Shown piece after piece: positions 1 through 64,000 of a stretch of DNA of 64,000 nt; position 1 is the first letter of the stretch; the number at the start of each line of letters is the position of its first letter. Where the stretch lies: NCBI GenBank assembly GCA_029856045.1, contig JAHQWG010000047.1, positions 192,001 through 256,000 of the forward strand, given 5' to 3'. Both the position numbers and the translations under genes were made by a program. The notes beneath the pieces were generated by a model. It worked only from the letters and a program-made list of their open reading frames with translations, made no database searches and had not been told where the DNA came from. The stretch comes from Promethearchaeia archaeon (GTDB lineage Archaea > Asgardarchaeota > Lokiarchaeia > Sigyniarchaeales > SOKP01).

Positions 1-1754
1 AAACCAATTTTATTATCAAGTATTAATTTTTCATTACCAATCAAAACTTTCAAGTTATCAATTGTTGTTTCAATACCTTTTCCAGGTACTGCATTAAATT
101 CTTTTGGTTCATTTAAGTCAATCATTTTTTGATTTGCTTCCTCAATAATTGCTTTTGCAATTGTATGTTCTGAGCCCAATTCTGCGCTTCCTGCAAAGTG
201 AAGTATTTCTTCTTCAGTAAATCCAACTTTTTTTAATTCCTTTTCCGTTACAATTACAGAAACCTTAGGTTTTCCAATTGTTAATGTTCCCGTTTTATCA
301 AATACGATATTATTAACATTATTTATTGCTTCTAATGAATCACCACCTTTTACTAATATACCAATCTCTGCTCCTTTTCCAGTTCCAACCATTATTGCAG
401 TCGGGATTGCCAAACCTAGCGCACATGGACAAGCAATAACAACAACAGAAGTGAAAATTAATAATGACGTTTCAAAACCACGCTCCCCAATAAAAAACCA
501 GTAAAGAAAAGCACTAAGAGCAACTATAATTACTATTGGTACGAAATAATTGCTTACTTTATCAGCTAATTGCTGTTTTGCTGCTTTTTTACTCTGTGCT
601 TCCTTCACAAAGTCGATAATCTGAAATAATAATGTATCTTTTCCAACCTTTTCCGTCGTCATTTTAATTAACCCAGTTTGATTAACTGTCGCTCCAATAA
701 CCTCATCTCCCGACGTCTTTTTAGCATAAACGCTTTCCCCAGTAATCATTGACTCATCAATTTTTGTTTTTCCTTCGATGATTTTTCCATCTACTGGAAT
801 TTTCATTCCTGGTTTCACTATTAAAATATCCCCAACCTCAATTTCTTCAATTGGAATTTCTATTTCTTTACCATCTTTTAAAATTATTGCAGTTTTCGCT
901 TGTAAACCAATTAATTTTTTTATAGCTTCAGATGCCTGACCCTTTGCTTTATGTTCAAGATATTTACCTAATAACAGAAATGTCAAAATCATACTCATAG
1001 CTTCATAGAATGTCTCACCTGGGATAAAAAATGTGGTCAATATTGAGTATATATAAGCCGTTCCTGTTCCCAATGAAACCAAAACATCCATATTAGTCGA
1101 TTTATTTTTAAGAGATTTATATGCTCCTATAAGGAAAAAAGATCCTCCAATCGCAAAATTTGCACTTGCTAAGAAAAATAAAATTAGTTTTATCGTAAAA
1201 GAAGGCTCAACAAACCAACTAATTGGAGTTATAATTAACGAGAGAATAGCGGATATAATAAATCTATTTAATCTTTTTTTTTGTTCCTTTTGCTGAACTT
1301 CAAATTCCTTGTCAATCACACCTGCAGATTTTTCTATTTTATAACCAAAATTCCTAAGTTTAGATATTAATTTGGATACACTTATTTCAAATTCATTAAA
1401 TTCAAGAAAAACTTTTTTTGCTTGATAATTCCCACGAATCTCATAAATTCCTTTTATATTTTTTGCGTTTTCTATTAAATTATCAAAATTTTTTTCTGAA
1501 ATATCATCGGTGATTACAACATCAATTCTCGAAAGATTCGCTCGATATCCTAAATTGATAATTGCTTGGCGAAATTTAAAGAAATCAACTTTGTTTGGAC
1601 TATATTCTACATTTGCTTCCTCATTAGCAAAATTTACAACAGAGGTTTCAACACCATTGAGAGATTTTAATTTATTTTCGATTTTAAGCGCACAATTAGC
1701 GCATGTCATTCCCCCAAGTTTAATAATAATTTTTTCTTTCGATTCAGGTTCCAT
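1..1754 (-). CDS. copA: Cu(I)-translocating P1B-type ATPase (3' end runs off the window)
   Basis: Manual translation: MEPESKEKIIIKLGGMTCANCALKIE (HMA GMTCxxC), TGES, ACPCALGLA and FDKTGTLT motifs. Absent from the ORF track because there is no stop in the window. Confidence 0.95.
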   Translation of the reverse strand, partial: MEPESKEKIIIKLGGMTCANCALKIENKLKSLNGVETSVVNFANEEANVEYSPNKVDFFKFRQAIINLGYRANLSRIDVVITDDISEKNFDNLIENAKNIKGIYEIRGNYQAKKVFLEFNEFEISVSKLISKLRNFGYKIEKSAGVIDKEFEVQQKEQKKRLNRFIISAILSLIITPISWFVEPSFTIKLILFFLASANFAIGGSFFLIGAYKSLKNKSTNMDVLVSLGTGTAYIYSILTTFFIPGETFYEAMSMILTFLLLGKYLEHKAKGQASEAIKKLIGLQAKTAIILKDGKEIEIPIEEIEVGDILIVKPGMKIPVDGKIIEGKTKIDESMITGESVYAKKTSGDEVIGATVNQTGLIKMTTEKVGKDTLLFQIIDFVKEAQSKKAAKQQLADKVSNYFVPIVIIVALSAFLYWFFIGERGFETSLLIFTSVVVIACPCALGLAIPTAIMVGTGKGAEIGILVKGGDSLEAINNVNNIVFDKTGTLTIGKPKVSVIVTEKELKKVGFTEEEILHFAGSAELGSEHTIAKAIIEEANQKMIDLNEPKEFNAVPGKGIETTIDNLKVLIGNEKLILDNKIG

Positions 1755-2013
1755 AATAATACATCCAGAAATACCTTAAAAGTTGTAAAATTGTTTTTAA
1801 AAAAAGATTATATCTCTATCTTTTATTAAAGATTGTTTAGTTAAATATAAAAAAATTTTCAGTATAAATTATTAGTTTTAAAAGAAAATTCTAAACAAAT
1901 ATAGGTATTTCGTTTAATTTTTCTGTTAATAATTATAGATTCAAAAAATTTTTATAAAATAATTATTAAAGGTACAAAATATATTTTTATAGTTATTTGA
2001 ATAATTTCTATCT

Positions 2014-2307
2014 ATGGCAGAATCAAAAATTCCAATTATTATTACTAAAGAAGGATGCCACCGTTGTGAAGAATTAGAAGCTTGGCTAAAAAAGAATAAT
2101 GTTAATTATATTCACCAAGACATTGAAGATAAAAAATTTACTGAACAATTATTACATGATCCAAATTTTGTAGGCACTTTTTGTGATGCAGATGGCTGTA
2201 TTGTAAATACTCCTGTTGTCATACACAAAGGTAAATATTGGTTTAAGGAACTATGGGGCATTTCTGGATTACGAGAAAGAGAAGCTAAAAAACTCTTTCT
2301 AGATTAA
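2014..2307 (+). CDS. Glutaredoxin/NrdH-like protein
   Basis: TKEGCHRC (CxxC) near the N-terminus and NTPVV cis-Pro motif; extra CDADGC insertion. Confidence 0.75.
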   Translation: MAESKIPIIITKEGCHRCEELEAWLKKNNVNYIHQDIEDKKFTEQLLHDPNFVGTFCDADGCIVNTPVVIHKGKYWFKELWGISGLREREAKKLFLD

Positions 2308-2331
2308 GATTTGTGTGGATTTTATAAATTT

Positions 2332-2937
2332 TTAATTTTTTTCTTTCAATTTAGCCATTTTATTAACTACTTTTTTGATAGCTCTTAGACCTTCTTCATC
2401 TTTCTCAATACCTTTTTTTCCTAGATCTTTCGACCATAAGCAAGCACCTAAATTTGCTCCAAAAGCACCACCAGAAACCGTTATTATGCCATTTTGTATA
2501 TAAAAGTCCAAAATTGTTCTAATGGCAGGTTCTTGACCTCCGTTCCTATCTCCCCCAACAGCTAACGCTATTCCATTCTTATTCCAGAAAATTTCAGGTT
2601 TTTTGGCTACTAATGCTCTACAACGGTCCATAACTGCTTTTAATTGTGCGGATAGATTCCCTTGAAATACTGGAGTTCCAAATAAAAAATATTTTGCGTT
2701 TTCTAACTTAGGATAAAGCTCCTGTAAATCGTCTTTTTGTATACAACCCTTTTTCTCCCTAATACAATAATCGCAATGGGTACAAAAACCAATTTTCTTA
2801 CCTCTGACAGTCCAAAATTCTGTTTCGAATCCAAATTTCTCAGTAGCATAATTTAAGGCATATTTTATGGAGAATTCTGTAGCTTGATTTCTCGGACTGC
2901 CGCATATTCCTAATAACAAGTTTTTATTTTCAACCAT
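2332..2937 (-). CDS. Iron-sulfur flavoprotein (Isf / NADPH-dependent FMN reductase family)
   Basis: GSPR, CTHCDYC-x5-C cluster motif, GTPVF, GGQE. Confidence 0.9.
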   Translation of the reverse strand: MVENKNLLLGICGSPRNQATEFSIKYALNYATEKFGFETEFWTVRGKKIGFCTHCDYCIREKKGCIQKDDLQELYPKLENAKYFLFGTPVFQGNLSAQLKAVMDRCRALVAKKPEIFWNKNGIALAVGGDRNGGQEPAIRTILDFYIQNGIITVSGGAFGANLGACLWSKDLGKKGIEKDEEGLRAIKKVVNKMAKLKEKN

Positions 2938-3121
2938 AATTTATAATTTGTATTTTTTCTTTTATTTGTTTTTACAATATTCTTTTTCGGTGGATTAAGG
3001 AAAAATTATTAATATCCAGAATTTAATATTTAATGATGGATGAAAATAAACCGAGTTTAGCAAGGATTAGGATAAAATTTCCAGAACAATTCAAAAAAAG
3101 CAAAATATGAATATTTAAAAT

Positions 3122-4327
3122 ATGAAAGTAATTATTATTGGAAATGGAGTAGCAGGTACTTTTTCTGCTCAAAATATTATAAACATTGATAAGAGTGTAG
3201 ATATTAAAATAATAACTGAAGAGAAATATCCGTATTATTCCAGACCCAAATTACCTGAATTAATCTCTGAACAAGTATCAATCAACGATATTATCGTTTT
3301 TAAAGAAGATTGGTATAGGAAGAAAAATATAAAATTAATTTTAGCAAGGAAAGTTTTAGGAATTCATCCAAGACAAAAGCACCTCCTTCTTGAAGATCAA
3401 AAAGAATTCATTCAATATGATAAGTTAATTATTGCAACTGGAAGCAAACCTAATATTCCTCCAATTAAAAACGCAGTTGAACTATTAAAAAAAGGAGTTT
3501 TTACTTTACGCAATATTGATGATGCCATAGAAATACAGAATTATATTAAAGGAAATAAAGCTAAGAAGGCGATCATAATTGGGGGGGGGTTATTGGGTTT
3601 AGAATTGGCAAAACAAATCAAAAATTGCAATCTTGACACAACGATAGTTGAATTTTTTCCAAGGCTTTTACCTCGTCAATTAGACGATGAATGCGCAGAG
3701 ATGTTAAAAGCTGAAATTGAAAAAATGGGAATAAAAGTTATATTAAATGCTACAACTGAGGAAATTTTAGGAACTGATTCAGTTGAAGGAATAAAGATAA
3801 AGGATGGACCTGAAATTAAAGCCGATACTGTATTAATTCAAGCAGGAATAATACCAAGAACCGAACTAGCAGAAAAAGCAAAAATTCAACAGAATCGAGG
3901 TGTTATTGTCAATCAATTTTTACAAACAAGCGATAAAGACATTTTTGCTGTTGGTGATGTGATAGAATACAAATCTCAAACATGGGGGATAATTCCAGCA
4001 TGTATTGAGCAATCAAGAATTGTTGCAGCATCAGTTTTAAATAAAAAAGAGATTCAATATAAGGGAACTACTCCAAAAACCACTCTAAAAATTGTTGGAA
4101 TTAATTTAACATCTATAGGAATATTTGATCCTTCACAAGAAGAGGATATTGGATGGGAGATTCTAAAAAAAGTTGATCAAAATAATTGCTGCTATCAAAA
4201 ATTCGTTTTAAAGGATAATAAATTAAAAGGAGCAATTCTTTTTGGAGAAACAAAATCAATTCCATTTGTAAATAAGAATATAAATTCAAATGTTAATAAG
4301 GAAGAGATTAATAAATTATTAGAATAA
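3122..4327 (+). CDS. NAD(P)H:rubredoxin oxidoreductase-like flavoprotein
   Basis: IIGNGVAG, IIATGS, IIGGGLLGLE, IFAVGD; sits directly before rubredoxin and fprA. Confidence 0.85.
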   Translation: MKVIIIGNGVAGTFSAQNIINIDKSVDIKIITEEKYPYYSRPKLPELISEQVSINDIIVFKEDWYRKKNIKLILARKVLGIHPRQKHLLLEDQKEFIQYDKLIIATGSKPNIPPIKNAVELLKKGVFTLRNIDDAIEIQNYIKGNKAKKAIIIGGGLLGLELAKQIKNCNLDTTIVEFFPRLLPRQLDDECAEMLKAEIEKMGIKVILNATTEEILGTDSVEGIKIKDGPEIKADTVLIQAGIIPRTELAEKAKIQQNRGVIVNQFLQTSDKDIFAVGDVIEYKSQTWGIIPACIEQSRIVAASVLNKKEIQYKGTTPKTTLKIVGINLTSIGIFDPSQEEDIGWEILKKVDQNNCCYQKFVLKDNKLKGAILFGETKSIPFVNKNINSNVNKEEINKLLE

Positions 4328-4458
4328 AAACCAAAGTCCCTTTAAAAATAACACAATAAATATCTATTATTTTATTAATTTATAGTCTTAATATTTTTAA
4401 TATTTATTAATTTAAATTTCCTAATAATATATTAGAAAATATAAGAGGGGAAATAATT

Positions 4459-4593
4459 CTGGCAAAGTATGAATGTACGGCTTGTGGCTATATTTATGAC
4501 GAAGAAGTAGAAGGGACAAAATGGGAAGACCTCCCTGATGATTGGACATGCCCAGTATGCGGAGTAGGAAAAGATATGTTTGAAAAACTTTAA
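4459..4593 (+). CDS. Short rubredoxin (44 aa), CTG start
   Basis: (M)[43 protein letters not shown]; SD-like GAGGGG at 4445-4450; no in-frame ATG/GTG/TTG between the upstream stop (4408-4410) and the first CxxC. Confidence 0.93.
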
Positions 4594-4783
4594 AATTAAA
4601 ATTATTCCAAATTTTTTTTATTTTCTAAATTTTTTATTATTTTTCCTTTTAGTAATCTCACATGTCAATTGTATTATTTATAATTAAAAAAAAATAAATT
4701 TATAATCACTTTTTGAGTCTAATTAAATGTTATTCAAAGAAATTCAAAAAATCAATTAAATAAGAAAAAAAGGTGATAAAAAA

Positions 4784-5989
4784 ATGATTTATACTGAATT
4801 AATGAAGGATATTTATTACACAGGTTATGTAGATTGGGAGGTAAGAAATTTTCACGGATATTCTACACACAGGGGGTCATCATATAATGCTTATTTGGTA
4901 AAAGGAGAAAAAAATGTTTTGATAGATACGGTTAAACGTCCTTTTTTTAATTATTTCTTGGAGAATATAAAGAGCATCATTAATCCGGAAAAAATTGATT
5001 ATCTTATCATGAATCATATTGAAATGGACCATTCTGGCTCATTTCCATTAATCATTAAATATCTTCCAAACGCTCAAATTATAGCTTCTAAAAAGGGTGT
5101 TGAAATTTTAAGAGATCATTTTCATAAAGAAGTTGATGATGAAGTATTCAATAATATTCGAGCTGTGAAAGAAGGAGATACTTTAGATATTGGTAACGGT
5201 AAAAAATTTACATTTGTTCCAATCCCAATGATCCATTGGCCTGATTCAATGGTATCATTTATGACAGACGAAAATGGTAAAAACATTTTATTTTCAAATG
5301 ATGCTTTTGGACAACATTTCGCCACTTCCTCACGTTGGGATGATGAGAATGATTTTGACGTAATAATGGAAGAAGCGGTTAAATATTATGCAAATATTTT
5401 ACTTCATTTATCGAAACTGATCTCAAATGTTTTACCCAAAGTAGGTTCTTTGCCAATAGAAATTATTTGCCCTTCGCATGGAGTGTGTTGGAGGAAACAT
5501 GTAGGAGATATAGTTGAAAGGTATAAAAAGTGGTCAGCAGGAGACATTGATAATAAAACAGCAATAATTATATATGATTCAATGTGGGGAAGCACCGAAA
5601 TTATCGCAAAAGCCCTATACAAGGAATTGCAATATAGAGGGATAAAAGTGAAACGATATAAATTAACTAATGCAGACTATTCTGACGTAATAACAGAAGC
5701 TATGCTTTCAAAAGCAATTATTGTAGGAAGTCCAACTTTAAATAATGGAATGTATCCAACAGTGGCAGAATATGTCTGTTATCAGAAAGGTTTAAAGCCA
5801 ATGAATAAAATAGGACTAGCCTTTGGTTCGTATGGATGGGGTGGTGGAGCTGTGAAAGAAATTATTAAAGAGTTAGAAGCTTCTAAAATTGAAGTTTTAG
5901 ACGAACATATAGAAATTAAATTTGTTCCAAAGCCAGAAGATCTTAATTTCAAAAAGATTATCGATAAACTAATTGAGAAAATGGTATAA
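4784..5989 (+). CDS. fprA: Flavodiiron protein (O2/NO reductase, class A)
   Basis: HIEMDHSG, HWPD, SNDAFGQH, PSHG and flavodoxin-domain YDSMWGST, FGSYGWGG; SD AGGTGA at 4771-4776. Confidence 0.95.
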   Translation: MIYTELMKDIYYTGYVDWEVRNFHGYSTHRGSSYNAYLVKGEKNVLIDTVKRPFFNYFLENIKSIINPEKIDYLIMNHIEMDHSGSFPLIIKYLPNAQIIASKKGVEILRDHFHKEVDDEVFNNIRAVKEGDTLDIGNGKKFTFVPIPMIHWPDSMVSFMTDENGKNILFSNDAFGQHFATSSRWDDENDFDVIMEEAVKYYANILLHLSKLISNVLPKVGSLPIEIICPSHGVCWRKHVGDIVERYKKWSAGDIDNKTAIIIYDSMWGSTEIIAKALYKELQYRGIKVKRYKLTNADYSDVITEAMLSKAIIVGSPTLNNGMYPTVAEYVCYQKGLKPMNKIGLAFGSYGWGGGAVKEIIKELEASKIEVLDEHIEIKFVPKPEDLNFKKIIDKLIEKMV

Positions 5990-6001
5990 AGGTTTTAAGA
6001 T

Positions 6002-7402
6002 ATGGATTTCAATTTAACAGACACTCAAAAAGAATTGCAAAAAAAAGCACAGGAATTTGCAATTAAGGAAATCTTGCCAGTAGCAGCTAGTTACGATGAA
6101 CATGGGAAATTTCCAATTGAAATTATTGAGAAAGCCTATAAGGCAGGTTTAGTGAATTTAGCAATTCCAAAAAAATATGGGGGACCTGGTTATGGTCTCT
6201 TAGAATCTGTAGTAGTTGTTGAGGAAATTGCTGCGGCTTGTCCCGGATTCGCAACATCCATATTTGCAAATAATTTAGGAGCAGAGCCAATAATTTTAGG
6301 AGGTAATGAAGAACAGAAAGATAGAATATTAGGAGAATTAGTAAAAAAATTTACTTTAATTTCTTTTGCTACCTCTGAACCTGGAATGGGTTCTGATGTT
6401 GCTGGAATTAATTGTCAAGCTCAAAAAGATGGAGAAGATTATATTTTAAATGGTACAAAGTATTGGATTACCAATGCAGGTTATGCAAAATATATTTCTC
6501 TATTTGCGACAACGGATCCAGCAAAAAAACATAAAGGAATATGTGCTTTTATTTTACCAACTAATTTAGTAGGAGTTAAAACAGGAAAACCAATTCCTAA
6601 ATTGGGGCATAGAGCATCGAATACCACTTCTGTGGTTTTAAAAAATGTGAGAATTCCAAAAGAAAATATATTGGCTCATCCAGGGAGAGGTTTTATTTTA
6701 GCAATGCAAACATTTGCTCACACTCGTCCAGCCATAGGAGCTTTTGCTACAGGTTTAGCAAGATCCGCTATGGAATATGTGATTGATTATGCAAAAAAAA
6801 GAGAGACTTTCGGAAGACCAATAGCAAATTATCAAGCTATTCAGTTCAAAATTGCAGAAATGTATAAAAATATTGAAGCTAGTCGATTATTAACCCATAA
6901 ATCAGCATGGGAGACAGATCAAGGGTTAGATAATACATTAAGTGCAGCATGTGCAAAAGCATTTGCCTCAGATGTTGCTATGCAAGTAGCTACTGAAGCT
7001 ATTCAAATAATGGGAGGTTACGGTTATATGAAAACATACCCATTAGAAAAGTTATTCAGAGATGCAAAACTATTTCAAATTTACGAAGGCACCTCAGAAA
7101 TCCAGAGAATAATTATTTCAAGATTTGTGATGAAACAATATAAACATGGAATGCCCAATTTATATGAACTCCCAAGAATTGAGGTAGAAAGAGAAGAAGA
7201 AGTTGAAATTCCGCCAATTTCATTAAAGACTAGTGAGGAACTGGGAGGAAAATACAGATGTACAGTGTGTGGATATATTTATGATCCTGTAAAAGGTGAT
7301 CCAGATAGTGGAATCTCTCCAGAAACTCCATTTGAAGAAATTCCAGATGATTGGCATTGTCCAGTATGCGGAGTTTCAAAGGATAAGTTTATAAAATTAT
7401 GA
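6002..7402 (+). CDS. Acyl-CoA dehydrogenase with C-terminal rubredoxin domain
   Basis: [37 protein letters not shown], then [12 protein letters not shown]...WHCPVCGV. Confidence 0.93.
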
Positions 7403-7426
7403 TTATTTTCTTGTAGGTGCGATAAA

Positions 7427-9085
7427 ATTACGGAAAAGAATGTATTCACATTTATAGTTGGGGGTAAAGCTGGTCAAGGTGTTAAAAAAGCAGGTTCAGT
7501 TGCTTCTCAACTTTTTATAAATAAGAGTCGTTTTGTATTTCAAATAGACGATTACATGAGTTTAATAAAAGGAGGACATAATTTCTCGATTGTTAGTACT
7601 TCTACTAGATGGATTAGTAGTCATTATATGAAAGCTGATCTAATTGTTAATTTTGATAAAAGAAGCTATGATAATCATATAGACCACCTTTCTGAAGGTG
7701 GTTTAATGGTCTATAATTCTGATATTAAAGGAAATATGGGTGGTATAGGTATTTCTTTAACAAGCGAAGCAAAAAGATTTCCTAATCCTAATTTAATGCT
7801 TGGAGTTGGTGCTATTGCTATATTAGGGGCGACCATTGGCGTTAATAAAACAGAGTTAAATGCATTAATAAAGAATGAATATTCTAAAGGTGTTAAAGAG
7901 AATATTTCTTATGCCAATATTATTTATGATATTGTTTATCCTATAATTGGAGGGAAATTCCAATTAGAAGGTGGATCTAAAAAAAGACCGAATATCTCGG
8001 GAAATCAAGCAATAGCATTAGGAGCAATAGCAGGTGGATTAGATTGTTATTACGCTTATCCTATGACACCAGCCACATCCATCCTACATTATCTTGCTGC
8101 AATAGCAGATGATTTTGGACTTGCAGTTATACATCCCGAAAATGAAATAGCAGTTATAAATATGGCTATAGGATCAACCTTTACTGGAGCGAGGTCAATG
8201 GTTGGTTCTAGCGGCGGAGGTTTTTCTTTGATGGCTGAGGGAATTTCATTAGCTGGTATAATCGAATCACCTGTATTAATTGTATTATCCATGAGACCTG
8301 GACCAGCTACGGGCGTTCCAACTTATACAGAACAAGGAGATTTAAATTTTGCTTTAAATGTGGGTCATGGGGAATTTTTACGCATCGTTGCTTCTCCAGG
8401 AACTATAGAGGAGGCATTTTTTCTTACAGCTCAAATGTTGGATTTAGTATGGAAGTTTCAAACTCCTGGAATATTACTCACAGAAAAACATTTATCAGAG
8501 AGTAGTATGACAGTCGATATAAATTTAAATGACACTATTTGGGCTGAACCACTGCTTTATAAAGATGGAGAATATAAAAGATATTTAGATACGAAGGATG
8601 GAATATCCCCCTTATTATTTCCACCATCAAAGGAAATACTCAAATGGAATAGTTATGAACATGATGAGTTTGGATTTACAACCGAAGATCCTCAATGGAT
8701 TAAAAGGATGCATGATAAACGAAATAAAAAGTTTAAATCATTAAAAAATTACCTTATGAAAAAAAAAACAATAAATATTTTTGGGGATAAGGGGCCAATA
8801 ATAATTACATATGGTTCAACGGTGATGAGCGTATTAGAAGCATTAAAGTATGGTAATATTGAGGCTAGAGTTGTACAACCAATTTTTTTGAGTCCGTTGC
8901 CTATTTGGGAGCTTGAAAAATTTAAAGACCAAGAAGTTATTGTTATAGAGCAAAGTGCTATAGGTCAATTTGCTAATTTACTTAAAGAAAATATGAATAT
9001 TCAATTAAAAAAAGTAATAAAGCAATACGATGGAAGACCTTTCGACCCAATAAAATTATCTAAAAAAATTAAGGATGTGGTATAA
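7427..9085 (+). CDS. 2-oxoacid:ferredoxin oxidoreductase alpha subunit (gamma-alpha fused), probable ATT start
   Basis: Frame extends 43 codons upstream of the track start and includes FIVGGKAGQGVKKAG; YPMTPAT, SSGGGFSL, RPGPATG; SD-like AGGTG at 7415-7419. Confidence 0.88.
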   Translation: MTEKNVFTFIVGGKAGQGVKKAGSVASQLFINKSRFVFQIDDYMSLIKGGHNFSIVSTSTRWISSHYMKADLIVNFDKRSYDNHIDHLSEGGLMVYNSDIKGNMGGIGISLTSEAKRFPNPNLMLGVGAIAILGATIGVNKTELNALIKNEYSKGVKENISYANIIYDIVYPIIGGKFQLEGGSKKRPNISGNQAIALGAIAGGLDCYYAYPMTPATSILHYLAAIADDFGLAVIHPENEIAVINMAIGSTFTGARSMVGSSGGGFSLMAEGISLAGIIESPVLIVLSMRPGPATGVPTYTEQGDLNFALNVGHGEFLRIVASPGTIEEAFFLTAQMLDLVWKFQTPGILLTEKHLSESSMTVDINLNDTIWAEPLLYKDGEYKRYLDTKDGISPLLFPPSKEILKWNSYEHDEFGFTTEDPQWIKRMHDKRNKKFKSLKNYLMKKKTINIFGDKGPIIITYGSTVMSVLEALKYGNIEARVVQPIFLSPLPIWELEKFKDQEVIVIEQSAIGQFANLLKENMNIQLKKVIKQYDGRPFDPIKLSKKIKDVV

Positions 9086-9929
9086 AATAGTGAAATTAGG
9101 AACTAATATCGAAAATACCTGGTGCCTAGGTTGCGGTAATTTTGGAATTTTAAATGCTTTCAAGAAAGCAATTGTTGAGCTTGAAGAAAAAGGAATTTCA
9201 CAAAATAATATTTTAATTGCTTCTGGTATTGGTTGTAGCGCAAAAATCTTTGATTATCTTAATCTCAGCGGTATTTATTCATTACATGGAAGAGATTTAG
9301 CTACAATAGAGGGAATTAAATTTGCCAATCCAAATTTAAAAACAATCACATTCTCAGGAGATGGAAATGCAATGGGCGAAGGTTTAACGCATTTACTATT
9401 TGCTGCAAAACGGAACGCAGATGTAACAATAATTATGCACAACAACGGTGTTTACGCCTTAACAACGGGACAATATACGCCGATTACTGAAAGAGGTTGG
9501 AAAGGACCTTCCACTCCCAAGGGAAGCGTTGAAGAACCTTTTAATGCTATATCTTTAGTTTTGGAAGCAGGAGCTACCTTCGTTGCTAGGTCCTATACAG
9601 CGAAAATACAGCACCTTACAGATATGATGGTTCAAGCGATAGAACATAAGGGTTTTTCTTTCTTAGAAGTTCTACAACCTTGTGTTAGCTATAATAATAC
9701 TTATAAATTATACAACGAAATTGTTGAAGAACTTGATGATATTCCTAAAAGCATTGAAGAAGCAAAATTATATGCAAAGAATAAAGATAAATTATTTATT
9801 GGAATATTTTATAGAACTGAGAAACCAACTTTTTGTGAGTTATTATATGGTGATCATAACCCAGTAGAGAAAAGGCAGTATAGAGAAGAGAGAATAAATA
9901 AAATAAAAAAAATATTAAATATTAAGTAG
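9075..9929 (+). CDS. 2-oxoacid:ferredoxin oxidoreductase beta subunit (TPP-binding)
   Basis: WCLGCGNFG, SGIGCS, LHGR, SGDG, NNGVYALTTGQ, LQPCVSYN. Confidence 0.92.
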   Translation: MWYKIVKLGTNIENTWCLGCGNFGILNAFKKAIVELEEKGISQNNILIASGIGCSAKIFDYLNLSGIYSLHGRDLATIEGIKFANPNLKTITFSGDGNAMGEGLTHLLFAAKRNADVTIIMHNNGVYALTTGQYTPITERGWKGPSTPKGSVEEPFNAISLVLEAGATFVARSYTAKIQHLTDMMVQAIEHKGFSFLEVLQPCVSYNNTYKLYNEIVEELDDIPKSIEEAKLYAKNKDKLFIGIFYRTEKPTFCELLYGDHNPVEKRQYREERINKIKKILNIK

Positions 9930-9974
9930 AATCGAAATTTTATTTTTTATTAAATAAATTTAGAGGTTCCTAAA

Positions 9975-10544
9975 ATGGATGTAAAAGAGGCAATAAATAA
10001 AAGAAGAGCGTATAGATCTCTTGATCCTATTAAAATTTCTGATGAATTAATACAAGATCTTGCAGAATCTGCACAATTGGCTCCATCTTGTATGAATAAA
10101 CAACCGTGGAGATTTATTTTTATTCATGATAAGAAAGTTTTAGAAAAATTATTTACTACATTAACATCGGGAAATAAATGGGTTGAAAAAGTATCTATGA
10201 TAATTGGTGTATTTAGCAATCCTAAAAATGATTGTATAATCGGAGAAAGATTTTATTATCTTTTTGATACTGGCATGGCTACAGCTTTTATTATATTAAG
10301 AGCTACTGAACTTGGGTTGATTGCGCATCCAATTGCTGGTTTTAATGAAGAGAAGGTCAAGAAAATTCTAGATCTTCCTGAAGAAATGAGATTAATTACA
10401 CTTGTGAATATTGGGAAACATTCTAAAGAAATAAATCCTAATCTTTCTGAAAGTATGAAGTTGGGAGAAAAACAACGCCCTCCGAGAAAATCAATTGATG
10501 ATTTTGTACATATTAATAAATATGACCCAAGTAAGGAAAAATAG
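9975..10544 (+). CDS. Nitroreductase family protein
   Basis: RRAYR, LAPSCMNKQPWRF, ATELGL. Confidence 0.9.
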   Translation: MDVKEAINKRRAYRSLDPIKISDELIQDLAESAQLAPSCMNKQPWRFIFIHDKKVLEKLFTTLTSGNKWVEKVSMIIGVFSNPKNDCIIGERFYYLFDTGMATAFIILRATELGLIAHPIAGFNEEKVKKILDLPEEMRLITLVNIGKHSKEINPNLSESMKLGEKQRPPRKSIDDFVHINKYDPSKEK

Positions 10545-10562
10545 TTTTTAAGAGATTAAAAA

Positions 10563-12701
10563 ATGGAAAAAAGATTGTTGGATAAAAAAAAATTATCTCA
10601 AAATGATGAAATTACACATAATAAACTAATAAATGAGAAAAGTCCTTATTTACTTCAACATGCTGAAAATCCTGTTAATTGGTATCCATGGGGAAACGAA
10701 GCATTTGAAAAGGCACGAAAAGAAAATAAGCCAATATTCTTATCAATTGGATATTCTACTTGCCATTGGTGTCATGTTATGGCACATGAGTCTTTTGAAG
10801 ATACAGCAGTGGCAGAATTAATGAACGAAATCTTTGTTTCAATTAAAGTTGACAGAGAAGAGCGACCTGATATTGATAAGATCTATATGACTATATGTCA
10901 AATGATGACAGGTCAAGGGGGATGGCCACTTACGTTATTTTTAACTCCTGATAAAAAACCATTTTTTGCTGGAACCTATTTTCCTAAAGAAAGGAGATTT
11001 GGTCGAATAGGTTTGATAGAACTCATATTAAAAATAAAAGAGCTTTGGAAAATACAAAAAAACGATGTGTTAAGATCTGCAGATCAAATTACTTTTTCTT
11101 TACAAAATTTAGATTTTAAATCGCCCGGAGATAAACTTAACGAAAAAACCATTAAAAAAGCTTATAATCAATTATTGAGTCAATATGATAATAAAAATGG
11201 AGGTTTCAACAACGCTCCCAAATTTCCTACTCCACATAATCTTCTCTTTCTTTTAAGATTTTGGAAGCGTACTGGGAATAAAGAAGCTTTAGAGATGGTT
11301 GAAAATACCCTTCAAAAAATGAGGCTTGGTGGTATTTATGATCATATAGGATTTGGATTTCATCGATATTCTACAGATCCAGTTTGGCTTGTTCCCCATT
11401 TTGAAAAGATGCTCTACGATCAAGCTTTATTGGCAATTGCTTATACAGAAGCTTACCAAGCAACTAAAAAAAATATATACGCAAATACAGCTAAAGAAAT
11501 TTTTACTTATGTCTTACGTGATATGACTTCACCTGATGGGGGATTTTATTCAGCAGAGGATGCTGATAGTGAGGGTAAAGAAGGAAAGTTTTATGTATGG
11601 ACTATTGAAGAATTCCAACAAATACTTGAAGAGGAAGAAGAAGATTTAGCAAGAAAAATATTTAATTTAAAAAATCAAGGAAATTATTTAGAAGAAACAA
11701 CTAAAAAAAAGACAAGTCATAATATATTGCATCTTAAAGATTCATTGACCAACCTTTCTAAAGAATTAAACATTTCTGAAAAGGATTTAACATTTAGGAT
11801 AGAAAAAATTCGCGAAAAATTATTCAAAATTAGAGATGAACGAGTTCATCCCCATAAAGATGATAAGATATTAGCTGATTGGAACGGATTAATGATTGCT
11901 GCATTTGCTAAAGGAGCTCAAATTTTTGGCGATTCTATTTATTTAAATGTTGCAAAAAAAGCGGCAAATTTTATACTTTCAAATATGCGGAAACCAAACA
12001 ATAGATTATTACATCGATATAGAGAAGGAGATGCTGAAATTGATGCTTACCTAAATGATTATATCTTCTTAATATGGGGATTTATTGAATTATATGAAAC
12101 TAGTTTAGAAGTCACTTTTCTTAAGAATGCTCTGGAATTAAATAAAGAAGTAATAGATCATTTTTGGGATGATTCAGTAGGTGGTTTCTTTTTTACTGCC
12201 AATGATGGTGAGACACTTTTAACTCGTCAGAAAGAGATCTACGATGGAGCAATCCCATCAGGAAATTCTGTAGCTATGTTAAATTTATTAAGATTGAGTT
12301 ATTTAACTGGAGATCACGAGTTAGAAGAAAAAGCGGATATTTTAAGTAGAGTTTTTGCTGAACGAGTTAATAATTCACCGATTGCGCATACTCAATTAAT
12401 GGTTGCAGTTGATTTTAGCGTTGGTCCAACCTTTACAATAGTAATTGTTGGTGATGCTGAAGAAATTAATACGCAAGAAATGTTAGCATATATTCATAAT
12501 CAATTTCTCCCAAATATATCATTAATTCAGAGAAATATAAAACAGGTTCCTCCAGAAATCGATGTATTTATAAATTATATCCATAATTACAATAAAATAG
12601 ATAATAAAACTACTGCTTATATATGCACAAATAAAACCTGTAAACCTCCAATAACAGATGTCAATAAATTGTTAAAACTTATTAATCCAAGATGGAATTA
12701 A
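10563..12701 (+). CDS. YyaL/SPATA20-type thioredoxin-domain plus alpha/alpha-barrel protein
   Basis: [55 protein letters not shown]. Confidence 0.92.
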
Positions 12702-13873
12702 AAGTTATGAATGGTATTTGGGATGTTAAATCCGATGTTGTGAAAAGAGGAGATAATAATAGAGATGTTTCGCCTTTAACTGGCAAAACAGGAAAGGATG
12801 AAAACGGTTTCACTCACTATGTATTCAGCAAAGTTTTATTTAATAATCCGTGGTATGTCATCCCTGATGATAACATTGAATTATTCGAGAAATTTTTAAA
12901 AGGAGGTTCAAGGCATTATCCATCCGATGGAAGCATACCTTGTGATATAGTTGCTAAGGAAACAAGAATAATTTTAAATAAAATAGTAGAAATCGCTAAT
13001 GACCCTAGCGATAAATATTATGAAGATGCGCGTAAAACATTAGAAAATGGTAAATATGCATTGGTTAGAGGGACTTTAAAATTATATTTAGGCAAATATG
13101 CTACGAGAGATTGGAGAAGAAAAAGATTTACTGATGATATTGACTTCTGGATTTTCAACATGGATTTATATGAGCACGTGTTAAAAGAAAATGGTTGGAA
13201 AAGGATATCAGATACAAAAGAATGGGAAAAACAAATTCAGTGGGTTAATCTTATTAGAAATGAAAGGGAAGCAAATATGCTTATTGCAGCAAATGATATA
13301 AACTTATTATTGGATTTCGGGTCAGGAGCTTATCTTGAAGGTACAAGCCTAAAGGCAATTTTTAGCAAAAAAATAAAAAGAGGTCATGATGTTGACCTTA
13401 GTGATTTATTAAATGTAGCCATAGTTAATGGATGCGATTATAAACATTGCGGAGAAAGGCTTAGAGAAGAAGAGTGGCTTAATGCTTGGATTGCATTTGA
13501 GGAGGCCGTTAATACAAGAAATACACGAACAACTTCGAATTTGATAACTCTTTGTCGATATTCGTTAGGAATTGCTGATCACTTAGAAAGGGTTGCAAAA
13601 TCGATAAATAAATATCATTATAAGATACTTGATAACTCTGAATATCCAGATAACGAATTAGAGAGAATATGTAGAATATCAATTCATTGGATTGAATTTC
13701 TTTCGTCTCATGGTCATAATAATACTCGGAAAATGCTTCATGATTATTTAATAGAGCAAAGAGATTTTAAATTTCAACATTCAAAAAATCTTAGAGCTTT
13801 TACTGAAAAAGTACTAAATCTTCTTAATTCTAAATATTCACATTTGAAGATTTTTTTTGAAATTGAAAATTAA
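12692..13873 (+). CDS. Hypothetical protein with a nucleotidyltransferase-like (AbiEii/Pol-beta) motif
   Basis: [11 protein letters not shown]...[10 protein letters not shown] and [13 protein letters not shown] resemble the G..R.T.DID and K..R..D..DL motifs. Confidence 0.5.
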
Positions 13874-13992
13874 AAGAAAACTTTATTATAATCGAAATAA
13901 TTGATGGTTTATTTACAATAATAGACTTAAGTTTCTCAAGAGAATTAAATGGATTTTTAGTAATTCATAAAAAAAATGAAAAAAAAATAATT

Positions 13993-14787
13993 TCATTTAT
14001 CTTCAAGTAATATTACTTTATCCACAAATAACTCGTAATTATTATCTTCATCGAAATCGTGTATGACAACCTTTTCTACATCCTCAAATCCTTTTATTTC
14101 TAGAAGCTCAGATTCGTATATAATTTTAACATCAGATATTTTTAATTTTTCTTGTATTTCTGCATTACCAGGAGTAGATTTACTGTAAGTGACTACTACA
14201 ACTCTTCCAGTATGTTTTGTTAATTCTAATGCGATTTTTAAGGAATTGTCTCCGTTATCTACAATTAATACTCTTTTATCGTTAAATTCTGATAAATTAT
14301 CTGCTTTCTTATAAGTTCCCTTACCAAGAAACTCATTAAAACCTATGATATTTTTTTCTTCTAATTGACAAGCAGTAATTACATCAACTTCTGGATTTTC
14401 ACCGTCTCTATAATTGCGAATTGCTGCTTGAAGCGCATCAGCTGCCAAATTAGAACAATGCATTTTAATCGGTGGTAATCCATCGAGTTCATCTGCCACA
14501 TCAGATCTCGTTATTTTATACGCTTCGTTAAGCGTTTTTCCCTTGGCCATTTCAGTAATCATAGAAGAAGTCGCCACAGCAGAACCACAACCAAATGTTT
14601 TAAACTTAATATCTTCTATTATTTCCTCGCCTTTTTCGTTTTTACCGACCTTGATATAAATCCACATAAGATCTCCGCATACTGGATTTCCAACTTTTCC
14701 CATACCGTCTGGAGTTTCTATTTCTCCCATATTTCTTGGGTTTCTAAAGTGATCTAATACTTTTTCAGAATATGTTGTTGATTTCAT
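13993..14787 (-). CDS. iscU: Fe-S scaffold IscU/NifU fused to a degenerate thioredoxin-reductase NADPH-binding-like domain
   Basis: YSEKVLDHFRNPRN, GNPVCGD, FKTFGCGSA, LPPIKMHCSNLA; ~125 aa C-terminal Rossmann-like extension. Confidence 0.9.
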   Translation of the reverse strand: MKSTTYSEKVLDHFRNPRNMGEIETPDGMGKVGNPVCGDLMWIYIKVGKNEKGEEIIEDIKFKTFGCGSAVATSSMITEMAKGKTLNEAYKITRSDVADELDGLPPIKMHCSNLAADALQAAIRNYRDGENPEVDVITACQLEEKNIIGFNEFLGKGTYKKADNLSEFNDKRVLIVDNGDNSLKIALELTKHTGRVVVVTYSKSTPGNAEIQEKLKISDVKIIYESELLEIKGFEDVEKVVIHDFDEDNNYELFVDKVILLEDK

Positions 14788-14788
14788 A

Positions 14789-15982
14789 TTATTTTTTTAC
14801 CTCATTATATTGTTTTAATAAATCAGAAGGAGTTAAAGGTGATAAAATTCTTAATTTTTTAACAATATCAGGTAATACTTCTACAACTTTATCAATATCG
14901 GATTCTTTTGTGTATCGACCCATTGAGAGAAGTAAACTACCGTGAGCTTCTTCATGTAGCAATCCCATTGCGATAAGTGTGTGGGATGGCTCTAAAGTTT
15001 TAGAACTGCAAGCAGAACCTGTTGCTGCAGATACATTTTGATCTCTTAATGATAAGATTAATGATTCACCTTCAATATATTCAAATCTAAAATGAGCATT
15101 ACTGGGAAGCCTTTTGTCGGGATGGCCATTTAAATAAGATTTAGGTATTGACGATAAAACCTCCGAAATGAGCTTATCTTTAAAACCTTTCAAACGGTTT
15201 GCCTCTTGATTTATTTCTTGTTTCATAATTTCAGCTGCTTTACCAAATCCCACAATATCTTGCATATTTTCGGAGCCTGATCTCATACCTCTTTCTTGAC
15301 CACCTCCTATAATAATAGGATTCACTTTCACTCCTTTTTTTAAGTATAACGCACCAACACCTCGAGGTCCATAAATATCATTTGAAGAAAAAGTCATTAA
15401 ATCTACTGGAACATTTTGCACATCAATAGGAATAACATTTTCAATTGCTACAGCATCTGTGTGAAACAAAATACCTTTTTCTTGTGCTATCTCGCTAATC
15501 TCCGCTATGGGTTGGAGAGATCCTACTTCATTACTAGCAGAGGTAATTGAAATTAGAATTGTATTCTCTCTAATTAAACGTTTTAATTTTTCTATATTGA
15601 TGACACCAAATTTATCAACACCAACCCTTGAAACTTCAAAACCTTGTCTTTCTAAGTATTTTCCAATATTTAATATCGAAATATGCTCAATCTCAGAAAT
15701 TATAATATGATTTCCCTTTCTTTTTCTATTTAAAGCCGCACCAATTAGTCCTAAATTACTGGCTTCCGTTGCACTAGATGTAAATATTATACTCTCTGGA
15801 CTTGGAGCATTAATGAAATCCGCAATTTTTTGACGCGATTCTTTTAAGGCATTGGTAGCATCATCTCCATCAAAATGTAGAGATGCGGGATTTGCAAAAA
15901 TTTTATTATAATATGGTCTCATTGCAGATAGAACCCTTGGATCAACTGGTTTAGCTGCTTGATAATCTAAATATACACTCAT
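14789..15982 (-). CDS. iscS: Cysteine desulfurase (IscS/NifS type)
   Basis: YLDYQA, ANPASLH, HTDAV, GGGQERGMRSGSEN, TGSACSS. Confidence 0.88.
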   Translation of the reverse strand: MSVYLDYQAAKPVDPRVLSAMRPYYNKIFANPASLHFDGDDATNALKESRQKIADFINAPSPESIIFTSSATEASNLGLIGAALNRKRKGNHIIISEIEHISILNIGKYLERQGFEVSRVGVDKFGVINIEKLKRLIRENTILISITSASNEVGSLQPIAEISEIAQEKGILFHTDAVAIENVIPIDVQNVPVDLMTFSSNDIYGPRGVGALYLKKGVKVNPIIIGGGQERGMRSGSENMQDIVGFGKAAEIMKQEINQEANRLKGFKDKLISEVLSSIPKSYLNGHPDKRLPSNAHFRFEYIEGESLILSLRDQNVSAATGSACSSKTLEPSHTLIAMGLLHEEAHGSLLLSMGRYTKESDIDKVVEVLPDIVKKLRILSPLTPSDLLKQYNEVKK

Positions 15983-16042
15983 TTTATCAATTTTCCCTCC
16001 ACTTTAATTTTTGAAAATAATTTAATTTGTATTTTTTAAATG

Positions 16043-16405
16043 TTAAAACCACATAGTAGCATCTGCTTCTAAAACTAAATCGTTTAGAGTAGCAGCTCCA
16101 ACAATTTTTATTCCTGATATTAATTCAACTTTATCCAATCCTAACATTCTTTTTGAAGCTTCACAAACAAAAATCTCGACACCAGCTTCAAGAGTCTTGT
16201 CTAGCATTTCTTTCACAGATGGGAATTCTCCGAGTTTTATTCTATCCGCTTCTCCAGGCTTTAGTATTCGTAATCCTGTACCTAAATAATATACTTTTGC
16301 ATCAATATCCATAGCCTTAGCCGTTTGAGCTAAAACTAATGGAGAATATTGTTTTTCAGGATTGTCACTGGTTTGAACATATAATATAAACTTTTTCTCA
16401 CTCAT
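16043..16405 (-). CDS. DsrE/DsrF-like sulfur relay protein
   Basis: AGVEIFVCEAS, GAATL; size and context (tusA, iscS). Confidence 0.8.
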   Translation of the reverse strand: MSEKKFILYVQTSDNPEKQYSPLVLAQTAKAMDIDAKVYYLGTGLRILKPGEADRIKLGEFPSVKEMLDKTLEAGVEIFVCEASKRMLGLDKVELISGIKIVGAATLNDLVLEADATMWF

Positions 16406-16418
16406 TTCTTTCCCTCCA

Positions 16419-16691
16419 TTATTTTATTAGTTTTTTAAATAAAAATATTAAATCATTATCTTCCTTTCTAAAACCTAAGATCTCGGTGCCAGTCCTTTTT
16501 GCCCACCTATGCAAATCTTCATCAGCAGCAGGATCATCTGCTATAACTTTGAAAATTTGGCCATAATCAAGTGTTTCGTATAAATTTCTAACCTCAAATA
16601 AGGGTTCAGGACAATACAATCCTCTTGTATCTAATTCTTCTTCAATTTCTTTATTTTCTTCACTTTTCATTTTACGAGTCTCCTTTTTCAA
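16419..16691 (-). CDS. tusA: TusA/SirA family sulfur carrier
   Basis: LDTRGLYCPEP, ADDPAADED. The real start may be the internal ATG (MKSEEN). Confidence 0.88.
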   Translation of the reverse strand: MKKETRKMKSEENKEIEEELDTRGLYCPEPLFEVRNLYETLDYGQIFKVIADDPAADEDLHRWAKRTGTEILGFRKEDNDLIFLFKKLIK

Positions 16692-16987
16692 ATTTAAAAT
16701 ATTTAAATTACAAATTAAAAAGGATTTATTAATAAATTCTAATCCTTAAATAAAGACAAACCAGAAAAAACTTAAATATTCTCATTATTTTTTAATGAAA
16801 ATATTTGTATTTTGAAATACTACAATAAATACTATAGGAATTAATTTTATAATATATAAATTTCAAGCAAAATGATGATTAAAATCTATCAAATTCCAGT
16901 TTTGTTAATTTATAACTTTTTAAGATAAAGTCTTAAATGTATGATATTCTTAGTTATTTCATATTATTCTTTTAAATCAATGCGATT

Positions 16988-18319
16988 ATGACTAATGCTT
17001 TTTTACAAATAGTAGTAATAATTTGTTTCATTGTTTTAGTGATAGTGTTATTTTTCGAGAAACTAGATTATTTAATATACTCAATAGCTATTATTGTTGT
17101 GGCTGGATTGTTCACGGCAATTTTTATCCCTGAAGCTCAAGATTTAGAGAATTATTTTAATTCAATAGAATGGGAAATCGTTTTTTTTTTAATAACATTT
17201 TTCTGTATTGTAGAAATTCTAAATGAAAAAGGATTTTTTCACGAGCTTGCAAGACGACTTGTTAATCGATATAAATCAAATTTAAGAAAGCTATTTTATA
17301 TAATTTGTATAATATCAACTTTAACTGCAGCTTTTATTGAAGATTTATCAGTAGCAATTATTTTTGTCCCGATTATTATTCTAGCTTGTCAGGAACTCGA
17401 AATAAATTCTACTCCATTCTTATTGGGAATGACAATATGTATTAATTTAGCGTCAACCTTAACACCATTCGGTTCTGCTCAAAATATTTTAATTGCTAAT
17501 CATTTTAATTTATCTACATTATGGTTTATTATAAATTTGGGACCTTTTTTTGTGATTTCGACTGCTTTGACTTTATTTTTTTTAGATCAATTCGTACTCA
17601 CAAAAGAAGTTAAGCATCCAACTCCAGGCATGTGTGAGGATATTGAAGGAAAAGAAGTTCTTCAGCAAATTGAGGTTGAAGATAAAGTATTTAAGAACAA
17701 TTTTTATGGTTTTATCATTCTTATTATTTTATTAATTATAATTCCCAGTATTCTTATTGCAGGATTAATTGGATTAGTAATTTTTGTATTATTGAATCCT
17801 GTTAAAGATAAGAAAGGAAAATCCCATCCAAATGTATCGCATTATTTGCGTAAAGTTGATTATAAACTAATTTTTTTCTTCATATGTTTGTTTATATTAG
17901 TTTATCTAATGGAATTGAACGGGACAATCATATTCATTGAAGATTTCTTTGTTCAAATATCAACTGATAATCTTTTTCTGTTGTGCTTAATGATTTTAAT
18001 TATAACGAGCGTATTATCTGGTTTTATAGATAACACACCTGTTACTATTATGTTTATACCTATTGTAGAAATTCTTATTGGCATCGGAGGGGTTAATTCA
18101 ATTCCCGTGTTGATTGCATTTATCACTGGAATTAATATAGGTGGAAATTTCTTACCTCAAGGATCTGCTTGTGATATGATGACCTTAGAATTAGCAACGA
18201 AAGAGTGCGTTCCTGGAATGAATTACAAAAAATTAACAAAAATTGGAGGTATTTTTGCCTTAATTCATGTATTATTGGCGATTGGTTATATTACAATAAT
18301 TATTTTTTTATTCCCTTGA
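16988..18319 (+). CDS. ArsB/NhaD/SLC13-type (IT superfamily) permease
   Basis: Many hydrophobic segments; LASTLTPFGSAQN, SGFIDNTP, NIGGNFLPQGSA. Confidence 0.85.
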   Translation: MTNAFLQIVVIICFIVLVIVLFFEKLDYLIYSIAIIVVAGLFTAIFIPEAQDLENYFNSIEWEIVFFLITFFCIVEILNEKGFFHELARRLVNRYKSNLRKLFYIICIISTLTAAFIEDLSVAIIFVPIIILACQELEINSTPFLLGMTICINLASTLTPFGSAQNILIANHFNLSTLWFIINLGPFFVISTALTLFFLDQFVLTKEVKHPTPGMCEDIEGKEVLQQIEVEDKVFKNNFYGFIILIILLIIIPSILIAGLIGLVIFVLLNPVKDKKGKSHPNVSHYLRKVDYKLIFFFICLFILVYLMELNGTIIFIEDFFVQISTDNLFLLCLMILIITSVLSGFIDNTPVTIMFIPIVEILIGIGGVNSIPVLIAFITGINIGGNFLPQGSACDMMTLELATKECVPGMNYKKLTKIGGIFALIHVLLAIGYITIIIFLFP

Positions 18320-18323
18320 GTAT

Positions 18324-18515
18324 TTAATATCCAATTTTCACTTTTTTTAGATATTCAAATGCAGAATAAGTGGCAATTACTCCATCAGGTTGTTATTAAA
18401 GAGCAATATATAAATGAGTTGGTTCAAGTTGTTGATGATCTTTCGATTCCGCTAGAGATTTAACTTCAACAAAAGCTTCATGCAATTTTATTGAAAAACT
18501 ATCAAATCTCATCAT
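18324..18515 (-). pseudogene. clpB: Remnant of the ClpB N-terminal domain
   Basis: MMRFDSFSIKLHEAFVEVKSLAESKDHQQLEPTHLYIAL**QPDGVIATY, with tandem TAA TAA at 18393-18398; lies 11 bp downstream of dnaJ. Confidence 0.75.
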
Positions 18516-18526
18516 TTTACATCACT

Positions 18527-19531
18527 TTATAATCCTAAATTTTTTAATTTTAATAATAAGTCTTTCTGTTCTCTCGTTAATTTTTTGGGAACTTTAATTT
18601 TTACTTTCACCAATAAATCACCTCTTTGATCTGAATTCAATTTATAAAATCCTTGATTTTTTAATCTAAGAGTGGCATAAGGTTGAGTTCTTGAAGGAAT
18701 ATTTACATTTAAAGTACCCCCATCGATTTTAGGAACTTTAATTTTACCCCCTAATGTTGCAACTGAGAATGGTATTTCTTTTTCAATATAGAGATCATTG
18801 GTTCTTCTTTCAAAAATTGTATGATTCTCAATGTGAATTGCGATATAAAGGTCGCCATTTGGACCACCATATTCTCCCGGAATACCTTTACCTTTAAGTC
18901 TTAATTTCTGATTATCATGTACTCCTCTAGGAATTTTTATTGATAGGGTAGTTTTTTTATTAGTAGCAGGATCTATATATTGAACCTTTCTAGTACCCCC
19001 ATAAAATGCTTCCATAAAATTAATTTCCATATCATATCTCAAATCATCACCTTCTCGAGGGATATTTGGTCTTACCCTTGCTCTTGTACTCCCACTTCTT
19101 TTATTTGAAAAAACATCAAATATATCTCCCAAATCGTTAAAGAAATCGAAATTGGATCCTGAGAATCCCCCCGAACCTCCCATATTTTTGAAAAATTCGC
19201 TAAAATCTCTAGGATTTCCGGAGCTAGTATATACATAAGTTTCATCAGGAGTTCTATTAAAATTTGAACGACTCCTACCAGGGGTAGCTTGATAATATGT
19301 TGAGCGATCACCATCTACTACTCCAAATTTATTGTACATCTCCCTCTTTTTATCATCATTCAAGACGCTATAAGCTTCATTAATTTCTTTAAATTTTTCT
19401 CCAGATTTTAGTTCGTCTGGATTTACATCAGGGTGATATTTTCTCGCCATTTTTCGAAAAGCGCGTTTTATTTCTTCCTTAGTAGCGCTTTTATCTATTC
19501 CTAAAATTTTATAATAATCTTTCTTTGGCAA
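18527..19531 (-). CDS. dnaJ: DnaJ class II / CbpA-like co-chaperone (no zinc finger)
   Basis: [13 protein letters not shown]-rich linker, C-terminal GDL repeats; no CxxCxGxG; TTG start behind GGGGTGA. Confidence 0.9.
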
Positions 19532-19603
19532 AATTATTCACCCCAGCACAGTTCTTAATTTAAAAAAATAAAAAAATATTAAAAAAAAACAAATATTTTT
19601 ATT

Positions 19604-21484
19604 TTAGGATTCTTCATAATCTGCATCTACTACATCGTCTTGTCCAGAAGCTTTTCGATATTGTTCAGCTTGTTTTTCATGTTCTGGTCTATCATCTTGC
19701 GGTATTCCGCATGAACCACCAGGATAACCTTTATTAGTCTGATTTTGACCATAAATCCTCTCTGAAACTTGATGTAAAGCAGTTTGTAAATCTTCCATTG
19801 CGTTTTTAATCCTTGAAGGATCTTCTCCTTCATAAGATCCCTTCAACGCTAATACTTTTTGTTCAATAGTTGTTTTTAAGTCCCCGATTTTATCTTCGTG
19901 TTCTTTCATAATTTTCTCGGTTTGATATATTAGAGATTCCGCTTGGTTTTTTAAAGACATTAATTCTTTGATTTTCTTATCTTCCTCAGCATATTTCTCG
20001 GCTTCTCTGATTTTTGCATCTATTTCTGATTCAGACATATTTGTAGAAGCAGTAATAGTAATTCCAGTTTGTTTTCCAGTACCCTTGTCTTTTGCTTTTA
20101 CATTTAAAATGCCATTTTCATCGATGTCAAATGTCACCTCTATTTGTGGCACCCCTCTCGGAGCTGGTGGTATCCCAGTTAAATGAAATGTCCCTAAAGT
20201 AATATTATCAGCAGCCATTGGTCTCTCACCTTGAAGTACATGAATTTCAACTGCAGGTTGATTGTCTGACGCTGTCGAAAATACTTCAGTTTTTCTCGTA
20301 GGAATTGTCGTATTTCTTTCAATTAATTTAGTAAAAACTCCTCCCAATGTTTCGACACCCAAAGAGAGTGGCGTGACATCTAAGAGTAATAAATCCTTAA
20401 CTTCACCAGATAAAATTCCACCTTGGATTGAAGCACCCAGAGCAACACATTCCATCGGATCAATACCATGTTCTGGAGGCTTTCCAAAAAGTTCTTGGAA
20501 CTTTTTTTGAACGCTAGGCATTCTTGTAGGCCCTCCTACTAACAGAATCTTATTTATACTTGAAGACTGTAATTTTGCATCGCTTAACGCCTTTTTAATA
20601 GATATCTCTAATTTTTTTAAAATTGGGCTAATTAAACTCTCAAGTTTGGCTCTGGTTAAGGAGATATTTAAATGCTTAGGTCCATTTGCATCCGCAGTAA
20701 TGTACGGCAGATTTATTTCAGTTGTTAGCGTCGTGGATAACTCAATTTTTCCTTTTTCTGCTCCTTCTCTAATCCTTTCCATTGCTTTAGAATCTTTTCT
20801 CACGTCAATTCCTTGTTCCTTTTGAAATTCTGTAGCAATATAATCTACTAAAATTCTATCCATGTCAGTTCCTCCCAATTGAGTATCTCCAGCTGTGGAA
20901 ATGACTTCAAATACTTTATTTTCCATTTCGAGAATAGTAACATCAAATGTACCTCCTCCTAAATCAAGAACAGCAATTTTAATACTGATATCTTCCTTAT
21001 CTAAACCGTAGGCTACGGCTGCAGCAGTAGGTTCGTTAATTAATCTCTTTACGTTCAATCCTGCAATTTTTCCGGCGTCTTTTGTAGCTTGTCTTTGATT
21101 ATCGTTAAAATAGGCAGGTACCGTAATTATAACTTCATTTACTTCTTCTCCTAAAAAGGCACTTGCGTCTTCCTTTATTTTCCTTAAGATCATTGCTGAG
21201 ATTTCTTGCGGAGTATAATCTTTTCCATCGATTTTAACCTTGTAATTCATACCCATTTTTCGCTTAATGGCAGTGATGGTTCTATCAGGATTAGAAACAG
21301 CTTGTCTGCGAGCGGGTTCTCCTACTAATCGTTGTTTATCTTTCGTGAAGGCAACTACACTAGGAAAAGCTTTACCTCCAATGGTAAGGCCTTCAGCGCT
21401 CGGAATTAATGTGGGTTTTCCTCCAATTAATACAGCAGCAGCAGAATTTGAAGTTCCTAAGTCAATTCCAATTATTTTTCCCAT
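19604..21484 (-). CDS. dnaK: Hsp70 chaperone DnaK
   Basis: [40 protein letters not shown]. Confidence 0.98.
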
Positions 21485-21538
21485 TTTATTTACCTCATTT
21501 TTTTAGTTTTAATTTTTATAAAATTTGTTAATTTTTGC

Positions 21539-21559
21539 TTGTCAATCTATGATTGACAA
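21539..21559. promoter_or_regulatory. Perfect inverted repeat upstream of dnaK (operator candidate)
   Basis: TTGTCAATC-TAT-GATTGACAA, 55 bp upstream of the dnaK start and next to a TTTATAAA TATA-like box. Confidence 0.55.
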
Positions 21560-21688
21560 CCATTATTTATAAAATGTAAGCTTACATATTTAAATGTTTG
21601 TTTAATAATAAATAAGTCTGTACTTGAGTTAAACTAAAAATAACTAACTATAACTAAAGAAAAATAAATAAAATATTAATTAAAAAAA

Positions 21689-22135
21689 TTAATATTCAAG
21701 ATTTAAATTCACTTCAATCCCTTCCCTAACAGCTGCAGTAACCGTGCAGTAATTCTCAAACATCTTTCGACATTGATCTGCTCTTTTACGGGCTTTAGGA
21801 TCGTCTATTTTAGAAATTATATCGACATCTACTTTTTTTACTCTTAAAAACCCCTTATTATTCCTCCCAATTACTACTTCGGCTTTTGCCATTAAATCGT
21901 CTATTGAAAAATTTCTTTTTTTTAAACAAAAAATAAAACTCGCACTTAAACACCCCAAAAGAGCCATCCCTAGAAGTTTTGATGGATTTGGACCCCACAT
22001 ATCTGCTTCTTCTTGATTGGTTTCGTCAATATAGCAGTCTTTAACTGCCATTTCACCCATATCGCATTTAAATATCATATCTTTTTTTAATTTTATACCT
22101 ACCTTTGTTTTCACTTCTTCCAACATAATTTTCAT
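21689..22135 (-). CDS. OsmC/Ohr family protein
   Basis: GPNPSKLL..ALLGCL and FENYCTVT (the two conserved Cys). Confidence 0.88.
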   Translation of the reverse strand: MKIMLEEVKTKVGIKLKKDMIFKCDMGEMAVKDCYIDETNQEEADMWGPNPSKLLGMALLGCLSASFIFCLKKRNFSIDDLMAKAEVVIGRNNKGFLRVKKVDVDIISKIDDPKARKRADQCRKMFENYCTVTAAVREGIEVNLNLEY

Positions 22136-22334
22136 CTATATTTTTATATTTTATTTATAAATTCAATTTTTATTAATTATTAGAATTAGATTTTTTTTTA
22201 AAGGATTAGTAAAAAAATTAGAATAATAATAAAAAAATTAGAATGAAAATAGGCTAAAATAATAGAATATAATTAGAGTAAATGCAAAACTATAGAAAGA
22301 AATAAATTAGAAATAAAAAGGGGATAAATTTACT

Positions 22335-22490
22335 ATGGCAAATAAAAATAAATTAGATGAATTGAAAAAGACTAAATTTACTTGTACTGGATGAGCAATT
22401 TTTGATACGATATCATTTCCATTTAGAAAACTAAAAAATTGGATAAACTGCAAGAAAACTAAAAAGCTAAATCATAATCTCAACAGTTAA
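22335..22490 (+). CDS. Candidate small selenoprotein (C-T-G-U), or a 19-aa ORF/pseudogene
   Basis: ATG at 22335 behind AAGGGGA; TGT ACT GGA TGA (TGA at 22392-22394); frame stays open 31 more codons to TAA at 22488-22490. Confidence 0.3.
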
Positions 22491-22828
22491 TTCAAAAAAG
22501 CTAGGAATTGGCTGTAGGTTCCGCAAGAATCTGAGAATAAAAAATTTTTAGTTATACACTTAAAAAAAATAGATAAAAATTTACTATTCTTTTTCAAAAA
22601 ATAATTCAAAAAATAGTTCCTTTTCTCCAACTTCGGGTGGTATTATTTTTGTATATCCTGATTTTTTAATAATATGAATCGTATTTTTATTTCTCAAATT
22701 AATTACAAATTTTTAAAAAATCTTCAAATATTAAATATATTTTTTAAAATGCGTGAATTAATTATATTCTTGAAGTTAGAATTAGAAATTAAAAATTAAA
22801 AATTAAAAATAAGAGGATAGTATAAAAT

Positions 22829-23116
22829 ATGACTTTATCTAAAATTCCCATTTCACTTAAAAAAATTAGTAAAAAAAATATGGATAAAGAAATTTTACGA
22901 ACTGGAATAATAGCAGAGCTAGATGCGATAAATCTTTATGAACAAATGGCAGAAATGACAGAAAATCTGCATGTAAAGACTATTTTACTAGATATTGCAA
23001 ATGAAGAAAAAGTACATGTTGGTGAATTTCAATATTTGTTATTAAAATATGATAAAGAACAAATAGAAGCGTTAGAAGAAGGTAATAAAGAAGTAAAAGA
23101 ACTTATGGAAAAATAA
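22829..23116 (+). CDS. Small ferritin-like protein (EncFtn/Flp-like)
   Basis: IIAELDAINLYEQ...IANEEKVHVGEF ferroxidase-type motifs. Confidence 0.85.
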   Translation: MTLSKIPISLKKISKKNMDKEILRTGIIAELDAINLYEQMAEMTENLHVKTILLDIANEEKVHVGEFQYLLLKYDKEQIEALEEGNKEVKELMEK

Positions 23117-23221
23117 TATTATAATTCAAAACAAATCTTTTTAATTTTTTTTATTAATTTAAATGATCTTTAATAGCCAAAATATTTAGATTTTAAAAAA
23201 AAAATATTTTAAATTATTTTA

Positions 23222-23614
23222 TTATTTTGATTTCCATAAACCGTGAATATTACAGTATTCTCTAGCCCAGAGTCCTTCAGTATCTGCTACTACAAATGTT
23301 GCTTTAGGTTCATCGCCTGGCTTAAGAAATTTCCTTTTATAGCAATTATCCTTGCAAATTAATTCTATCCATTCAATCCAATGCTCATCAGTCATTGGAT
23401 GAGCCATATCTGCAACAATTCCAATCGAAACAGTCACTTTATTCCCATCAATTTCTATATAAGGAACATGTTTTTCTCCTTTATAATCAGCGGTTTTTGG
23501 TTCCATTAATTTCATATCTTGTCCGCAACATACGAGAGTACCGCCTCCAGTATGTAGGACTTCAACAATATTACCACAAACTTCACATTTATAAATTTCT
23601 TTTAATTGAGTCAA
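23222..23614 (-). CDS. dfx: Desulfoferrodoxin (2Fe superoxide reductase)
   Basis: YKCEVCGN...LVCCG, EKHVP, HPM..EHWIEW, YCNIHGLW. Confidence 0.95.
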   Translation of the reverse strand: MTQLKEIYKCEVCGNIVEVLHTGGGTLVCCGQDMKLMEPKTADYKGEKHVPYIEIDGNKVTVSIGIVADMAHPMTDEHWIEWIELICKDNCYKRKFLKPGDEPKATFVVADTEGLWAREYCNIHGLWKSK

Positions 23615-23695
23615 GATTCTTTCACCCTTTTTTATATGTTTATTTATTGAATATTTTGATTTTAAAAATTATTTTCTAATAAATATTAAAATAAT

Positions 23696-24280
23696 TTAAA
23701 ATTCTTCACATTTTTTTCGGTAGTTTGCTCTTGGATGATCACAAGCAGGGCACCTCCAATCTTCTGGTAATTCGTCCATCTCTACTTCATAACCACACTC
23801 CATACATACCCAAACAATCTTCTTCCCACGTTTGAAGAATGCATCATCACCGACTAGTTTTAAAAGCTTACCATAGCGTTCTGAGTGATGTTTTTCTGCA
23901 CGAGCAATGGATCTCAATCTGTTAGCAATTTCTGGATATCCTTCCTTTTTTGCAATATCTGCAAATCCGGGATACATTTCCTGCCATTCATAATTTTCTC
24001 CAGCAATTGCAGATTTTAAGTTTTCCTCGGTCGTTCCATAAGTTGTAGGTCCTGCAGCTTGAACTTCCAAATCATCAAAACTTTCTTCTTTTTTTAGATC
24101 TTGTAACATTCTATAATTCCATGTTGCGTGTTCTTTCTCTTGGTCAGCGGTTTCAATAAAAAATTTTGATATTAATACATACCCTTCTTTTTGTGCTATT
24201 TTAGAAAACATGGTATATCTCATTCTTGCTTGAGATTCGCCCATAAAGGCAACCATTAAATTTTGTACTGTTTTTTTCAT
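23696..24280 (-). CDS. rbr: Rubrerythrin
   Basis: [31 protein letters not shown]...CPAC. Confidence 0.95.
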
Positions 24281-24499
24281 TATTTTTAACCCATCAATTT
24301 AATATTTATTTTTAAATATTTCTTAAGAAATTTTAATTTTTAAATAATGATATTTCCGTTAATGTAAATATCTAAAGATTATATTTTAAAAATTAAATTA
24401 AAAATTAACTTAAGATATAGGAATCTCTCTTTCTAAATGTTTAATAATATTTTAAAGTTAAATTGAAATTCTCATTTTAGCAAATATAAAGAAATAAAA

Positions 24500-24655
24500 T
24501 TATTTTTTTTTCATTTTAACCTTATCTCTCTGAAGTCCCGTTTCTCTGCTAGATGGAAGAGCAGTACCACAATGGTTTTTTTGAGCTTCTTTTAATTTAA
24601 AAGCTCTTTCCAATTCCTCTTCTACTTCTTTATCAGTTAATTCTTTATTACTCAT
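24500..24655 (-). CDS. Small hypothetical protein (51 aa) downstream of grx-FTR
   Basis: MSNKELTDKEVEEELERAFKLKEAQKNHCGTALPSS...; protein-like composition, co-oriented with neighbours. Confidence 0.5.
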   Translation of the reverse strand: MSNKELTDKEVEEELERAFKLKEAQKNHCGTALPSSRETGLQRDKVKMKKK

Positions 24656-24700
24656 AATAATCAAAGAGAAAACGGAAAATAAAAAGATCACGTTTAAAAA

Positions 24701-25057
24701 TTATAAATTTTCTTCAGCTTTTCTTTGCAAATCAATTGGTCTCCTCTCAGGAACATTTACAAATTCCAAACCCTTTTCATAGAAATTTGAAGCTAAATAT
24801 AAATTGCAATAACATGCCCCATATTCTTTTATATCTGCTGGGGCATAATCACATGGACAAATTAAATCATGATCTAATTCCCTCTTTCCTGAAGCTAATC
24901 TACATGGACAAGATTGATATCCATATCTTAATTTATTATTTAATAATCCATCTATTAAATCCTTAAGAGTCTCTTTATCCTTATTAAGATTCCAATTATT
25001 GGTTTTAGCAACTTGCTTGCAATATTGAATCATCCCATCTTTAGTTGATAAATTCAT
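24701..25057 (-). CDS. Ferredoxin:thioredoxin/glutaredoxin reductase catalytic subunit
   Basis: YGYQSCPCR, ICPC, GACYCNLY. Confidence 0.92.
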   Translation of the reverse strand: MNLSTKDGMIQYCKQVAKTNNWNLNKDKETLKDLIDGLLNNKLRYGYQSCPCRLASGKRELDHDLICPCDYAPADIKEYGACYCNLYLASNFYEKGLEFVNVPERRPIDLQRKAEENL

Positions 25058-25064
25058 TTCATAC

Positions 25065-25388
25065 TCACTCCCTTTTAATTAATTTTTTATATTTTTCTGG
25101 ATCGTATCCAACGAGAGGTTGATCGTCAACGATTAAAAAAGGAAAAGCAATTCTTTCTTTATAGGTTTTTCTTAAACAATCTAAAATTGCTTTTTTTGTG
25201 TTTTTATCTATTTTATCTACATCGATAAATCTATACTTTATATTATTATCATTTAAATACTTCTTAGTTTTCTTACACCACATGCATGTACTTAAAGTAA
25301 ATAATGAAATCTTTTGAGAAGTTTTACTTCCATCGACTATATTAAATTCTTCTTTACAAAAATCGAACATTACATCAGCATTAGACAT
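25065..25388 (-). CDS. Glutaredoxin (NrdH-like), partner of FTR
   Basis: LSTCMWCKKTK, AFPFLIV, VGYD. Confidence 0.88.
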   Translation of the reverse strand: MSNADVMFDFCKEEFNIVDGSKTSQKISLFTLSTCMWCKKTKKYLNDNNIKYRFIDVDKIDKNTKKAILDCLRKTYKERIAFPFLIVDDQPLVGYDPEKYKKLIKRE

Positions 25389-25845
25389 TTCTTATTTTCT
25401 ACTCCCATTTTAATAATTGCTAATAATGATTATTTTTATTTATTACAAATTCAGTATTTTTTCAATTTTTTTGACATTTTCTTTCCAATTATATTCTTTT
25501 CCATCTCAAACTCAAGTAAATATTTGAAAAATTAGAATTTGTTGTATATAATTTATAGAAATTTTTTCTCAAATTAAAAATGAACAAGTTTATTTTTAAC
25601 TTTTTATGTATAAAATATTTAAAAAAAAAAAATGATAAGAGTAATTAGTGTTTTCTCTTCACTTCAATTGAAATCAAGAGAATTGCCTAAAAAATTTCTT
25701 AATTTAAAAATATCGCCAAATTTTATTATCAGTTAATATTAAATAAACGGAATTATATAATTTCTTTTTTAAAATTTATCCCTTTGCAATTTTCTTTTTA
25801 TTTTATAATCAATAAAATTAAAGTTTTTAATTAGTATTTTATCTT

Positions 25846-26073
25846 GTGGAAGTTTCAAACTGTTCAGCGAAAGCTTTTCATATTATTAGAGAGAATAAAT
25901 GCTCAAAATGTCAAACATTCGACTGTGAAAATGCATGCTTTAGAGGGATCTATAAAGTAATAAACAAGGATTTGGTACCAAAATGTATTGTGGTTAAAGA
26001 AAGAGAATCGTTCTGTGTAAAATGCCACCTTTGCACAACTGCATGCAAATATAAGGCAATCGAAATATTATAA
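25846..26073 (+). CDS. 4Fe-4S ferredoxin-like protein
   Basis: CSKCQTFDCENAC and CVKCHLCTTAC..KAI. Confidence 0.8.
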   Translation: MEVSNCSAKAFHIIRENKCSKCQTFDCENACFRGIYKVINKDLVPKCIVVKERESFCVKCHLCTTACKYKAIEIL

Positions 26074-26168
26074 ACTTCTATTTAAGTATATCCAAAATAT
26101 ATGAAAATTTTATTATTACCATTTACACTTTATATTAATAAGAGTTAATAATGGAGTGAAAAAAGTAA

Positions 26169-26720
26169 ATGTCAAAACAAACCTTTAACGAGAAATTGGG
26201 AATTGACAATGATGATAAAAAAATAATAGAAATGCTTGAGGAGAATCCAGATTTAACGCATAGTTATATAGCTGAGGAAATAGGAAAGAGTCAGCCTGCT
26301 ATTGGAGCAAGAATTCTAAAATTGGAGCGAAAGCATCTTATAACCAAACAAGTTGGATTGAATCTTAGAAAAGTTGATTTAGATGTTGCAATTGTTCAAA
26401 TTTCTACACGAGATGTTGAAGAAATCATAAAAAAAGTTAAGGATTGCCCTTTCATTAATTATGTATTTAGAATATCTGGTGAATTTAATCTTATGGTTGT
26501 TTTGGCTGCCTCTGATTTAAACATTATAGAAAAAATAGTAGATCTATGTTTTCGTAATGATAAGAATGTATTAAACGTAAAAACCAATTTTATAATATCT
26601 GCAGAGAGAGATTTCGTTATACCTATTGATTTTAAGATTGAAAAATTTGATGGCAACTCTTGCGGACCAAATTGTTATCTAAATAAAAATAGACCAACAA
26701 TAAATATTAAAAGAGATTAA
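26169..26720 (+). CDS. Lrp/AsnC family regulator
   Basis: IDNDDKKIIEML...SQPAIGARILKLE HTH; RISGEFNL ligand domain. Confidence 0.9.
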   Translation: MSKQTFNEKLGIDNDDKKIIEMLEENPDLTHSYIAEEIGKSQPAIGARILKLERKHLITKQVGLNLRKVDLDVAIVQISTRDVEEIIKKVKDCPFINYVFRISGEFNLMVVLAASDLNIIEKIVDLCFRNDKNVLNVKTNFIISAERDFVIPIDFKIEKFDGNSCGPNCYLNKNRPTINIKRD

Positions 26721-26731
26721 ACCTTTTCAAT

Positions 26732-27265
26732 CTACGCATTAACTTTTTCAATTAATCTTACACAATCTTCTCCACAACCTTTTTCTTTGGTGGGATTTTG
26801 ATCTTCAGACCTGAAATCCACTGGAAGGATTAAATCTTTAGCAATGTCAACTACAATTTCCATTTTAACATTTGTTATATTTTTATTGTTCCTGAAGTGA
26901 TAATTTACCATATTATCTAATTTATTCAAATTCGAGGCGGTGAGTAATAATAGGATATTTTCCTCGCCCGATAACTTAAAACAATTAATTATAAACGGGC
27001 AGACTTTCGCCATTTCAAAAATATCATTGGGATCTTTAGTTCTTAATGTCACCGATGCTAAAAATAGATCAACTTTCTTAAAATTAACACCTCTTTGCAA
27101 CTCCAGAAGTCCTTTTTCCTCCAATTTATGAATACGCATACCTACAGTAGGTTGGGATCTAGAAATCTTATCTGCTATTTCCATATGTGTCAAAGTGGGG
27201 TTTTCCTGCAACAAATCAATTATATTCCTGTCAACTTCGTCAATTCTAAATTTTGATTCAGTCAT
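26732..27265 (-). CDS. Lrp/AsnC family regulator (paralog, convergent)
   Basis: IDEVDRNIIDLL...SQPTVGMRIHKLE; KLSGEENI. Confidence 0.9.
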   Translation of the reverse strand: MTESKFRIDEVDRNIIDLLQENPTLTHMEIADKISRSQPTVGMRIHKLEEKGLLELQRGVNFKKVDLFLASVTLRTKDPNDIFEMAKVCPFIINCFKLSGEENILLLLTASNLNKLDNMVNYHFRNNKNITNVKMEIVVDIAKDLILPVDFRSEDQNPTKEKGCGEDCVRLIEKVNA

Positions 27266-27444
27266 TTTTTTAAAATCTTTTTTTTTACAATTTTAAATTG
27301 AAATTCGGATACTTATAAAATATAAATTAAAGGTTTTTAAAAAAATTTTACAAATTATTTTGATATTCTTTAAAAACTTTTTATGTTTTGATCATAATGA
27401 ATATTTTTTCAACACATAGGATATTTTATCCGTAATTCCTTAAA

Positions 27445-28395
27445 TTATCCACTTGAAATAATAATTACTGCTATTAAAATTAGAATACCTCCGAATAATG
27501 GAACCAAGATATCCTGCTCAATGCCTAAAACAAAAGAAAAAAGTAGAGTCAAGAAGGGTTCTGCATAGAGAAATGATGCGACTTTTGAAGCTTCAAGTTT
27601 TTTCATACTTGATGCCCACAAAATCCCTCCAATTACACTTGCGATAATTGCAAGATAAGCAACATTTAAGATAACAATGGGATTAAGGAAATTTTCAAAA
27701 AAGATAGGCAGTTCACCTAAAAATATAACAAATAAAAATAATTCAATAGTTCCAATATATATTACATAACGCATGGTTTGAGCGGGTGTTAATTTTTTTG
27801 TTAATTTTTTCAAGAGGATAGAATATGCAGCCCAAATAATTGGCTGGCCTATACCGAGAAGATTTCCAAATAAGTTTTGAGAAAACAGATTTAAATTATT
27901 AATATCGCCACGTGTCATTAATATTAATGTGCCTATTGTTGCTAAGATAAAACCGATAATTTTAAGATAATTTAATTTTTCCTTGAAGAAAATTATTGAT
28001 AATATCATAATGAAAATTGGGGATAATAAACATACTAATAAGGCGGATGTCGAAGGTCCAATCAATTCTATTGCGTTGTATTGGACAATATAAAAAAGGG
28101 AGCCTCCAAGAAAGCTGCAAGCTAAAATTAAAACATAATCTTTTTTTTTAAAATTTAAATTATTTATTATCTCTTCATTATTCTTAGAAATCTCTTGATC
28201 ATTTTTCATGGAACTATTCTTTTTTTTCCATATTTTTTCAAAAAATGTTATCAGTAAGAGAGCAAAAGATGCAATTATGAACCGATAAAAAGCAATTGTA
28301 ATTGGAGTTAAATAATTAATAAGATTATCGACTATAATAAATGAGAAACTCCAAAAAACTATTAGTATCCCCAATAGGACGTATTCTTTTTTCAT
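27445..28395 (-). CDS. DMT/EamA family transporter
   Basis: About 10 TM segments in two EamA repeats; FWSFSF, FKEKL, YAEP. Confidence 0.88.
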   Translation of the reverse strand: MKKEYVLLGILIVFWSFSFIIVDNLINYLTPITIAFYRFIIASFALLLITFFEKIWKKKNSSMKNDQEISKNNEEIINNLNFKKKDYVLILACSFLGGSLFYIVQYNAIELIGPSTSALLVCLLSPIFIMILSIIFFKEKLNYLKIIGFILATIGTLILMTRGDINNLNLFSQNLFGNLLGIGQPIIWAAYSILLKKLTKKLTPAQTMRYVIYIGTIELFLFVIFLGELPIFFENFLNPIVILNVAYLAIIASVIGGILWASSMKKLEASKVASFLYAEPFLTLLFSFVLGIEQDILVPLFGGILILIAVIIISSG

Positions 28396-28561
28396 TGATG
28401 ATAAGCAGATATATTAAAAATGTTAATTTAAACAAAGAAGAGTGGTTTATTACTTTTTATCTTGAATAGATATGTAAATGAAAATTCCATATTATGTCGA
28501 TATTACATAGTAATATTTAGATCTACTTCAAATGTATATCTAGATAATATAACATAATTTC

Positions 28562-29773
28562 ATGATTTATATGGAATTTCAAGAGCCTATTATAAGAAAG
28601 GTCGATTCCTTTAATTTAGATTCCTTTCAAGATAGAAGATTAAAAACTTTTTTGAATGCAGGGATTAAAAATGCTTTTCCATCCAAAGAAGGCATTAATA
28701 TTCCGAAAAAGGGAGATTCCGATGAATTCTTAGCGGATTTATTAAATGTTTTGAATATTAAGACATTGGTTGTAGGAGTGGGAGGAGCCGGCAATAATAC
28801 AGTATCTCGATTGCAAGAGGGGGGGATTATTGGAGCTGAGACATTAAACGTAAATACAGATGCTCAAGATTTGTATTATTCACATGCGAGTTCAAAGTTA
28901 TTGATTGGAAAAGAAATTTCCAAAGGGTTGGGGTCAGGAAATAATCCTGAAATAGGAAAGGAATCTGCTGAATGTGACGTTAAAAGAATTAGAGAATTCA
29001 TGGATGCAGATGTAGTATTTTTAACGTGTGGATTAGGAGGAGGTACAGGAACTGGTGCTACTCCTATTATTGCAAGAGAAGCAAAAAAAGCAGGTGCCGT
29101 CGTTGTTACTTTCTGCACATTACCGTTTGGAATGGAGGGAGAAAAAAGGAGCTTGCGCGCGAATAGTGCATTAAGAGAATTAGCACAATATTCGGACTCG
29201 TTAATTCCCATTCCAAACGACCGTCTATTTAAGTTGGACCAAAACATTTCAATGATGACTGGATTTAAGATTATGGATGAAGTTCTTGTCAGAAGTTGCA
29301 GATCTTTGGTAGGTCTTATAAATAATTGTGGGATGGTCAATTTAGATTATGCTGATGTGAAAAATGTTCTTAGAAAAACTGGGAAATATCCATCAGGAAT
29401 TATTGGAATCGCTGAATCAGTAGGAGATAAAAATGACCTTATAAATAAAACAAAATTGGCTATTAATAATCCCCTTCTAGAACCCGATACAAAAAAAATT
29501 GATCAGTGCATAGTTTCAATATCTGGAGACCATGATATTCCATTATCAAAAATAGACAACGTAGTATCCACTGTTTCAAGTGAAATATCTAAAGAGGCCG
29601 ATTTAAAATTCGGTGCCATGATAAATCCAACTTTGGGTTCAAAAACTCAAATCCTATTTTTAGGAAAAGGACCGATTTCTCCATTATTACTTAAAGCGGT
29701 TAATTCGGAGGAAGGTAGGAACGATATTGAAGAAGATATGGGTTATAAAAATGTAATTAATCGCCTTTTTTGA
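28562..29773 (+). CDS. ftsZ: Cell division GTPase FtsZ with N-terminal extension
   Basis: VVGVGGAGNN, NTDAQDL, GLGGGTGTG, PFGMEG, NLDYADV (T7 loop). Confidence 0.93.
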   Translation: MIYMEFQEPIIRKVDSFNLDSFQDRRLKTFLNAGIKNAFPSKEGINIPKKGDSDEFLADLLNVLNIKTLVVGVGGAGNNTVSRLQEGGIIGAETLNVNTDAQDLYYSHASSKLLIGKEISKGLGSGNNPEIGKESAECDVKRIREFMDADVVFLTCGLGGGTGTGATPIIAREAKKAGAVVVTFCTLPFGMEGEKRSLRANSALRELAQYSDSLIPIPNDRLFKLDQNISMMTGFKIMDEVLVRSCRSLVGLINNCGMVNLDYADVKNVLRKTGKYPSGIIGIAESVGDKNDLINKTKLAINNPLLEPDTKKIDQCIVSISGDHDIPLSKIDNVVSTVSSEISKEADLKFGAMINPTLGSKTQILFLGKGPISPLLLKAVNSEEGRNDIEEDMGYKNVINRLF

Positions 29774-29901
29774 TTAATTACATCCTTTTAATTTTAAGTT
29801 GTTGATTATTTATTCTAATAATTCATATCATAGGCCAATATATTTCAAAATTATTCATTAGAGCAATTTTAAATTAGATATCATATTATGCTTTTTTAAC
29901 G

Positions 29902-30528
29902 ATGATTCAATTTGACATTAAAACCATAGTTTTTGATTTAGGTGGTGTATTATTCACATCGGGGACAACATTAGCTATAAAAAAAATTGCAATTAATTAT
30001 GGAATTAATTATAGAAAAGTCGGAGTAATATTTCTTGATAAAACTCATGAACTGGGCTATAAATTAAGGAGTGGAATGATCTCTATGGAAGAGTTCTTAG
30101 ATAATGTAATTAAAAAACTAAATTTGGAAGAAGAAGATAAAGAGCATATACAAAATATTTGGTTTAATTCGTATATACCTCATTTTGGAATGTTTGATTT
30201 AATAAAAAATTTGAAGAAAAATTATAGATTAGTGATTTTTAGCGGAAATGTTAAAACGAGGATAGCTTTTCTTAATAAAAGGTATGATTTTCTGAAATAT
30301 TTTGATGATTACGTTTTTAGTTATATTTATCATCATAATAAAAAAGAAATAGAATTTTATAATGAATTGATCAATCATCTTGGGTGTGAGCCAAATCAAT
30401 CTTTATTAATTGATGATAGTAGTAAGGCCGTTAAAATTGCCCGATCTCTTAATCTAAATGCAATAATTTATTATTATCCTGAGAAGTTAATTAAAGATTT
30501 AAAAAATTTTAATATAAAAATAAATTAA
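29902..30528 (+). CDS. HAD-family phosphatase
   Basis: IVFDLGGVL, SGN, LLIDD. Confidence 0.85.
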   Translation: MIQFDIKTIVFDLGGVLFTSGTTLAIKKIAINYGINYRKVGVIFLDKTHELGYKLRSGMISMEEFLDNVIKKLNLEEEDKEHIQNIWFNSYIPHFGMFDLIKNLKKNYRLVIFSGNVKTRIAFLNKRYDFLKYFDDYVFSYIYHHNKKEIEFYNELINHLGCEPNQSLLIDDSSKAVKIARSLNLNAIIYYYPEKLIKDLKNFNIKIN

Positions 30529-30542
30529 CGAGAGGGAATGCT

Positions 30543-30743
30543 ATTCCGAAGAAATGTAAATGGTATAATTGCTGCCCATTGAAATTTTTTTACGAGCAGG
30601 ACAATTTAGAAGAAAAATGGGTCAGAGATTATTGTTGGATAGGCAATAAAAATTGCATAAGATATCAAAAAGAAGAAGCTGGAATACCTCATCCAGATAA
30701 TATGATGCCAGATGGTAGTATAAGAGAGGATTTAAAATATTAA
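30543..30743 (+). CDS. Small Cys-rich conserved protein (66 aa), probable ATT start
   Basis: (M)PKKCKWYNCCPLKFFYEQDNLEEKWVRDYCWIGNKNCIRYQKEEAGIPHPDNMMPDGSIREDLKY; pattern CKWYxxCP...YC...CxRY...HPDxMxPDG recognised from memory as a small conserved family; SD-like GAGGGA at 30532-30537. Confidence 0.78.
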   Translation: MPKKCKWYNCCPLKFFYEQDNLEEKWVRDYCWIGNKNCIRYQKEEAGIPHPDNMMPDGSIREDLKY

Positions 30744-31412
30744 TGTGCTTCCAGCTTTTATTTCTACAAAATTATTGGGAAAATTTTTTCTTATTTTATT
30801 AGTTTTTGATGTACAATGACAGGGAGCAATTAAATCGATTCCTTCTAAAGCATATAACTTATCGAATCCGTGAAAACCTCCCAATACAGCGCGGATTTTT
30901 CCTAATTCCTTAGCATTTTCTATTATATTTTCTAAGCCTGGATGGGCACATCCTGTAATTATCACAATTCCTTCTTCTGACTTTAAAAATAAAGAGATTT
31001 CGGGTATTCCTGTTCCCAATTCTTTTGAGCAATAAATATTATCACCAATCTCAGTTATTTCCTTTATTCCATGAATCTTAACATCGGATGGCATTTGATT
31101 TGACATAAAATCTTTTTTTGAATAAGCTAGATAAAGTTCGATATTAGGATTTATTGCAATAAGACTCATTAATCCCCCAGCATGATCCATATGCGTATGA
31201 GAAAGAATTACTTTTTGAATTTTTTCAACTTCAATATTAAATTTATTAAGATTATGTGCCAATTTAGGAAAGTCACCACCGGTATCAAAGAGCAAAATCT
31301 TATTTGAATAATTATTCACAATAATTGCCCCAAATCCCCATCCAGATTGGAATCCAGGGAGGGCATTATTATCGAAGACTATTTTTACTTCAAAATTATG
31401 TTTATTTTTCAT
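30732..31412 (-). CDS. MBL-fold metallo-hydrolase
   Basis: LFDTG, LSHTHMDHAGG, TGCAHPG, GGFH, PCHCT. Confidence 0.88.
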   Translation of the reverse strand: MKNKHNFEVKIVFDNNALPGFQSGWGFGAIIVNNYSNKILLFDTGGDFPKLAHNLNKFNIEVEKIQKVILSHTHMDHAGGLMSLIAINPNIELYLAYSKKDFMSNQMPSDVKIHGIKEITEIGDNIYCSKELGTGIPEISLFLKSEEGIVIITGCAHPGLENIIENAKELGKIRAVLGGFHGFDKLYALEGIDLIAPCHCTSKTNKIRKNFPNNFVEIKAGSTLIF

Positions 31413-31501
31413 GAGATTATACCAATATCTTAAAAGAGATATGATTTAAAAAATTATTGAGCTTTATGATAAGAAAGAGAAATGAAATGATTATATCTAG
31501 A

Positions 31502-34420
31502 TTAAGATTTTTTGATTAAATCAATACAATATTCTAAAATAGCAGTTTCTTTTATTGTTTTATCAGGAATTAATCCTTGTCCGTAATTTAATTTACCTCC
31601 GCCTTTCCCTCCAAAATTTTGGACACAAGTCTTTATTATTTTGCCCATATTGAGATTGGATTTTTGAGAAGCTTCAGATCCTAACAAACCTAATAGAATT
31701 GTTCCCTGCTTTTCTTTACTGGTAAAAATTGTGATTGTCTCGGGGACTTTCTTAAAAATCTTAATTGATAAATTCTTCATATCATCTTGATTAATTGCAT
31801 CAAATGATCGCATAATGATTTTAAATTCTTTAAATTGTTTAGCATCTTCAATATATTTTTCAATTGCGCTATCACCAAAAATATTATTTATTTTTTCTAA
31901 TTTTTGTTTACTTTCCTCCCATTCGCCGTAGAATTTTTTAACTCTTTCTACGATAAGTTCAATTTGGGAATTTAGAATTTTGGCAACCTCTTCCAAGATA
32001 TCTCCTTTTTTTTCTTCAGTGGAAGTTAAAACTAGATCCTCTGGATTAATTTGACCTGAAGTAAGAGATTTTCTGGTTGATTTCCATTTTTTTATTAATT
32101 CTTGTACTCTGGCGGGTATTTGGGATGCGGAGACATGTAATACATCTTCTAATTCTTGAATTAATTTTTCATAAATGTATTTTAATTCTTTTGTAGCATT
32201 ATCAGCAGTGAATGTTATTCTGACAATACCATCTTGTATTTTTTGAGATTTTAAAATTTTTATTTCACCTGCTTCTCCTGTTCTATTTAAATGAGTTCCA
32301 CCACACGCTTCGACTTCTAAATTAGGTATTTCGACAATTCTAATCAGTTTACCGGGAACTGCACCACCTTGATAGATGCTCATTCCGTACTTATTTTCAG
32401 CTTCGGAACGAGGCATAAAGGATAGATTTGTTTTTAAATTCTTTTTAACAATATCATTTGATATAGCTTCAATTTTTTTAAGATCCTCATCAGAAATTGC
32501 ATTATAATGAGTTACATCGAGATGGGCTTTTTCTTGAGATTTTTTTGCGCCTGCTTGGTTGATATGAGCACCTAAGACTTCTCTTGTTGCGGCATTTATA
32601 ATGTGGGTTGTAGTGTGATGTTGTGCTATTTGTTTCCGCCATTTTTTATCAAGAATAACATTAACTATATCACCTTCTTTAAATTTAGGTGGATCGTCCA
32701 TAACATGAACTATATGTTTTCCCTCCTTAATTACATCTAAAAATTTCTCTCCATTTATAGTTCCAATATCATGTAATTGGCCACCAGAAGTTGGGTATGC
32801 CACAGATTTGTCAAGAATCACGTACTTATCTATTATTTTTAATACTTTTCCTTTATTAGAATAATCTTCATAATTATCAAAATAAAGTGATTGGGTTTCA
32901 GGTATATTACTTAAATCAATATCGAGCTCTTTCTGAGTAGCATAGACTTGTTCCTTTTTCTCATGTAATGCAACAACTCTACTATAAAAATCATCGGGAA
33001 TTTTAACTTTTACGCCTAGTTGTTTTGCCTCTTCCACGACCATATCAGGGCTTATACCGTTAGAATCATATAACTTAATTAGGGTTTCTTCTGAAATTTC
33101 TCCTTTTTTAATTTCATTTTTAACGATTTTTGCCGCATTCTTTTTAGTTTGATAATATTTCTTTTTTTCAACATTCAATATTTGCCTTAACTCATCTAAA
33201 TGTTCGCTGACCTCTGGAAATAATTCCTTTAATTCTTCAGCGTGCCATTCACATACATCTGCAATGTTAATATCCCAATTAAATTGGTCTATAAAAGAAA
33301 TGGCTCTTCTAAAAATTACCCTTAAATTATAACCTCCTCCTACATTTGAGGGTAATTTTCCATCATTAATTGCAAATAATAAAGTTCTTGCATGCTCGGC
33401 GATTGAATATAAGCCTGCCATTGGCATGATTTTTTTTTCTAATTCCATCACATCCATATTTAATTCCTGAGCGACTCTTTCCCATGCTTTTCCTAAATCA
33501 TCGACTTCATCTATGTTTAGATACGCAGAATATTGTGAAAATTTATTATATAATTCTAAATCTAAATCAATTTTTGCTTTTTCTCTTAATCTTGATAATA
33601 CTAAGGGGAATACAGCTTCATACATATTTGGAGTACCTTGTGAGAACCAAGCAACCCGTTCCTGACCAAGACCCATGTCTAAAACTTTTAATGGAAGTTC
33701 GCGAGAACCTTCTGGTGTTTGTTCAAACATAGTATATACTTGATTAAACAACTCAACCCCTCTACTAAAAAATTCAAGACTACAACCGTAGGAACCTCCT
33801 CCAGCCCAACTATCTTCATGAATTGTTAATTCATGTTTTGAAACTCCTACTCCCTCAGTAATAAAATCATACATATCGAGAAAATATTCACCTTGTTTCC
33901 ATTCTTCAGGTTTCACAAATGCATGCTGCCCGATCATTACAAATCCTGTACAATGGCTTCCCGTAATACCTACATTTTCAATATCAGAAAATCTCAAGCA
34001 AAATTGAGGAATAATTAATTTCTTTGCAGGAGGTTCAACTTCACCTGTTATCACATATGGTTGAAATGCAGAAATTGAAGCAATAGTAAATTCAGTAGTG
34101 GGATTCCATCTTGCAACACAGGGATATCGGTTTACTGGTTTATATCCTCGAGGTTTTAAAATTTCTACGATTTTTTTCCAAACACCGATAAAGGAGAGTT
34201 GGATTTTAGAGGGATTATCTTCAACAACTTGAAAACCTCCCGAACAAGTGGGGTCTCCGCACACTTCTCTATCTTCATGAGTAGTCCAAAAATAAGTTCC
34301 ACATTTGCACAGTTTCCTAATAAAACCTTTATTTCTTAATTCTTTAGTAGGAAAATATTTTTCTGGATCAGCAGATGCAATTTTTCTGAAGACTTCCTTC
34401 TGTTCCTTATCAGAGAGCAT
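31502..34420 (-). CDS. alaS: Alanine--tRNA ligase (archaeal type)
   Basis: VARW...FTIASISAFQP, QFCLRF, DMGLGQER, PSNVGGGYNLR, editing HTTTH and EACGGTH, C-terminal GGKGGG. Confidence 0.96.
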   Translation of the reverse strand: MLSDKEQKEVFRKIASADPEKYFPTKELRNKGFIRKLCKCGTYFWTTHEDREVCGDPTCSGGFQVVEDNPSKIQLSFIGVWKKIVEILKPRGYKPVNRYPCVARWNPTTEFTIASISAFQPYVITGEVEPPAKKLIIPQFCLRFSDIENVGITGSHCTGFVMIGQHAFVKPEEWKQGEYFLDMYDFITEGVGVSKHELTIHEDSWAGGGSYGCSLEFFSRGVELFNQVYTMFEQTPEGSRELPLKVLDMGLGQERVAWFSQGTPNMYEAVFPLVLSRLREKAKIDLDLELYNKFSQYSAYLNIDEVDDLGKAWERVAQELNMDVMELEKKIMPMAGLYSIAEHARTLLFAINDGKLPSNVGGGYNLRVIFRRAISFIDQFNWDINIADVCEWHAEELKELFPEVSEHLDELRQILNVEKKKYYQTKKNAAKIVKNEIKKGEISEETLIKLYDSNGISPDMVVEEAKQLGVKVKIPDDFYSRVVALHEKKEQVYATQKELDIDLSNIPETQSLYFDNYEDYSNKGKVLKIIDKYVILDKSVAYPTSGGQLHDIGTINGEKFLDVIKEGKHIVHVMDDPPKFKEGDIVNVILDKKWRKQIAQHHTTTHIINAATREVLGAHINQAGAKKSQEKAHLDVTHYNAISDEDLKKIEAISNDIVKKNLKTNLSFMPRSEAENKYGMSIYQGGAVPGKLIRIVEIPNLEVEACGGTHLNRTGEAGEIKILKSQKIQDGIVRITFTADNATKELKYIYEKLIQELEDVLHVSASQIPARVQELIKKWKSTRKSLTSGQINPEDLVLTSTEEKKGDILEEVAKILNSQIELIVERVKKFYGEWEESKQKLEKINNIFGDSAIEKYIEDAKQFKEFKIIMRSFDAINQDDMKNLSIKIFKKVPETITIFTSKEKQGTILLGLLGSEASQKSNLNMGKIIKTCVQNFGGKGGGKLNYGQGLIPDKTIKETAILEYCIDLIKKS

Positions 34421-34580
34421 AATATGATATATTTAAATTTCAAACAATGGTATTAACTAACTTATTTTTATATTGTTATGGACTCCTTAATTATTTTTTT
34501 ATTATCGAAAAAAAAATAAAAATTATTAAATTGTAAAGGATGTTGAGATACATTAAGGAAATGCTATTGGAGAAATAAAA

Positions 34581-35498
34581 ATGGAGAAAGGAAAAAGGAA
34601 AATTGTTGAGTCAGTGCCCAATTTTAGTGAAGGAACTGATAGTACTAAAGTTGAAGCGATTGTTTCTGAAATCAGAAATACTCATGAGACTCGTATTGTA
34701 GATATTCAATATGATTCTGATTATAATCGAGCAGTTATTACATTTATTGGAACACCAGAAGCAGTACTTAAAGCAAATATTGCTGCTGCTAAAAAAGCCA
34801 TCAAATTGATTGATATGAATAAACACAAGGGACAGCATCCACGTATAGGTGCGGTTGATGTTTGTCCATTTGTACCTGCTCAAAATGTTACTATTGAAGA
34901 ATGTAAAGACTTAGCAATAAATTTTGCTGAAGCGATGACAAAGGAAGGAGTTCCAGTTTATCTTTATGAAGAATCCGCTACTAAACCAGAGAGGAGAAAT
35001 ATTGATAATATCCGCATAGGCGAATATGAGGGTTTGAAAGAAACAATAAAAACGAACCATGAACATAAACCAGATTATGGACCTTCCGAATTCCATCCAA
35101 CTGCTGGTGCAACGATTACAGGCGCCAGATATCCTTTAATTAGTTTTAATATTAATCTTGGAACAACAGACGTTAAAATAGCTAAGAAGGTTGCTAAACG
35201 GATTCATCAACGCTCTGGAGGACTCGTAAATGTTAAAGCAATGGGAACGGAAATAAAAGAGCGAGATTGTGTTCAAGTAGGGATTAGCAATATTAATTTT
35301 AGAAAAACACCACTCTATCGGCAGATGGAACTCGTTAAAATTGAAGCGGCGCGGTATGGAGTTCCAGTGGTTGGTTCAGAATTAATTGGTGTTCTCCCCA
35401 TAGATGCAGTGCTTAACTCGTTGGATTACTATTTACAACTCGAATCTCCCAAGAAGCTTGAGCAGAAGCATTTATTAGAGTATTATTTTGATTTTTAA
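34581..35498 (+). CDS. ftcD: Glutamate formiminotransferase (FT domain only)
   Basis: ESVPNFSEG, HKGQHPRIGAVDVCPFVP, PDYGP, GARYPLISFN, SELIG. Confidence 0.92.
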   Translation: MEKGKRKIVESVPNFSEGTDSTKVEAIVSEIRNTHETRIVDIQYDSDYNRAVITFIGTPEAVLKANIAAAKKAIKLIDMNKHKGQHPRIGAVDVCPFVPAQNVTIEECKDLAINFAEAMTKEGVPVYLYEESATKPERRNIDNIRIGEYEGLKETIKTNHEHKPDYGPSEFHPTAGATITGARYPLISFNINLGTTDVKIAKKVAKRIHQRSGGLVNVKAMGTEIKERDCVQVGISNINFRKTPLYRQMELVKIEAARYGVPVVGSELIGVLPIDAVLNSLDYYLQLESPKKLEQKHLLEYYFDF

Positions 35499-35513
35499 TA
35501 TTAATAAATACAA

Positions 35514-36782
35514 TTAATTCTGCACAACGATTTTTCCATTTTTAATGACTGTTGAAACGAGATTTATTCCAAATTGGTAAGCCAAGAATTGATAATTGGG
35601 TGCATTAAACATTACCAAATCTGCTTTCTTTCCAACTTCTATGCTACCAACCTGGTCTTGTCGTTGTAGGGCGCACGCAGCATTAATTGTTGCGGCACTC
35701 AGAGCTTCTGCAGGTGAGAGTTTCATATTATAACAAGCTAATACAATTATCATTTGCATTGACTCCGTCCAACAATTTGGGTTTAGATCAGTTGCAAGTG
35801 CCACAGGAATGCCAAATTCAATCATTTTTCTTGCTGGTGCATAATCCTTTAGCATCAAACAGAATGGAGTACCTGGCAATAGAGTAGCTATGACTCCCGC
35901 TTTTCTCATTGCTTCCAAACCATTATTATTTGATTTCAGTAAATGTGCTGCTTGAACTGCGTTTAATTTTGCTGCCAATAAGGCTCCATTTGTATCTACA
36001 ATCTCATCTATATGAATTTGAGGTTTTAATCCATATCTTTTTGCAGCAATTATTATTTTCTGAGTTTGTTCGATTGAAAATATCCCTTCTTCGCAGAATA
36101 CATCACAAAACTCTGCTAAACCCTCACTAGCAATTTTGGGGATAATTTCTGAAATTATTAAGTCAACATAATCATCTGTTCTCCCTTTGTATTCTGGTGG
36201 TATTGCGTGTGCTCCTAAAAATGTTGAAACAACATCTAACGGGTGTTCTTTATTAAGGATATTCGCCGCTTTTAATGATTTTATTTCGCTATCGAGTGAA
36301 AGTCCATAACCAGATTTCGTTTCAACTGTTGTTGTACCATAATTCATCATTCTATCTAAGATTTTTTTGCCGTTTTCAACTAATTTTTCAAGAGAAGCTT
36401 TTCTCGTTTCTCGAACAGTTTTTAAAATTCCTCCTCCAGCCTCGAGAATCTCGAGATACGTTTTTCCAGCAAGCTTCATTGATAATTCATTTTCTCTTGA
36501 ACCGTCAAATATGATATGAGTATGTGGGTCTATGAATCCAGGGGTAACTAATTTATTAGTAGCATCGATCTTAATGTTAATTTGATTGTAAGCATATTTA
36601 GACATTAGATCTTTGGTAGTTCCAACAAATATGATTTTGTCATCTTTTACTGCTACCGCTCCATCAAGAATAATTGCCAACTCTCCCATTTTTTCGCCAA
36701 TCCTAGGCACACCAAATTTTGAATCCATAGTAACAAGTTGATTTGCATGGATAATTGCGAGATCTGGTTCATCATTCTTCAT
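35514..36782 (-). CDS. hutI: Imidazolonepropionase
   Basis: PGFIDPHTH, GGGIL, ETKSGYGL, FLGAHA, DVFCE, ATDLNP. Confidence 0.95.
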   Translation of the reverse strand: MKNDEPDLAIIHANQLVTMDSKFGVPRIGEKMGELAIILDGAVAVKDDKIIFVGTTKDLMSKYAYNQINIKIDATNKLVTPGFIDPHTHIIFDGSRENELSMKLAGKTYLEILEAGGGILKTVRETRKASLEKLVENGKKILDRMMNYGTTTVETKSGYGLSLDSEIKSLKAANILNKEHPLDVVSTFLGAHAIPPEYKGRTDDYVDLIISEIIPKIASEGLAEFCDVFCEEGIFSIEQTQKIIIAAKRYGLKPQIHIDEIVDTNGALLAAKLNAVQAAHLLKSNNNGLEAMRKAGVIATLLPGTPFCLMLKDYAPARKMIEFGIPVALATDLNPNCWTESMQMIIVLACYNMKLSPAEALSAATINAACALQRQDQVGSIEVGKKADLVMFNAPNYQFLAYQFGINLVSTVIKNGKIVVQN

Positions 36783-36793
36783 AATTGGCAGCT

Positions 36794-38320
36794 CTATTGA
36801 TTGCTTATTTTTAATAATTCATTACTTCTAATAATTTCTATTGCCACTTTTATAAAATCAGAGAGAATTGTATCTTCTGTTAAATGGGGTATTTTTTTTC
36901 GTATATATTCATAACAAGCCTCTAGAATCTTGCTTGATTTCAGAGGTCTTCTAAAATCAAAGGCTTGTGCGGCACATAAAAGTTCTATTGCATAAATTTT
37001 TTCGACATTTTCAATTATTCGAAGTGTTTTTCTAGCACTAATAGCACCCATACTTACATGATCTTCTTGACCCATAGATGTTGGTATGCTATCAGCGCTA
37101 GCAGGAAAGCAAAGTGATTTATTTTCACTTGCAAGAGCTGCTGAAGAATATTGAACCATCATAAATCCAGAGTTTAAACCAGATTCCTTAATTAAATAAG
37201 GGGGTAATCCCCATTTCCCTTCCAAAAGAAGATACGTTCGCCGGTCAGAAATGTTTCCTAGTTCTGAAGCTGCTAAACCCACATAATCTAAAGGTAATGC
37301 AAGTGGTTGTCCGTGGAAATTTCCTCCACTAATAGCATCTTCTTCATTAAAAATAATGGGGTTATCGGTAATGGAATTTAATTCACATTCCAATTTTTCA
37401 TTCAAATGCGATAAAGCATCCCTAGATGCACCATGAACTTGTGGCATACACCGAAGAGAATATGGATCTTGAACACGTTCACAATTTTTATGAGATTCTA
37501 TAAATTCGGAATTCTCAAGAAATTTTCTTATTCTCTTAGCCACTATTTTAGCACCTTGATGTGGTCTTAATTCAATTAATCTCTCATCAAAAGGTTGGGG
37601 TGAACCTAAATAGCTTTCAAGACTGAGAGCACCAATTATATCCGCGTGATCTAAGCAATTTTTTAATTTTTCTGATACCTTTATAGCATGAGCTGCTATA
37701 AATTGCGTACCATTAATTAATGCTAAACTTTCTTTTGGGCTAAGTTTTAATGGGGAAATTTTATACTGATTTAATATTTTCTCAGTTGGAATAAAGGTTT
37801 TCCCATCGGTTGATAGATATCCTAAACCAATTAATGGTAAAAATAAATGAGCTAAAGGTGCGAGATCTCCCGATGCCCCAACCGAACCTTGTTCAGGAAC
37901 TAAAGGTATATAATTTCTCTCAATATGCCAGAGTATTCTCTCAAGTATTTGTAATGATATTCCAGAATAGCCTTTACTTAATACATGCACCTTGAGAATA
38001 AGCATTAATTTTGAGATTTCTTGCTCTATTGGTGAGCCAACACCTACACTATGACTCTTAAGAATATTCTCTTGTAATTTACCAGTATCTTCTTTAGTAA
38101 TTCTAGTTCTACATAAAGAGCCAATTCCGGTGTTAATACTATATACAAGTTTCTCACCCTGAGCAATAGATTGAACTATCTCATAACTTTTTAATACTTT
38201 AGTTTTAACCTCATCTGTTAATATCCCTTTTATCTGGTCCCTTGCCAATTTCAGCGCTTTTTCAATGGTAAGTTGATCTAAACCAAATTTAAAATTGTCT
38301 TTCATATTCTCCTGTTTCAA
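36794..38320 (-). CDS. hutH: Histidine ammonia-lyase
   Basis: GSVGASGDLAPL (MIO-forming ASG), QDPYSLRC, GGNFHG, QEDHVSMG. Confidence 0.96.
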   Translation of the reverse strand: MKQENMKDNFKFGLDQLTIEKALKLARDQIKGILTDEVKTKVLKSYEIVQSIAQGEKLVYSINTGIGSLCRTRITKEDTGKLQENILKSHSVGVGSPIEQEISKLMLILKVHVLSKGYSGISLQILERILWHIERNYIPLVPEQGSVGASGDLAPLAHLFLPLIGLGYLSTDGKTFIPTEKILNQYKISPLKLSPKESLALINGTQFIAAHAIKVSEKLKNCLDHADIIGALSLESYLGSPQPFDERLIELRPHQGAKIVAKRIRKFLENSEFIESHKNCERVQDPYSLRCMPQVHGASRDALSHLNEKLECELNSITDNPIIFNEEDAISGGNFHGQPLALPLDYVGLAASELGNISDRRTYLLLEGKWGLPPYLIKESGLNSGFMMVQYSSAALASENKSLCFPASADSIPTSMGQEDHVSMGAISARKTLRIIENVEKIYAIELLCAAQAFDFRRPLKSSKILEACYEYIRKKIPHLTEDTILSDFIKVAIEIIRSNELLKISNQ

Positions 38321-38362
38321 AATATTGATAGATTTTTTATTGTGTTAATCGAGTAATTTAAT

Positions 38363-40384
38363 TCATTTAACATTTTTTAAATAATTAGTTACAACTTCAT
38401 CAACAAGATTATCTTGGGCTATGAATGGCAAGGTTATGTGTCCCCACCCTTCATTTTCAATGTTCCAATTATAAGCGGTTTCCATCGCATGCGGATTTCT
38501 TGCCCAACTTCTTCTACCTATTCCACCCATAACGTCCCATTCTAATGCATTCTTTATAGTTCTATCTACCTTTACAGACCCATCTAATACCAGTCCAAAC
38601 CCACCGTTAAAACATTTCCCAACTCCTACACCACCTCCATTTGACAGTACAGCTATAGTCATGCCCCTTAATGCATTTCCAGCAAAACAATGAACAGCCA
38701 TTTCTACCATAACATTACTTCCATCTTTAATATTAGATGTTTCTCTGAATGGGGAATCAGTGCCTGAAACATCATGATGGTCTCTTCCGAGCATTATTGG
38801 CCCGATTTCTCCATTTCTTACCAATTCATTAAACTTGAGGGCAATATTAATTCTTTCTTTTGCATCAGCATATAATATTCTGGCTCTTGTCCCAACAACA
38901 AGTTTATTTTTTTTCGCATCCTTTATCCAAATATAATTATCTCTATCTTGAGCTCGCCTTTCTGGGTCAATGTAGCTCATTGCTGCATGGTCCGTTTTAT
39001 CAAGATCCTCATTTTTTCCAGAGAGACATACCCATCTAAAAGGACCATACCCATAATCAAAGCATATAGGTCCCATAATATCTTCAACATACGACGGAAA
39101 AATAAATCCTTCTGAAGTATCAACGCCGTTTTTCACTATATCCCTGACACCAGCATCAAAAACTGCTTTCATAAATGAATTTCCATAATCCCAGAAGAAA
39201 GTTCCCTTATCTCGCATAATTTTTATTAATCTGAATTGTTCCTTTAAAGATTCATCTATTAGTTGTTTTAATTTTGTTGGGTCAGATTTTATTAATCTCC
39301 TTCCTTCTTCAAAGCTGACCTGATAAGGTGTATAACCACCATTATATACAGCATGACAGGAAGTCTGGTCAGAAGCAAGTTCAACTTTAATCTTATTTTC
39401 AACTACATATTTCCAAAGATTAACAACATTTCCATAATACCCAATAGATATTGATGTACCTGATTTTTTTGCATCATCAATCCAATTGAAAATCTCTTCT
39501 AGATCATCGGAATATTTTGAAAGCCATCCCTGTTTATGCCTTGTTTCGATTCTTGATTTATCCACCTCTGCTATAACACCTATGCCCCCAGCTATCTCTA
39601 CTGCTTTTGCTTGAGCTCCTGACATACCTCCAAGACCTGAACTAAGGTATATGACTCCCTTGAGGTCTTTATCGGCAGGGATTCCAAGATAATAACGCCC
39701 AGCATTAAGCAAAGTGATATAAGTTCCATGAACTATGCCTTGTGGTCCGATATACATCCAACCTCCGGCGGTCATTTGCCCATAGTTCGCTACTCCCAAT
39801 GCTGCTGCCGTTGCAAAATCTTCTGGGTTATCGAACATTCCAACCATTAAACCATTTGTCGAGATCACCCTGGATGCGGTGGGGAAGGTAGGAAATAATC
39901 CAACCGGATGCCCAGATGAGACGACAAGAGTTTGATTGGAAGTTAATTCTTCAAGATACATTTTCACAAGCCGGTACTGCATCCAATTTTGGTGAACTTG
40001 ACCAGATTCTCCATATGTGACAAGTTCATAAGGATATAGAGCTACATCAAAATCAAGATTGTTATCAATCATAACTTGTAAAGCTTTCCCTTCAAGTGTT
40101 TTTCCTTTATACTCATCAACAGGCTTCGCTTTTATGTTTCCTTCTGGTCTAAATCTATAACCGTAGATTCTACCTCTTGTTACCAATTCATTCATAAATT
40201 CAGGTGCAATTTTTTCGTGTAAAGAAAGAGGTATATATCGTAAAGCATTTTTTAAGGCTAATTTTGTTTGATTTTTATTGAGTCTATAACCACGAGAGGG
40301 TGCTCTTCTAATACCATCAATGAATTCGGGATATTTAGGGAGTGTTTCTGGCAATTTAATTTTCATAGCTTTTGAAAGATCCAT
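38363..40384 (-). CDS. hutU: Urocanate hydratase (long form, 673 aa)
   Basis: YGQMTAGGWMYIGPQGIVHGT, GLGGMSGAQ, SDQTSCH, GRDHHDVSGTDSPFRET. Confidence 0.96.
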   Translation of the reverse strand: MDLSKAMKIKLPETLPKYPEFIDGIRRAPSRGYRLNKNQTKLALKNALRYIPLSLHEKIAPEFMNELVTRGRIYGYRFRPEGNIKAKPVDEYKGKTLEGKALQVMIDNNLDFDVALYPYELVTYGESGQVHQNWMQYRLVKMYLEELTSNQTLVVSSGHPVGLFPTFPTASRVISTNGLMVGMFDNPEDFATAAALGVANYGQMTAGGWMYIGPQGIVHGTYITLLNAGRYYLGIPADKDLKGVIYLSSGLGGMSGAQAKAVEIAGGIGVIAEVDKSRIETRHKQGWLSKYSDDLEEIFNWIDDAKKSGTSISIGYYGNVVNLWKYVVENKIKVELASDQTSCHAVYNGGYTPYQVSFEEGRRLIKSDPTKLKQLIDESLKEQFRLIKIMRDKGTFFWDYGNSFMKAVFDAGVRDIVKNGVDTSEGFIFPSYVEDIMGPICFDYGYGPFRWVCLSGKNEDLDKTDHAAMSYIDPERRAQDRDNYIWIKDAKKNKLVVGTRARILYADAKERINIALKFNELVRNGEIGPIMLGRDHHDVSGTDSPFRETSNIKDGSNVMVEMAVHCFAGNALRGMTIAVLSNGGGVGVGKCFNGGFGLVLDGSVKVDRTIKNALEWDVMGGIGRRSWARNPHAMETAYNWNIENEGWGHITLPFIAQDNLVDEVVTNYLKNVK

Positions 40385-40530
40385 ATTTTTTAATTACCCC
40401 ATCCAATATTTGAATTTTATTATTTCTTTTTTTTTAATACACTAAAGTGCTAACCAAACGGGAAAAAAGGCTATAAAAAAATTAATAACATATTTAACAT
40501 TTAAAAGCAGAAAAAAGTTTATATACAGTT

Positions 40531-41313
40531 ATGAAAGAACTTTATCGGCAAATTATCGAAATTGAGCGGATTGCTAGTCACGCTTGGCCAGCTCATGAAG
40601 TTCAGTATTTGGGTGGATGGATGCTTCGAGCCAGTTATGGGATTACTCATAGGGCAAATAGTACATTAATTCTTGACGAGCTACCCGAGGGAGATATCGA
40701 TTCAGCTATCCAAATTATTCGTGAATTCTATATAAGCCAAGGTTTACCAACAAGATTTCAATTAACGAATGCAAGTGTGCCTGCTAATATTGACCGTAAA
40801 ATTGCTGATTTGGGTTTTATCTTAGAAATGAAAGTTAATGTGCAAATTATTTCCCTGGATTCTTTATTCCATGATATAACTTCTTTTCATATAGAAATTC
40901 ATCCAGTCCCTCAACAGGACTGGCTTTCTACATATGCAGCTGTTGGAAATTATGATTCTGTCTCTTTAAGAATTAGAGGAGCCATTATGAGACGTGTTGT
41001 GCAGGAAAAAGCATTTGCATCAGCTATCTTTAAAGGCAAGGTTGTTGGAGTGGGATTTGGGGTAGCTGAAAATGGTTGGCTTGGATTATTTGCAATATAT
41101 ACCCTAGCCTCGTTTCGACATAAGGGCATAGCAACTGCTATTACACGCGCTCTCGCCCAATGGGGATTATCTAAGGGAGCCACCCGTGCCTATCTCCTAG
41201 TTGAGCAGAAAAATGAACCTGCAAATGCCCTTTATAATCATTTGGGTTTCCAAAATCTCTATTATTATTGGTACAGATTGGAACAAGGTAGTATTGAAAA
41301 TAAAGAAAATTAA
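40531..41313 (+). CDS. GNAT family acetyltransferase
   Basis: GWMLRA..G.T.RANS, FRHKGIA, NEPANALYNHLGF. Confidence 0.88.
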   Translation: MKELYRQIIEIERIASHAWPAHEVQYLGGWMLRASYGITHRANSTLILDELPEGDIDSAIQIIREFYISQGLPTRFQLTNASVPANIDRKIADLGFILEMKVNVQIISLDSLFHDITSFHIEIHPVPQQDWLSTYAAVGNYDSVSLRIRGAIMRRVVQEKAFASAIFKGKVVGVGFGVAENGWLGLFAIYTLASFRHKGIATAITRALAQWGLSKGATRAYLLVEQKNEPANALYNHLGFQNLYYYWYRLEQGSIENKEN

Positions 41314-41375
41314 TTTATTTTGGGTGGTATCAAAATTTAGTGATGGATATATCAATTAAGAAATTATTTTTTACT

Positions 41376-42128
41376 CTATTTTGGAACTTTTAATACCTTA
41401 CAAATTAAGGTTGAAGGAATCATTTCTATTATTTCTTGATACCGTTCCTCGTGAGGGATGACATCTCTTTCCAATGGTTTAGGCTCAAGTATGTTTTCTA
41501 TATTGAAGCCAATCCTGATTAATCCATTGATGATATCACTAATTTTTGATGCGTGAACTCTAAGATCTATTCCTGTAGACTCTACAAATGTCACTTCTTT
41601 TTCAAAATAGCTTACCGATATTTTAAGCTCCTTAAGATCAAGATCCTCTGCACCAAGAAGGTTGTAAATCGGGTGTTGCATACTAAACACGAAAATACCA
41701 TTCGGTTTTAAAATTCTATAAGCTTCCTTAAATGCCGCATTCAAATCTTGCATCCAATCTAATGCGAAAGTAGATATTGCTATATCAAATATATCATCAT
41801 CGATCATTATTAAATTCTCTATATCACCTTCTATTAACTCAATTTTAACTTTATTTTCTATTATTAAATTTTTAGCATATTTCAATTGTTCTAAAGATAT
41901 ATCAACTCCTGTACAAATACCTCCTTTCTTTGCTAAAGTAATAGAGTTTTCAGCAGCTCCACATCCTAATTCTACAATTCTTTTTTCTTCAACATCCCCA
42001 AGCAGATTAAGTTCAGATTCCCTTGCATAACCTGGAGCGTATTCAATATCAGCAAATGATAACTTTCTTTTCTTCTGATATTCTAATGCTATTAAATTCC
42101 AATGTTCTTTAATGTTGTTTTTACTCAT
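41376..42128 (-). CDS. Class I SAM-dependent methyltransferase
   Basis: VELGCGAA, GVDIS, RILKPNG. Confidence 0.9.
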   Translation of the reverse strand: MSKNNIKEHWNLIALEYQKKRKLSFADIEYAPGYARESELNLLGDVEEKRIVELGCGAAENSITLAKKGGICTGVDISLEQLKYAKNLIIENKVKIELIEGDIENLIMIDDDIFDIAISTFALDWMQDLNAAFKEAYRILKPNGIFVFSMQHPIYNLLGAEDLDLKELKISVSYFEKEVTFVESTGIDLRVHASKISDIINGLIRIGFNIENILEPKPLERDVIPHEERYQEIIEMIPSTLICKVLKVPK

Positions 42129-42215
42129 ACTGTAATGAATTTAAGTAATTTTATTAAATTTTTTTCTAAAGTCTAAGTAAAAATTCCTATCATCACTGAA
42201 TTTTGCATCCATCCT

Positions 42216-42644
42216 TTATTTTTTTTTTAAAAGAGAATCGATAATTATTTTTTTATGATCAAATGCTAGTTCCATTGATTCAATATTTTTAATAGGAACT
42301 AATTCCAAATCCGTTGCATCAGTTTTTGCTATAGGGTTTTCGTTCATTGTTAATGGTTCACATAAATATGAAATAGTAACTGTGTGACCTCTTGGATCTC
42401 GTTTGGGATCAGAATAAACTCCTGTTAATTTTATAATTCTAATATGGATATTTGTCTCTTCAAAAGCTTCCCTTTTACAAGCTTCTTCTGCAGTTTCACC
42501 TACTTCCACAAAACCACCGGGTAAAGCGAATTGCCCTTGAAATGGGGGATTTTTCCTTTTAATAAGTACAATTTTCTCATCCGGTATTTTTATCACAGCA
42601 TCAACCGTTAAAAGTGGTGTAATGGGGATGGGCATATTTTTCAC
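42216..42644 (-). CDS. NUDIX hydrolase
   Basis: LPGGFVEVGETAEEACKREAFEET Nudix box; RDPRGH, LAFDH. Confidence 0.92.
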   Translation of the reverse strand: MKNMPIPITPLLTVDAVIKIPDEKIVLIKRKNPPFQGQFALPGGFVEVGETAEEACKREAFEETNIHIRIIKLTGVYSDPKRDPRGHTVTISYLCEPLTMNENPIAKTDATDLELVPIKNIESMELAFDHKKIIIDSLLKKK

Positions 42645-42664
42645 ATTATTTTAAAAATTTGTAT

Positions 42665-43753
42665 TTAAATTCCAGAAATTTTTGTTAGGGCTTCTGGTTT
42701 ATCACAATTAAGACCTTTTTTCTTTGAAAGTTCTAAAGTTAATAATTGTATCGGAATGATTGATAAAAAGGGACACAAATCTGGCAATGTTAGTGGAATA
42801 TTTAATTGAAAATCAACTAAATGGGAATCGATATCACTGGATATGCCTATAATTGTTGGATTTCTTTTCTTCAACTTATTTATCAATTTAATCATATATT
42901 CTTTTCTAGTCCCATTTTGTGACGGAATAATAGTTACAATCCAAACACCAAACTCCGCCAATGTTATTGGTCCATGGGGAAACTCGGCGGTGGGAAATTC
43001 ATCTGCAAAGATTTGGGCTCCTTCTTTTAATTTTAAAGCTCCTTCTTTCGCTGTAGCAAAATCGGGACCTGCTCCCAAGACAAAACAGCGATCGGTTAGC
43101 TCAAAATTTGATGTTAATGTTTTTACTTCTTTATGAGATTTAGGAATTAATTTTTCTATTTTGTTTGGAAGCGAAAGCAGCTCATTCCAATATGAAGTAT
43201 ATATATCATCAGAAATTTTATTTAAGTATTTAGCTATTTCAAGAGCAAATGCTGTAAGAACACCCAATTCCGCAATATATGTTTTTGTAGCCATTACACT
43301 TATTTCTTTTTCACATTTAGTAAAAATACAATAATCTGTGATTTTAGCTAATTTTGAATCTGGGTTATTTGAAACACATACAGTTGTAATATTTTTCTCA
43401 TTTCCATATTCGATAGTCTTAATTGTAGCTTTAGATTCACCGCTTTGAGAAAGACCAATTATTAAATCATTTTCATTAATAATTGATTCAATTAAATATG
43501 GAAATTCAGGTGCAAATTCAGCAGATGAATAAATCTTTGCTAAATTATTAAATAAATATTGCGCAAAGAAGCCTGAATGATAAGACGTGCCTGATCCAGT
43601 TAAAAATACTCTTTTTTTTTCAGTTTTAAAAATTTTTTTAGCAACATCTTTTATTATATCTGTTTGTTTTAATGTTTCTTTTAATGCTCTGGGTGTATCG
43701 TATATTTCTTTAAGAGTATATTTGCCAAGATTGTTGGAGTTTTCAGTAATCAT
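42665..43753 (-). CDS. Double SIS-domain sugar-phosphate isomerase/deaminase (GlmS C-terminal-like)
   Basis: GSGTSYH, SQSGES, ATKTY, EGALKLKE, EFPHGP; no glutaminase domain. Confidence 0.85.
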   Translation of the reverse strand: MITENSNNLGKYTLKEIYDTPRALKETLKQTDIIKDVAKKIFKTEKKRVFLTGSGTSYHSGFFAQYLFNNLAKIYSSAEFAPEFPYLIESIINENDLIIGLSQSGESKATIKTIEYGNEKNITTVCVSNNPDSKLAKITDYCIFTKCEKEISVMATKTYIAELGVLTAFALEIAKYLNKISDDIYTSYWNELLSLPNKIEKLIPKSHKEVKTLTSNFELTDRCFVLGAGPDFATAKEGALKLKEGAQIFADEFPTAEFPHGPITLAEFGVWIVTIIPSQNGTRKEYMIKLINKLKKRNPTIIGISSDIDSHLVDFQLNIPLTLPDLCPFLSIIPIQLLTLELSKKKGLNCDKPEALTKISGI

Positions 43754-43852
43754 TTTACTTTAAAACAATTTATTTGAAAGTACTTGTTTTTATCTTAAGG
43801 AATTAATAGCATATTAAATATATTTATTTTATTTAAAATAATACGATATTTA

Positions 43853-44755
43853 ATGAGTCAAAAAGAAGATGTATCCACCACAGATCTTGAAACTGCTGAT
43901 ATTTTCTTGAAAAAATTGTATGAAGTAATTTATAAATTATCAGCCTTCTCTAAAACTCAATTCCCCAGATTCACAAAATTATGGAATATTTATCTTTTTA
44001 AAAGTAAAATAAATCCTCATATTCCAAGACAAATAAAGTTAAATAAGGAGAAATTCTTAACCGATAATAATTATAAATCTCAAATTCTTAGAACTACAGA
44101 AAATGCTATTGTTGATATTTTTTATTCTATTCGTTCTATTGTTGAGGCATTATATAATAAAATTTTTCCCAATCCAGATTTATTCCTTAAAGATTTTTCC
44201 GAAGATGATCAAAAGATTTTACCTTATATTTGTGCAAAAGATTTATATGGTAAGCTCCTTGAATTTCTTAAGTTAGAACACAATATAACATCGACAAAAT
44301 ATTTGATTATTGGAAAAAATTACTTATTATTAAAATTAAACGGAATGAGCAATGCCGAAATTCTCAATAGCCTAGAAAAGTCAGAAATAACAATAAAATA
44401 CTATAAGTTAAATAAAATAATGCAAGAAATTGAAGGGGAAAGAATTATTAAGGTTGAGAGGAAAGGCAGAACTAAAATCTATACATTAAAGAATGATTTA
44501 GTTCTAAGCTCTGATGGACAAAAAAAGTATAATCAGTTTTTTTACCCTCTTTTAGAATGGTCTACCCAAATTTGGCGTAGTTTTTACAATATCCGGGAAT
44601 TAAATATCACCCCACCTTCGGAATATAAATGGCGTTCATATTTAGAAAAAGTCTTACCACGATCCGCTACTCAAGGATTTAATGCGACTCATTATGTTAT
44701 GAAAAATTTGGCTAAATATTATGAAATGCTTATAAAAGAAGAGAATGAAGAATAA
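43853..44755 (+). CDS. Hypothetical protein, possible internal winged-helix
   Basis: 300-aa ORF; the LNKIMQEIEGERIIKVERKGRTKIYTL segment resembles a wHTH helix and wing. Confidence 0.6.
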   Translation: MSQKEDVSTTDLETADIFLKKLYEVIYKLSAFSKTQFPRFTKLWNIYLFKSKINPHIPRQIKLNKEKFLTDNNYKSQILRTTENAIVDIFYSIRSIVEALYNKIFPNPDLFLKDFSEDDQKILPYICAKDLYGKLLEFLKLEHNITSTKYLIIGKNYLLLKLNGMSNAEILNSLEKSEITIKYYKLNKIMQEIEGERIIKVERKGRTKIYTLKNDLVLSSDGQKKYNQFFYPLLEWSTQIWRSFYNIRELNITPPSEYKWRSYLEKVLPRSATQGFNATHYVMKNLAKYYEMLIKEENEE

Positions 44756-44859
44756 GTTCATTTTCAGAAAAAAGTTTGTCTAGAGTATGTTAAATTCACC
44801 TTAAAAAAACATTCTATATTATTTTATGGGGATCTGCATTATACAGAAAATAGATTTTT

Positions 44860-45849
44860 TTAATATTTTTTTGCAGGTACTAGCTTTAATACTTGGAATA
44901 TTTGATTTTCAGAAGGATTTGTGTCAAAATTTTTTATTTTTTTTTGTAATTTTTCACTTAGTATGAAATCCAATAAGAAATTTGGTTTTTCCTCACTTAG
45001 AATGATAAGTGAACCACTAGAGCCTCCTAATTTTGCTCCGATAACATTATTTATATTACAAAAGTCCAATATTTCTTGATCAATTTTTCTTTGCAATATC
45101 ACATTTTCAGTTGGATTTCCATAACGACCGTAAGTTTGTGTTAATTTCTGATTCTCATTCATCAGTTTTCCAATTAATTTAAGGTCTTTATTAATAATTG
45201 CTTCTTTACCTTTTATAGCACAATTTCGAATTTTATTCACAATTTTTATTAGACTAGAATTAGTTGGATAAGCGAGAAATGGGAATCTATGAATATCTCC
45301 ACTGCTAATATTCTTACTCCTTACACCAATATAGAATGGTATATCTTTAATATCAAGGTCTTCAATAATATAATTTCTATAATCATCACTTGAAAAGTCC
45401 ATATATTTAATCCCTCCAAATGTATCTACAAAACAATCTTGTGGTCCAGCAGTATTCCCCATAATCTCATGCTCAACAAGTCGAGTATAATGTGCGATGG
45501 TTCTTAAATTCAATTTTAAAGAAAATAATTTATTGAGACCTTTAAATAGATTAACAATTATCGCAGTAGAACCTGAAAGACCCCCTTGTACGGGAATATT
45601 TGTCTTGATTTTAAAACTGAAATTTTCTAAGTTAAAACCTTTTTGGCTTAATAAAATTAAAGAACTACTTACAATATTTCTAAAATTCTCATTTTGCTCA
45701 TTATTAATTAAAAATAAATTTTTTTCCTCTTTACTCACCTCTCCTTTTACGAAAAAATCTTTAATAGTTGAGGAAATTACAATACCATTATAAATATCTG
45801 ATGGATTTCCCAAAATTCCTATTCTTGCGTTAGTTTTAATTCTTACCAT
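44860..45849 (-). CDS. GHMP-family sugar kinase, glucuronokinase-like
   Basis: ARIGILGNPSD, IPVQGGLSGSTA, AGPQD..V..FGG...MDF, GAKLGGSSG. Confidence 0.8.
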   Translation of the reverse strand: MVRIKTNARIGILGNPSDIYNGIVISSTIKDFFVKGEVSKEEKNLFLINNEQNENFRNIVSSSLILLSQKGFNLENFSFKIKTNIPVQGGLSGSTAIIVNLFKGLNKLFSLKLNLRTIAHYTRLVEHEIMGNTAGPQDCFVDTFGGIKYMDFSSDDYRNYIIEDLDIKDIPFYIGVRSKNISSGDIHRFPFLAYPTNSSLIKIVNKIRNCAIKGKEAIINKDLKLIGKLMNENQKLTQTYGRYGNPTENVILQRKIDQEILDFCNINNVIGAKLGGSSGSLIILSEEKPNFLLDFILSEKLQKKIKNFDTNPSENQIFQVLKLVPAKKY

Positions 45850-45850
45850 T

Positions 45851-46762
45851 TTAATTCTGGAATTCCTTTGTTCTTTTTATTTCAATATTGAATCCATTTA
45901 GAATTTGAGATAAATGTGATTTATCTGGAGCGTTTAATCCCTTCCAATCGTATATAAAATAATCAATTTTTGATTCTAGTGTTTTGTCAATGATTTGTTT
46001 AATCATTTCCTCATTAAGCTCCTGAATAAAATATTTAGGGCAAATATGAGCTATTGCAATATTTGTATTAATTATTAATTTTTTAAATTTAGGTGAATAA
46101 TGGGTTCCACCAAATCCCAGACAGATCATTGGGTTTTCTCTTTTCACTATCCAATATTTTTCAATTGTTTTAATAATTGCATCAGCCACTACTTTTCCCG
46201 CTCTTTGATCATTCCATTCCGCCTTTATACTACCTAACTCCATAAAAACTAATGGAATGGAATGATTTGTTGGTCCATGATGGTTAACTTCCATATCAAT
46301 TGAAAATTTTCCCTCTTCTAATTCTCCACTTGATTCTAGTAGGGAGAGAAATCCAGCTTTCAATAAAATAGCGCTTGAATATGCAATTTCTTTTGAATTG
46401 CCACCAAATAGTGCTTCTTCGCCCCAATTTCCAGTTGTATGAATTAATAAAGCCGGTTGAGCTGATTTTGAAGCATGTCTGCTAGCAAAAATTAAAAAAT
46501 CAGGCTTAAAATCTAATTCTTCTAATTTAAGATCGTCGAGAAAAATTAAACTCTTATCAGTAAGTCCTAAATAAACTCGATTATTTAATGAAATATCCTC
46601 TTTGATGAAATCTTTATCAACTTTATTCAATAGAAAGAGATTATGCCCATACCATTTATTATTTAACTCTTTAAATGAATAATTTTTTGAATTTATTAAT
46701 TTATCACGGATATTTATTGATGCGATATCCTCCGAACTCGATATAATCAAAAAATTTAGCAT
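45851..46762 (-). CDS. dtdA: Archaeal D-aminoacyl-tRNA deacylase (DTD2)
   Basis: FASRHAS, HTTGN, EVNHHGPT, FMELGS, GFGGTHY, DWKG. Confidence 0.92.
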   Translation of the reverse strand: MLNFLIISSSEDIASINIRDKLINSKNYSFKELNNKWYGHNLFLLNKVDKDFIKEDISLNNRVYLGLTDKSLIFLDDLKLEELDFKPDFLIFASRHASKSAQPALLIHTTGNWGEEALFGGNSKEIAYSSAILLKAGFLSLLESSGELEEGKFSIDMEVNHHGPTNHSIPLVFMELGSIKAEWNDQRAGKVVADAIIKTIEKYWIVKRENPMICLGFGGTHYSPKFKKLIINTNIAIAHICPKYFIQELNEEMIKQIIDKTLESKIDYFIYDWKGLNAPDKSHLSQILNGFNIEIKRTKEFQN

Positions 46763-46893
46763 TATATTATGTAATAATACACGCGTTTTAATTAAGATAT
46801 AATTGAACTTACAATTTTTCGAATGGATTTTGTCATACTAAAAAAATTTGTGATTATGTCAAAATAATGGATCTCTATAAATTTAAAATTATT

Positions 46894-47835
46894 TTAAATT
46901 CTTCTTGACATTGGCCAAAAAATTTGAAAAATTCTCGCTTTCGCGGATTTTAAATAAAAATATTTTGTTCTACCTGCTACCCACTTGATTATACATTTAT
47001 CTATACCCATCTGCTTTATATCCCATAAGCACCATTTTAACAACAACCCTCCGATACCTTTTCCCCGTAAATTTCTTAATACACCTGTAGGACCAAAACT
47101 CCCTGGATGTTGAGCACTATGGGTTGCAAATCCAACAATTTTGTAATTATTGATATCTCGCACAATAAACGTCGTTGAAGGATCATTCTCAAACGAAATA
47201 AGAGTCTCTTCTGGCCATGTACCTTTACCAAAATGTTTTTTAATAAAAGCTACAGTTTCTTCTTTATCTTTTTGTAATGTTCGTGATATTTTATATCCAT
47301 TTATTTCTTTCAGAGGTTCTTCTTTTGGAAAATTGTCTTTATCAACTCCTAAATCGGTTCGAAATCGTTCAAAGAAATTATTTTTAAAACCTAATTTCCT
47401 CAAAAAAAAGTATGCTTCAGTATGTCTTGGATCTAACCCGGGCAACCAATAACGAGGATTTGAGTCCATGATAGAAACTTTCATTCTCCAAACTGCATTT
47501 TTTTGTTGTTTCGCTCTTTTAAAAAGCTTATTCATCATTTCAGTTCCTATTCCTCTATATCTGTAATTCTTTTCTACAACGAACATCTTTATAACTAATT
47601 TATTGCGAGATTTTGGTAGTATACATCTTCTAAACACTGCAAAAAAAAATGCTATTGGTGTATTATTCTCATCAACTGCAACTAAACTCAATTCGGGATT
47701 ATAATCTTCGTCCATTAGCGTTGCACGCTTAAAAGTATCAAATGAAAAGGAATAAAATAAAACATTTTCTTCACACATTGTATAAACAGAACTTAAATTG
47801 CTTTCAGTGAGAGGATCGATGTTTAATTCTTCCAA
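46894..47835 (-). CDS. Tandem GNAT acetyltransferase
   Basis: YRYRGIGT and FGPTGV...RGKGIGGLLL acetyl-CoA-binding motifs. Confidence 0.85.
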   Translation of the reverse strand: MEELNIDPLTESNLSSVYTMCEENVLFYSFSFDTFKRATLMDEDYNPELSLVAVDENNTPIAFFFAVFRRCILPKSRNKLVIKMFVVEKNYRYRGIGTEMMNKLFKRAKQQKNAVWRMKVSIMDSNPRYWLPGLDPRHTEAYFFLRKLGFKNNFFERFRTDLGVDKDNFPKEEPLKEINGYKISRTLQKDKEETVAFIKKHFGKGTWPEETLISFENDPSTTFIVRDINNYKIVGFATHSAQHPGSFGPTGVLRNLRGKGIGGLLLKWCLWDIKQMGIDKCIIKWVAGRTKYFYLKSAKARIFQIFWPMSRRI

Positions 47836-47922
47836 ATTCTTCCAACAATTAGATTTTTAATTCTATATTGTTTAATTTTCTTTAATATTAATAAATTTAA
47901 TTAAATACTGTTAATCCAAATA

Positions 47923-49194
47923 ATGTTAGATTTTCAAGTTGCAATAATTCCTCAGGAAAATTATGATAAATCAGAGATTGCTTTAAAAATTGGAACATAT
48001 TTTGACCAAGCAGGTTATAATTTTAAAGAAAAAACCGTTTTAATTAAACCTTCATTTGTATTTGCTATAGGAGATGCGGAAAGGACATTATCAACAAATA
48101 CTAATGTCGCCCTAATTTATGGAGTTGCGCAGGCGCTATCAATTAGGGGAGCCTCAAAAATTTTAATTGCTGAAGATAGAACAATCGGTCCCGCAAGATA
48201 CGCATTTTATATGATCAATATAAAAAAGACTGTAAATGGCATAAAAAATGTTAAAATGTGTTATTTAGATGAAAAAAAGAAAGTTAAAGTTGTAGTAAAT
48301 AATCCTTTCATTCCAAATCATATAATTAAATACCCTAAATTACTAATTGATGATACAGTAGATTTTTTTATATCATTACCTAAATTAAAAGCAAATATCT
48401 TTGCTGATATTACTCTAAGTATAAAAAATAATCTGGGTTTAATTTCTAAAAAAGAACGACTAAAATTTCATGATGATAGACTTCATATGCACCTTGCAGA
48501 TATTGCACTAATTCGCCAACCAGATTTAATTATTGCAGATGCTATTGTTTCTGGGGAAGGTCAAGGACCATATGAAACTACAAATGTATATACAAACATG
48601 TTGGTTGTTGGAACAAACTGTCTTGCAGTTGATGTAGTATGTTGTTATCTTATGGATCAAAATCCAAGTGAGATTGAACATCTAAAAATTTTACATGAGA
48701 GAGGCATAGGACCTTTAAATATTAATGATATAGATATTAAAAATAAGAATTATCTTGATACTAAAAAAAAGAAATTTAAAATGCCTGATAGAAATCTAGA
48801 AATGTCTCCTTCGATTAAAGTGTATCTAGGAAAAAAATCATGCCAAGCTGGTTGCTTAGGAATGATTAGAGCATTTTTAGATGGATATAGTATAAAAAAA
48901 GGATGGGATTCACTAGGAGAATTAAACTTAATATTGGGAGAAAATATTGAAATTCCAAAAAATGAACTTGATAAACTGAATAAAAAAAATACAATCGTTT
49001 ATGGAGATTGTGCAAAAGAGTATAAGAAATATGGGATTTATTTTAAAGGATGCCCACCAGATTATGTAAAAGCATTATTAAAAATGTCACTTAAATCCTC
49101 TTTAGGCAAGTCTCCATGGTTTGAATATTTTTCACCTTGGAATTATGTTAAAGCCTGGATTGTCCATATACTACAAAAAATATTTAGATTTTAA
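47923..49194 (+). CDS. DUF362-family Fe-S protein
   Basis: VLIKP, ISLPKLK, TLSIKN, DAIVSGEGQGP, LAVD; C-terminal CQAGC...GDC...GCPP. Confidence 0.8.
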   Translation: MLDFQVAIIPQENYDKSEIALKIGTYFDQAGYNFKEKTVLIKPSFVFAIGDAERTLSTNTNVALIYGVAQALSIRGASKILIAEDRTIGPARYAFYMINIKKTVNGIKNVKMCYLDEKKKVKVVVNNPFIPNHIIKYPKLLIDDTVDFFISLPKLKANIFADITLSIKNNLGLISKKERLKFHDDRLHMHLADIALIRQPDLIIADAIVSGEGQGPYETTNVYTNMLVVGTNCLAVDVVCCYLMDQNPSEIEHLKILHERGIGPLNINDIDIKNKNYLDTKKKKFKMPDRNLEMSPSIKVYLGKKSCQAGCLGMIRAFLDGYSIKKGWDSLGELNLILGENIEIPKNELDKLNKKNTIVYGDCAKEYKKYGIYFKGCPPDYVKALLKMSLKSSLGKSPWFEYFSPWNYVKAWIVHILQKIFRF

Positions 49195-49218
49195 GCAATT
49201 TTAAAAAAATTTTAAAAT

Positions 49219-49359
49219 ATGAAGACCCTCACGGAAAAAACTCCTTCAAAGTGCAATTTGGTTTGACAAGGTTATTCAAAAGGTACATGTGAGGTAATTT
49301 TAAAAGATGGAACTACTCAACCTGCATGTAAATCGACATTGAAATATAAAAATGGGTAG
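49219..49359 (+). pseudogene. Possible decayed Fe-S protein fragment
   Basis: MKTLTEKTPSKCNLV*QGYSKGTCEVILKDGTTQPACKSTLKYKNG*; KCNL...PAC resembles DmsB/NrfC-type motifs; internal TGA at 49264-49266. Confidence 0.25.
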
Positions 49360-49489
49360 CATTATAGACTAATCAAATCGATGCATTTATCACGTCTTGA
49401 AGATTATTTTTCAATATGTACCGGAAGATCAGATGGTAGAAGTTATTTGTTAGATTAAAATAAAGGCGGACCTTATATGAAATATTTTA

Positions 49490-50383
49490 TTAATGGTTTC
49501 TGATAAAATCGCGAATTGTTCTATACCCGATTATTTTTATACCGTACTTCTTAACACACTTCTTAATACGTGGATCGGTAAATGCTTCATAATCTTGATT
49601 TCGCCAACTTGCTGAATCCGGTGTTATAGCTCTTAATTCTGGACTCATTTTTGCTGGATGAAATAAAAAGTGTGTCAAACCGGGTTTTATTTCTGCAAAA
49701 AGTTTACAATAATACTCAACTTTATCTGGTTGCTCCCCCCCTGTATCAATAATCATATGATCCATTAGAGGAACACCACTTGCCTCTAGCTTTGAGAACA
49801 TTTTTAGAAAAACATCAGCTTGATCTCCTCGTCCTATAGCGATTAATTCTTCTCTAGTTAATCTTGGTAAAAATGCAGGAACATTAAAGTCTCGAGCTAC
49901 CCTTAGGTATGACGGAATGAATTTGGGATTCAAAACAGTTCCCATATGTGAATCTATGTGCGTAACATCAATTCCATTGTCTAAAGCCATCTGAATTTGT
50001 AAACGCATTTCGATTTCAGCCGCCTTAACAGTTACATTGGCAATCGCCTCCTCCTCAGTACGCCAGAGACATTTTTCTGAATCCAATAATCCTGTCTTGG
50101 AATCAACACTGCTCAATGCACGCCAGCGATACAGATCATATTCACACGTGAGAGTTAAATGAATACCAAGATCATATTTTGGGTTATTCCTATAATTTGA
50201 TGCTACTTCAAAAAACCAAGGGGCAGGGACAAGAATAGAGCCACAGCTAGCTATCCCAAAATCTAAACATTCAAAAGATGCTACATTTGAACTATGAGAA
50301 AAACCAATATCATCAACATGGAATATAACAACTTTATCAGATGCTTTAAAACCAAGTTTTTCAATAAGTGTTAAATCCTTCAT
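49490..50383 (-). CDS. ChbG/YdjC-family carbohydrate deacetylase
   Basis: IFHVDDIG, GIHLTL, THIDSHMG, FHP. Confidence 0.88.
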   Translation of the reverse strand: MKDLTLIEKLGFKASDKVVIFHVDDIGFSHSSNVASFECLDFGIASCGSILVPAPWFFEVASNYRNNPKYDLGIHLTLTCEYDLYRWRALSSVDSKTGLLDSEKCLWRTEEEAIANVTVKAAEIEMRLQIQMALDNGIDVTHIDSHMGTVLNPKFIPSYLRVARDFNVPAFLPRLTREELIAIGRGDQADVFLKMFSKLEASGVPLMDHMIIDTGGEQPDKVEYYCKLFAEIKPGLTHFLFHPAKMSPELRAITPDSASWRNQDYEAFTDPRIKKCVKKYGIKIIGYRTIRDFIRNH

Positions 50384-50448
50384 ATTTTAATCTCGTGTTT
50401 CATATTTAATAATTACTTAAAAACAGTAGGTTCATCTGTAATTTGAAA

Positions 50449-51108
50449 TTATAACTTAATATCCACAGTTATTTTGGCCAATTCTTTTATTCTTCTTACT
50501 CCTTCAACTGCATCATCAGCAAAATCATCAGCACCCAATTTTTTAGCGAGTTCCATATTTAAAGGCGCTCCTCCAACGATAATTTTAACCTTATCTCTTA
50601 AACCAGCTTTTTCAAGTTCTTCATGAACATTTTTAATTTCCTCAACTGTCATCGTCAATAAAGAACTAAGACCAATAATTTTTGCTTTAGTTTCTTTTAC
50701 CGTCTCAACTATTTTCTCTGCTGGAATATCCATACCAACATCTATTACTTCGAAACCAGCACTTAGGAGTAGAGATGATAGAATATTTTTTCCTATATCA
50801 TGATTGTCTCCTCGAACAGTAGCCACAATGATTTTGACTTTTTCTTTCCCTCCACCTTCGGCTTCTAATTTTGGTTTAAGGATTTTAAACGCTTCTTTCA
50901 TTGTCTCACCCGCAAGAACTAATTCAGTAAGATAATATTCCTTTTTTTCATATAATTCTCCAACTTTATCCATACCTTTGGTTAATGCATCTAAAATACT
51001 CATTGCGGTTTTACCCTCACTCAATGATTCTTTTACAGCGTCTGCAATATCGTCAACTTCAAGCTCAATAATTAATTCGGTTAATTTTTCAAATTCCATT
51101 TTATTCAA
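50449..51108 (-). CDS. Methyltransferase-cognate corrinoid protein (MtaC/MttC-like)
   Basis: B12 cap domain plus GDNHDIGKN, GLSSLLT, VGGAP. Confidence 0.92.
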   Translation of the reverse strand: MNKMEFEKLTELIIELEVDDIADAVKESLSEGKTAMSILDALTKGMDKVGELYEKKEYYLTELVLAGETMKEAFKILKPKLEAEGGGKEKVKIIVATVRGDNHDIGKNILSSLLLSAGFEVIDVGMDIPAEKIVETVKETKAKIIGLSSLLTMTVEEIKNVHEELEKAGLRDKVKIIVGGAPLNMELAKKLGADDFADDAVEGVRRIKELAKITVDIKL

Positions 51109-51275
51109 TACTCAATTCATTATTTTCTACAAAAATCTAATATTTATTTATAATTTTAAATTCTAAAAAAGTTTTTCTGAAGTAGTATTTAGAAAAGTTG
51201 AGAGAATAATTTGGCTTGAAAATTTTAAAAAATATTTAATAAGTTTTTAATTCTGTTTTTCGTTTCTTATGAATT

Positions 51276-52022
51276 ATGGAAAACAATAATTTTGTGAATT
51301 CTAAAGAATCCATTGAAACCAAAAAAAAACCATTAATTGTTTTAAAAGACGTGTTAAAAGAGTATGATATAGGAGATTGGATTATTAGGGCAGTGGATCA
51401 TGTCAATTTATCGATTTTTGAAACGGAATTTGTTGCAATTGTGGGACCTTCAGGTGCAGGAAAAACAAGCTTATTGAACTTAATTGCAGGATTGGATTCA
51501 GTAAATGAGGGAGAAATCTATAATTCGGGAATAAGAATTACCGATATGTCTGAAGAATCCTTAGCTACATTCAGAATTTTTAATATTGGATTCGTCTTTC
51601 AGAATTATAATCTTATATCAACTCTAACTGCTGAAGAGAATGTAATTTTTCCAATGATGTTGGCTGGAATGACCTTAGATGAGCGAAGGGACAGAGGCTT
51701 AAGATTATTGGGGGAAATGGGGTTGGAAGAGAGAAGAGAACATTTACCATTCCAACTTAGTGCAGGGGAACAACAAAGAGTTGCAATTGCCCGGGCATTG
51801 GGTAATGATCCCCCAATAATCATTGCAGATGAACCAACAGCTAATTTAGATATGGAGACTGCGGAGTTTATTGCAAAATTATTTAAAAAACTAAAAGAAA
51901 ACAAAAAAACTTTAATAATTGCAACTCATGACAAGGTTCTAATTAAACAAGCAGATAGAATAATTACTTATAAAGACTCGCAAATAATAAAGCAAGATAT
52001 TATACATGATATTTTACAATAA
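51276..52022 (+). CDS. ABC transporter ATP-binding protein (LolD/MacB type)
   Basis: GPSGAGKT, LSAGEQQRVAIARAL, ADEPTANLD. Confidence 0.93.
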   Translation: MENNNFVNSKESIETKKKPLIVLKDVLKEYDIGDWIIRAVDHVNLSIFETEFVAIVGPSGAGKTSLLNLIAGLDSVNEGEIYNSGIRITDMSEESLATFRIFNIGFVFQNYNLISTLTAEENVIFPMMLAGMTLDERRDRGLRLLGEMGLEERREHLPFQLSAGEQQRVAIARALGNDPPIIIADEPTANLDMETAEFIAKLFKKLKENKKTLIIATHDKVLIKQADRIITYKDSQIIKQDIIHDILQ

Positions 52023-52036
52023 TAGAGGGATATTAA

Positions 52037-53929
52037 ATTTCACTAGATTTCGCAATAAAGGACCTAATAAGAAAAAAAGAAACGACTATTCCAAATTTAG
52101 TTATAGTCATTTTAGTCTCAGCATTAGTAGTTTATTTCATATATTTTTGGAATTCTTTAGGAGTTAATATATTCTATGAAAATAAGTATTTATTCACAGC
52201 AAGCATCCGTGAAATTTACTACGAATTTAATGTCTTCATTTTAATTTTGGTGTTAATAATAGCCAGCACAGTTATAGTCATTATAATCTCGTCTTTATTT
52301 GCGTACAAAAAGAGAGATATTGCGATAATGAAATCTTTAGGAGCTTTGCGCGAGAAATTTTATAGCTTTTATATGAAAGAAGCATTAATTATTTATCTCG
52401 TTGGCTTTTTAATTGGATTAATTATAGGGTTATTATCTTATGGATTAACTAGTTTAATTTTATTATTTCTTAATTTTTCAGTAAATATTTATATAGATTT
52501 TTTTTGGATTCCTATTTTTTTCTTCTTAACTCTATTCGCCGTTTATGTCATAAGCGGTTATGTATTAAGAAAAATCACTCAACAAAAGATTCAGTGGATA
52601 TTTTCGAAAGATATACAACATGATTTTGATGCACAAAAGACATTAACATTAATCCCTAGATGGCTTTCTCGATTTGGATTTAATCTAAAAATTGCCATTA
52701 CCAATTTAATTAGAAGAAAAGGTGAATTTAAGAGATTTTTAATTTTATTTGGTACAATAATGACTCTTATCTTTACACTTACGATTGGGGTTTTTGTGTT
52801 GACTTCATCTGCAGAAAATTGGATATCTAGATCACAAGGAAATAACTTAATTGTAATTGGTCATAGAGATGTAGTATATAATTATTCTTTAATGTATCAA
52901 AAATTTTCTGATTTAAATATTGATACCAATGAACCAAAATTTAACTTTACCAAATCAAATTACTTATTTGATTCAAGTATTTTATCCTCATTCGAATCAA
53001 TTGAAGGTATTCAAAAAATAGATAAAAGATTAATTACTTTTTCAACAATAAAAGAAATTAACAGTTCAATAATTATTGAAGGACAGTATATCTCTGTAGG
53101 AGAAGATAGATACGCCACAATTCCTTTAATTGGAGTTGATCCAAATGAGATGTGTCAAGATTTTGAAATTGAAGGGGTATTTTTTACAGATGAAGATGGC
53201 TATGATAATATTACAATTGGCGATTCTCTTGCAAGATTCACATTTTCTGTTCCATTATATCAGAAATTAAGAGTAGGAAATGGCACTTCATATCACATTA
53301 AAGGAATTTTAATCGATAGTTTTAATAATGGATACACAGCATATTTTGATTTAGAAACGTTAAATGAAGAAATGGGCTTACCCATAGATAATATTAATAT
53401 CATTCTGATTCAAGCTAATTCAATAGAAATTGATGCTTTGGAAAATCAACTGGAAACAATAATTAAAAATGAATTAGGTCAAGAATTTATTGCAATGAAT
53501 ATGAATAATGTTTTTAATCAGAATTTATTCAAGTTAAAAACATTGAATATTATCCCTATAATTCTTATTATCCTTTTCTCAGCAATTTCATACCTTTCAT
53601 TATATAATTATCAGAAAGTAGCTTTGCATGAAAAGGTTAAGGATTTTATAATTATGAAAGCAATTGGTGCAAAAAGCAAATCACTAAAGCGAATTTTATT
53701 CATAGAGAACTTCTTTATTATAATTATATCATCCGCTTATTCTATAGGAGTATCAATGTTAATAAACATTTTATTTTTATTTGAAAGAGTTACTTTGCCA
53801 CCATTTTATGAACCGTTATTAATATTTATTGGATATCTTTCAATCTTCTTAATATTAAATTTCCTCAGTATAATACCTTTGAGTAAAAAGATAAAGCAAT
53901 TTTCAATTAAGGATTTTGAAGTTTATTAA
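52037..53929 (+). CDS. FtsX/MacB-type ABC permease, probable ATT start
   Basis: Frame opens right after TAA at 52034-52036 (ISLDFAIKDLIRKKETTIPNLVIVILV...), mirroring the internal repeat LKIAITNLIRRK; KRDIAIMKSLGA and KDFIIMKAIGA motifs; SD-like GAGGGA at 52025-52030. Confidence 0.85.
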   Translation: MSLDFAIKDLIRKKETTIPNLVIVILVSALVVYFIYFWNSLGVNIFYENKYLFTASIREIYYEFNVFILILVLIIASTVIVIIISSLFAYKKRDIAIMKSLGALREKFYSFYMKEALIIYLVGFLIGLIIGLLSYGLTSLILLFLNFSVNIYIDFFWIPIFFFLTLFAVYVISGYVLRKITQQKIQWIFSKDIQHDFDAQKTLTLIPRWLSRFGFNLKIAITNLIRRKGEFKRFLILFGTIMTLIFTLTIGVFVLTSSAENWISRSQGNNLIVIGHRDVVYNYSLMYQKFSDLNIDTNEPKFNFTKSNYLFDSSILSSFESIEGIQKIDKRLITFSTIKEINSSIIIEGQYISVGEDRYATIPLIGVDPNEMCQDFEIEGVFFTDEDGYDNITIGDSLARFTFSVPLYQKLRVGNGTSYHIKGILIDSFNNGYTAYFDLETLNEEMGLPIDNINIILIQANSIEIDALENQLETIIKNELGQEFIAMNMNNVFNQNLFKLKTLNIIPIILIILFSAISYLSLYNYQKVALHEKVKDFIIMKAIGAKSKSLKRILFIENFFIIIISSAYSIGVSMLINILFLFERVTLPPFYEPLLIFIGYLSIFLILNFLSIIPLSKKIKQFSIKDFEVY

Positions 53930-54010
53930 GAAACAATTTTGGAAAATTTTTTATTATTGAAATTTGTTATAATTTATTAAGGTAAAAAGTGATAAAAGGA
54001 GTTTTTTTTA

Positions 54011-55201
54011 TTGGAACAACTTAAAGCTGAAGTAGAGCAATTAAAAAAAGAATTAGATTTTAAAAAAAGGGAGATTAGCCAATTAAAAACTGATTTAGAA
54101 CTCAGTGAAGATTCAATTTCCTCATATGAAGAGGAACTCAAAAATTTAAATAACCTTATTAATAGTGTAGGGATCAAACGTGCATATGGTAAAAAAATCC
54201 AATTAAAATTAGGAGAAACAGAAAAAGAATTAAGAGAATTAAAAAATAATATGGGTTTGCTCAGAAAAGAAAAAATTCAAATTCAACAACAATTAAAAGA
54301 GGAGATAAAGAAAGGATCAAATGAAATGGGACACATTATTGAGATTAAGGAGGAAGAAGTGCCTGTCCATAATCTTGTAAAAGATTTAACAAACAAATTG
54401 AACAAACAACGGCTATTAATAACTCGGTTAAAAAACGAATTGAGCGAAAGACCAAGTAAAGAAGAGAGTGAATTATCAAAACCAATTAAAATGGATCTTG
54501 GAAAAGATATTACAGAATTACACCAAAAACTTGAAAATAAAGAAAAAGAATTAAATGATTTGAAAGAAAAATTTGAGAGAAAAGAAGAAGAAATCAATGA
54601 ATTAAAAATAAACATTAAAGACTCAAGAATGGATCAAAAAAAAGGAACGGAAACTGGTCCTCTAAGCAAACTTGTAAAAGAACTTCAAGAAAAATTAAAT
54701 GAATTAAAAAAAAAAAATAATAAACTCCAAAAAAAGCTAGAAGAACAACTTCAATCTCCAAAAAAGGATAATGAACTTCAAAATCAAGTATCCAAATTGG
54801 AATCTGAACTTAAAAAAAAAGAAACAGAATTAGATAAAATATTAAAGCAAAATAAGAGTTTAGAAGAAAAGGTTAAAACTGTTGATTCTTCAAAAGTTGA
54901 TAAAATTTTAACTGCAAAAAACAATGAAATTACCAATTTAACCAAGGACTTATATTTAAATAAAAACAAAACGGAAGAACTTCAATCTAAATTAAATGGA
55001 ATGGAGCAAAAATGTATATCTTTACAAAATGAGTACATTAAATTACAAGAACATCTTAAAGCTCCAAAAATTGATATACAAGAAGGGAAAATAGATAATG
55101 AGCAAGAGCTTAGAATCAGAGAATTACGCACTATTATCGAAACACTTAAAAAATTAACAAAACAACAACGAATTGAAATAAATTACTTAAGAAATAAATG
55201 A
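54011..55201 (+). CDS. Long coiled-coil protein
   Basis: Nearly continuous K/E/L/Q heptad-like pattern; TTG start behind AGGAG. Confidence 0.75.
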   Translation: MEQLKAEVEQLKKELDFKKREISQLKTDLELSEDSISSYEEELKNLNNLINSVGIKRAYGKKIQLKLGETEKELRELKNNMGLLRKEKIQIQQQLKEEIKKGSNEMGHIIEIKEEEVPVHNLVKDLTNKLNKQRLLITRLKNELSERPSKEESELSKPIKMDLGKDITELHQKLENKEKELNDLKEKFERKEEEINELKINIKDSRMDQKKGTETGPLSKLVKELQEKLNELKKKNNKLQKKLEEQLQSPKKDNELQNQVSKLESELKKKETELDKILKQNKSLEEKVKTVDSSKVDKILTAKNNEITNLTKDLYLNKNKTEELQSKLNGMEQKCISLQNEYIKLQEHLKAPKIDIQEGKIDNEQELRIRELRTIIETLKKLTKQQRIEINYLRNK

Positions 55202-55218
55202 AAGCTTAAGTTATTCTA

Positions 55219-56211
55219 ATGAATTTAGAACTAATTATTCTTGGCTCAAGTGGGGCTATTCCAGTGAAAGATAGGAATTTACCCGGTATTTCAATTAGAT
55301 ATAATTCTGAGATTATTCTATTTGATTGTGGTGAGGATATTCAGAGAAGATTTCAGCAAGCTGGATTAAAATTCAATGTACCTTTAACAATTTTTATTTC
55401 TCATATGCATGGAGATCATGTTATTGGCTTACCAGGTTTATTATTTAATTTCTCTTTAAAAGATAGAGATGCGCCTGTTAAAATTTATGGCCCTCCATCA
55501 ATATTTTTATATCTTTTTTTACATAAAAAAATTTTGGGGCTATTTACTCCATACGATTTAGAAGTAAATGAAATTGATTTAAAAAATTTAAAAATTACAA
55601 GATATAATGGTTTAAATTCTGAAAAAAAAAAAGAAGAAATTGATATTATTGATAATATTCTTTTTGAAAACAGAAGATACATGATAAAATCTACAATGGT
55701 AAAACATTCGGTTCTAACATATGCATTTTCATTTGTAGAAAAACCAAGATTTGGTAAATTTAATCCGGAGAAAGCAAAGGAACTTAATATACCGGAAGGA
55801 TATCTTTGGAAAAAATTACATAATGGAGAAAAAATAAAATTTAAAGGGAAAATAATAAATCCTGAAAAAGAGGGAATTGTTGGACCAAAAAAACCCGGGA
55901 GAAAGATAACATATTCAGCAGATACTACACCTTGTGAATCTTTAATTGAGTTGGGCAAAAATTCAGATATCTTGATTCACGAAGCTACATATGATAAATC
56001 GCTTAATGATGTTGCTAAGGAAAAAAAGCATTCAACAACCATTGATGCTGCCGAAATGGCTAAGAAAATGAATGTAAAACAACTAATTTTATTCCATTTC
56101 TCTTCAAGATATAATAACGATAAATCTATTGAGCTTTTAATAAATGAAGCCAAAGAAATATTCGAAAATACAATTGGAGCCTATGATTTATTAAGAATTG
56201 AATTAAAGTGA
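55219..56211 (+). CDS. rnz: Ribonuclease Z
   Basis: LFDCGE, SHMHGDH, exosite arm, YSADT, LIHEATY, HST, HFSSRY. Confidence 0.95.
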   Translation: MNLELIILGSSGAIPVKDRNLPGISIRYNSEIILFDCGEDIQRRFQQAGLKFNVPLTIFISHMHGDHVIGLPGLLFNFSLKDRDAPVKIYGPPSIFLYLFLHKKILGLFTPYDLEVNEIDLKNLKITRYNGLNSEKKKEEIDIIDNILFENRRYMIKSTMVKHSVLTYAFSFVEKPRFGKFNPEKAKELNIPEGYLWKKLHNGEKIKFKGKIINPEKEGIVGPKKPGRKITYSADTTPCESLIELGKNSDILIHEATYDKSLNDVAKEKKHSTTIDAAEMAKKMNVKQLILFHFSSRYNNDKSIELLINEAKEIFENTIGAYDLLRIELK

Positions 56212-56346
56212 AAAGAGTTAAAACAAAATTTGGGCACAAAATTACCTGTTATAATAGGAAAAAGATATTTTATGCTATGATTAGAAATTTTTCCTAATAT
56301 CTACTATTTATATCCTTAAAAAGAAGAAAAATTAAATAATTAATAT

Positions 56347-56556
56347 TTAAGCGCCGCCGGCGATATTTGGGAGTATAATGACCTCGTCTGTTGCTTTTAT
56401 TATAGTATTTTTGTCAGCTTTCTTGCCGTTGACTAATATACCAAAAAATTTACTTTCTAGGTTTAATTCTTTTAGAAGAGCTGTGACTGTTAATTGTTTT
56501 TCGACTTTATAGGTTGTATATACGCCAGTTTCGACTAATTCAGGAATTTGTTGCAT
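56347..56556 (-). CDS. Ubiquitin-like/MoaD-ThiS (SAMP-like) beta-grasp protein
   Basis: TVTALLKEL...ILVNGK...DEVIILPNIAGGA. Confidence 0.85.
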   Translation of the reverse strand: MQQIPELVETGVYTTYKVEKQLTVTALLKELNLESKFFGILVNGKKADKNTIIKATDEVIILPNIAGGA

Positions 56557-56800
56557 TATATCACTTTTTTCTTATTTTTTCTTTTTTATTTCTAGTATCT
56601 AATATAAATATTATCCCATTTAAATTTTATCCCATTTAGATTTTTGTTTCAAAATTATAAAATTGTTAAATTAAGGTAATGATAATCTTTTTTAGTTATA
56701 TAAAATTTCGTTTAATTAAGATTTACAGTTTTCTTACGGGACGATTCAAATTTCTGAAAAAGATATTGAAGACACTCTAGAAGTAGAAGATCAGATTCAA

Positions 56801-58408
56801 GTGTTTATCGATCAAATTTTAACGTCAGAAAATAAAGAAAATAAGAAATTCTTAATTTTAGAATTAATAAAATTTATCTCCACTGAAGCCAAAAAGATTG
56901 CAGAAATGGGAGACTTTTTTGAAGCTGCTGAAATTTTATCATCTACAGCAAATTTATTGGAAGAAATTGATCAAGATATTGCAAAAGAACTCTTAAAGAA
57001 TGCGATGAAATATTGGGATAAACAAATAGAGACTTGTAAAAAACAAGCTAAATTTCTTGAAATTGCTGAATTATATATTAAACAAGCAGATATACATCGT
57101 GACATATTTAGGAATACAAAGAAAGAGCAAGAAAATATCCTTTATGCTATCCAATTCCTAAATCATGAAGCCGATGTTCGTCTTGAATTTAATGAGTTAG
57201 AAGCAGTTGCTCGAACATTTCAAAATATAGCGAATTTATACAACCGGATTTCAAATTTTAGGAAAGCAATTAAGTTCAACAAGATGGCAATTAAGCTTGC
57301 TAAGGAGCACGGCTATTATCACATCCTTCAATACACCTATCAGCAATTATTTTCATGTTTTTCTGATTTGGGCGATTATAATTCAGCTAAAGAAATTGTA
57401 TTAGTTGGAATTGAATATTTCGCTTCAGAGGCTTTAAAATATGAGCAAAAGGACATTCTCAACCTAAATTTGTCCGCACTTTACCAAATTATAAAAAAAT
57501 TATATTTTATGCTAAATGATACGGATAACTATGTTTCTTATGCAAAAAAAGAAGCGAGTACATATATAAGCATTGCACAATCCTTAGGAAATGATCCTAA
57601 TGATGCAGAAAAAAAAGGAACTCTATATCGCGGAGCAGCATTATGCTATAATGAAATTCAAAATAATTTAATCGAATGTGCCTCCTGTTTTTTCCTAGCT
57701 GGAAATTTCTTTCATTCAATCCAAAAGAATAGTGATGCAGCAGAAAATTATAATAATGCAGCGATGGTATTTGGGCAAATCGGTAATTACCAAAAAGCTT
57801 TTGAATTATATGTTAAGGCAGCATTAAATTATCAAAATAACAATGAAGTTCGGAATTGTCTTGAAAATTTCTTGAATGCATATGATCTTACTCTTAAAGA
57901 GGATATTGAGTTTAATAGAACTGAACTATATAATTATCTTATTCAAGGACTAAATAAATACGCTAAAGAAAAAATAAAAACAAAAGAATTCTATTCAGCA
58001 GCAACGTCTATTTTAGAAAGTCTTAAATTTTACTCAAGTTTCGATAGTGTGCGTTTTAGTCCAGAAATATTTGCTGAGATGGTTAAGAGGGTTTCGAAAA
58101 ATTACTATAAAGCAGCAGATTTTAAAACCATTCGACCACGCAATATACGATTTAGTTATTTTTTAGCTGCGCTATCACGCCTTTTATTAAAACAAATTGA
58201 TGAAGCTAAAGAAATTATGAAAGAGGTTAATACGAATGGTAGCCGAGTGGAAAAATATAAAGCAATTGTAAATCAAATCATTGAATGGATTAATGAAAAT
58301 AAACAAATCTTAATATCGGATTTTCCCAAAAATATACAAAAATTTATCAATCGATATGATGAAGTGAAATATATTATTTCTTTATTTGAAAATATTTATG
58401 ATTCATAA
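56801..58408 (+). CDS. Large TPR/SNAP-like alpha-solenoid protein
   Basis: Repeated helical hairpins (FFEAAEILSSTANLL, FLEIAELYIKQA, AAENYNNAAMVF, AFELYVKAA). The frame is open upstream to 56720, so an ATT start at 56744 or 56750 is possible. Confidence 0.8.
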   Translation: MFIDQILTSENKENKKFLILELIKFISTEAKKIAEMGDFFEAAEILSSTANLLEEIDQDIAKELLKNAMKYWDKQIETCKKQAKFLEIAELYIKQADIHRDIFRNTKKEQENILYAIQFLNHEADVRLEFNELEAVARTFQNIANLYNRISNFRKAIKFNKMAIKLAKEHGYYHILQYTYQQLFSCFSDLGDYNSAKEIVLVGIEYFASEALKYEQKDILNLNLSALYQIIKKLYFMLNDTDNYVSYAKKEASTYISIAQSLGNDPNDAEKKGTLYRGAALCYNEIQNNLIECASCFFLAGNFFHSIQKNSDAAENYNNAAMVFGQIGNYQKAFELYVKAALNYQNNNEVRNCLENFLNAYDLTLKEDIEFNRTELYNYLIQGLNKYAKEKIKTKEFYSAATSILESLKFYSSFDSVRFSPEIFAEMVKRVSKNYYKAADFKTIRPRNIRFSYFLAALSRLLLKQIDEAKEIMKEVNTNGSRVEKYKAIVNQIIEWINENKQILISDFPKNIQKFINRYDEVKYIISLFENIYDS

Positions 58409-58513
58409 TTCTTTTTAATCTTTTTTTGAAAAATTCAAGTTCTTTAAATATAAATTTTAAGAATGGATAGCGTGCAAAAGTAAATTTGCATTAACTAACA
58501 TTAGGGTGATTAT

Positions 58514-58624
58514 TTGAATAAAAAGAGTATAATTGCATTAGCAATCTTATTAGCGGTTGCATACGGAATTAATATGTCTATGGCAGGAGTGGCTATTCCT
58601 GGCTGTGCTGATGGAGTTCCGTAA
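58514..58624 (+). CDS. 36-aa secreted pre-peptide (signal peptide plus ~12-aa mature part)
   Basis: MNKKSIIALAILLAVAYGINMSMAGVAIPGCADGVP; TTG start behind SD AGGGTGA (58503-58509); U-tract follows; more GC-rich than its flanks. Confidence 0.75.
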   Translation: MNKKSIIALAILLAVAYGINMSMAGVAIPGCADGVP

Positions 58625-58644
58625 GTAATTCAAGCTGATAAGTA

Positions 58645-58663
58645 TTTTTTTTTTCCTTTTTTT
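58645..58663 (+). terminator. Oligo-T archaeal-type terminator after the peptide gene
   Basis: T10-CC-T7 starting about 20 nt after the stop codon. Confidence 0.5.
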
Positions 58664-58801
58664 ATTTCATATCAGTTTTATTCAATATAATTACTTTTTT
58701 GTATAAAATTAAAACCAAAAATATCAAAAAAATCCCATCAACAATTAAAATTATTTTTAACGCTCAATTAAGAAATCCAATCATAAATTGTAATAATTTT
58801 T

Positions 58802-58823
58802 AGGAGATGGGAAGGAGATGGGA
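58802..58823 (+). repeat. Tandem 11-bp direct repeat upstream of tpl
   Basis: AGGAGATGGGA x2 in otherwise AT-rich DNA. Confidence 0.7.
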
Positions 58824-58905
58824 AAGGTTCTGGTAATGTTTTTCAATTAGAGGATTTTTATTTAATTAATCACAGAAGAATTATATTAAAAAAAAATAAG
58901 ATTGA

Positions 58906-60288
<1,383 letters not shown>

Positions 60289-60301
60289 AATCTTTAAATC
60301 C

Positions 60302-61177
60302 TTAAAATCTTAAAGCCCCTAAAGCACTAACCATATCATTATATTTCAGAAAATAAGACTTTATTTTATACATTTTACACATTGTACTAATAATTCGTTT
60401 AAAAATAGAGTTATTTTTTAAAAATCCACCGCTAAAGACAATATTTTTAACTTTTCTATTTTGCGAGTAAAGAATCAATTGAGAAGCTATGTTTTCTGAA
60501 ATGATAGAAATGATGGAATTAATCACATCTTCCTTTTTATTACTAGTGTTATTAAAAAGAGCAATTTTTCCTAGAGATGAGGCTGTAAATTGACGAAAAA
60601 ATGGATCTACCCGATCATCTTCATCTTCATATATATCAGCGACTTTTAGATCCACATTATATGGGTTTCCTTTCTTAGCGATATTTATAGCTCCATTAAA
60701 ATCATCCAAATTATAGAGTAATTTTATTAACCCCATAAAGGTTCCTCCTCCTAAGGCGGAACCACCAATTCTTTCAAAACTTCTTCTATCTTCTTGTGAT
60801 TTTATGTGTAACATAGAGGTTCCTGTTCCCACTGAAATAAAAAGCATATCTAGGGGCATTTTCTTCTCATTTAATTCAAATAAAACTTCTACTCCACGAC
60901 ATTGTGCTTCAAATTCATTGATTAATTGACAATTCTTATCCTTATTGAAATTCTTATAAATTTTAAATGCCTTTCCTCCAGTTAAATTTATTTTAAATTC
61001 TTGATTTTCGTTTAAAAATTTATAAATTTCATTGTAATTTGTTAGAAAACTATGAAATTTAAGTTTATTATCCTTTACATAGATGATTTTAGTGAGAGAA
61101 GCACCTGCATCAATTCCCAATTTACCTTTTAATGTATTTGCTAGAGATCTAGTTAAATTAATAATTTGCTCACTCAA
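60302..61177 (-). CDS. coaW: Type II pantothenate kinase (eukaryote/Staphylococcus-like, ASKHA fold)
   Basis: GIDAGASLTK, LTGG, NEF, SVGTGTS, RIGGSALGGGTFMGL, VDLKVADIY, ASSLGK, ALGA. Confidence 0.85.
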   Translation of the reverse strand: MSEQIINLTRSLANTLKGKLGIDAGASLTKIIYVKDNKLKFHSFLTNYNEIYKFLNENQEFKINLTGGKAFKIYKNFNKDKNCQLINEFEAQCRGVEVLFELNEKKMPLDMLFISVGTGTSMLHIKSQEDRRSFERIGGSALGGGTFMGLIKLLYNLDDFNGAINIAKKGNPYNVDLKVADIYEDEDDRVDPFFRQFTASSLGKIALFNNTSNKKEDVINSIISIISENIASQLILYSQNRKVKNIVFSGGFLKNNSIFKRIISTMCKMYKIKSYFLKYNDMVSALGALRF

Positions 61178-61289
61178 TTTAAAAAACCATTAAAAATACT
61201 TTATTGATTGAACAATTACTATAATTACAATTAATATATTTAATTAATATGTTTTTTTATAAAAAAAGATAAAAGAAAAGTAATAAAAA

Positions 61290-62753
61290 TTATCTTTCGG
61301 CAAATTCTTTCATATCTTTTGCTGGATCCCAACGTTTTCTCATGAAATCTAGGATTCCTGATGAATCTCTTGGTCCTACAATGCAAACACAATTAGCTTC
61401 ATCTTCTACTGCTCCCGATAATCTTGCTGCCATACCAGGGATAATTACAATACGATGCTTAACCTTATCAAAAGGTTTAAATTTTTCAATCGCTTCAGCA
61501 ATAGCAGTACTCGAATATTGTCCACCCGCAACCGCTGATTCCACACCTATTCCTCCCGTATCAACATTTAATAAATAAGCGTCAATATTCCCACTTTTAA
61601 TATCTTCTCTAACTGGATATACTGTCATACGATAATTAGTTGTACAGAATATGGGAGCATCCTCATTAGGTTCTCCAATTGTTTCTAAACCTGGATCGAC
61701 AGCGGGATATATCCTCGGATCGCTAAAGATATTCTGTCTGAAGGTCAAGATTGCTAGCATTGCCCAGATATCCTCCCTCTTTTTACCTGTATGGCAAATT
61801 ATCAATGAGGTATCAATGGCTGCCATAATACATGCCATAATCATTTCTTTATATTGAAATTTCCATAAATCTTTTTCGTTCTTTACTTTTACATCTTTCC
61901 ATAACGCTGCTGGGACACCCATAATCGGCCATCCAGAATTTTCATCGCCTCCGTCAACACCAGCCAGCCTTAGTTGAATAATATTATCAAAAGTACTCAA
62001 CACATTACCTTCACCAAAAAAGGTTCCCGGATCCAAGACAATTTCTCTTATTCCCATCTTTTGTAGAGATGCAGAGATTGAAATCAATTCATTAATATCA
62101 TTTGAGAAACATACAACAGGTAAGTCTTCATCAAATGCAAATGAGCCAATTTTTTCCCAGCTTTCTTTTGTCGCAGCATAAAGCAGTGGTTTTTTATTCT
62201 TTATTTCTGCAGCAGCAGCGAGAAGCATATCTGGATTAAAACAACATAATATGACGGGTAAATCTGAATTTTCCACTACTGTTTTGGCAGCGGTTTTAAA
62301 AGTTTCTGTGTCATTAGATATGCATTTTAATGCAATTGCATTTAGTTTTAAATCATCACCAAGTCTTGAAATTACTATTCCTGTTAAATATTTTACGATA
62401 TCTATGAGATCTTCAGCATTATCATCAAGTGTGATTGCAATAGCCATTTCATTATAGAAGGTTAGAGAATGTCTATATATAACTTCCTCCCCACCAATTG
62501 TGCATATTCTTTCACCAACTCCGAATTCTACTGGTTTCTGCGGAGGTGTGGTTATTTCTATTAATTTTCTCAGATTTTTAGCTTGTTTTGGACGTTGAAG
62601 ATGCGTACAATCACTTAATTTTTTTTTTCTTTCAAGTAGATCAGTTGAAAATGCCATACACGTCTCCAGCCCACATTCTTTACAATTGCTCTTATCGAGT
62701 AATTTATAAATTTCAAGTGGACTTGCTCTCTTTACCATTTTTTCTTGCTCCAA
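61290..62753 (-). CDS. cdhE: Acetyl-CoA decarbonylase/synthase gamma subunit (CFeSP large subunit)
   Basis: NCKECGLETCMAF, IGGEEVIYRH, IFSDPR, TTNY, VAGG, IIPGMAARLSG, VGPRDSS. Confidence 0.93.
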   Translation of the reverse strand: MEQEKMVKRASPLEIYKLLDKSNCKECGLETCMAFSTDLLERKKKLSDCTHLQRPKQAKNLRKLIEITTPPQKPVEFGVGERICTIGGEEVIYRHSLTFYNEMAIAITLDDNAEDLIDIVKYLTGIVISRLGDDLKLNAIALKCISNDTETFKTAAKTVVENSDLPVILCCFNPDMLLAAAAEIKNKKPLLYAATKESWEKIGSFAFDEDLPVVCFSNDINELISISASLQKMGIREIVLDPGTFFGEGNVLSTFDNIIQLRLAGVDGGDENSGWPIMGVPAALWKDVKVKNEKDLWKFQYKEMIMACIMAAIDTSLIICHTGKKREDIWAMLAILTFRQNIFSDPRIYPAVDPGLETIGEPNEDAPIFCTTNYRMTVYPVREDIKSGNIDAYLLNVDTGGIGVESAVAGGQYSSTAIAEAIEKFKPFDKVKHRIVIIPGMAARLSGAVEDEANCVCIVGPRDSSGILDFMRKRWDPAKDMKEFAER

Positions 62754-62866
62754 TCGTTTTTTCTAGTATTTTTATGATTTTATCTAATGTTTAAAATAAA
62801 ATTAGATAAAATAAATAACTTTTTAAAAAAATCCACAAAAAAATCTAAATTAATTTTCATTAAAAA

Positions 62867-63004
62867 TTATTTCAACCTTATCCTTGGATCTGCTATTGCT
62901 AAGGCAATATCAGAGATTAAATTGAAAATACCTACAATTACTGCAATTAATAAAGCAGGAATTAACATTAAAATCCGATAGGCTATATATTTTATTAAAT
63001 TCAT
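62867..63004 (-). CDS. 45-aa mini OppB/DppB-like protein (N- and C-termini joined) or an internally deleted remnant
   Basis: MNLIKYIAYRILMLIPALLIAVIVGIFNLISDIALAIADPRIRLK; KYI..R.L.LIP.L and NL..D......DPRIR are the terminal signatures of OppB/DppB permeases. Confidence 0.65.
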   Translation of the reverse strand: MNLIKYIAYRILMLIPALLIAVIVGIFNLISDIALAIADPRIRLK

Positions 63005-63363
63005 TTCGATTCAATTCTCCATTTTATTTTTCGTTTTATAGTTGTGGGATAATTATACCTTATATATTAGAAACACCAGAAATAACTCATTACTTCCTAA
63101 TTTAATTTTTACTAGCTAATAGACAAATATCCTCTTATTTTTTTACGAATAGTTAATTTTATATCGTATCTATTAATCATCAGATATAACTATTTCATTT
63201 TTGACTAGATTAAATAAAAAAGATACTAATGATTATAATTAGCCTGAATACATTTGATTCGTAAAGATCTCAAATTATTCTCTTATAAACATTTGCCTAG
63301 ATTCCCTTTAATCTTTACCTAAAAAAATTAAAAAAAAAAAGAAAATCAGATTTTAGAAAATTG

Positions 63364-63819
63364 TTACATCAGTAAAACTAGTGCTTCACCTTCAGTTACT
63401 AAGACGTTATCTTGATTATATACATTTGTTTCAACTGTAATGAACTTAAGTTTTCCTTCTGATTTTGTGAATTTTTCTTTAACTGTGGCAACAGCAGTTA
63501 AAGTATCTCCAATATATACGGGTTTTTTAAAATTAACCTTTTGAGATATGTATAGAGCTCCAGGTCCAAAAAGTTTTACACCTAACGCTGCTGAAATTAA
63601 TGAACTACTGAAGCAACCATGAACAACTCTTTTTCCAAATTGTTGGGTTTTTGCAAATTCTTCGTTTACATGAAGAGGATTATAATCTCCTGATATTCCA
63701 GCAAATAGAATTACGTCCGCCTCCGTGACAGTTTTTGCATGAAAAGCGGAATCACCGACATTATAATCATCCCATTTTACATTTTTATGTGTAGGTTTTT
63801 CACTCATAAAATTTTTCAC
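63364..63819 (-). CDS. MaoC/PhaJ-family (R)-enoyl-CoA hydratase
   Basis: FAGISGDYNPLH, RVVHG, FKKPVYIGDTL. Confidence 0.92.
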   Translation of the reverse strand: MKNFMSEKPTHKNVKWDDYNVGDSAFHAKTVTEADVILFAGISGDYNPLHVNEEFAKTQQFGKRVVHGCFSSSLISAALGVKLFGPGALYISQKVNFKKPVYIGDTLTAVATVKEKFTKSEGKLKFITVETNVYNQDNVLVTEGEALVLLM

Positions 63820-64000
63820 TTTAATATATTATTTTATATAAATTTCTATTATATTAAGTCCGAAAAGACTCTTAAATATTTAAAAAAATTCTTCATATTG
63901 AATTAAAATTGAAAAAAAATCGAAAATATTTTGAATTTACCTGTAGTATTTTATTTATTCCAAAACCACGATTAAAGATTAAGTTCTTTTAATTGAACTT

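Follow-up and report, generated by a model that had tools for sequence, protein, structure and literature searches.

Genetic code table 11 of the NCBI lists ATT, ATC, ATA, and CTG as rare initiators. In bacteria, AUU and AUA starts led by a Shine–Dalgarno sequence (SD) are described for infC and pcnB of E. coli and for infC, cvfC1, ccpN, and citZ of S. aureus (PMC13009471), with bacterial weak starts also covered by Butler et al. 1987 and Binns & Masters 2002 (as cited in PMC13009471 and PMC4705826). Ribosome profiling in Haloferax volcanii placed around 30% of putative alternative initiation sites at near-cognate codons (PMC7261190), and aIF1 of S. solfataricus discriminates against AUU in vitro (PMC4705826). 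The eukaryotic factor eIF1 is autoregulated via a poor initiation context (Ivanov et al. 2010, as cited in PMC6237735 and PMC4705826).

The DNA considered here comes from an uncultured Loki-type (Promethearchaeota) Asgard archaeon, represented by a MAG of 55 contigs and 29% GC. The window is the whole stretch analysed, 64,000 nt long; all coordinates are positions within it, and all features lie on its forward strand. From sequence comparison, it is considered very probable (around 0.85) that intact genes of this organism are translated from the near-cognate codons AUU, AUA, and AUC and, in one gene, from CUG. No systematic description of such start usage was found in the literature searched.

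Five genes of the window and their N-termini

A sequence-only reading of the window had named four genes with a near-cognate start and no canonical alternative; all coordinates of these were confirmed, with an SD 5–8 nt upstream. Its suspected fifth case, a TPR gene, also held up, being led by ATT or ATC in most family orthologues and lacking a canonical codon before GTG 56801. In all five, the frame from the preceding stop to the conserved N-terminus contains no ATG, GTG, or TTG. When the N-termini were aligned to those of orthologues from a panel of 40 related genomes (G-numbered below), the odd codon fell at the orthologues' start or, in one gene, one codon before it. The same odd codon recurs in three to five genus genomes, three of which are separately deposited MAGs.

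The rubredoxin gene (4459..4593; 44 aa; Pfam Rubredoxin, 1.9e-15) would start at CTG 4459, which lies 8 nt behind an SD-like GAGGGG (4445..4450) that is kept in the three closest genus relatives. An ATG 39 codons downstream, past all four cysteines, is the sole canonical codon in this frame, and the CTG aligns with the ATG, TTG, or GTG of orthologues beginning MAK(W/Y)EC. The CTG is retained in four genus genomes, three of which have ACT as the preceding codon where the present genome has ATT, and comparison with G003 gives 20 synonymous and 6 non-synonymous changes.

The second gene encodes a 2-oxoacid:ferredoxin oxidoreductase gamma-alpha fusion (OFOR; 7427..9085; 552 aa; Pfam POR and POR_N), with ATT 7427 positioned 7 nt behind AGGTG (7415..7419), an SD scored as a 5-nt match in register 6 and conserved in G001 and G002. 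Read from 7403, the POR domain starts at residue 23 (residue 15 from the ATT), with POR_N at 207–429; initiation at the first canonical codon, ATG 7556, would cost 43 residues including the start of POR. This is the gene in which the orthologues' ATG lies one codon after the ATT position. Three genus genomes retain the ATT; at the position of the orthologues' ATG, G009 and G008 carry ATA, as against ATG in G020, which belongs to the same genus as G009.

A small Cys-rich protein of 66 aa with a CKWY-x-CCP motif (30543..30743), without a match in a Pfam search, would begin at ATT 30543, 5 nt behind GAGGGA (30532..30537), which is conserved in genus relatives. The nearby ATG 30538 belongs to another frame, which stops after 14 codons, and TTG 30579, the first in-frame canonical codon, would sacrifice the conserved CKWY..CCP cysteine cluster. 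At the start position, orthologues have ATG or TTG, four genus genomes ATT, and G003 ATC.

In the gene for an FtsX/MacB-type ABC permease (52037..53929; 630 aa; Pfam FtsX), the frame is closed by an in-frame TAA (52034–52036) immediately 5′ of ATT 52037, and the first canonical codon, TTG 52247, lies 70 codons downstream. The ATT, 6 nt behind GAGGGA (52025..52030; GAGGG conserved in genus relatives), aligns exactly with the ATG of orthologues beginning MSLDFA(L/I)KD. ATT occurs at this site in five genus genomes, in G017, and in G024, with ATA in G005; ATT or ATA is found in two genera and ATG elsewhere.

The TPR/SNAP-like protein (56750..58408; Pfam TPR and SNAP matches) has a frame open from 56720, with in-frame ATT codons at 56744 and 56750. 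Its SD, GGGA at 56738–56741, is weak and lies 8 nt ahead of ATT 56750, a spacing that fits this codon better than ATT 56744 as the probable start. Most family orthologues have an ATT- or ATC-led N-terminus of the form I-L/I-E/Q-E, without a canonical codon for up to 142 codons. Three of the window genes have only 4-nt SD matches (GAGG), and the TPR gene is weaker still.

It is most unlikely that these genes are pseudogenes, or that truncated proteins are made from the next canonical codon with the upstream frame surviving as a relic. The truncated forms are exactly those chosen by public gene callers, and in two relatives from the genus the TPR gene has gained an ATG five codons 3′ of ATT 56750, both as truncation would have it. 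Truncation would, however, cost the rubredoxin its first CxxC, OFOR the start of POR, the permease its first transmembrane helix, and the small protein its cysteine cluster, and Pfam domains start within the extensions of window genes. Codon comparisons show the extensions to be under purifying selection: in the permease, the extension differs from that of G004 by 13 synonymous and 2 non-synonymous codons, and a further comparison gives 11 against 3. The odd codon is conserved while the upstream non-coding flank of the permease diverges (identity 34–43 of 60).

Since near-cognate starts are passed over, public calls shorten or miss proteins, as the sequence-only reading had anticipated. OFOR is recorded as a 509-aa form starting at ATG 7556 and the permease as 533 instead of 630 aa; the rubredoxin is missing from records, no recorded protein more than 89% identical to it having been found, and proteins 95–98% identical are encoded in three relatives.

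The signal across genome and family

The 16S 3′ tail is GGATCACCTCCT, with an optimum spacing of GTGA plus 6 nt. A genome-wide scan covered the stretches preceding the first canonical codon (ATG, GTG, or TTG) in 2,943 long ORFs, with an SD defined as a match of at least 5 nt (SD5) to GGAGGTGA, whose core is GGTGA, in register 4–9 nt; SD4 denotes a looser class. ATT, ATA, and ATC (together ATH) were compared with in-frame AT-rich control codons and with out-of-frame copies of the same triplets. In-frame ATH stood behind SD5 in 55/1,680 cases, against 27/4,720 for the control codons (Fisher p = 8e-15) and 9/2,359 for the out-of-frame copies (Fisher p = 2e-13), an enrichment of six to nine times. 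Spacing peaked at 6 nt (29 of 59 SD5 candidates, ACG rows included), the same optimum as for ATG starts. Forty-three long ORFs are closed by the TGA of GGTGA; at a spacing of 6 nt, 20 of them carry a canonical codon and 14 an ATH codon, with ATH at flanking positions in only 1–6.

Sequencing or assembly errors, with ATG misread as ATT or CTG, or a chance meeting of SD and ATT in an AT-rich genome have a negligible probability. The low GC content and fragmented state of the MAG give such doubts a basis, ATT and ATA being very common triplets; against them, identical codons occur in independent MAGs, the SD association is missing for control codons and out-of-frame ATH (p about 1e-14), and it is missing too from a genome of a sister family, G038 (1/135 vs 3/408 under identical processing). 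In another sister-family genome the signal is weak. Three other genera of the family itself show it (12/261 vs 4/673).

The excess amounts to around 45 sites genome-wide at SD5 and around 78 at SD4. Beyond the five window genes, at least 40–80 more most likely have weak starts, a rough count; the scan criteria recovered only two of the five validated window genes. In nine of 20 SD5 candidates from the rest of the genome (19 with ATT, ATA, or ATC and one with ACG), a Pfam domain begins inside the extension and would be lost on truncation, which again speaks against it. Domains cut by the first canonical start include PFL (4–650), AFOR_N (6–204), ETF (from 14), the TFIIB Zn ribbon (17–58), adh_short (from 10), and ABC_tran (from 22). 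Pfam was uninformative for the remaining 11, and none was contradictory.

The sequence-only reading had proposed that relaxed, SD-linked start selection is a trait of the whole lineage. For ATT, ATA, and ATC this is upheld by homology, enrichment, Pfam, and the three other genera; for CTG it is not, 0 of 39 instances genome-wide being preceded by SD5, and the CTG of the rubredoxin is therefore an isolated case. The TTG starts described as frequent do exist, and in proteins read from TTG the Pfam domains DnaJ, desulfoferrodoxin, beta-eliminating lyase, Fumble-type PanK, and CdhD all start close to the N-terminus, but at 21–24% of starts this is ordinary alternative-start usage. An SD of at least 4 nt precedes only around 27% of ordinary ATG starts and SDs are described as rare in Lokiarchaea (PMC7531240, PMC12993045), so the SD dependence of weak starts is statistical rather than proven gene by gene.

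Initiator tRNA, aIF1, and a possible mechanism

In the mechanism proposed, the mRNA SD would pair with the 16S 3′ tail and thereby bring the codon lying around 6 nt downstream into the P site. There the ordinary initiator Met-tRNA (CAU) would be accepted despite one mismatch—in AUH at the third position, in CUG at the first—so that weak codons would presumably be decoded as methionine, with lower output than canonical ones. The initiator tRNA of the host has a normal CAU anticodon, A1:U72, and the GGG:CCC stem.

Special decoding, whether by a second initiator tRNA reading AUH (giving Ile-start proteins), by a modified C34 on the initiator tRNA, or by RNA editing to AUG, is very unlikely. It draws on the use of all three AUH codons, which share the third-position mismatch with CAU, and on an incompletely known tRNA set: aragorn detected 25 tRNAs, detection being incomplete because of introns, and a second initiator is possible. 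Only one initiator-type tRNA was found, however, with CAU and standard identity elements, and a pattern search for initiator-like tRNAs with GAU or UAU anticodons returned nothing tRNA-like. The CUG of the rubredoxin would not suit an AUH-specific tRNA, and near-cognate reading by the ordinary initiator tRNA is established in bacteria for infC and pcnB (as cited in PMC13009471 and PMC4705826).

Tolerance of weak codons would be a property of the whole family, ATG and ATH swapping between close relatives at most genes, with the weak codon fixed family-wide at a few, including the TPR gene and aIF1. The aIF1 gene starts with ATT, ATC, or ATA in nearly all family genomes. Most of these have their first canonical codon at +41 to +87 or none at all; in three it lies at +9 to +16, and in one a GTG stands just upstream. 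In the host's own genus, the start is ATA with a GTG four codons upstream, a GTG that G003 lacks.

A different account grants the organism normal fidelity and regards the weak codons as gene-specific, selected attenuators of the kind seen in infC, pcnB, and S. aureus ccpN, without lineage-wide relaxation. The family-wide retention of ATT/ATC in the TPR gene and aIF1 is what selected regulatory starts would produce, and in S. aureus every non-canonical start has an extended SD and yields around 10%–30% of AUG output (PMC13009471). In most cases, however, close relatives differ in having ATG or ATH (OFOR, the permease, the small Cys gene), which looks like tolerance under AT mutation pressure, and the 40–80 or more genes, together with the 14 ATH against 20 canonical codons 6 nt behind GGTGA, are far above any bacterial case. 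This account is unlikely.

Under lineage-wide tolerance, the fidelity of aIF1 or aIF2 may have changed. Since AUU is rejected by aIF1, a weak start on the aIF1 gene would make this factor self-limiting, as with bacterial IF3: aIF1 may feed back on its own translation and hold stringency where SD-led weak starts work. A more tentative extension, possible but rather improbable, is that start stringency is itself a regulated variable, with aIF1 made from its own AUU/AUA start setting the feedback level and 100–200 SD-led AUH genes forming an 'aIF1-responsive regulon'. If so, a shift in how active aIF1 is would adjust several percent of the proteome together, the putative responsive genes including redox enzymes, transporters, TFIIB, and PFL; non-AUG initiation under the control of eIF1 and eIF5 would then have a prokaryotic counterpart among the organisms most closely related to eukaryotes.

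Relation to known systems

Public annotation of the lineage systematically misplaces N-termini or omits genes, affecting the five window genes and, elsewhere, PFL, AFOR, ETF, TFIIB, and an SDR. Such errors distort predictions of domains, signal peptides, and structures, as well as comparative work on Asgard 'eukaryotic signature' proteins. Start-codon stringency varies among bacteria, archaea, and eukaryotes, and in this family, which belongs to the archaea most closely related to eukaryotes, AUU, AUA, and AUC would serve several percent of genes. With aIF1 itself behind a weak codon, the family offers a concrete system for the evolution of aIF1/eIF1-based stringency and feedback.

The codon set matches that of table 11, but the table merely permits these codons, and the callers used on these MAGs left them unapplied. 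In the published Asgard single-gene case, as here, the deposited protein is too short and an upstream ATT behind a plausible ribosome-binding site restores the conserved N-terminus; a published tubulin gene needed the same manual start repair (PMC13394414). The single-gene case belongs to another Asgard lineage and was called rare, whereas use in the host is recurrent and statistically supported across genome and family. H. volcanii gives an experimental hint of near-cognate starts by archaeal ribosomes (PMC7261190), but the sites, discounted in that work as potential false positives, are mostly alternative or internal, whereas those of the host are the sole starts of conserved genes.

Bacterial genes of the infC/pcnB type resemble those of the host in having a near-cognate AUU or AUA at normal distance behind an SD (a strong one in bacteria), conserved in relatives, and infC and the host's aIF1 gene are alike in that each encodes a fidelity factor behind a weak start. 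A bacterial genome, however, contains just a few genes of this type, against at least 40–80 here; aIF1, with its SUI1 fold, is unrelated to bacterial IF3, Asgard initiation factors are of eukaryotic type, and the host's starts are predicted from sequence. The eukaryotic parallel, as presented in the papers citing Ivanov et al. 2010, is a SUI1-family stringency factor that, like the host's aIF1, sits behind a weak initiation signal, an arrangement that would give negative feedback on stringency. In eIF1 that signal is a poor Kozak context around an AUG, whereas in the host it is a non-AUG codon behind an SD-like motif, and the feedback there is putative.

Start codons of the five window genes

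The N-termini of five window genes were each searched in 40 relatives (same genus, family, or order), and the DNA was read at the aligned position. Every near-cognate codon that the sequence-only reading had placed at these genes is present at its coordinate, and the orthologue alignment puts it at—or, for OFOR, one codon before—the start used by the orthologues.

The rubredoxin frame consists of GAGGGG, 8 nt, and CTG 4459, and all four cysteines precede any canonical codon (ATG, GTG, or TTG). This CTG is invariant in four genomes of the genus and aligns with the ATG, TTG, or GTG of MAK(W/Y)EC orthologues, while the preceding codon varies (ATT in the window's genome, ACT in the other three), a pattern that argues for CTG 4459 as the start, as originally proposed. 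Initiation at ATT 4456 or ATA 4453 was considered and rejected: the three closest relatives have ACT in place of the former and one has AAA in place of the latter, whereas CTG is invariant and lies at the orthologues' methionine. Codon differences from the related genome G003 number 20 synonymous and 6 non-synonymous. No recorded protein is more than 89% identical to this rubredoxin, though three relatives encode one that is 95%–98% identical. The 466-residue protein directly upstream of OFOR (window:6002-7402) ends in a rubredoxin-like C-terminal module (..DDWHCPVCG..) with 67% identity, over the module, to the 44-residue rubredoxin; thus, two rubredoxin modules flank the redox gene cluster.

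OFOR gamma-alpha is preceded by AGGTG, 7 nt, and ATT 7427. Starting at the first ATG (7556) would cost 43 residues, including the beginning of the Pfam POR domain. In most of the family, an ATG lies one codon downstream of the ATT position; three genus genomes keep both the ATT and its AGGTG. Two further relatives (G009 and G008) have independently placed ATA 6 nt behind GGTGA at the orthologues' ATG position; G020, a congener of G009, has ATG. The 509-residue form beginning at ATG 7556 is recorded exactly by NCBI, JGI, and Logan (272,177-bp contig), and 10 of the 11 members of its protein cluster are 509 residues long, the other being 498.

In the FtsX permease, GAGGGA is followed by an in-frame TAA and ATT 52037, with the next canonical codon 70 codons on. 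The ATT occupies the exact position of the ATG in MSLDFA(L/I)KD of other relatives; five genus genomes have ATT there, and a second genus has either ATT or ATA. Synonymous versus non-synonymous differences in the extension are 13/2 against one relative and 11/3 against another, and the 60 nt upstream of the gene retain only 34–35 identical positions. The protein is recorded publicly at 533 residues instead of 630. The expectation that annotation would hide or truncate such genes is therefore borne out by the short OFOR and permease records and by the lack of any rubredoxin record above 89% identity.

The small Cys protein (window:30543-30743) has GAGGGA, 5 nt, and ATT 30543. Four genomes start this gene with ATT and a fifth with ATC; elsewhere, ATG or TTG precedes the x-K-x-CKWY-x-CCP motif. 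An out-of-frame ATG at 30538, 5 nt before the ATT, opens a frame that stops after 14 codons (window:30538-30582); it lies too close behind GAGGGA, is conserved in relatives of the genus, and could compete with or modulate initiation at ATT 30543. The 66-residue product (CKWY-x-CCPIK ... C-x-RY) has no Pfam match and occurs in 31 of 41 genomes when the window's own is counted among those searched, frequently with at least two copies.

The TPR frame opens at 56720 and contains ATT at 56744 and 56750, with its first canonical codon at 56801. In most family genomes, an ATT- or ATC-led I-L/I-E/Q-E N-terminus appears soon after an in-frame stop, and these genomes lack a canonical codon for up to 142 codons. 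A G(G/A)G(T/A)TGA-like motif recurs in the orthologues (L126–L145) ahead of the ATT start that the family shares, and the frame is often closed by the TGA or TAG within it. The motif resembles GGTTGTGA before aIF1 and may be a bulged form of the Shine–Dalgarno (SD) sequence, characteristic of 'locked' weak starts.

Considered together, the synonymous bias of the extensions and their occurrence in independent metagenome-assembled genomes indicate that the extensions are coding and, at the level of sequence comparison, exclude sequencing errors and pseudogenes. Two further window candidates, ATC 46828 and ATA 43811, were rejected, as their ATG starts give natural N-termini on reading.

Genome-wide signal of probable SD-led near-cognate starts

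The window lies at G000:C51:192001-256000. Its genome (3.34 Mb in 55 contigs, 29.4% GC) contains an archaeal 16S rRNA with the 3′ tail GGATCACCTCCT, and homologues are named Promethearchaeota or Lokiarchaeota. An energy-like SD score allowing A:U and G:U pairs hardly told true ATG starts apart from random sites; it was dropped and replaced by exact in-register matches to GGAGGTGA. Among 1,209 unambiguous ATG starts, the peak position for G-rich 4-mers of GGAGGTGA corresponds to GTGA ending 6 nt before the start codon. Matches of at least 4 nt precede 27% of unambiguous ATG starts versus 5% of random sites, and matches of at least 5 nt precede 9.5% versus 1%.

The test set comprised 2,943 non-overlapping long open reading frames (ORFs). 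The scan of each ORF began at the upstream stop, ended at least eight codons ahead of the first canonical codon, and recorded how often each triplet follows an SD match. With matches of at least 5 nt, the in-frame rates were 22/835 for ATT, 27/656 for ATA, and 6/189 for ATC, against 3/1,137, 4/852, and 2/370 out of frame and 27/4,720 for AT-rich control codons in frame. The in-frame control is needed because an in-frame TGA can itself belong to GGTGA. Fisher p values for the three in-frame codons were 8e-15 against in-frame controls and 2e-13 against out-of-frame sites. Spacing among the 5-nt candidates peaked at 6 nt (29/59), the same as for ATG starts. A second test, which is light on assumptions, was confined to long ORFs ended by a TGA that is part of GGTGA. 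In these 43 ORFs, the codon 6 nt after GGTGA was ATG in 11, TTG in 8, GTG in 1, ATA in 8, ATT in 5, and ATC in 1, while ATT, ATA, or ATC occurred 1–6 times at each of 0, 3, 9, 12, and 15 nt in the same ORFs. Only the per-codon rates and this second test discriminate; a per-ORF count of leaders holding one of these codons behind a 4-nt match was uninformative for long leaders, with control codons scoring about as high (39 versus 41 of 80).

The excess over expectation amounts to around 45 sites at 5 nt (49 distinct genes) and around 78 at 4 nt. These criteria recovered only two of the five validated window genes, and thus, by rough extrapolation, the true number of such genes may be 100–200. 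CTG gave no genome-wide signal as a general start (0/39 at 5 nt), and ACG was likewise rejected (4/44 versus 1/53, p = 0.13), one of its four matches being the codon that follows the OFOR ATT. Of first-canonical starts, 21% are TTG, as are 24% of those supported at 5 nt, and the TTG genes named earlier fit Pfam models from that codon; TTG starts are indeed frequent, as had been claimed, but their usage is ordinary.

Twenty 5-nt candidates from other contigs with extensions of at least 20 codons (19 ATT, ATA, or ATC and 1 ACG) were scanned against Pfam from the proposed start. A domain began inside the extension in nine, often at profile position 1–3: PFL-like (residues 4–650), AFOR_N (6–204), ETF (from 14), TFIIB zinc ribbon (17–58), adh_short (from 10), ABC_tran (from 22), a zinc ribbon (4–26), DUF7065 (8–50), and Hydant_A_N (from 53, in a 60-codon extension). 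The others lacked an N-terminal domain, and in no case was the proposed start contradicted.

Extent among relatives

Three other genera of the family, pooled over 400 kb, show the same in-frame enrichment at 5 nt (12/261, against 4/673 for controls and 1/344 out of frame). In the sister family, the signal is weak in G032 (800 kb; 10/378 versus 10/1,101, p = 0.016) and absent in G038 (400 kb). Thus, within a limited sampling of 400–800 kb per group, the trait is family-wide and fades outside the family. In the 800 kb of G032 (L148–L187, G032:C1), CTG follows an SD match of at least 5 nt at 3/17 sites in frame versus 0/46 out of frame, a hint that CTG may serve as a start more often in that genome than in the window's own.

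Initiator tRNA, aIF1, and known systems

A pattern search located the initiator tRNA on the minus strand of G000:C27, in the window's own genome: it has anticodon CAT, A1:U72, and the GGG:CCC anticodon stem, and carries an intron adjoining the anticodon loop. In the same kind of search, the genome yielded no initiator-type arm bearing GAT or TAT. Aragorn called 17–25 tRNAs in this complete-looking genome, including one tRNA-SeC and no tRNA-Met; it misses most tRNAs, presumably owing to introns.

The single aIF1 (SUI1) gene lies at G000:C27:190766-191116 (L231:1501-1851). In nearly all family genomes, aIF1 is preceded by AAAGGTTGTGA, the TGA of which is in frame, followed by 9 nt, ATT or ATC, and then K-D-D/E..ICPxC. 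The first canonical codon is 41–87 codons downstream or absent in most of these genomes; the exceptions are three genomes in which it lies at +9 to +16 and a single genome with a GTG just upstream. Within the window's genus, the start is ATA, and the SD-like GGTAGTG contains a GTG four codons before it; G003 lacks this GTG. Most sister-family genomes start aIF1 with GTG, TTG, or ATG.

In reviews, SDs are called rare in Lokiarchaea and non-canonical starts go unmentioned (PMC7531240, PMC12993045), and the literature searched yielded no systematic description of such starts in Asgard archaea; 'a rare ATT start codon' has been proposed in one paper for an Asgard tubulin (PMC13394414). Staphylococcus aureus has four such starts, all with extended SDs and with an output 10%–30% that of AUG (PMC13009471). 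In vitro, aIF1 rejects AUU (PMC4705826), and its own gene begins at a near-cognate codon; the arrangement thus mirrors that of infC.
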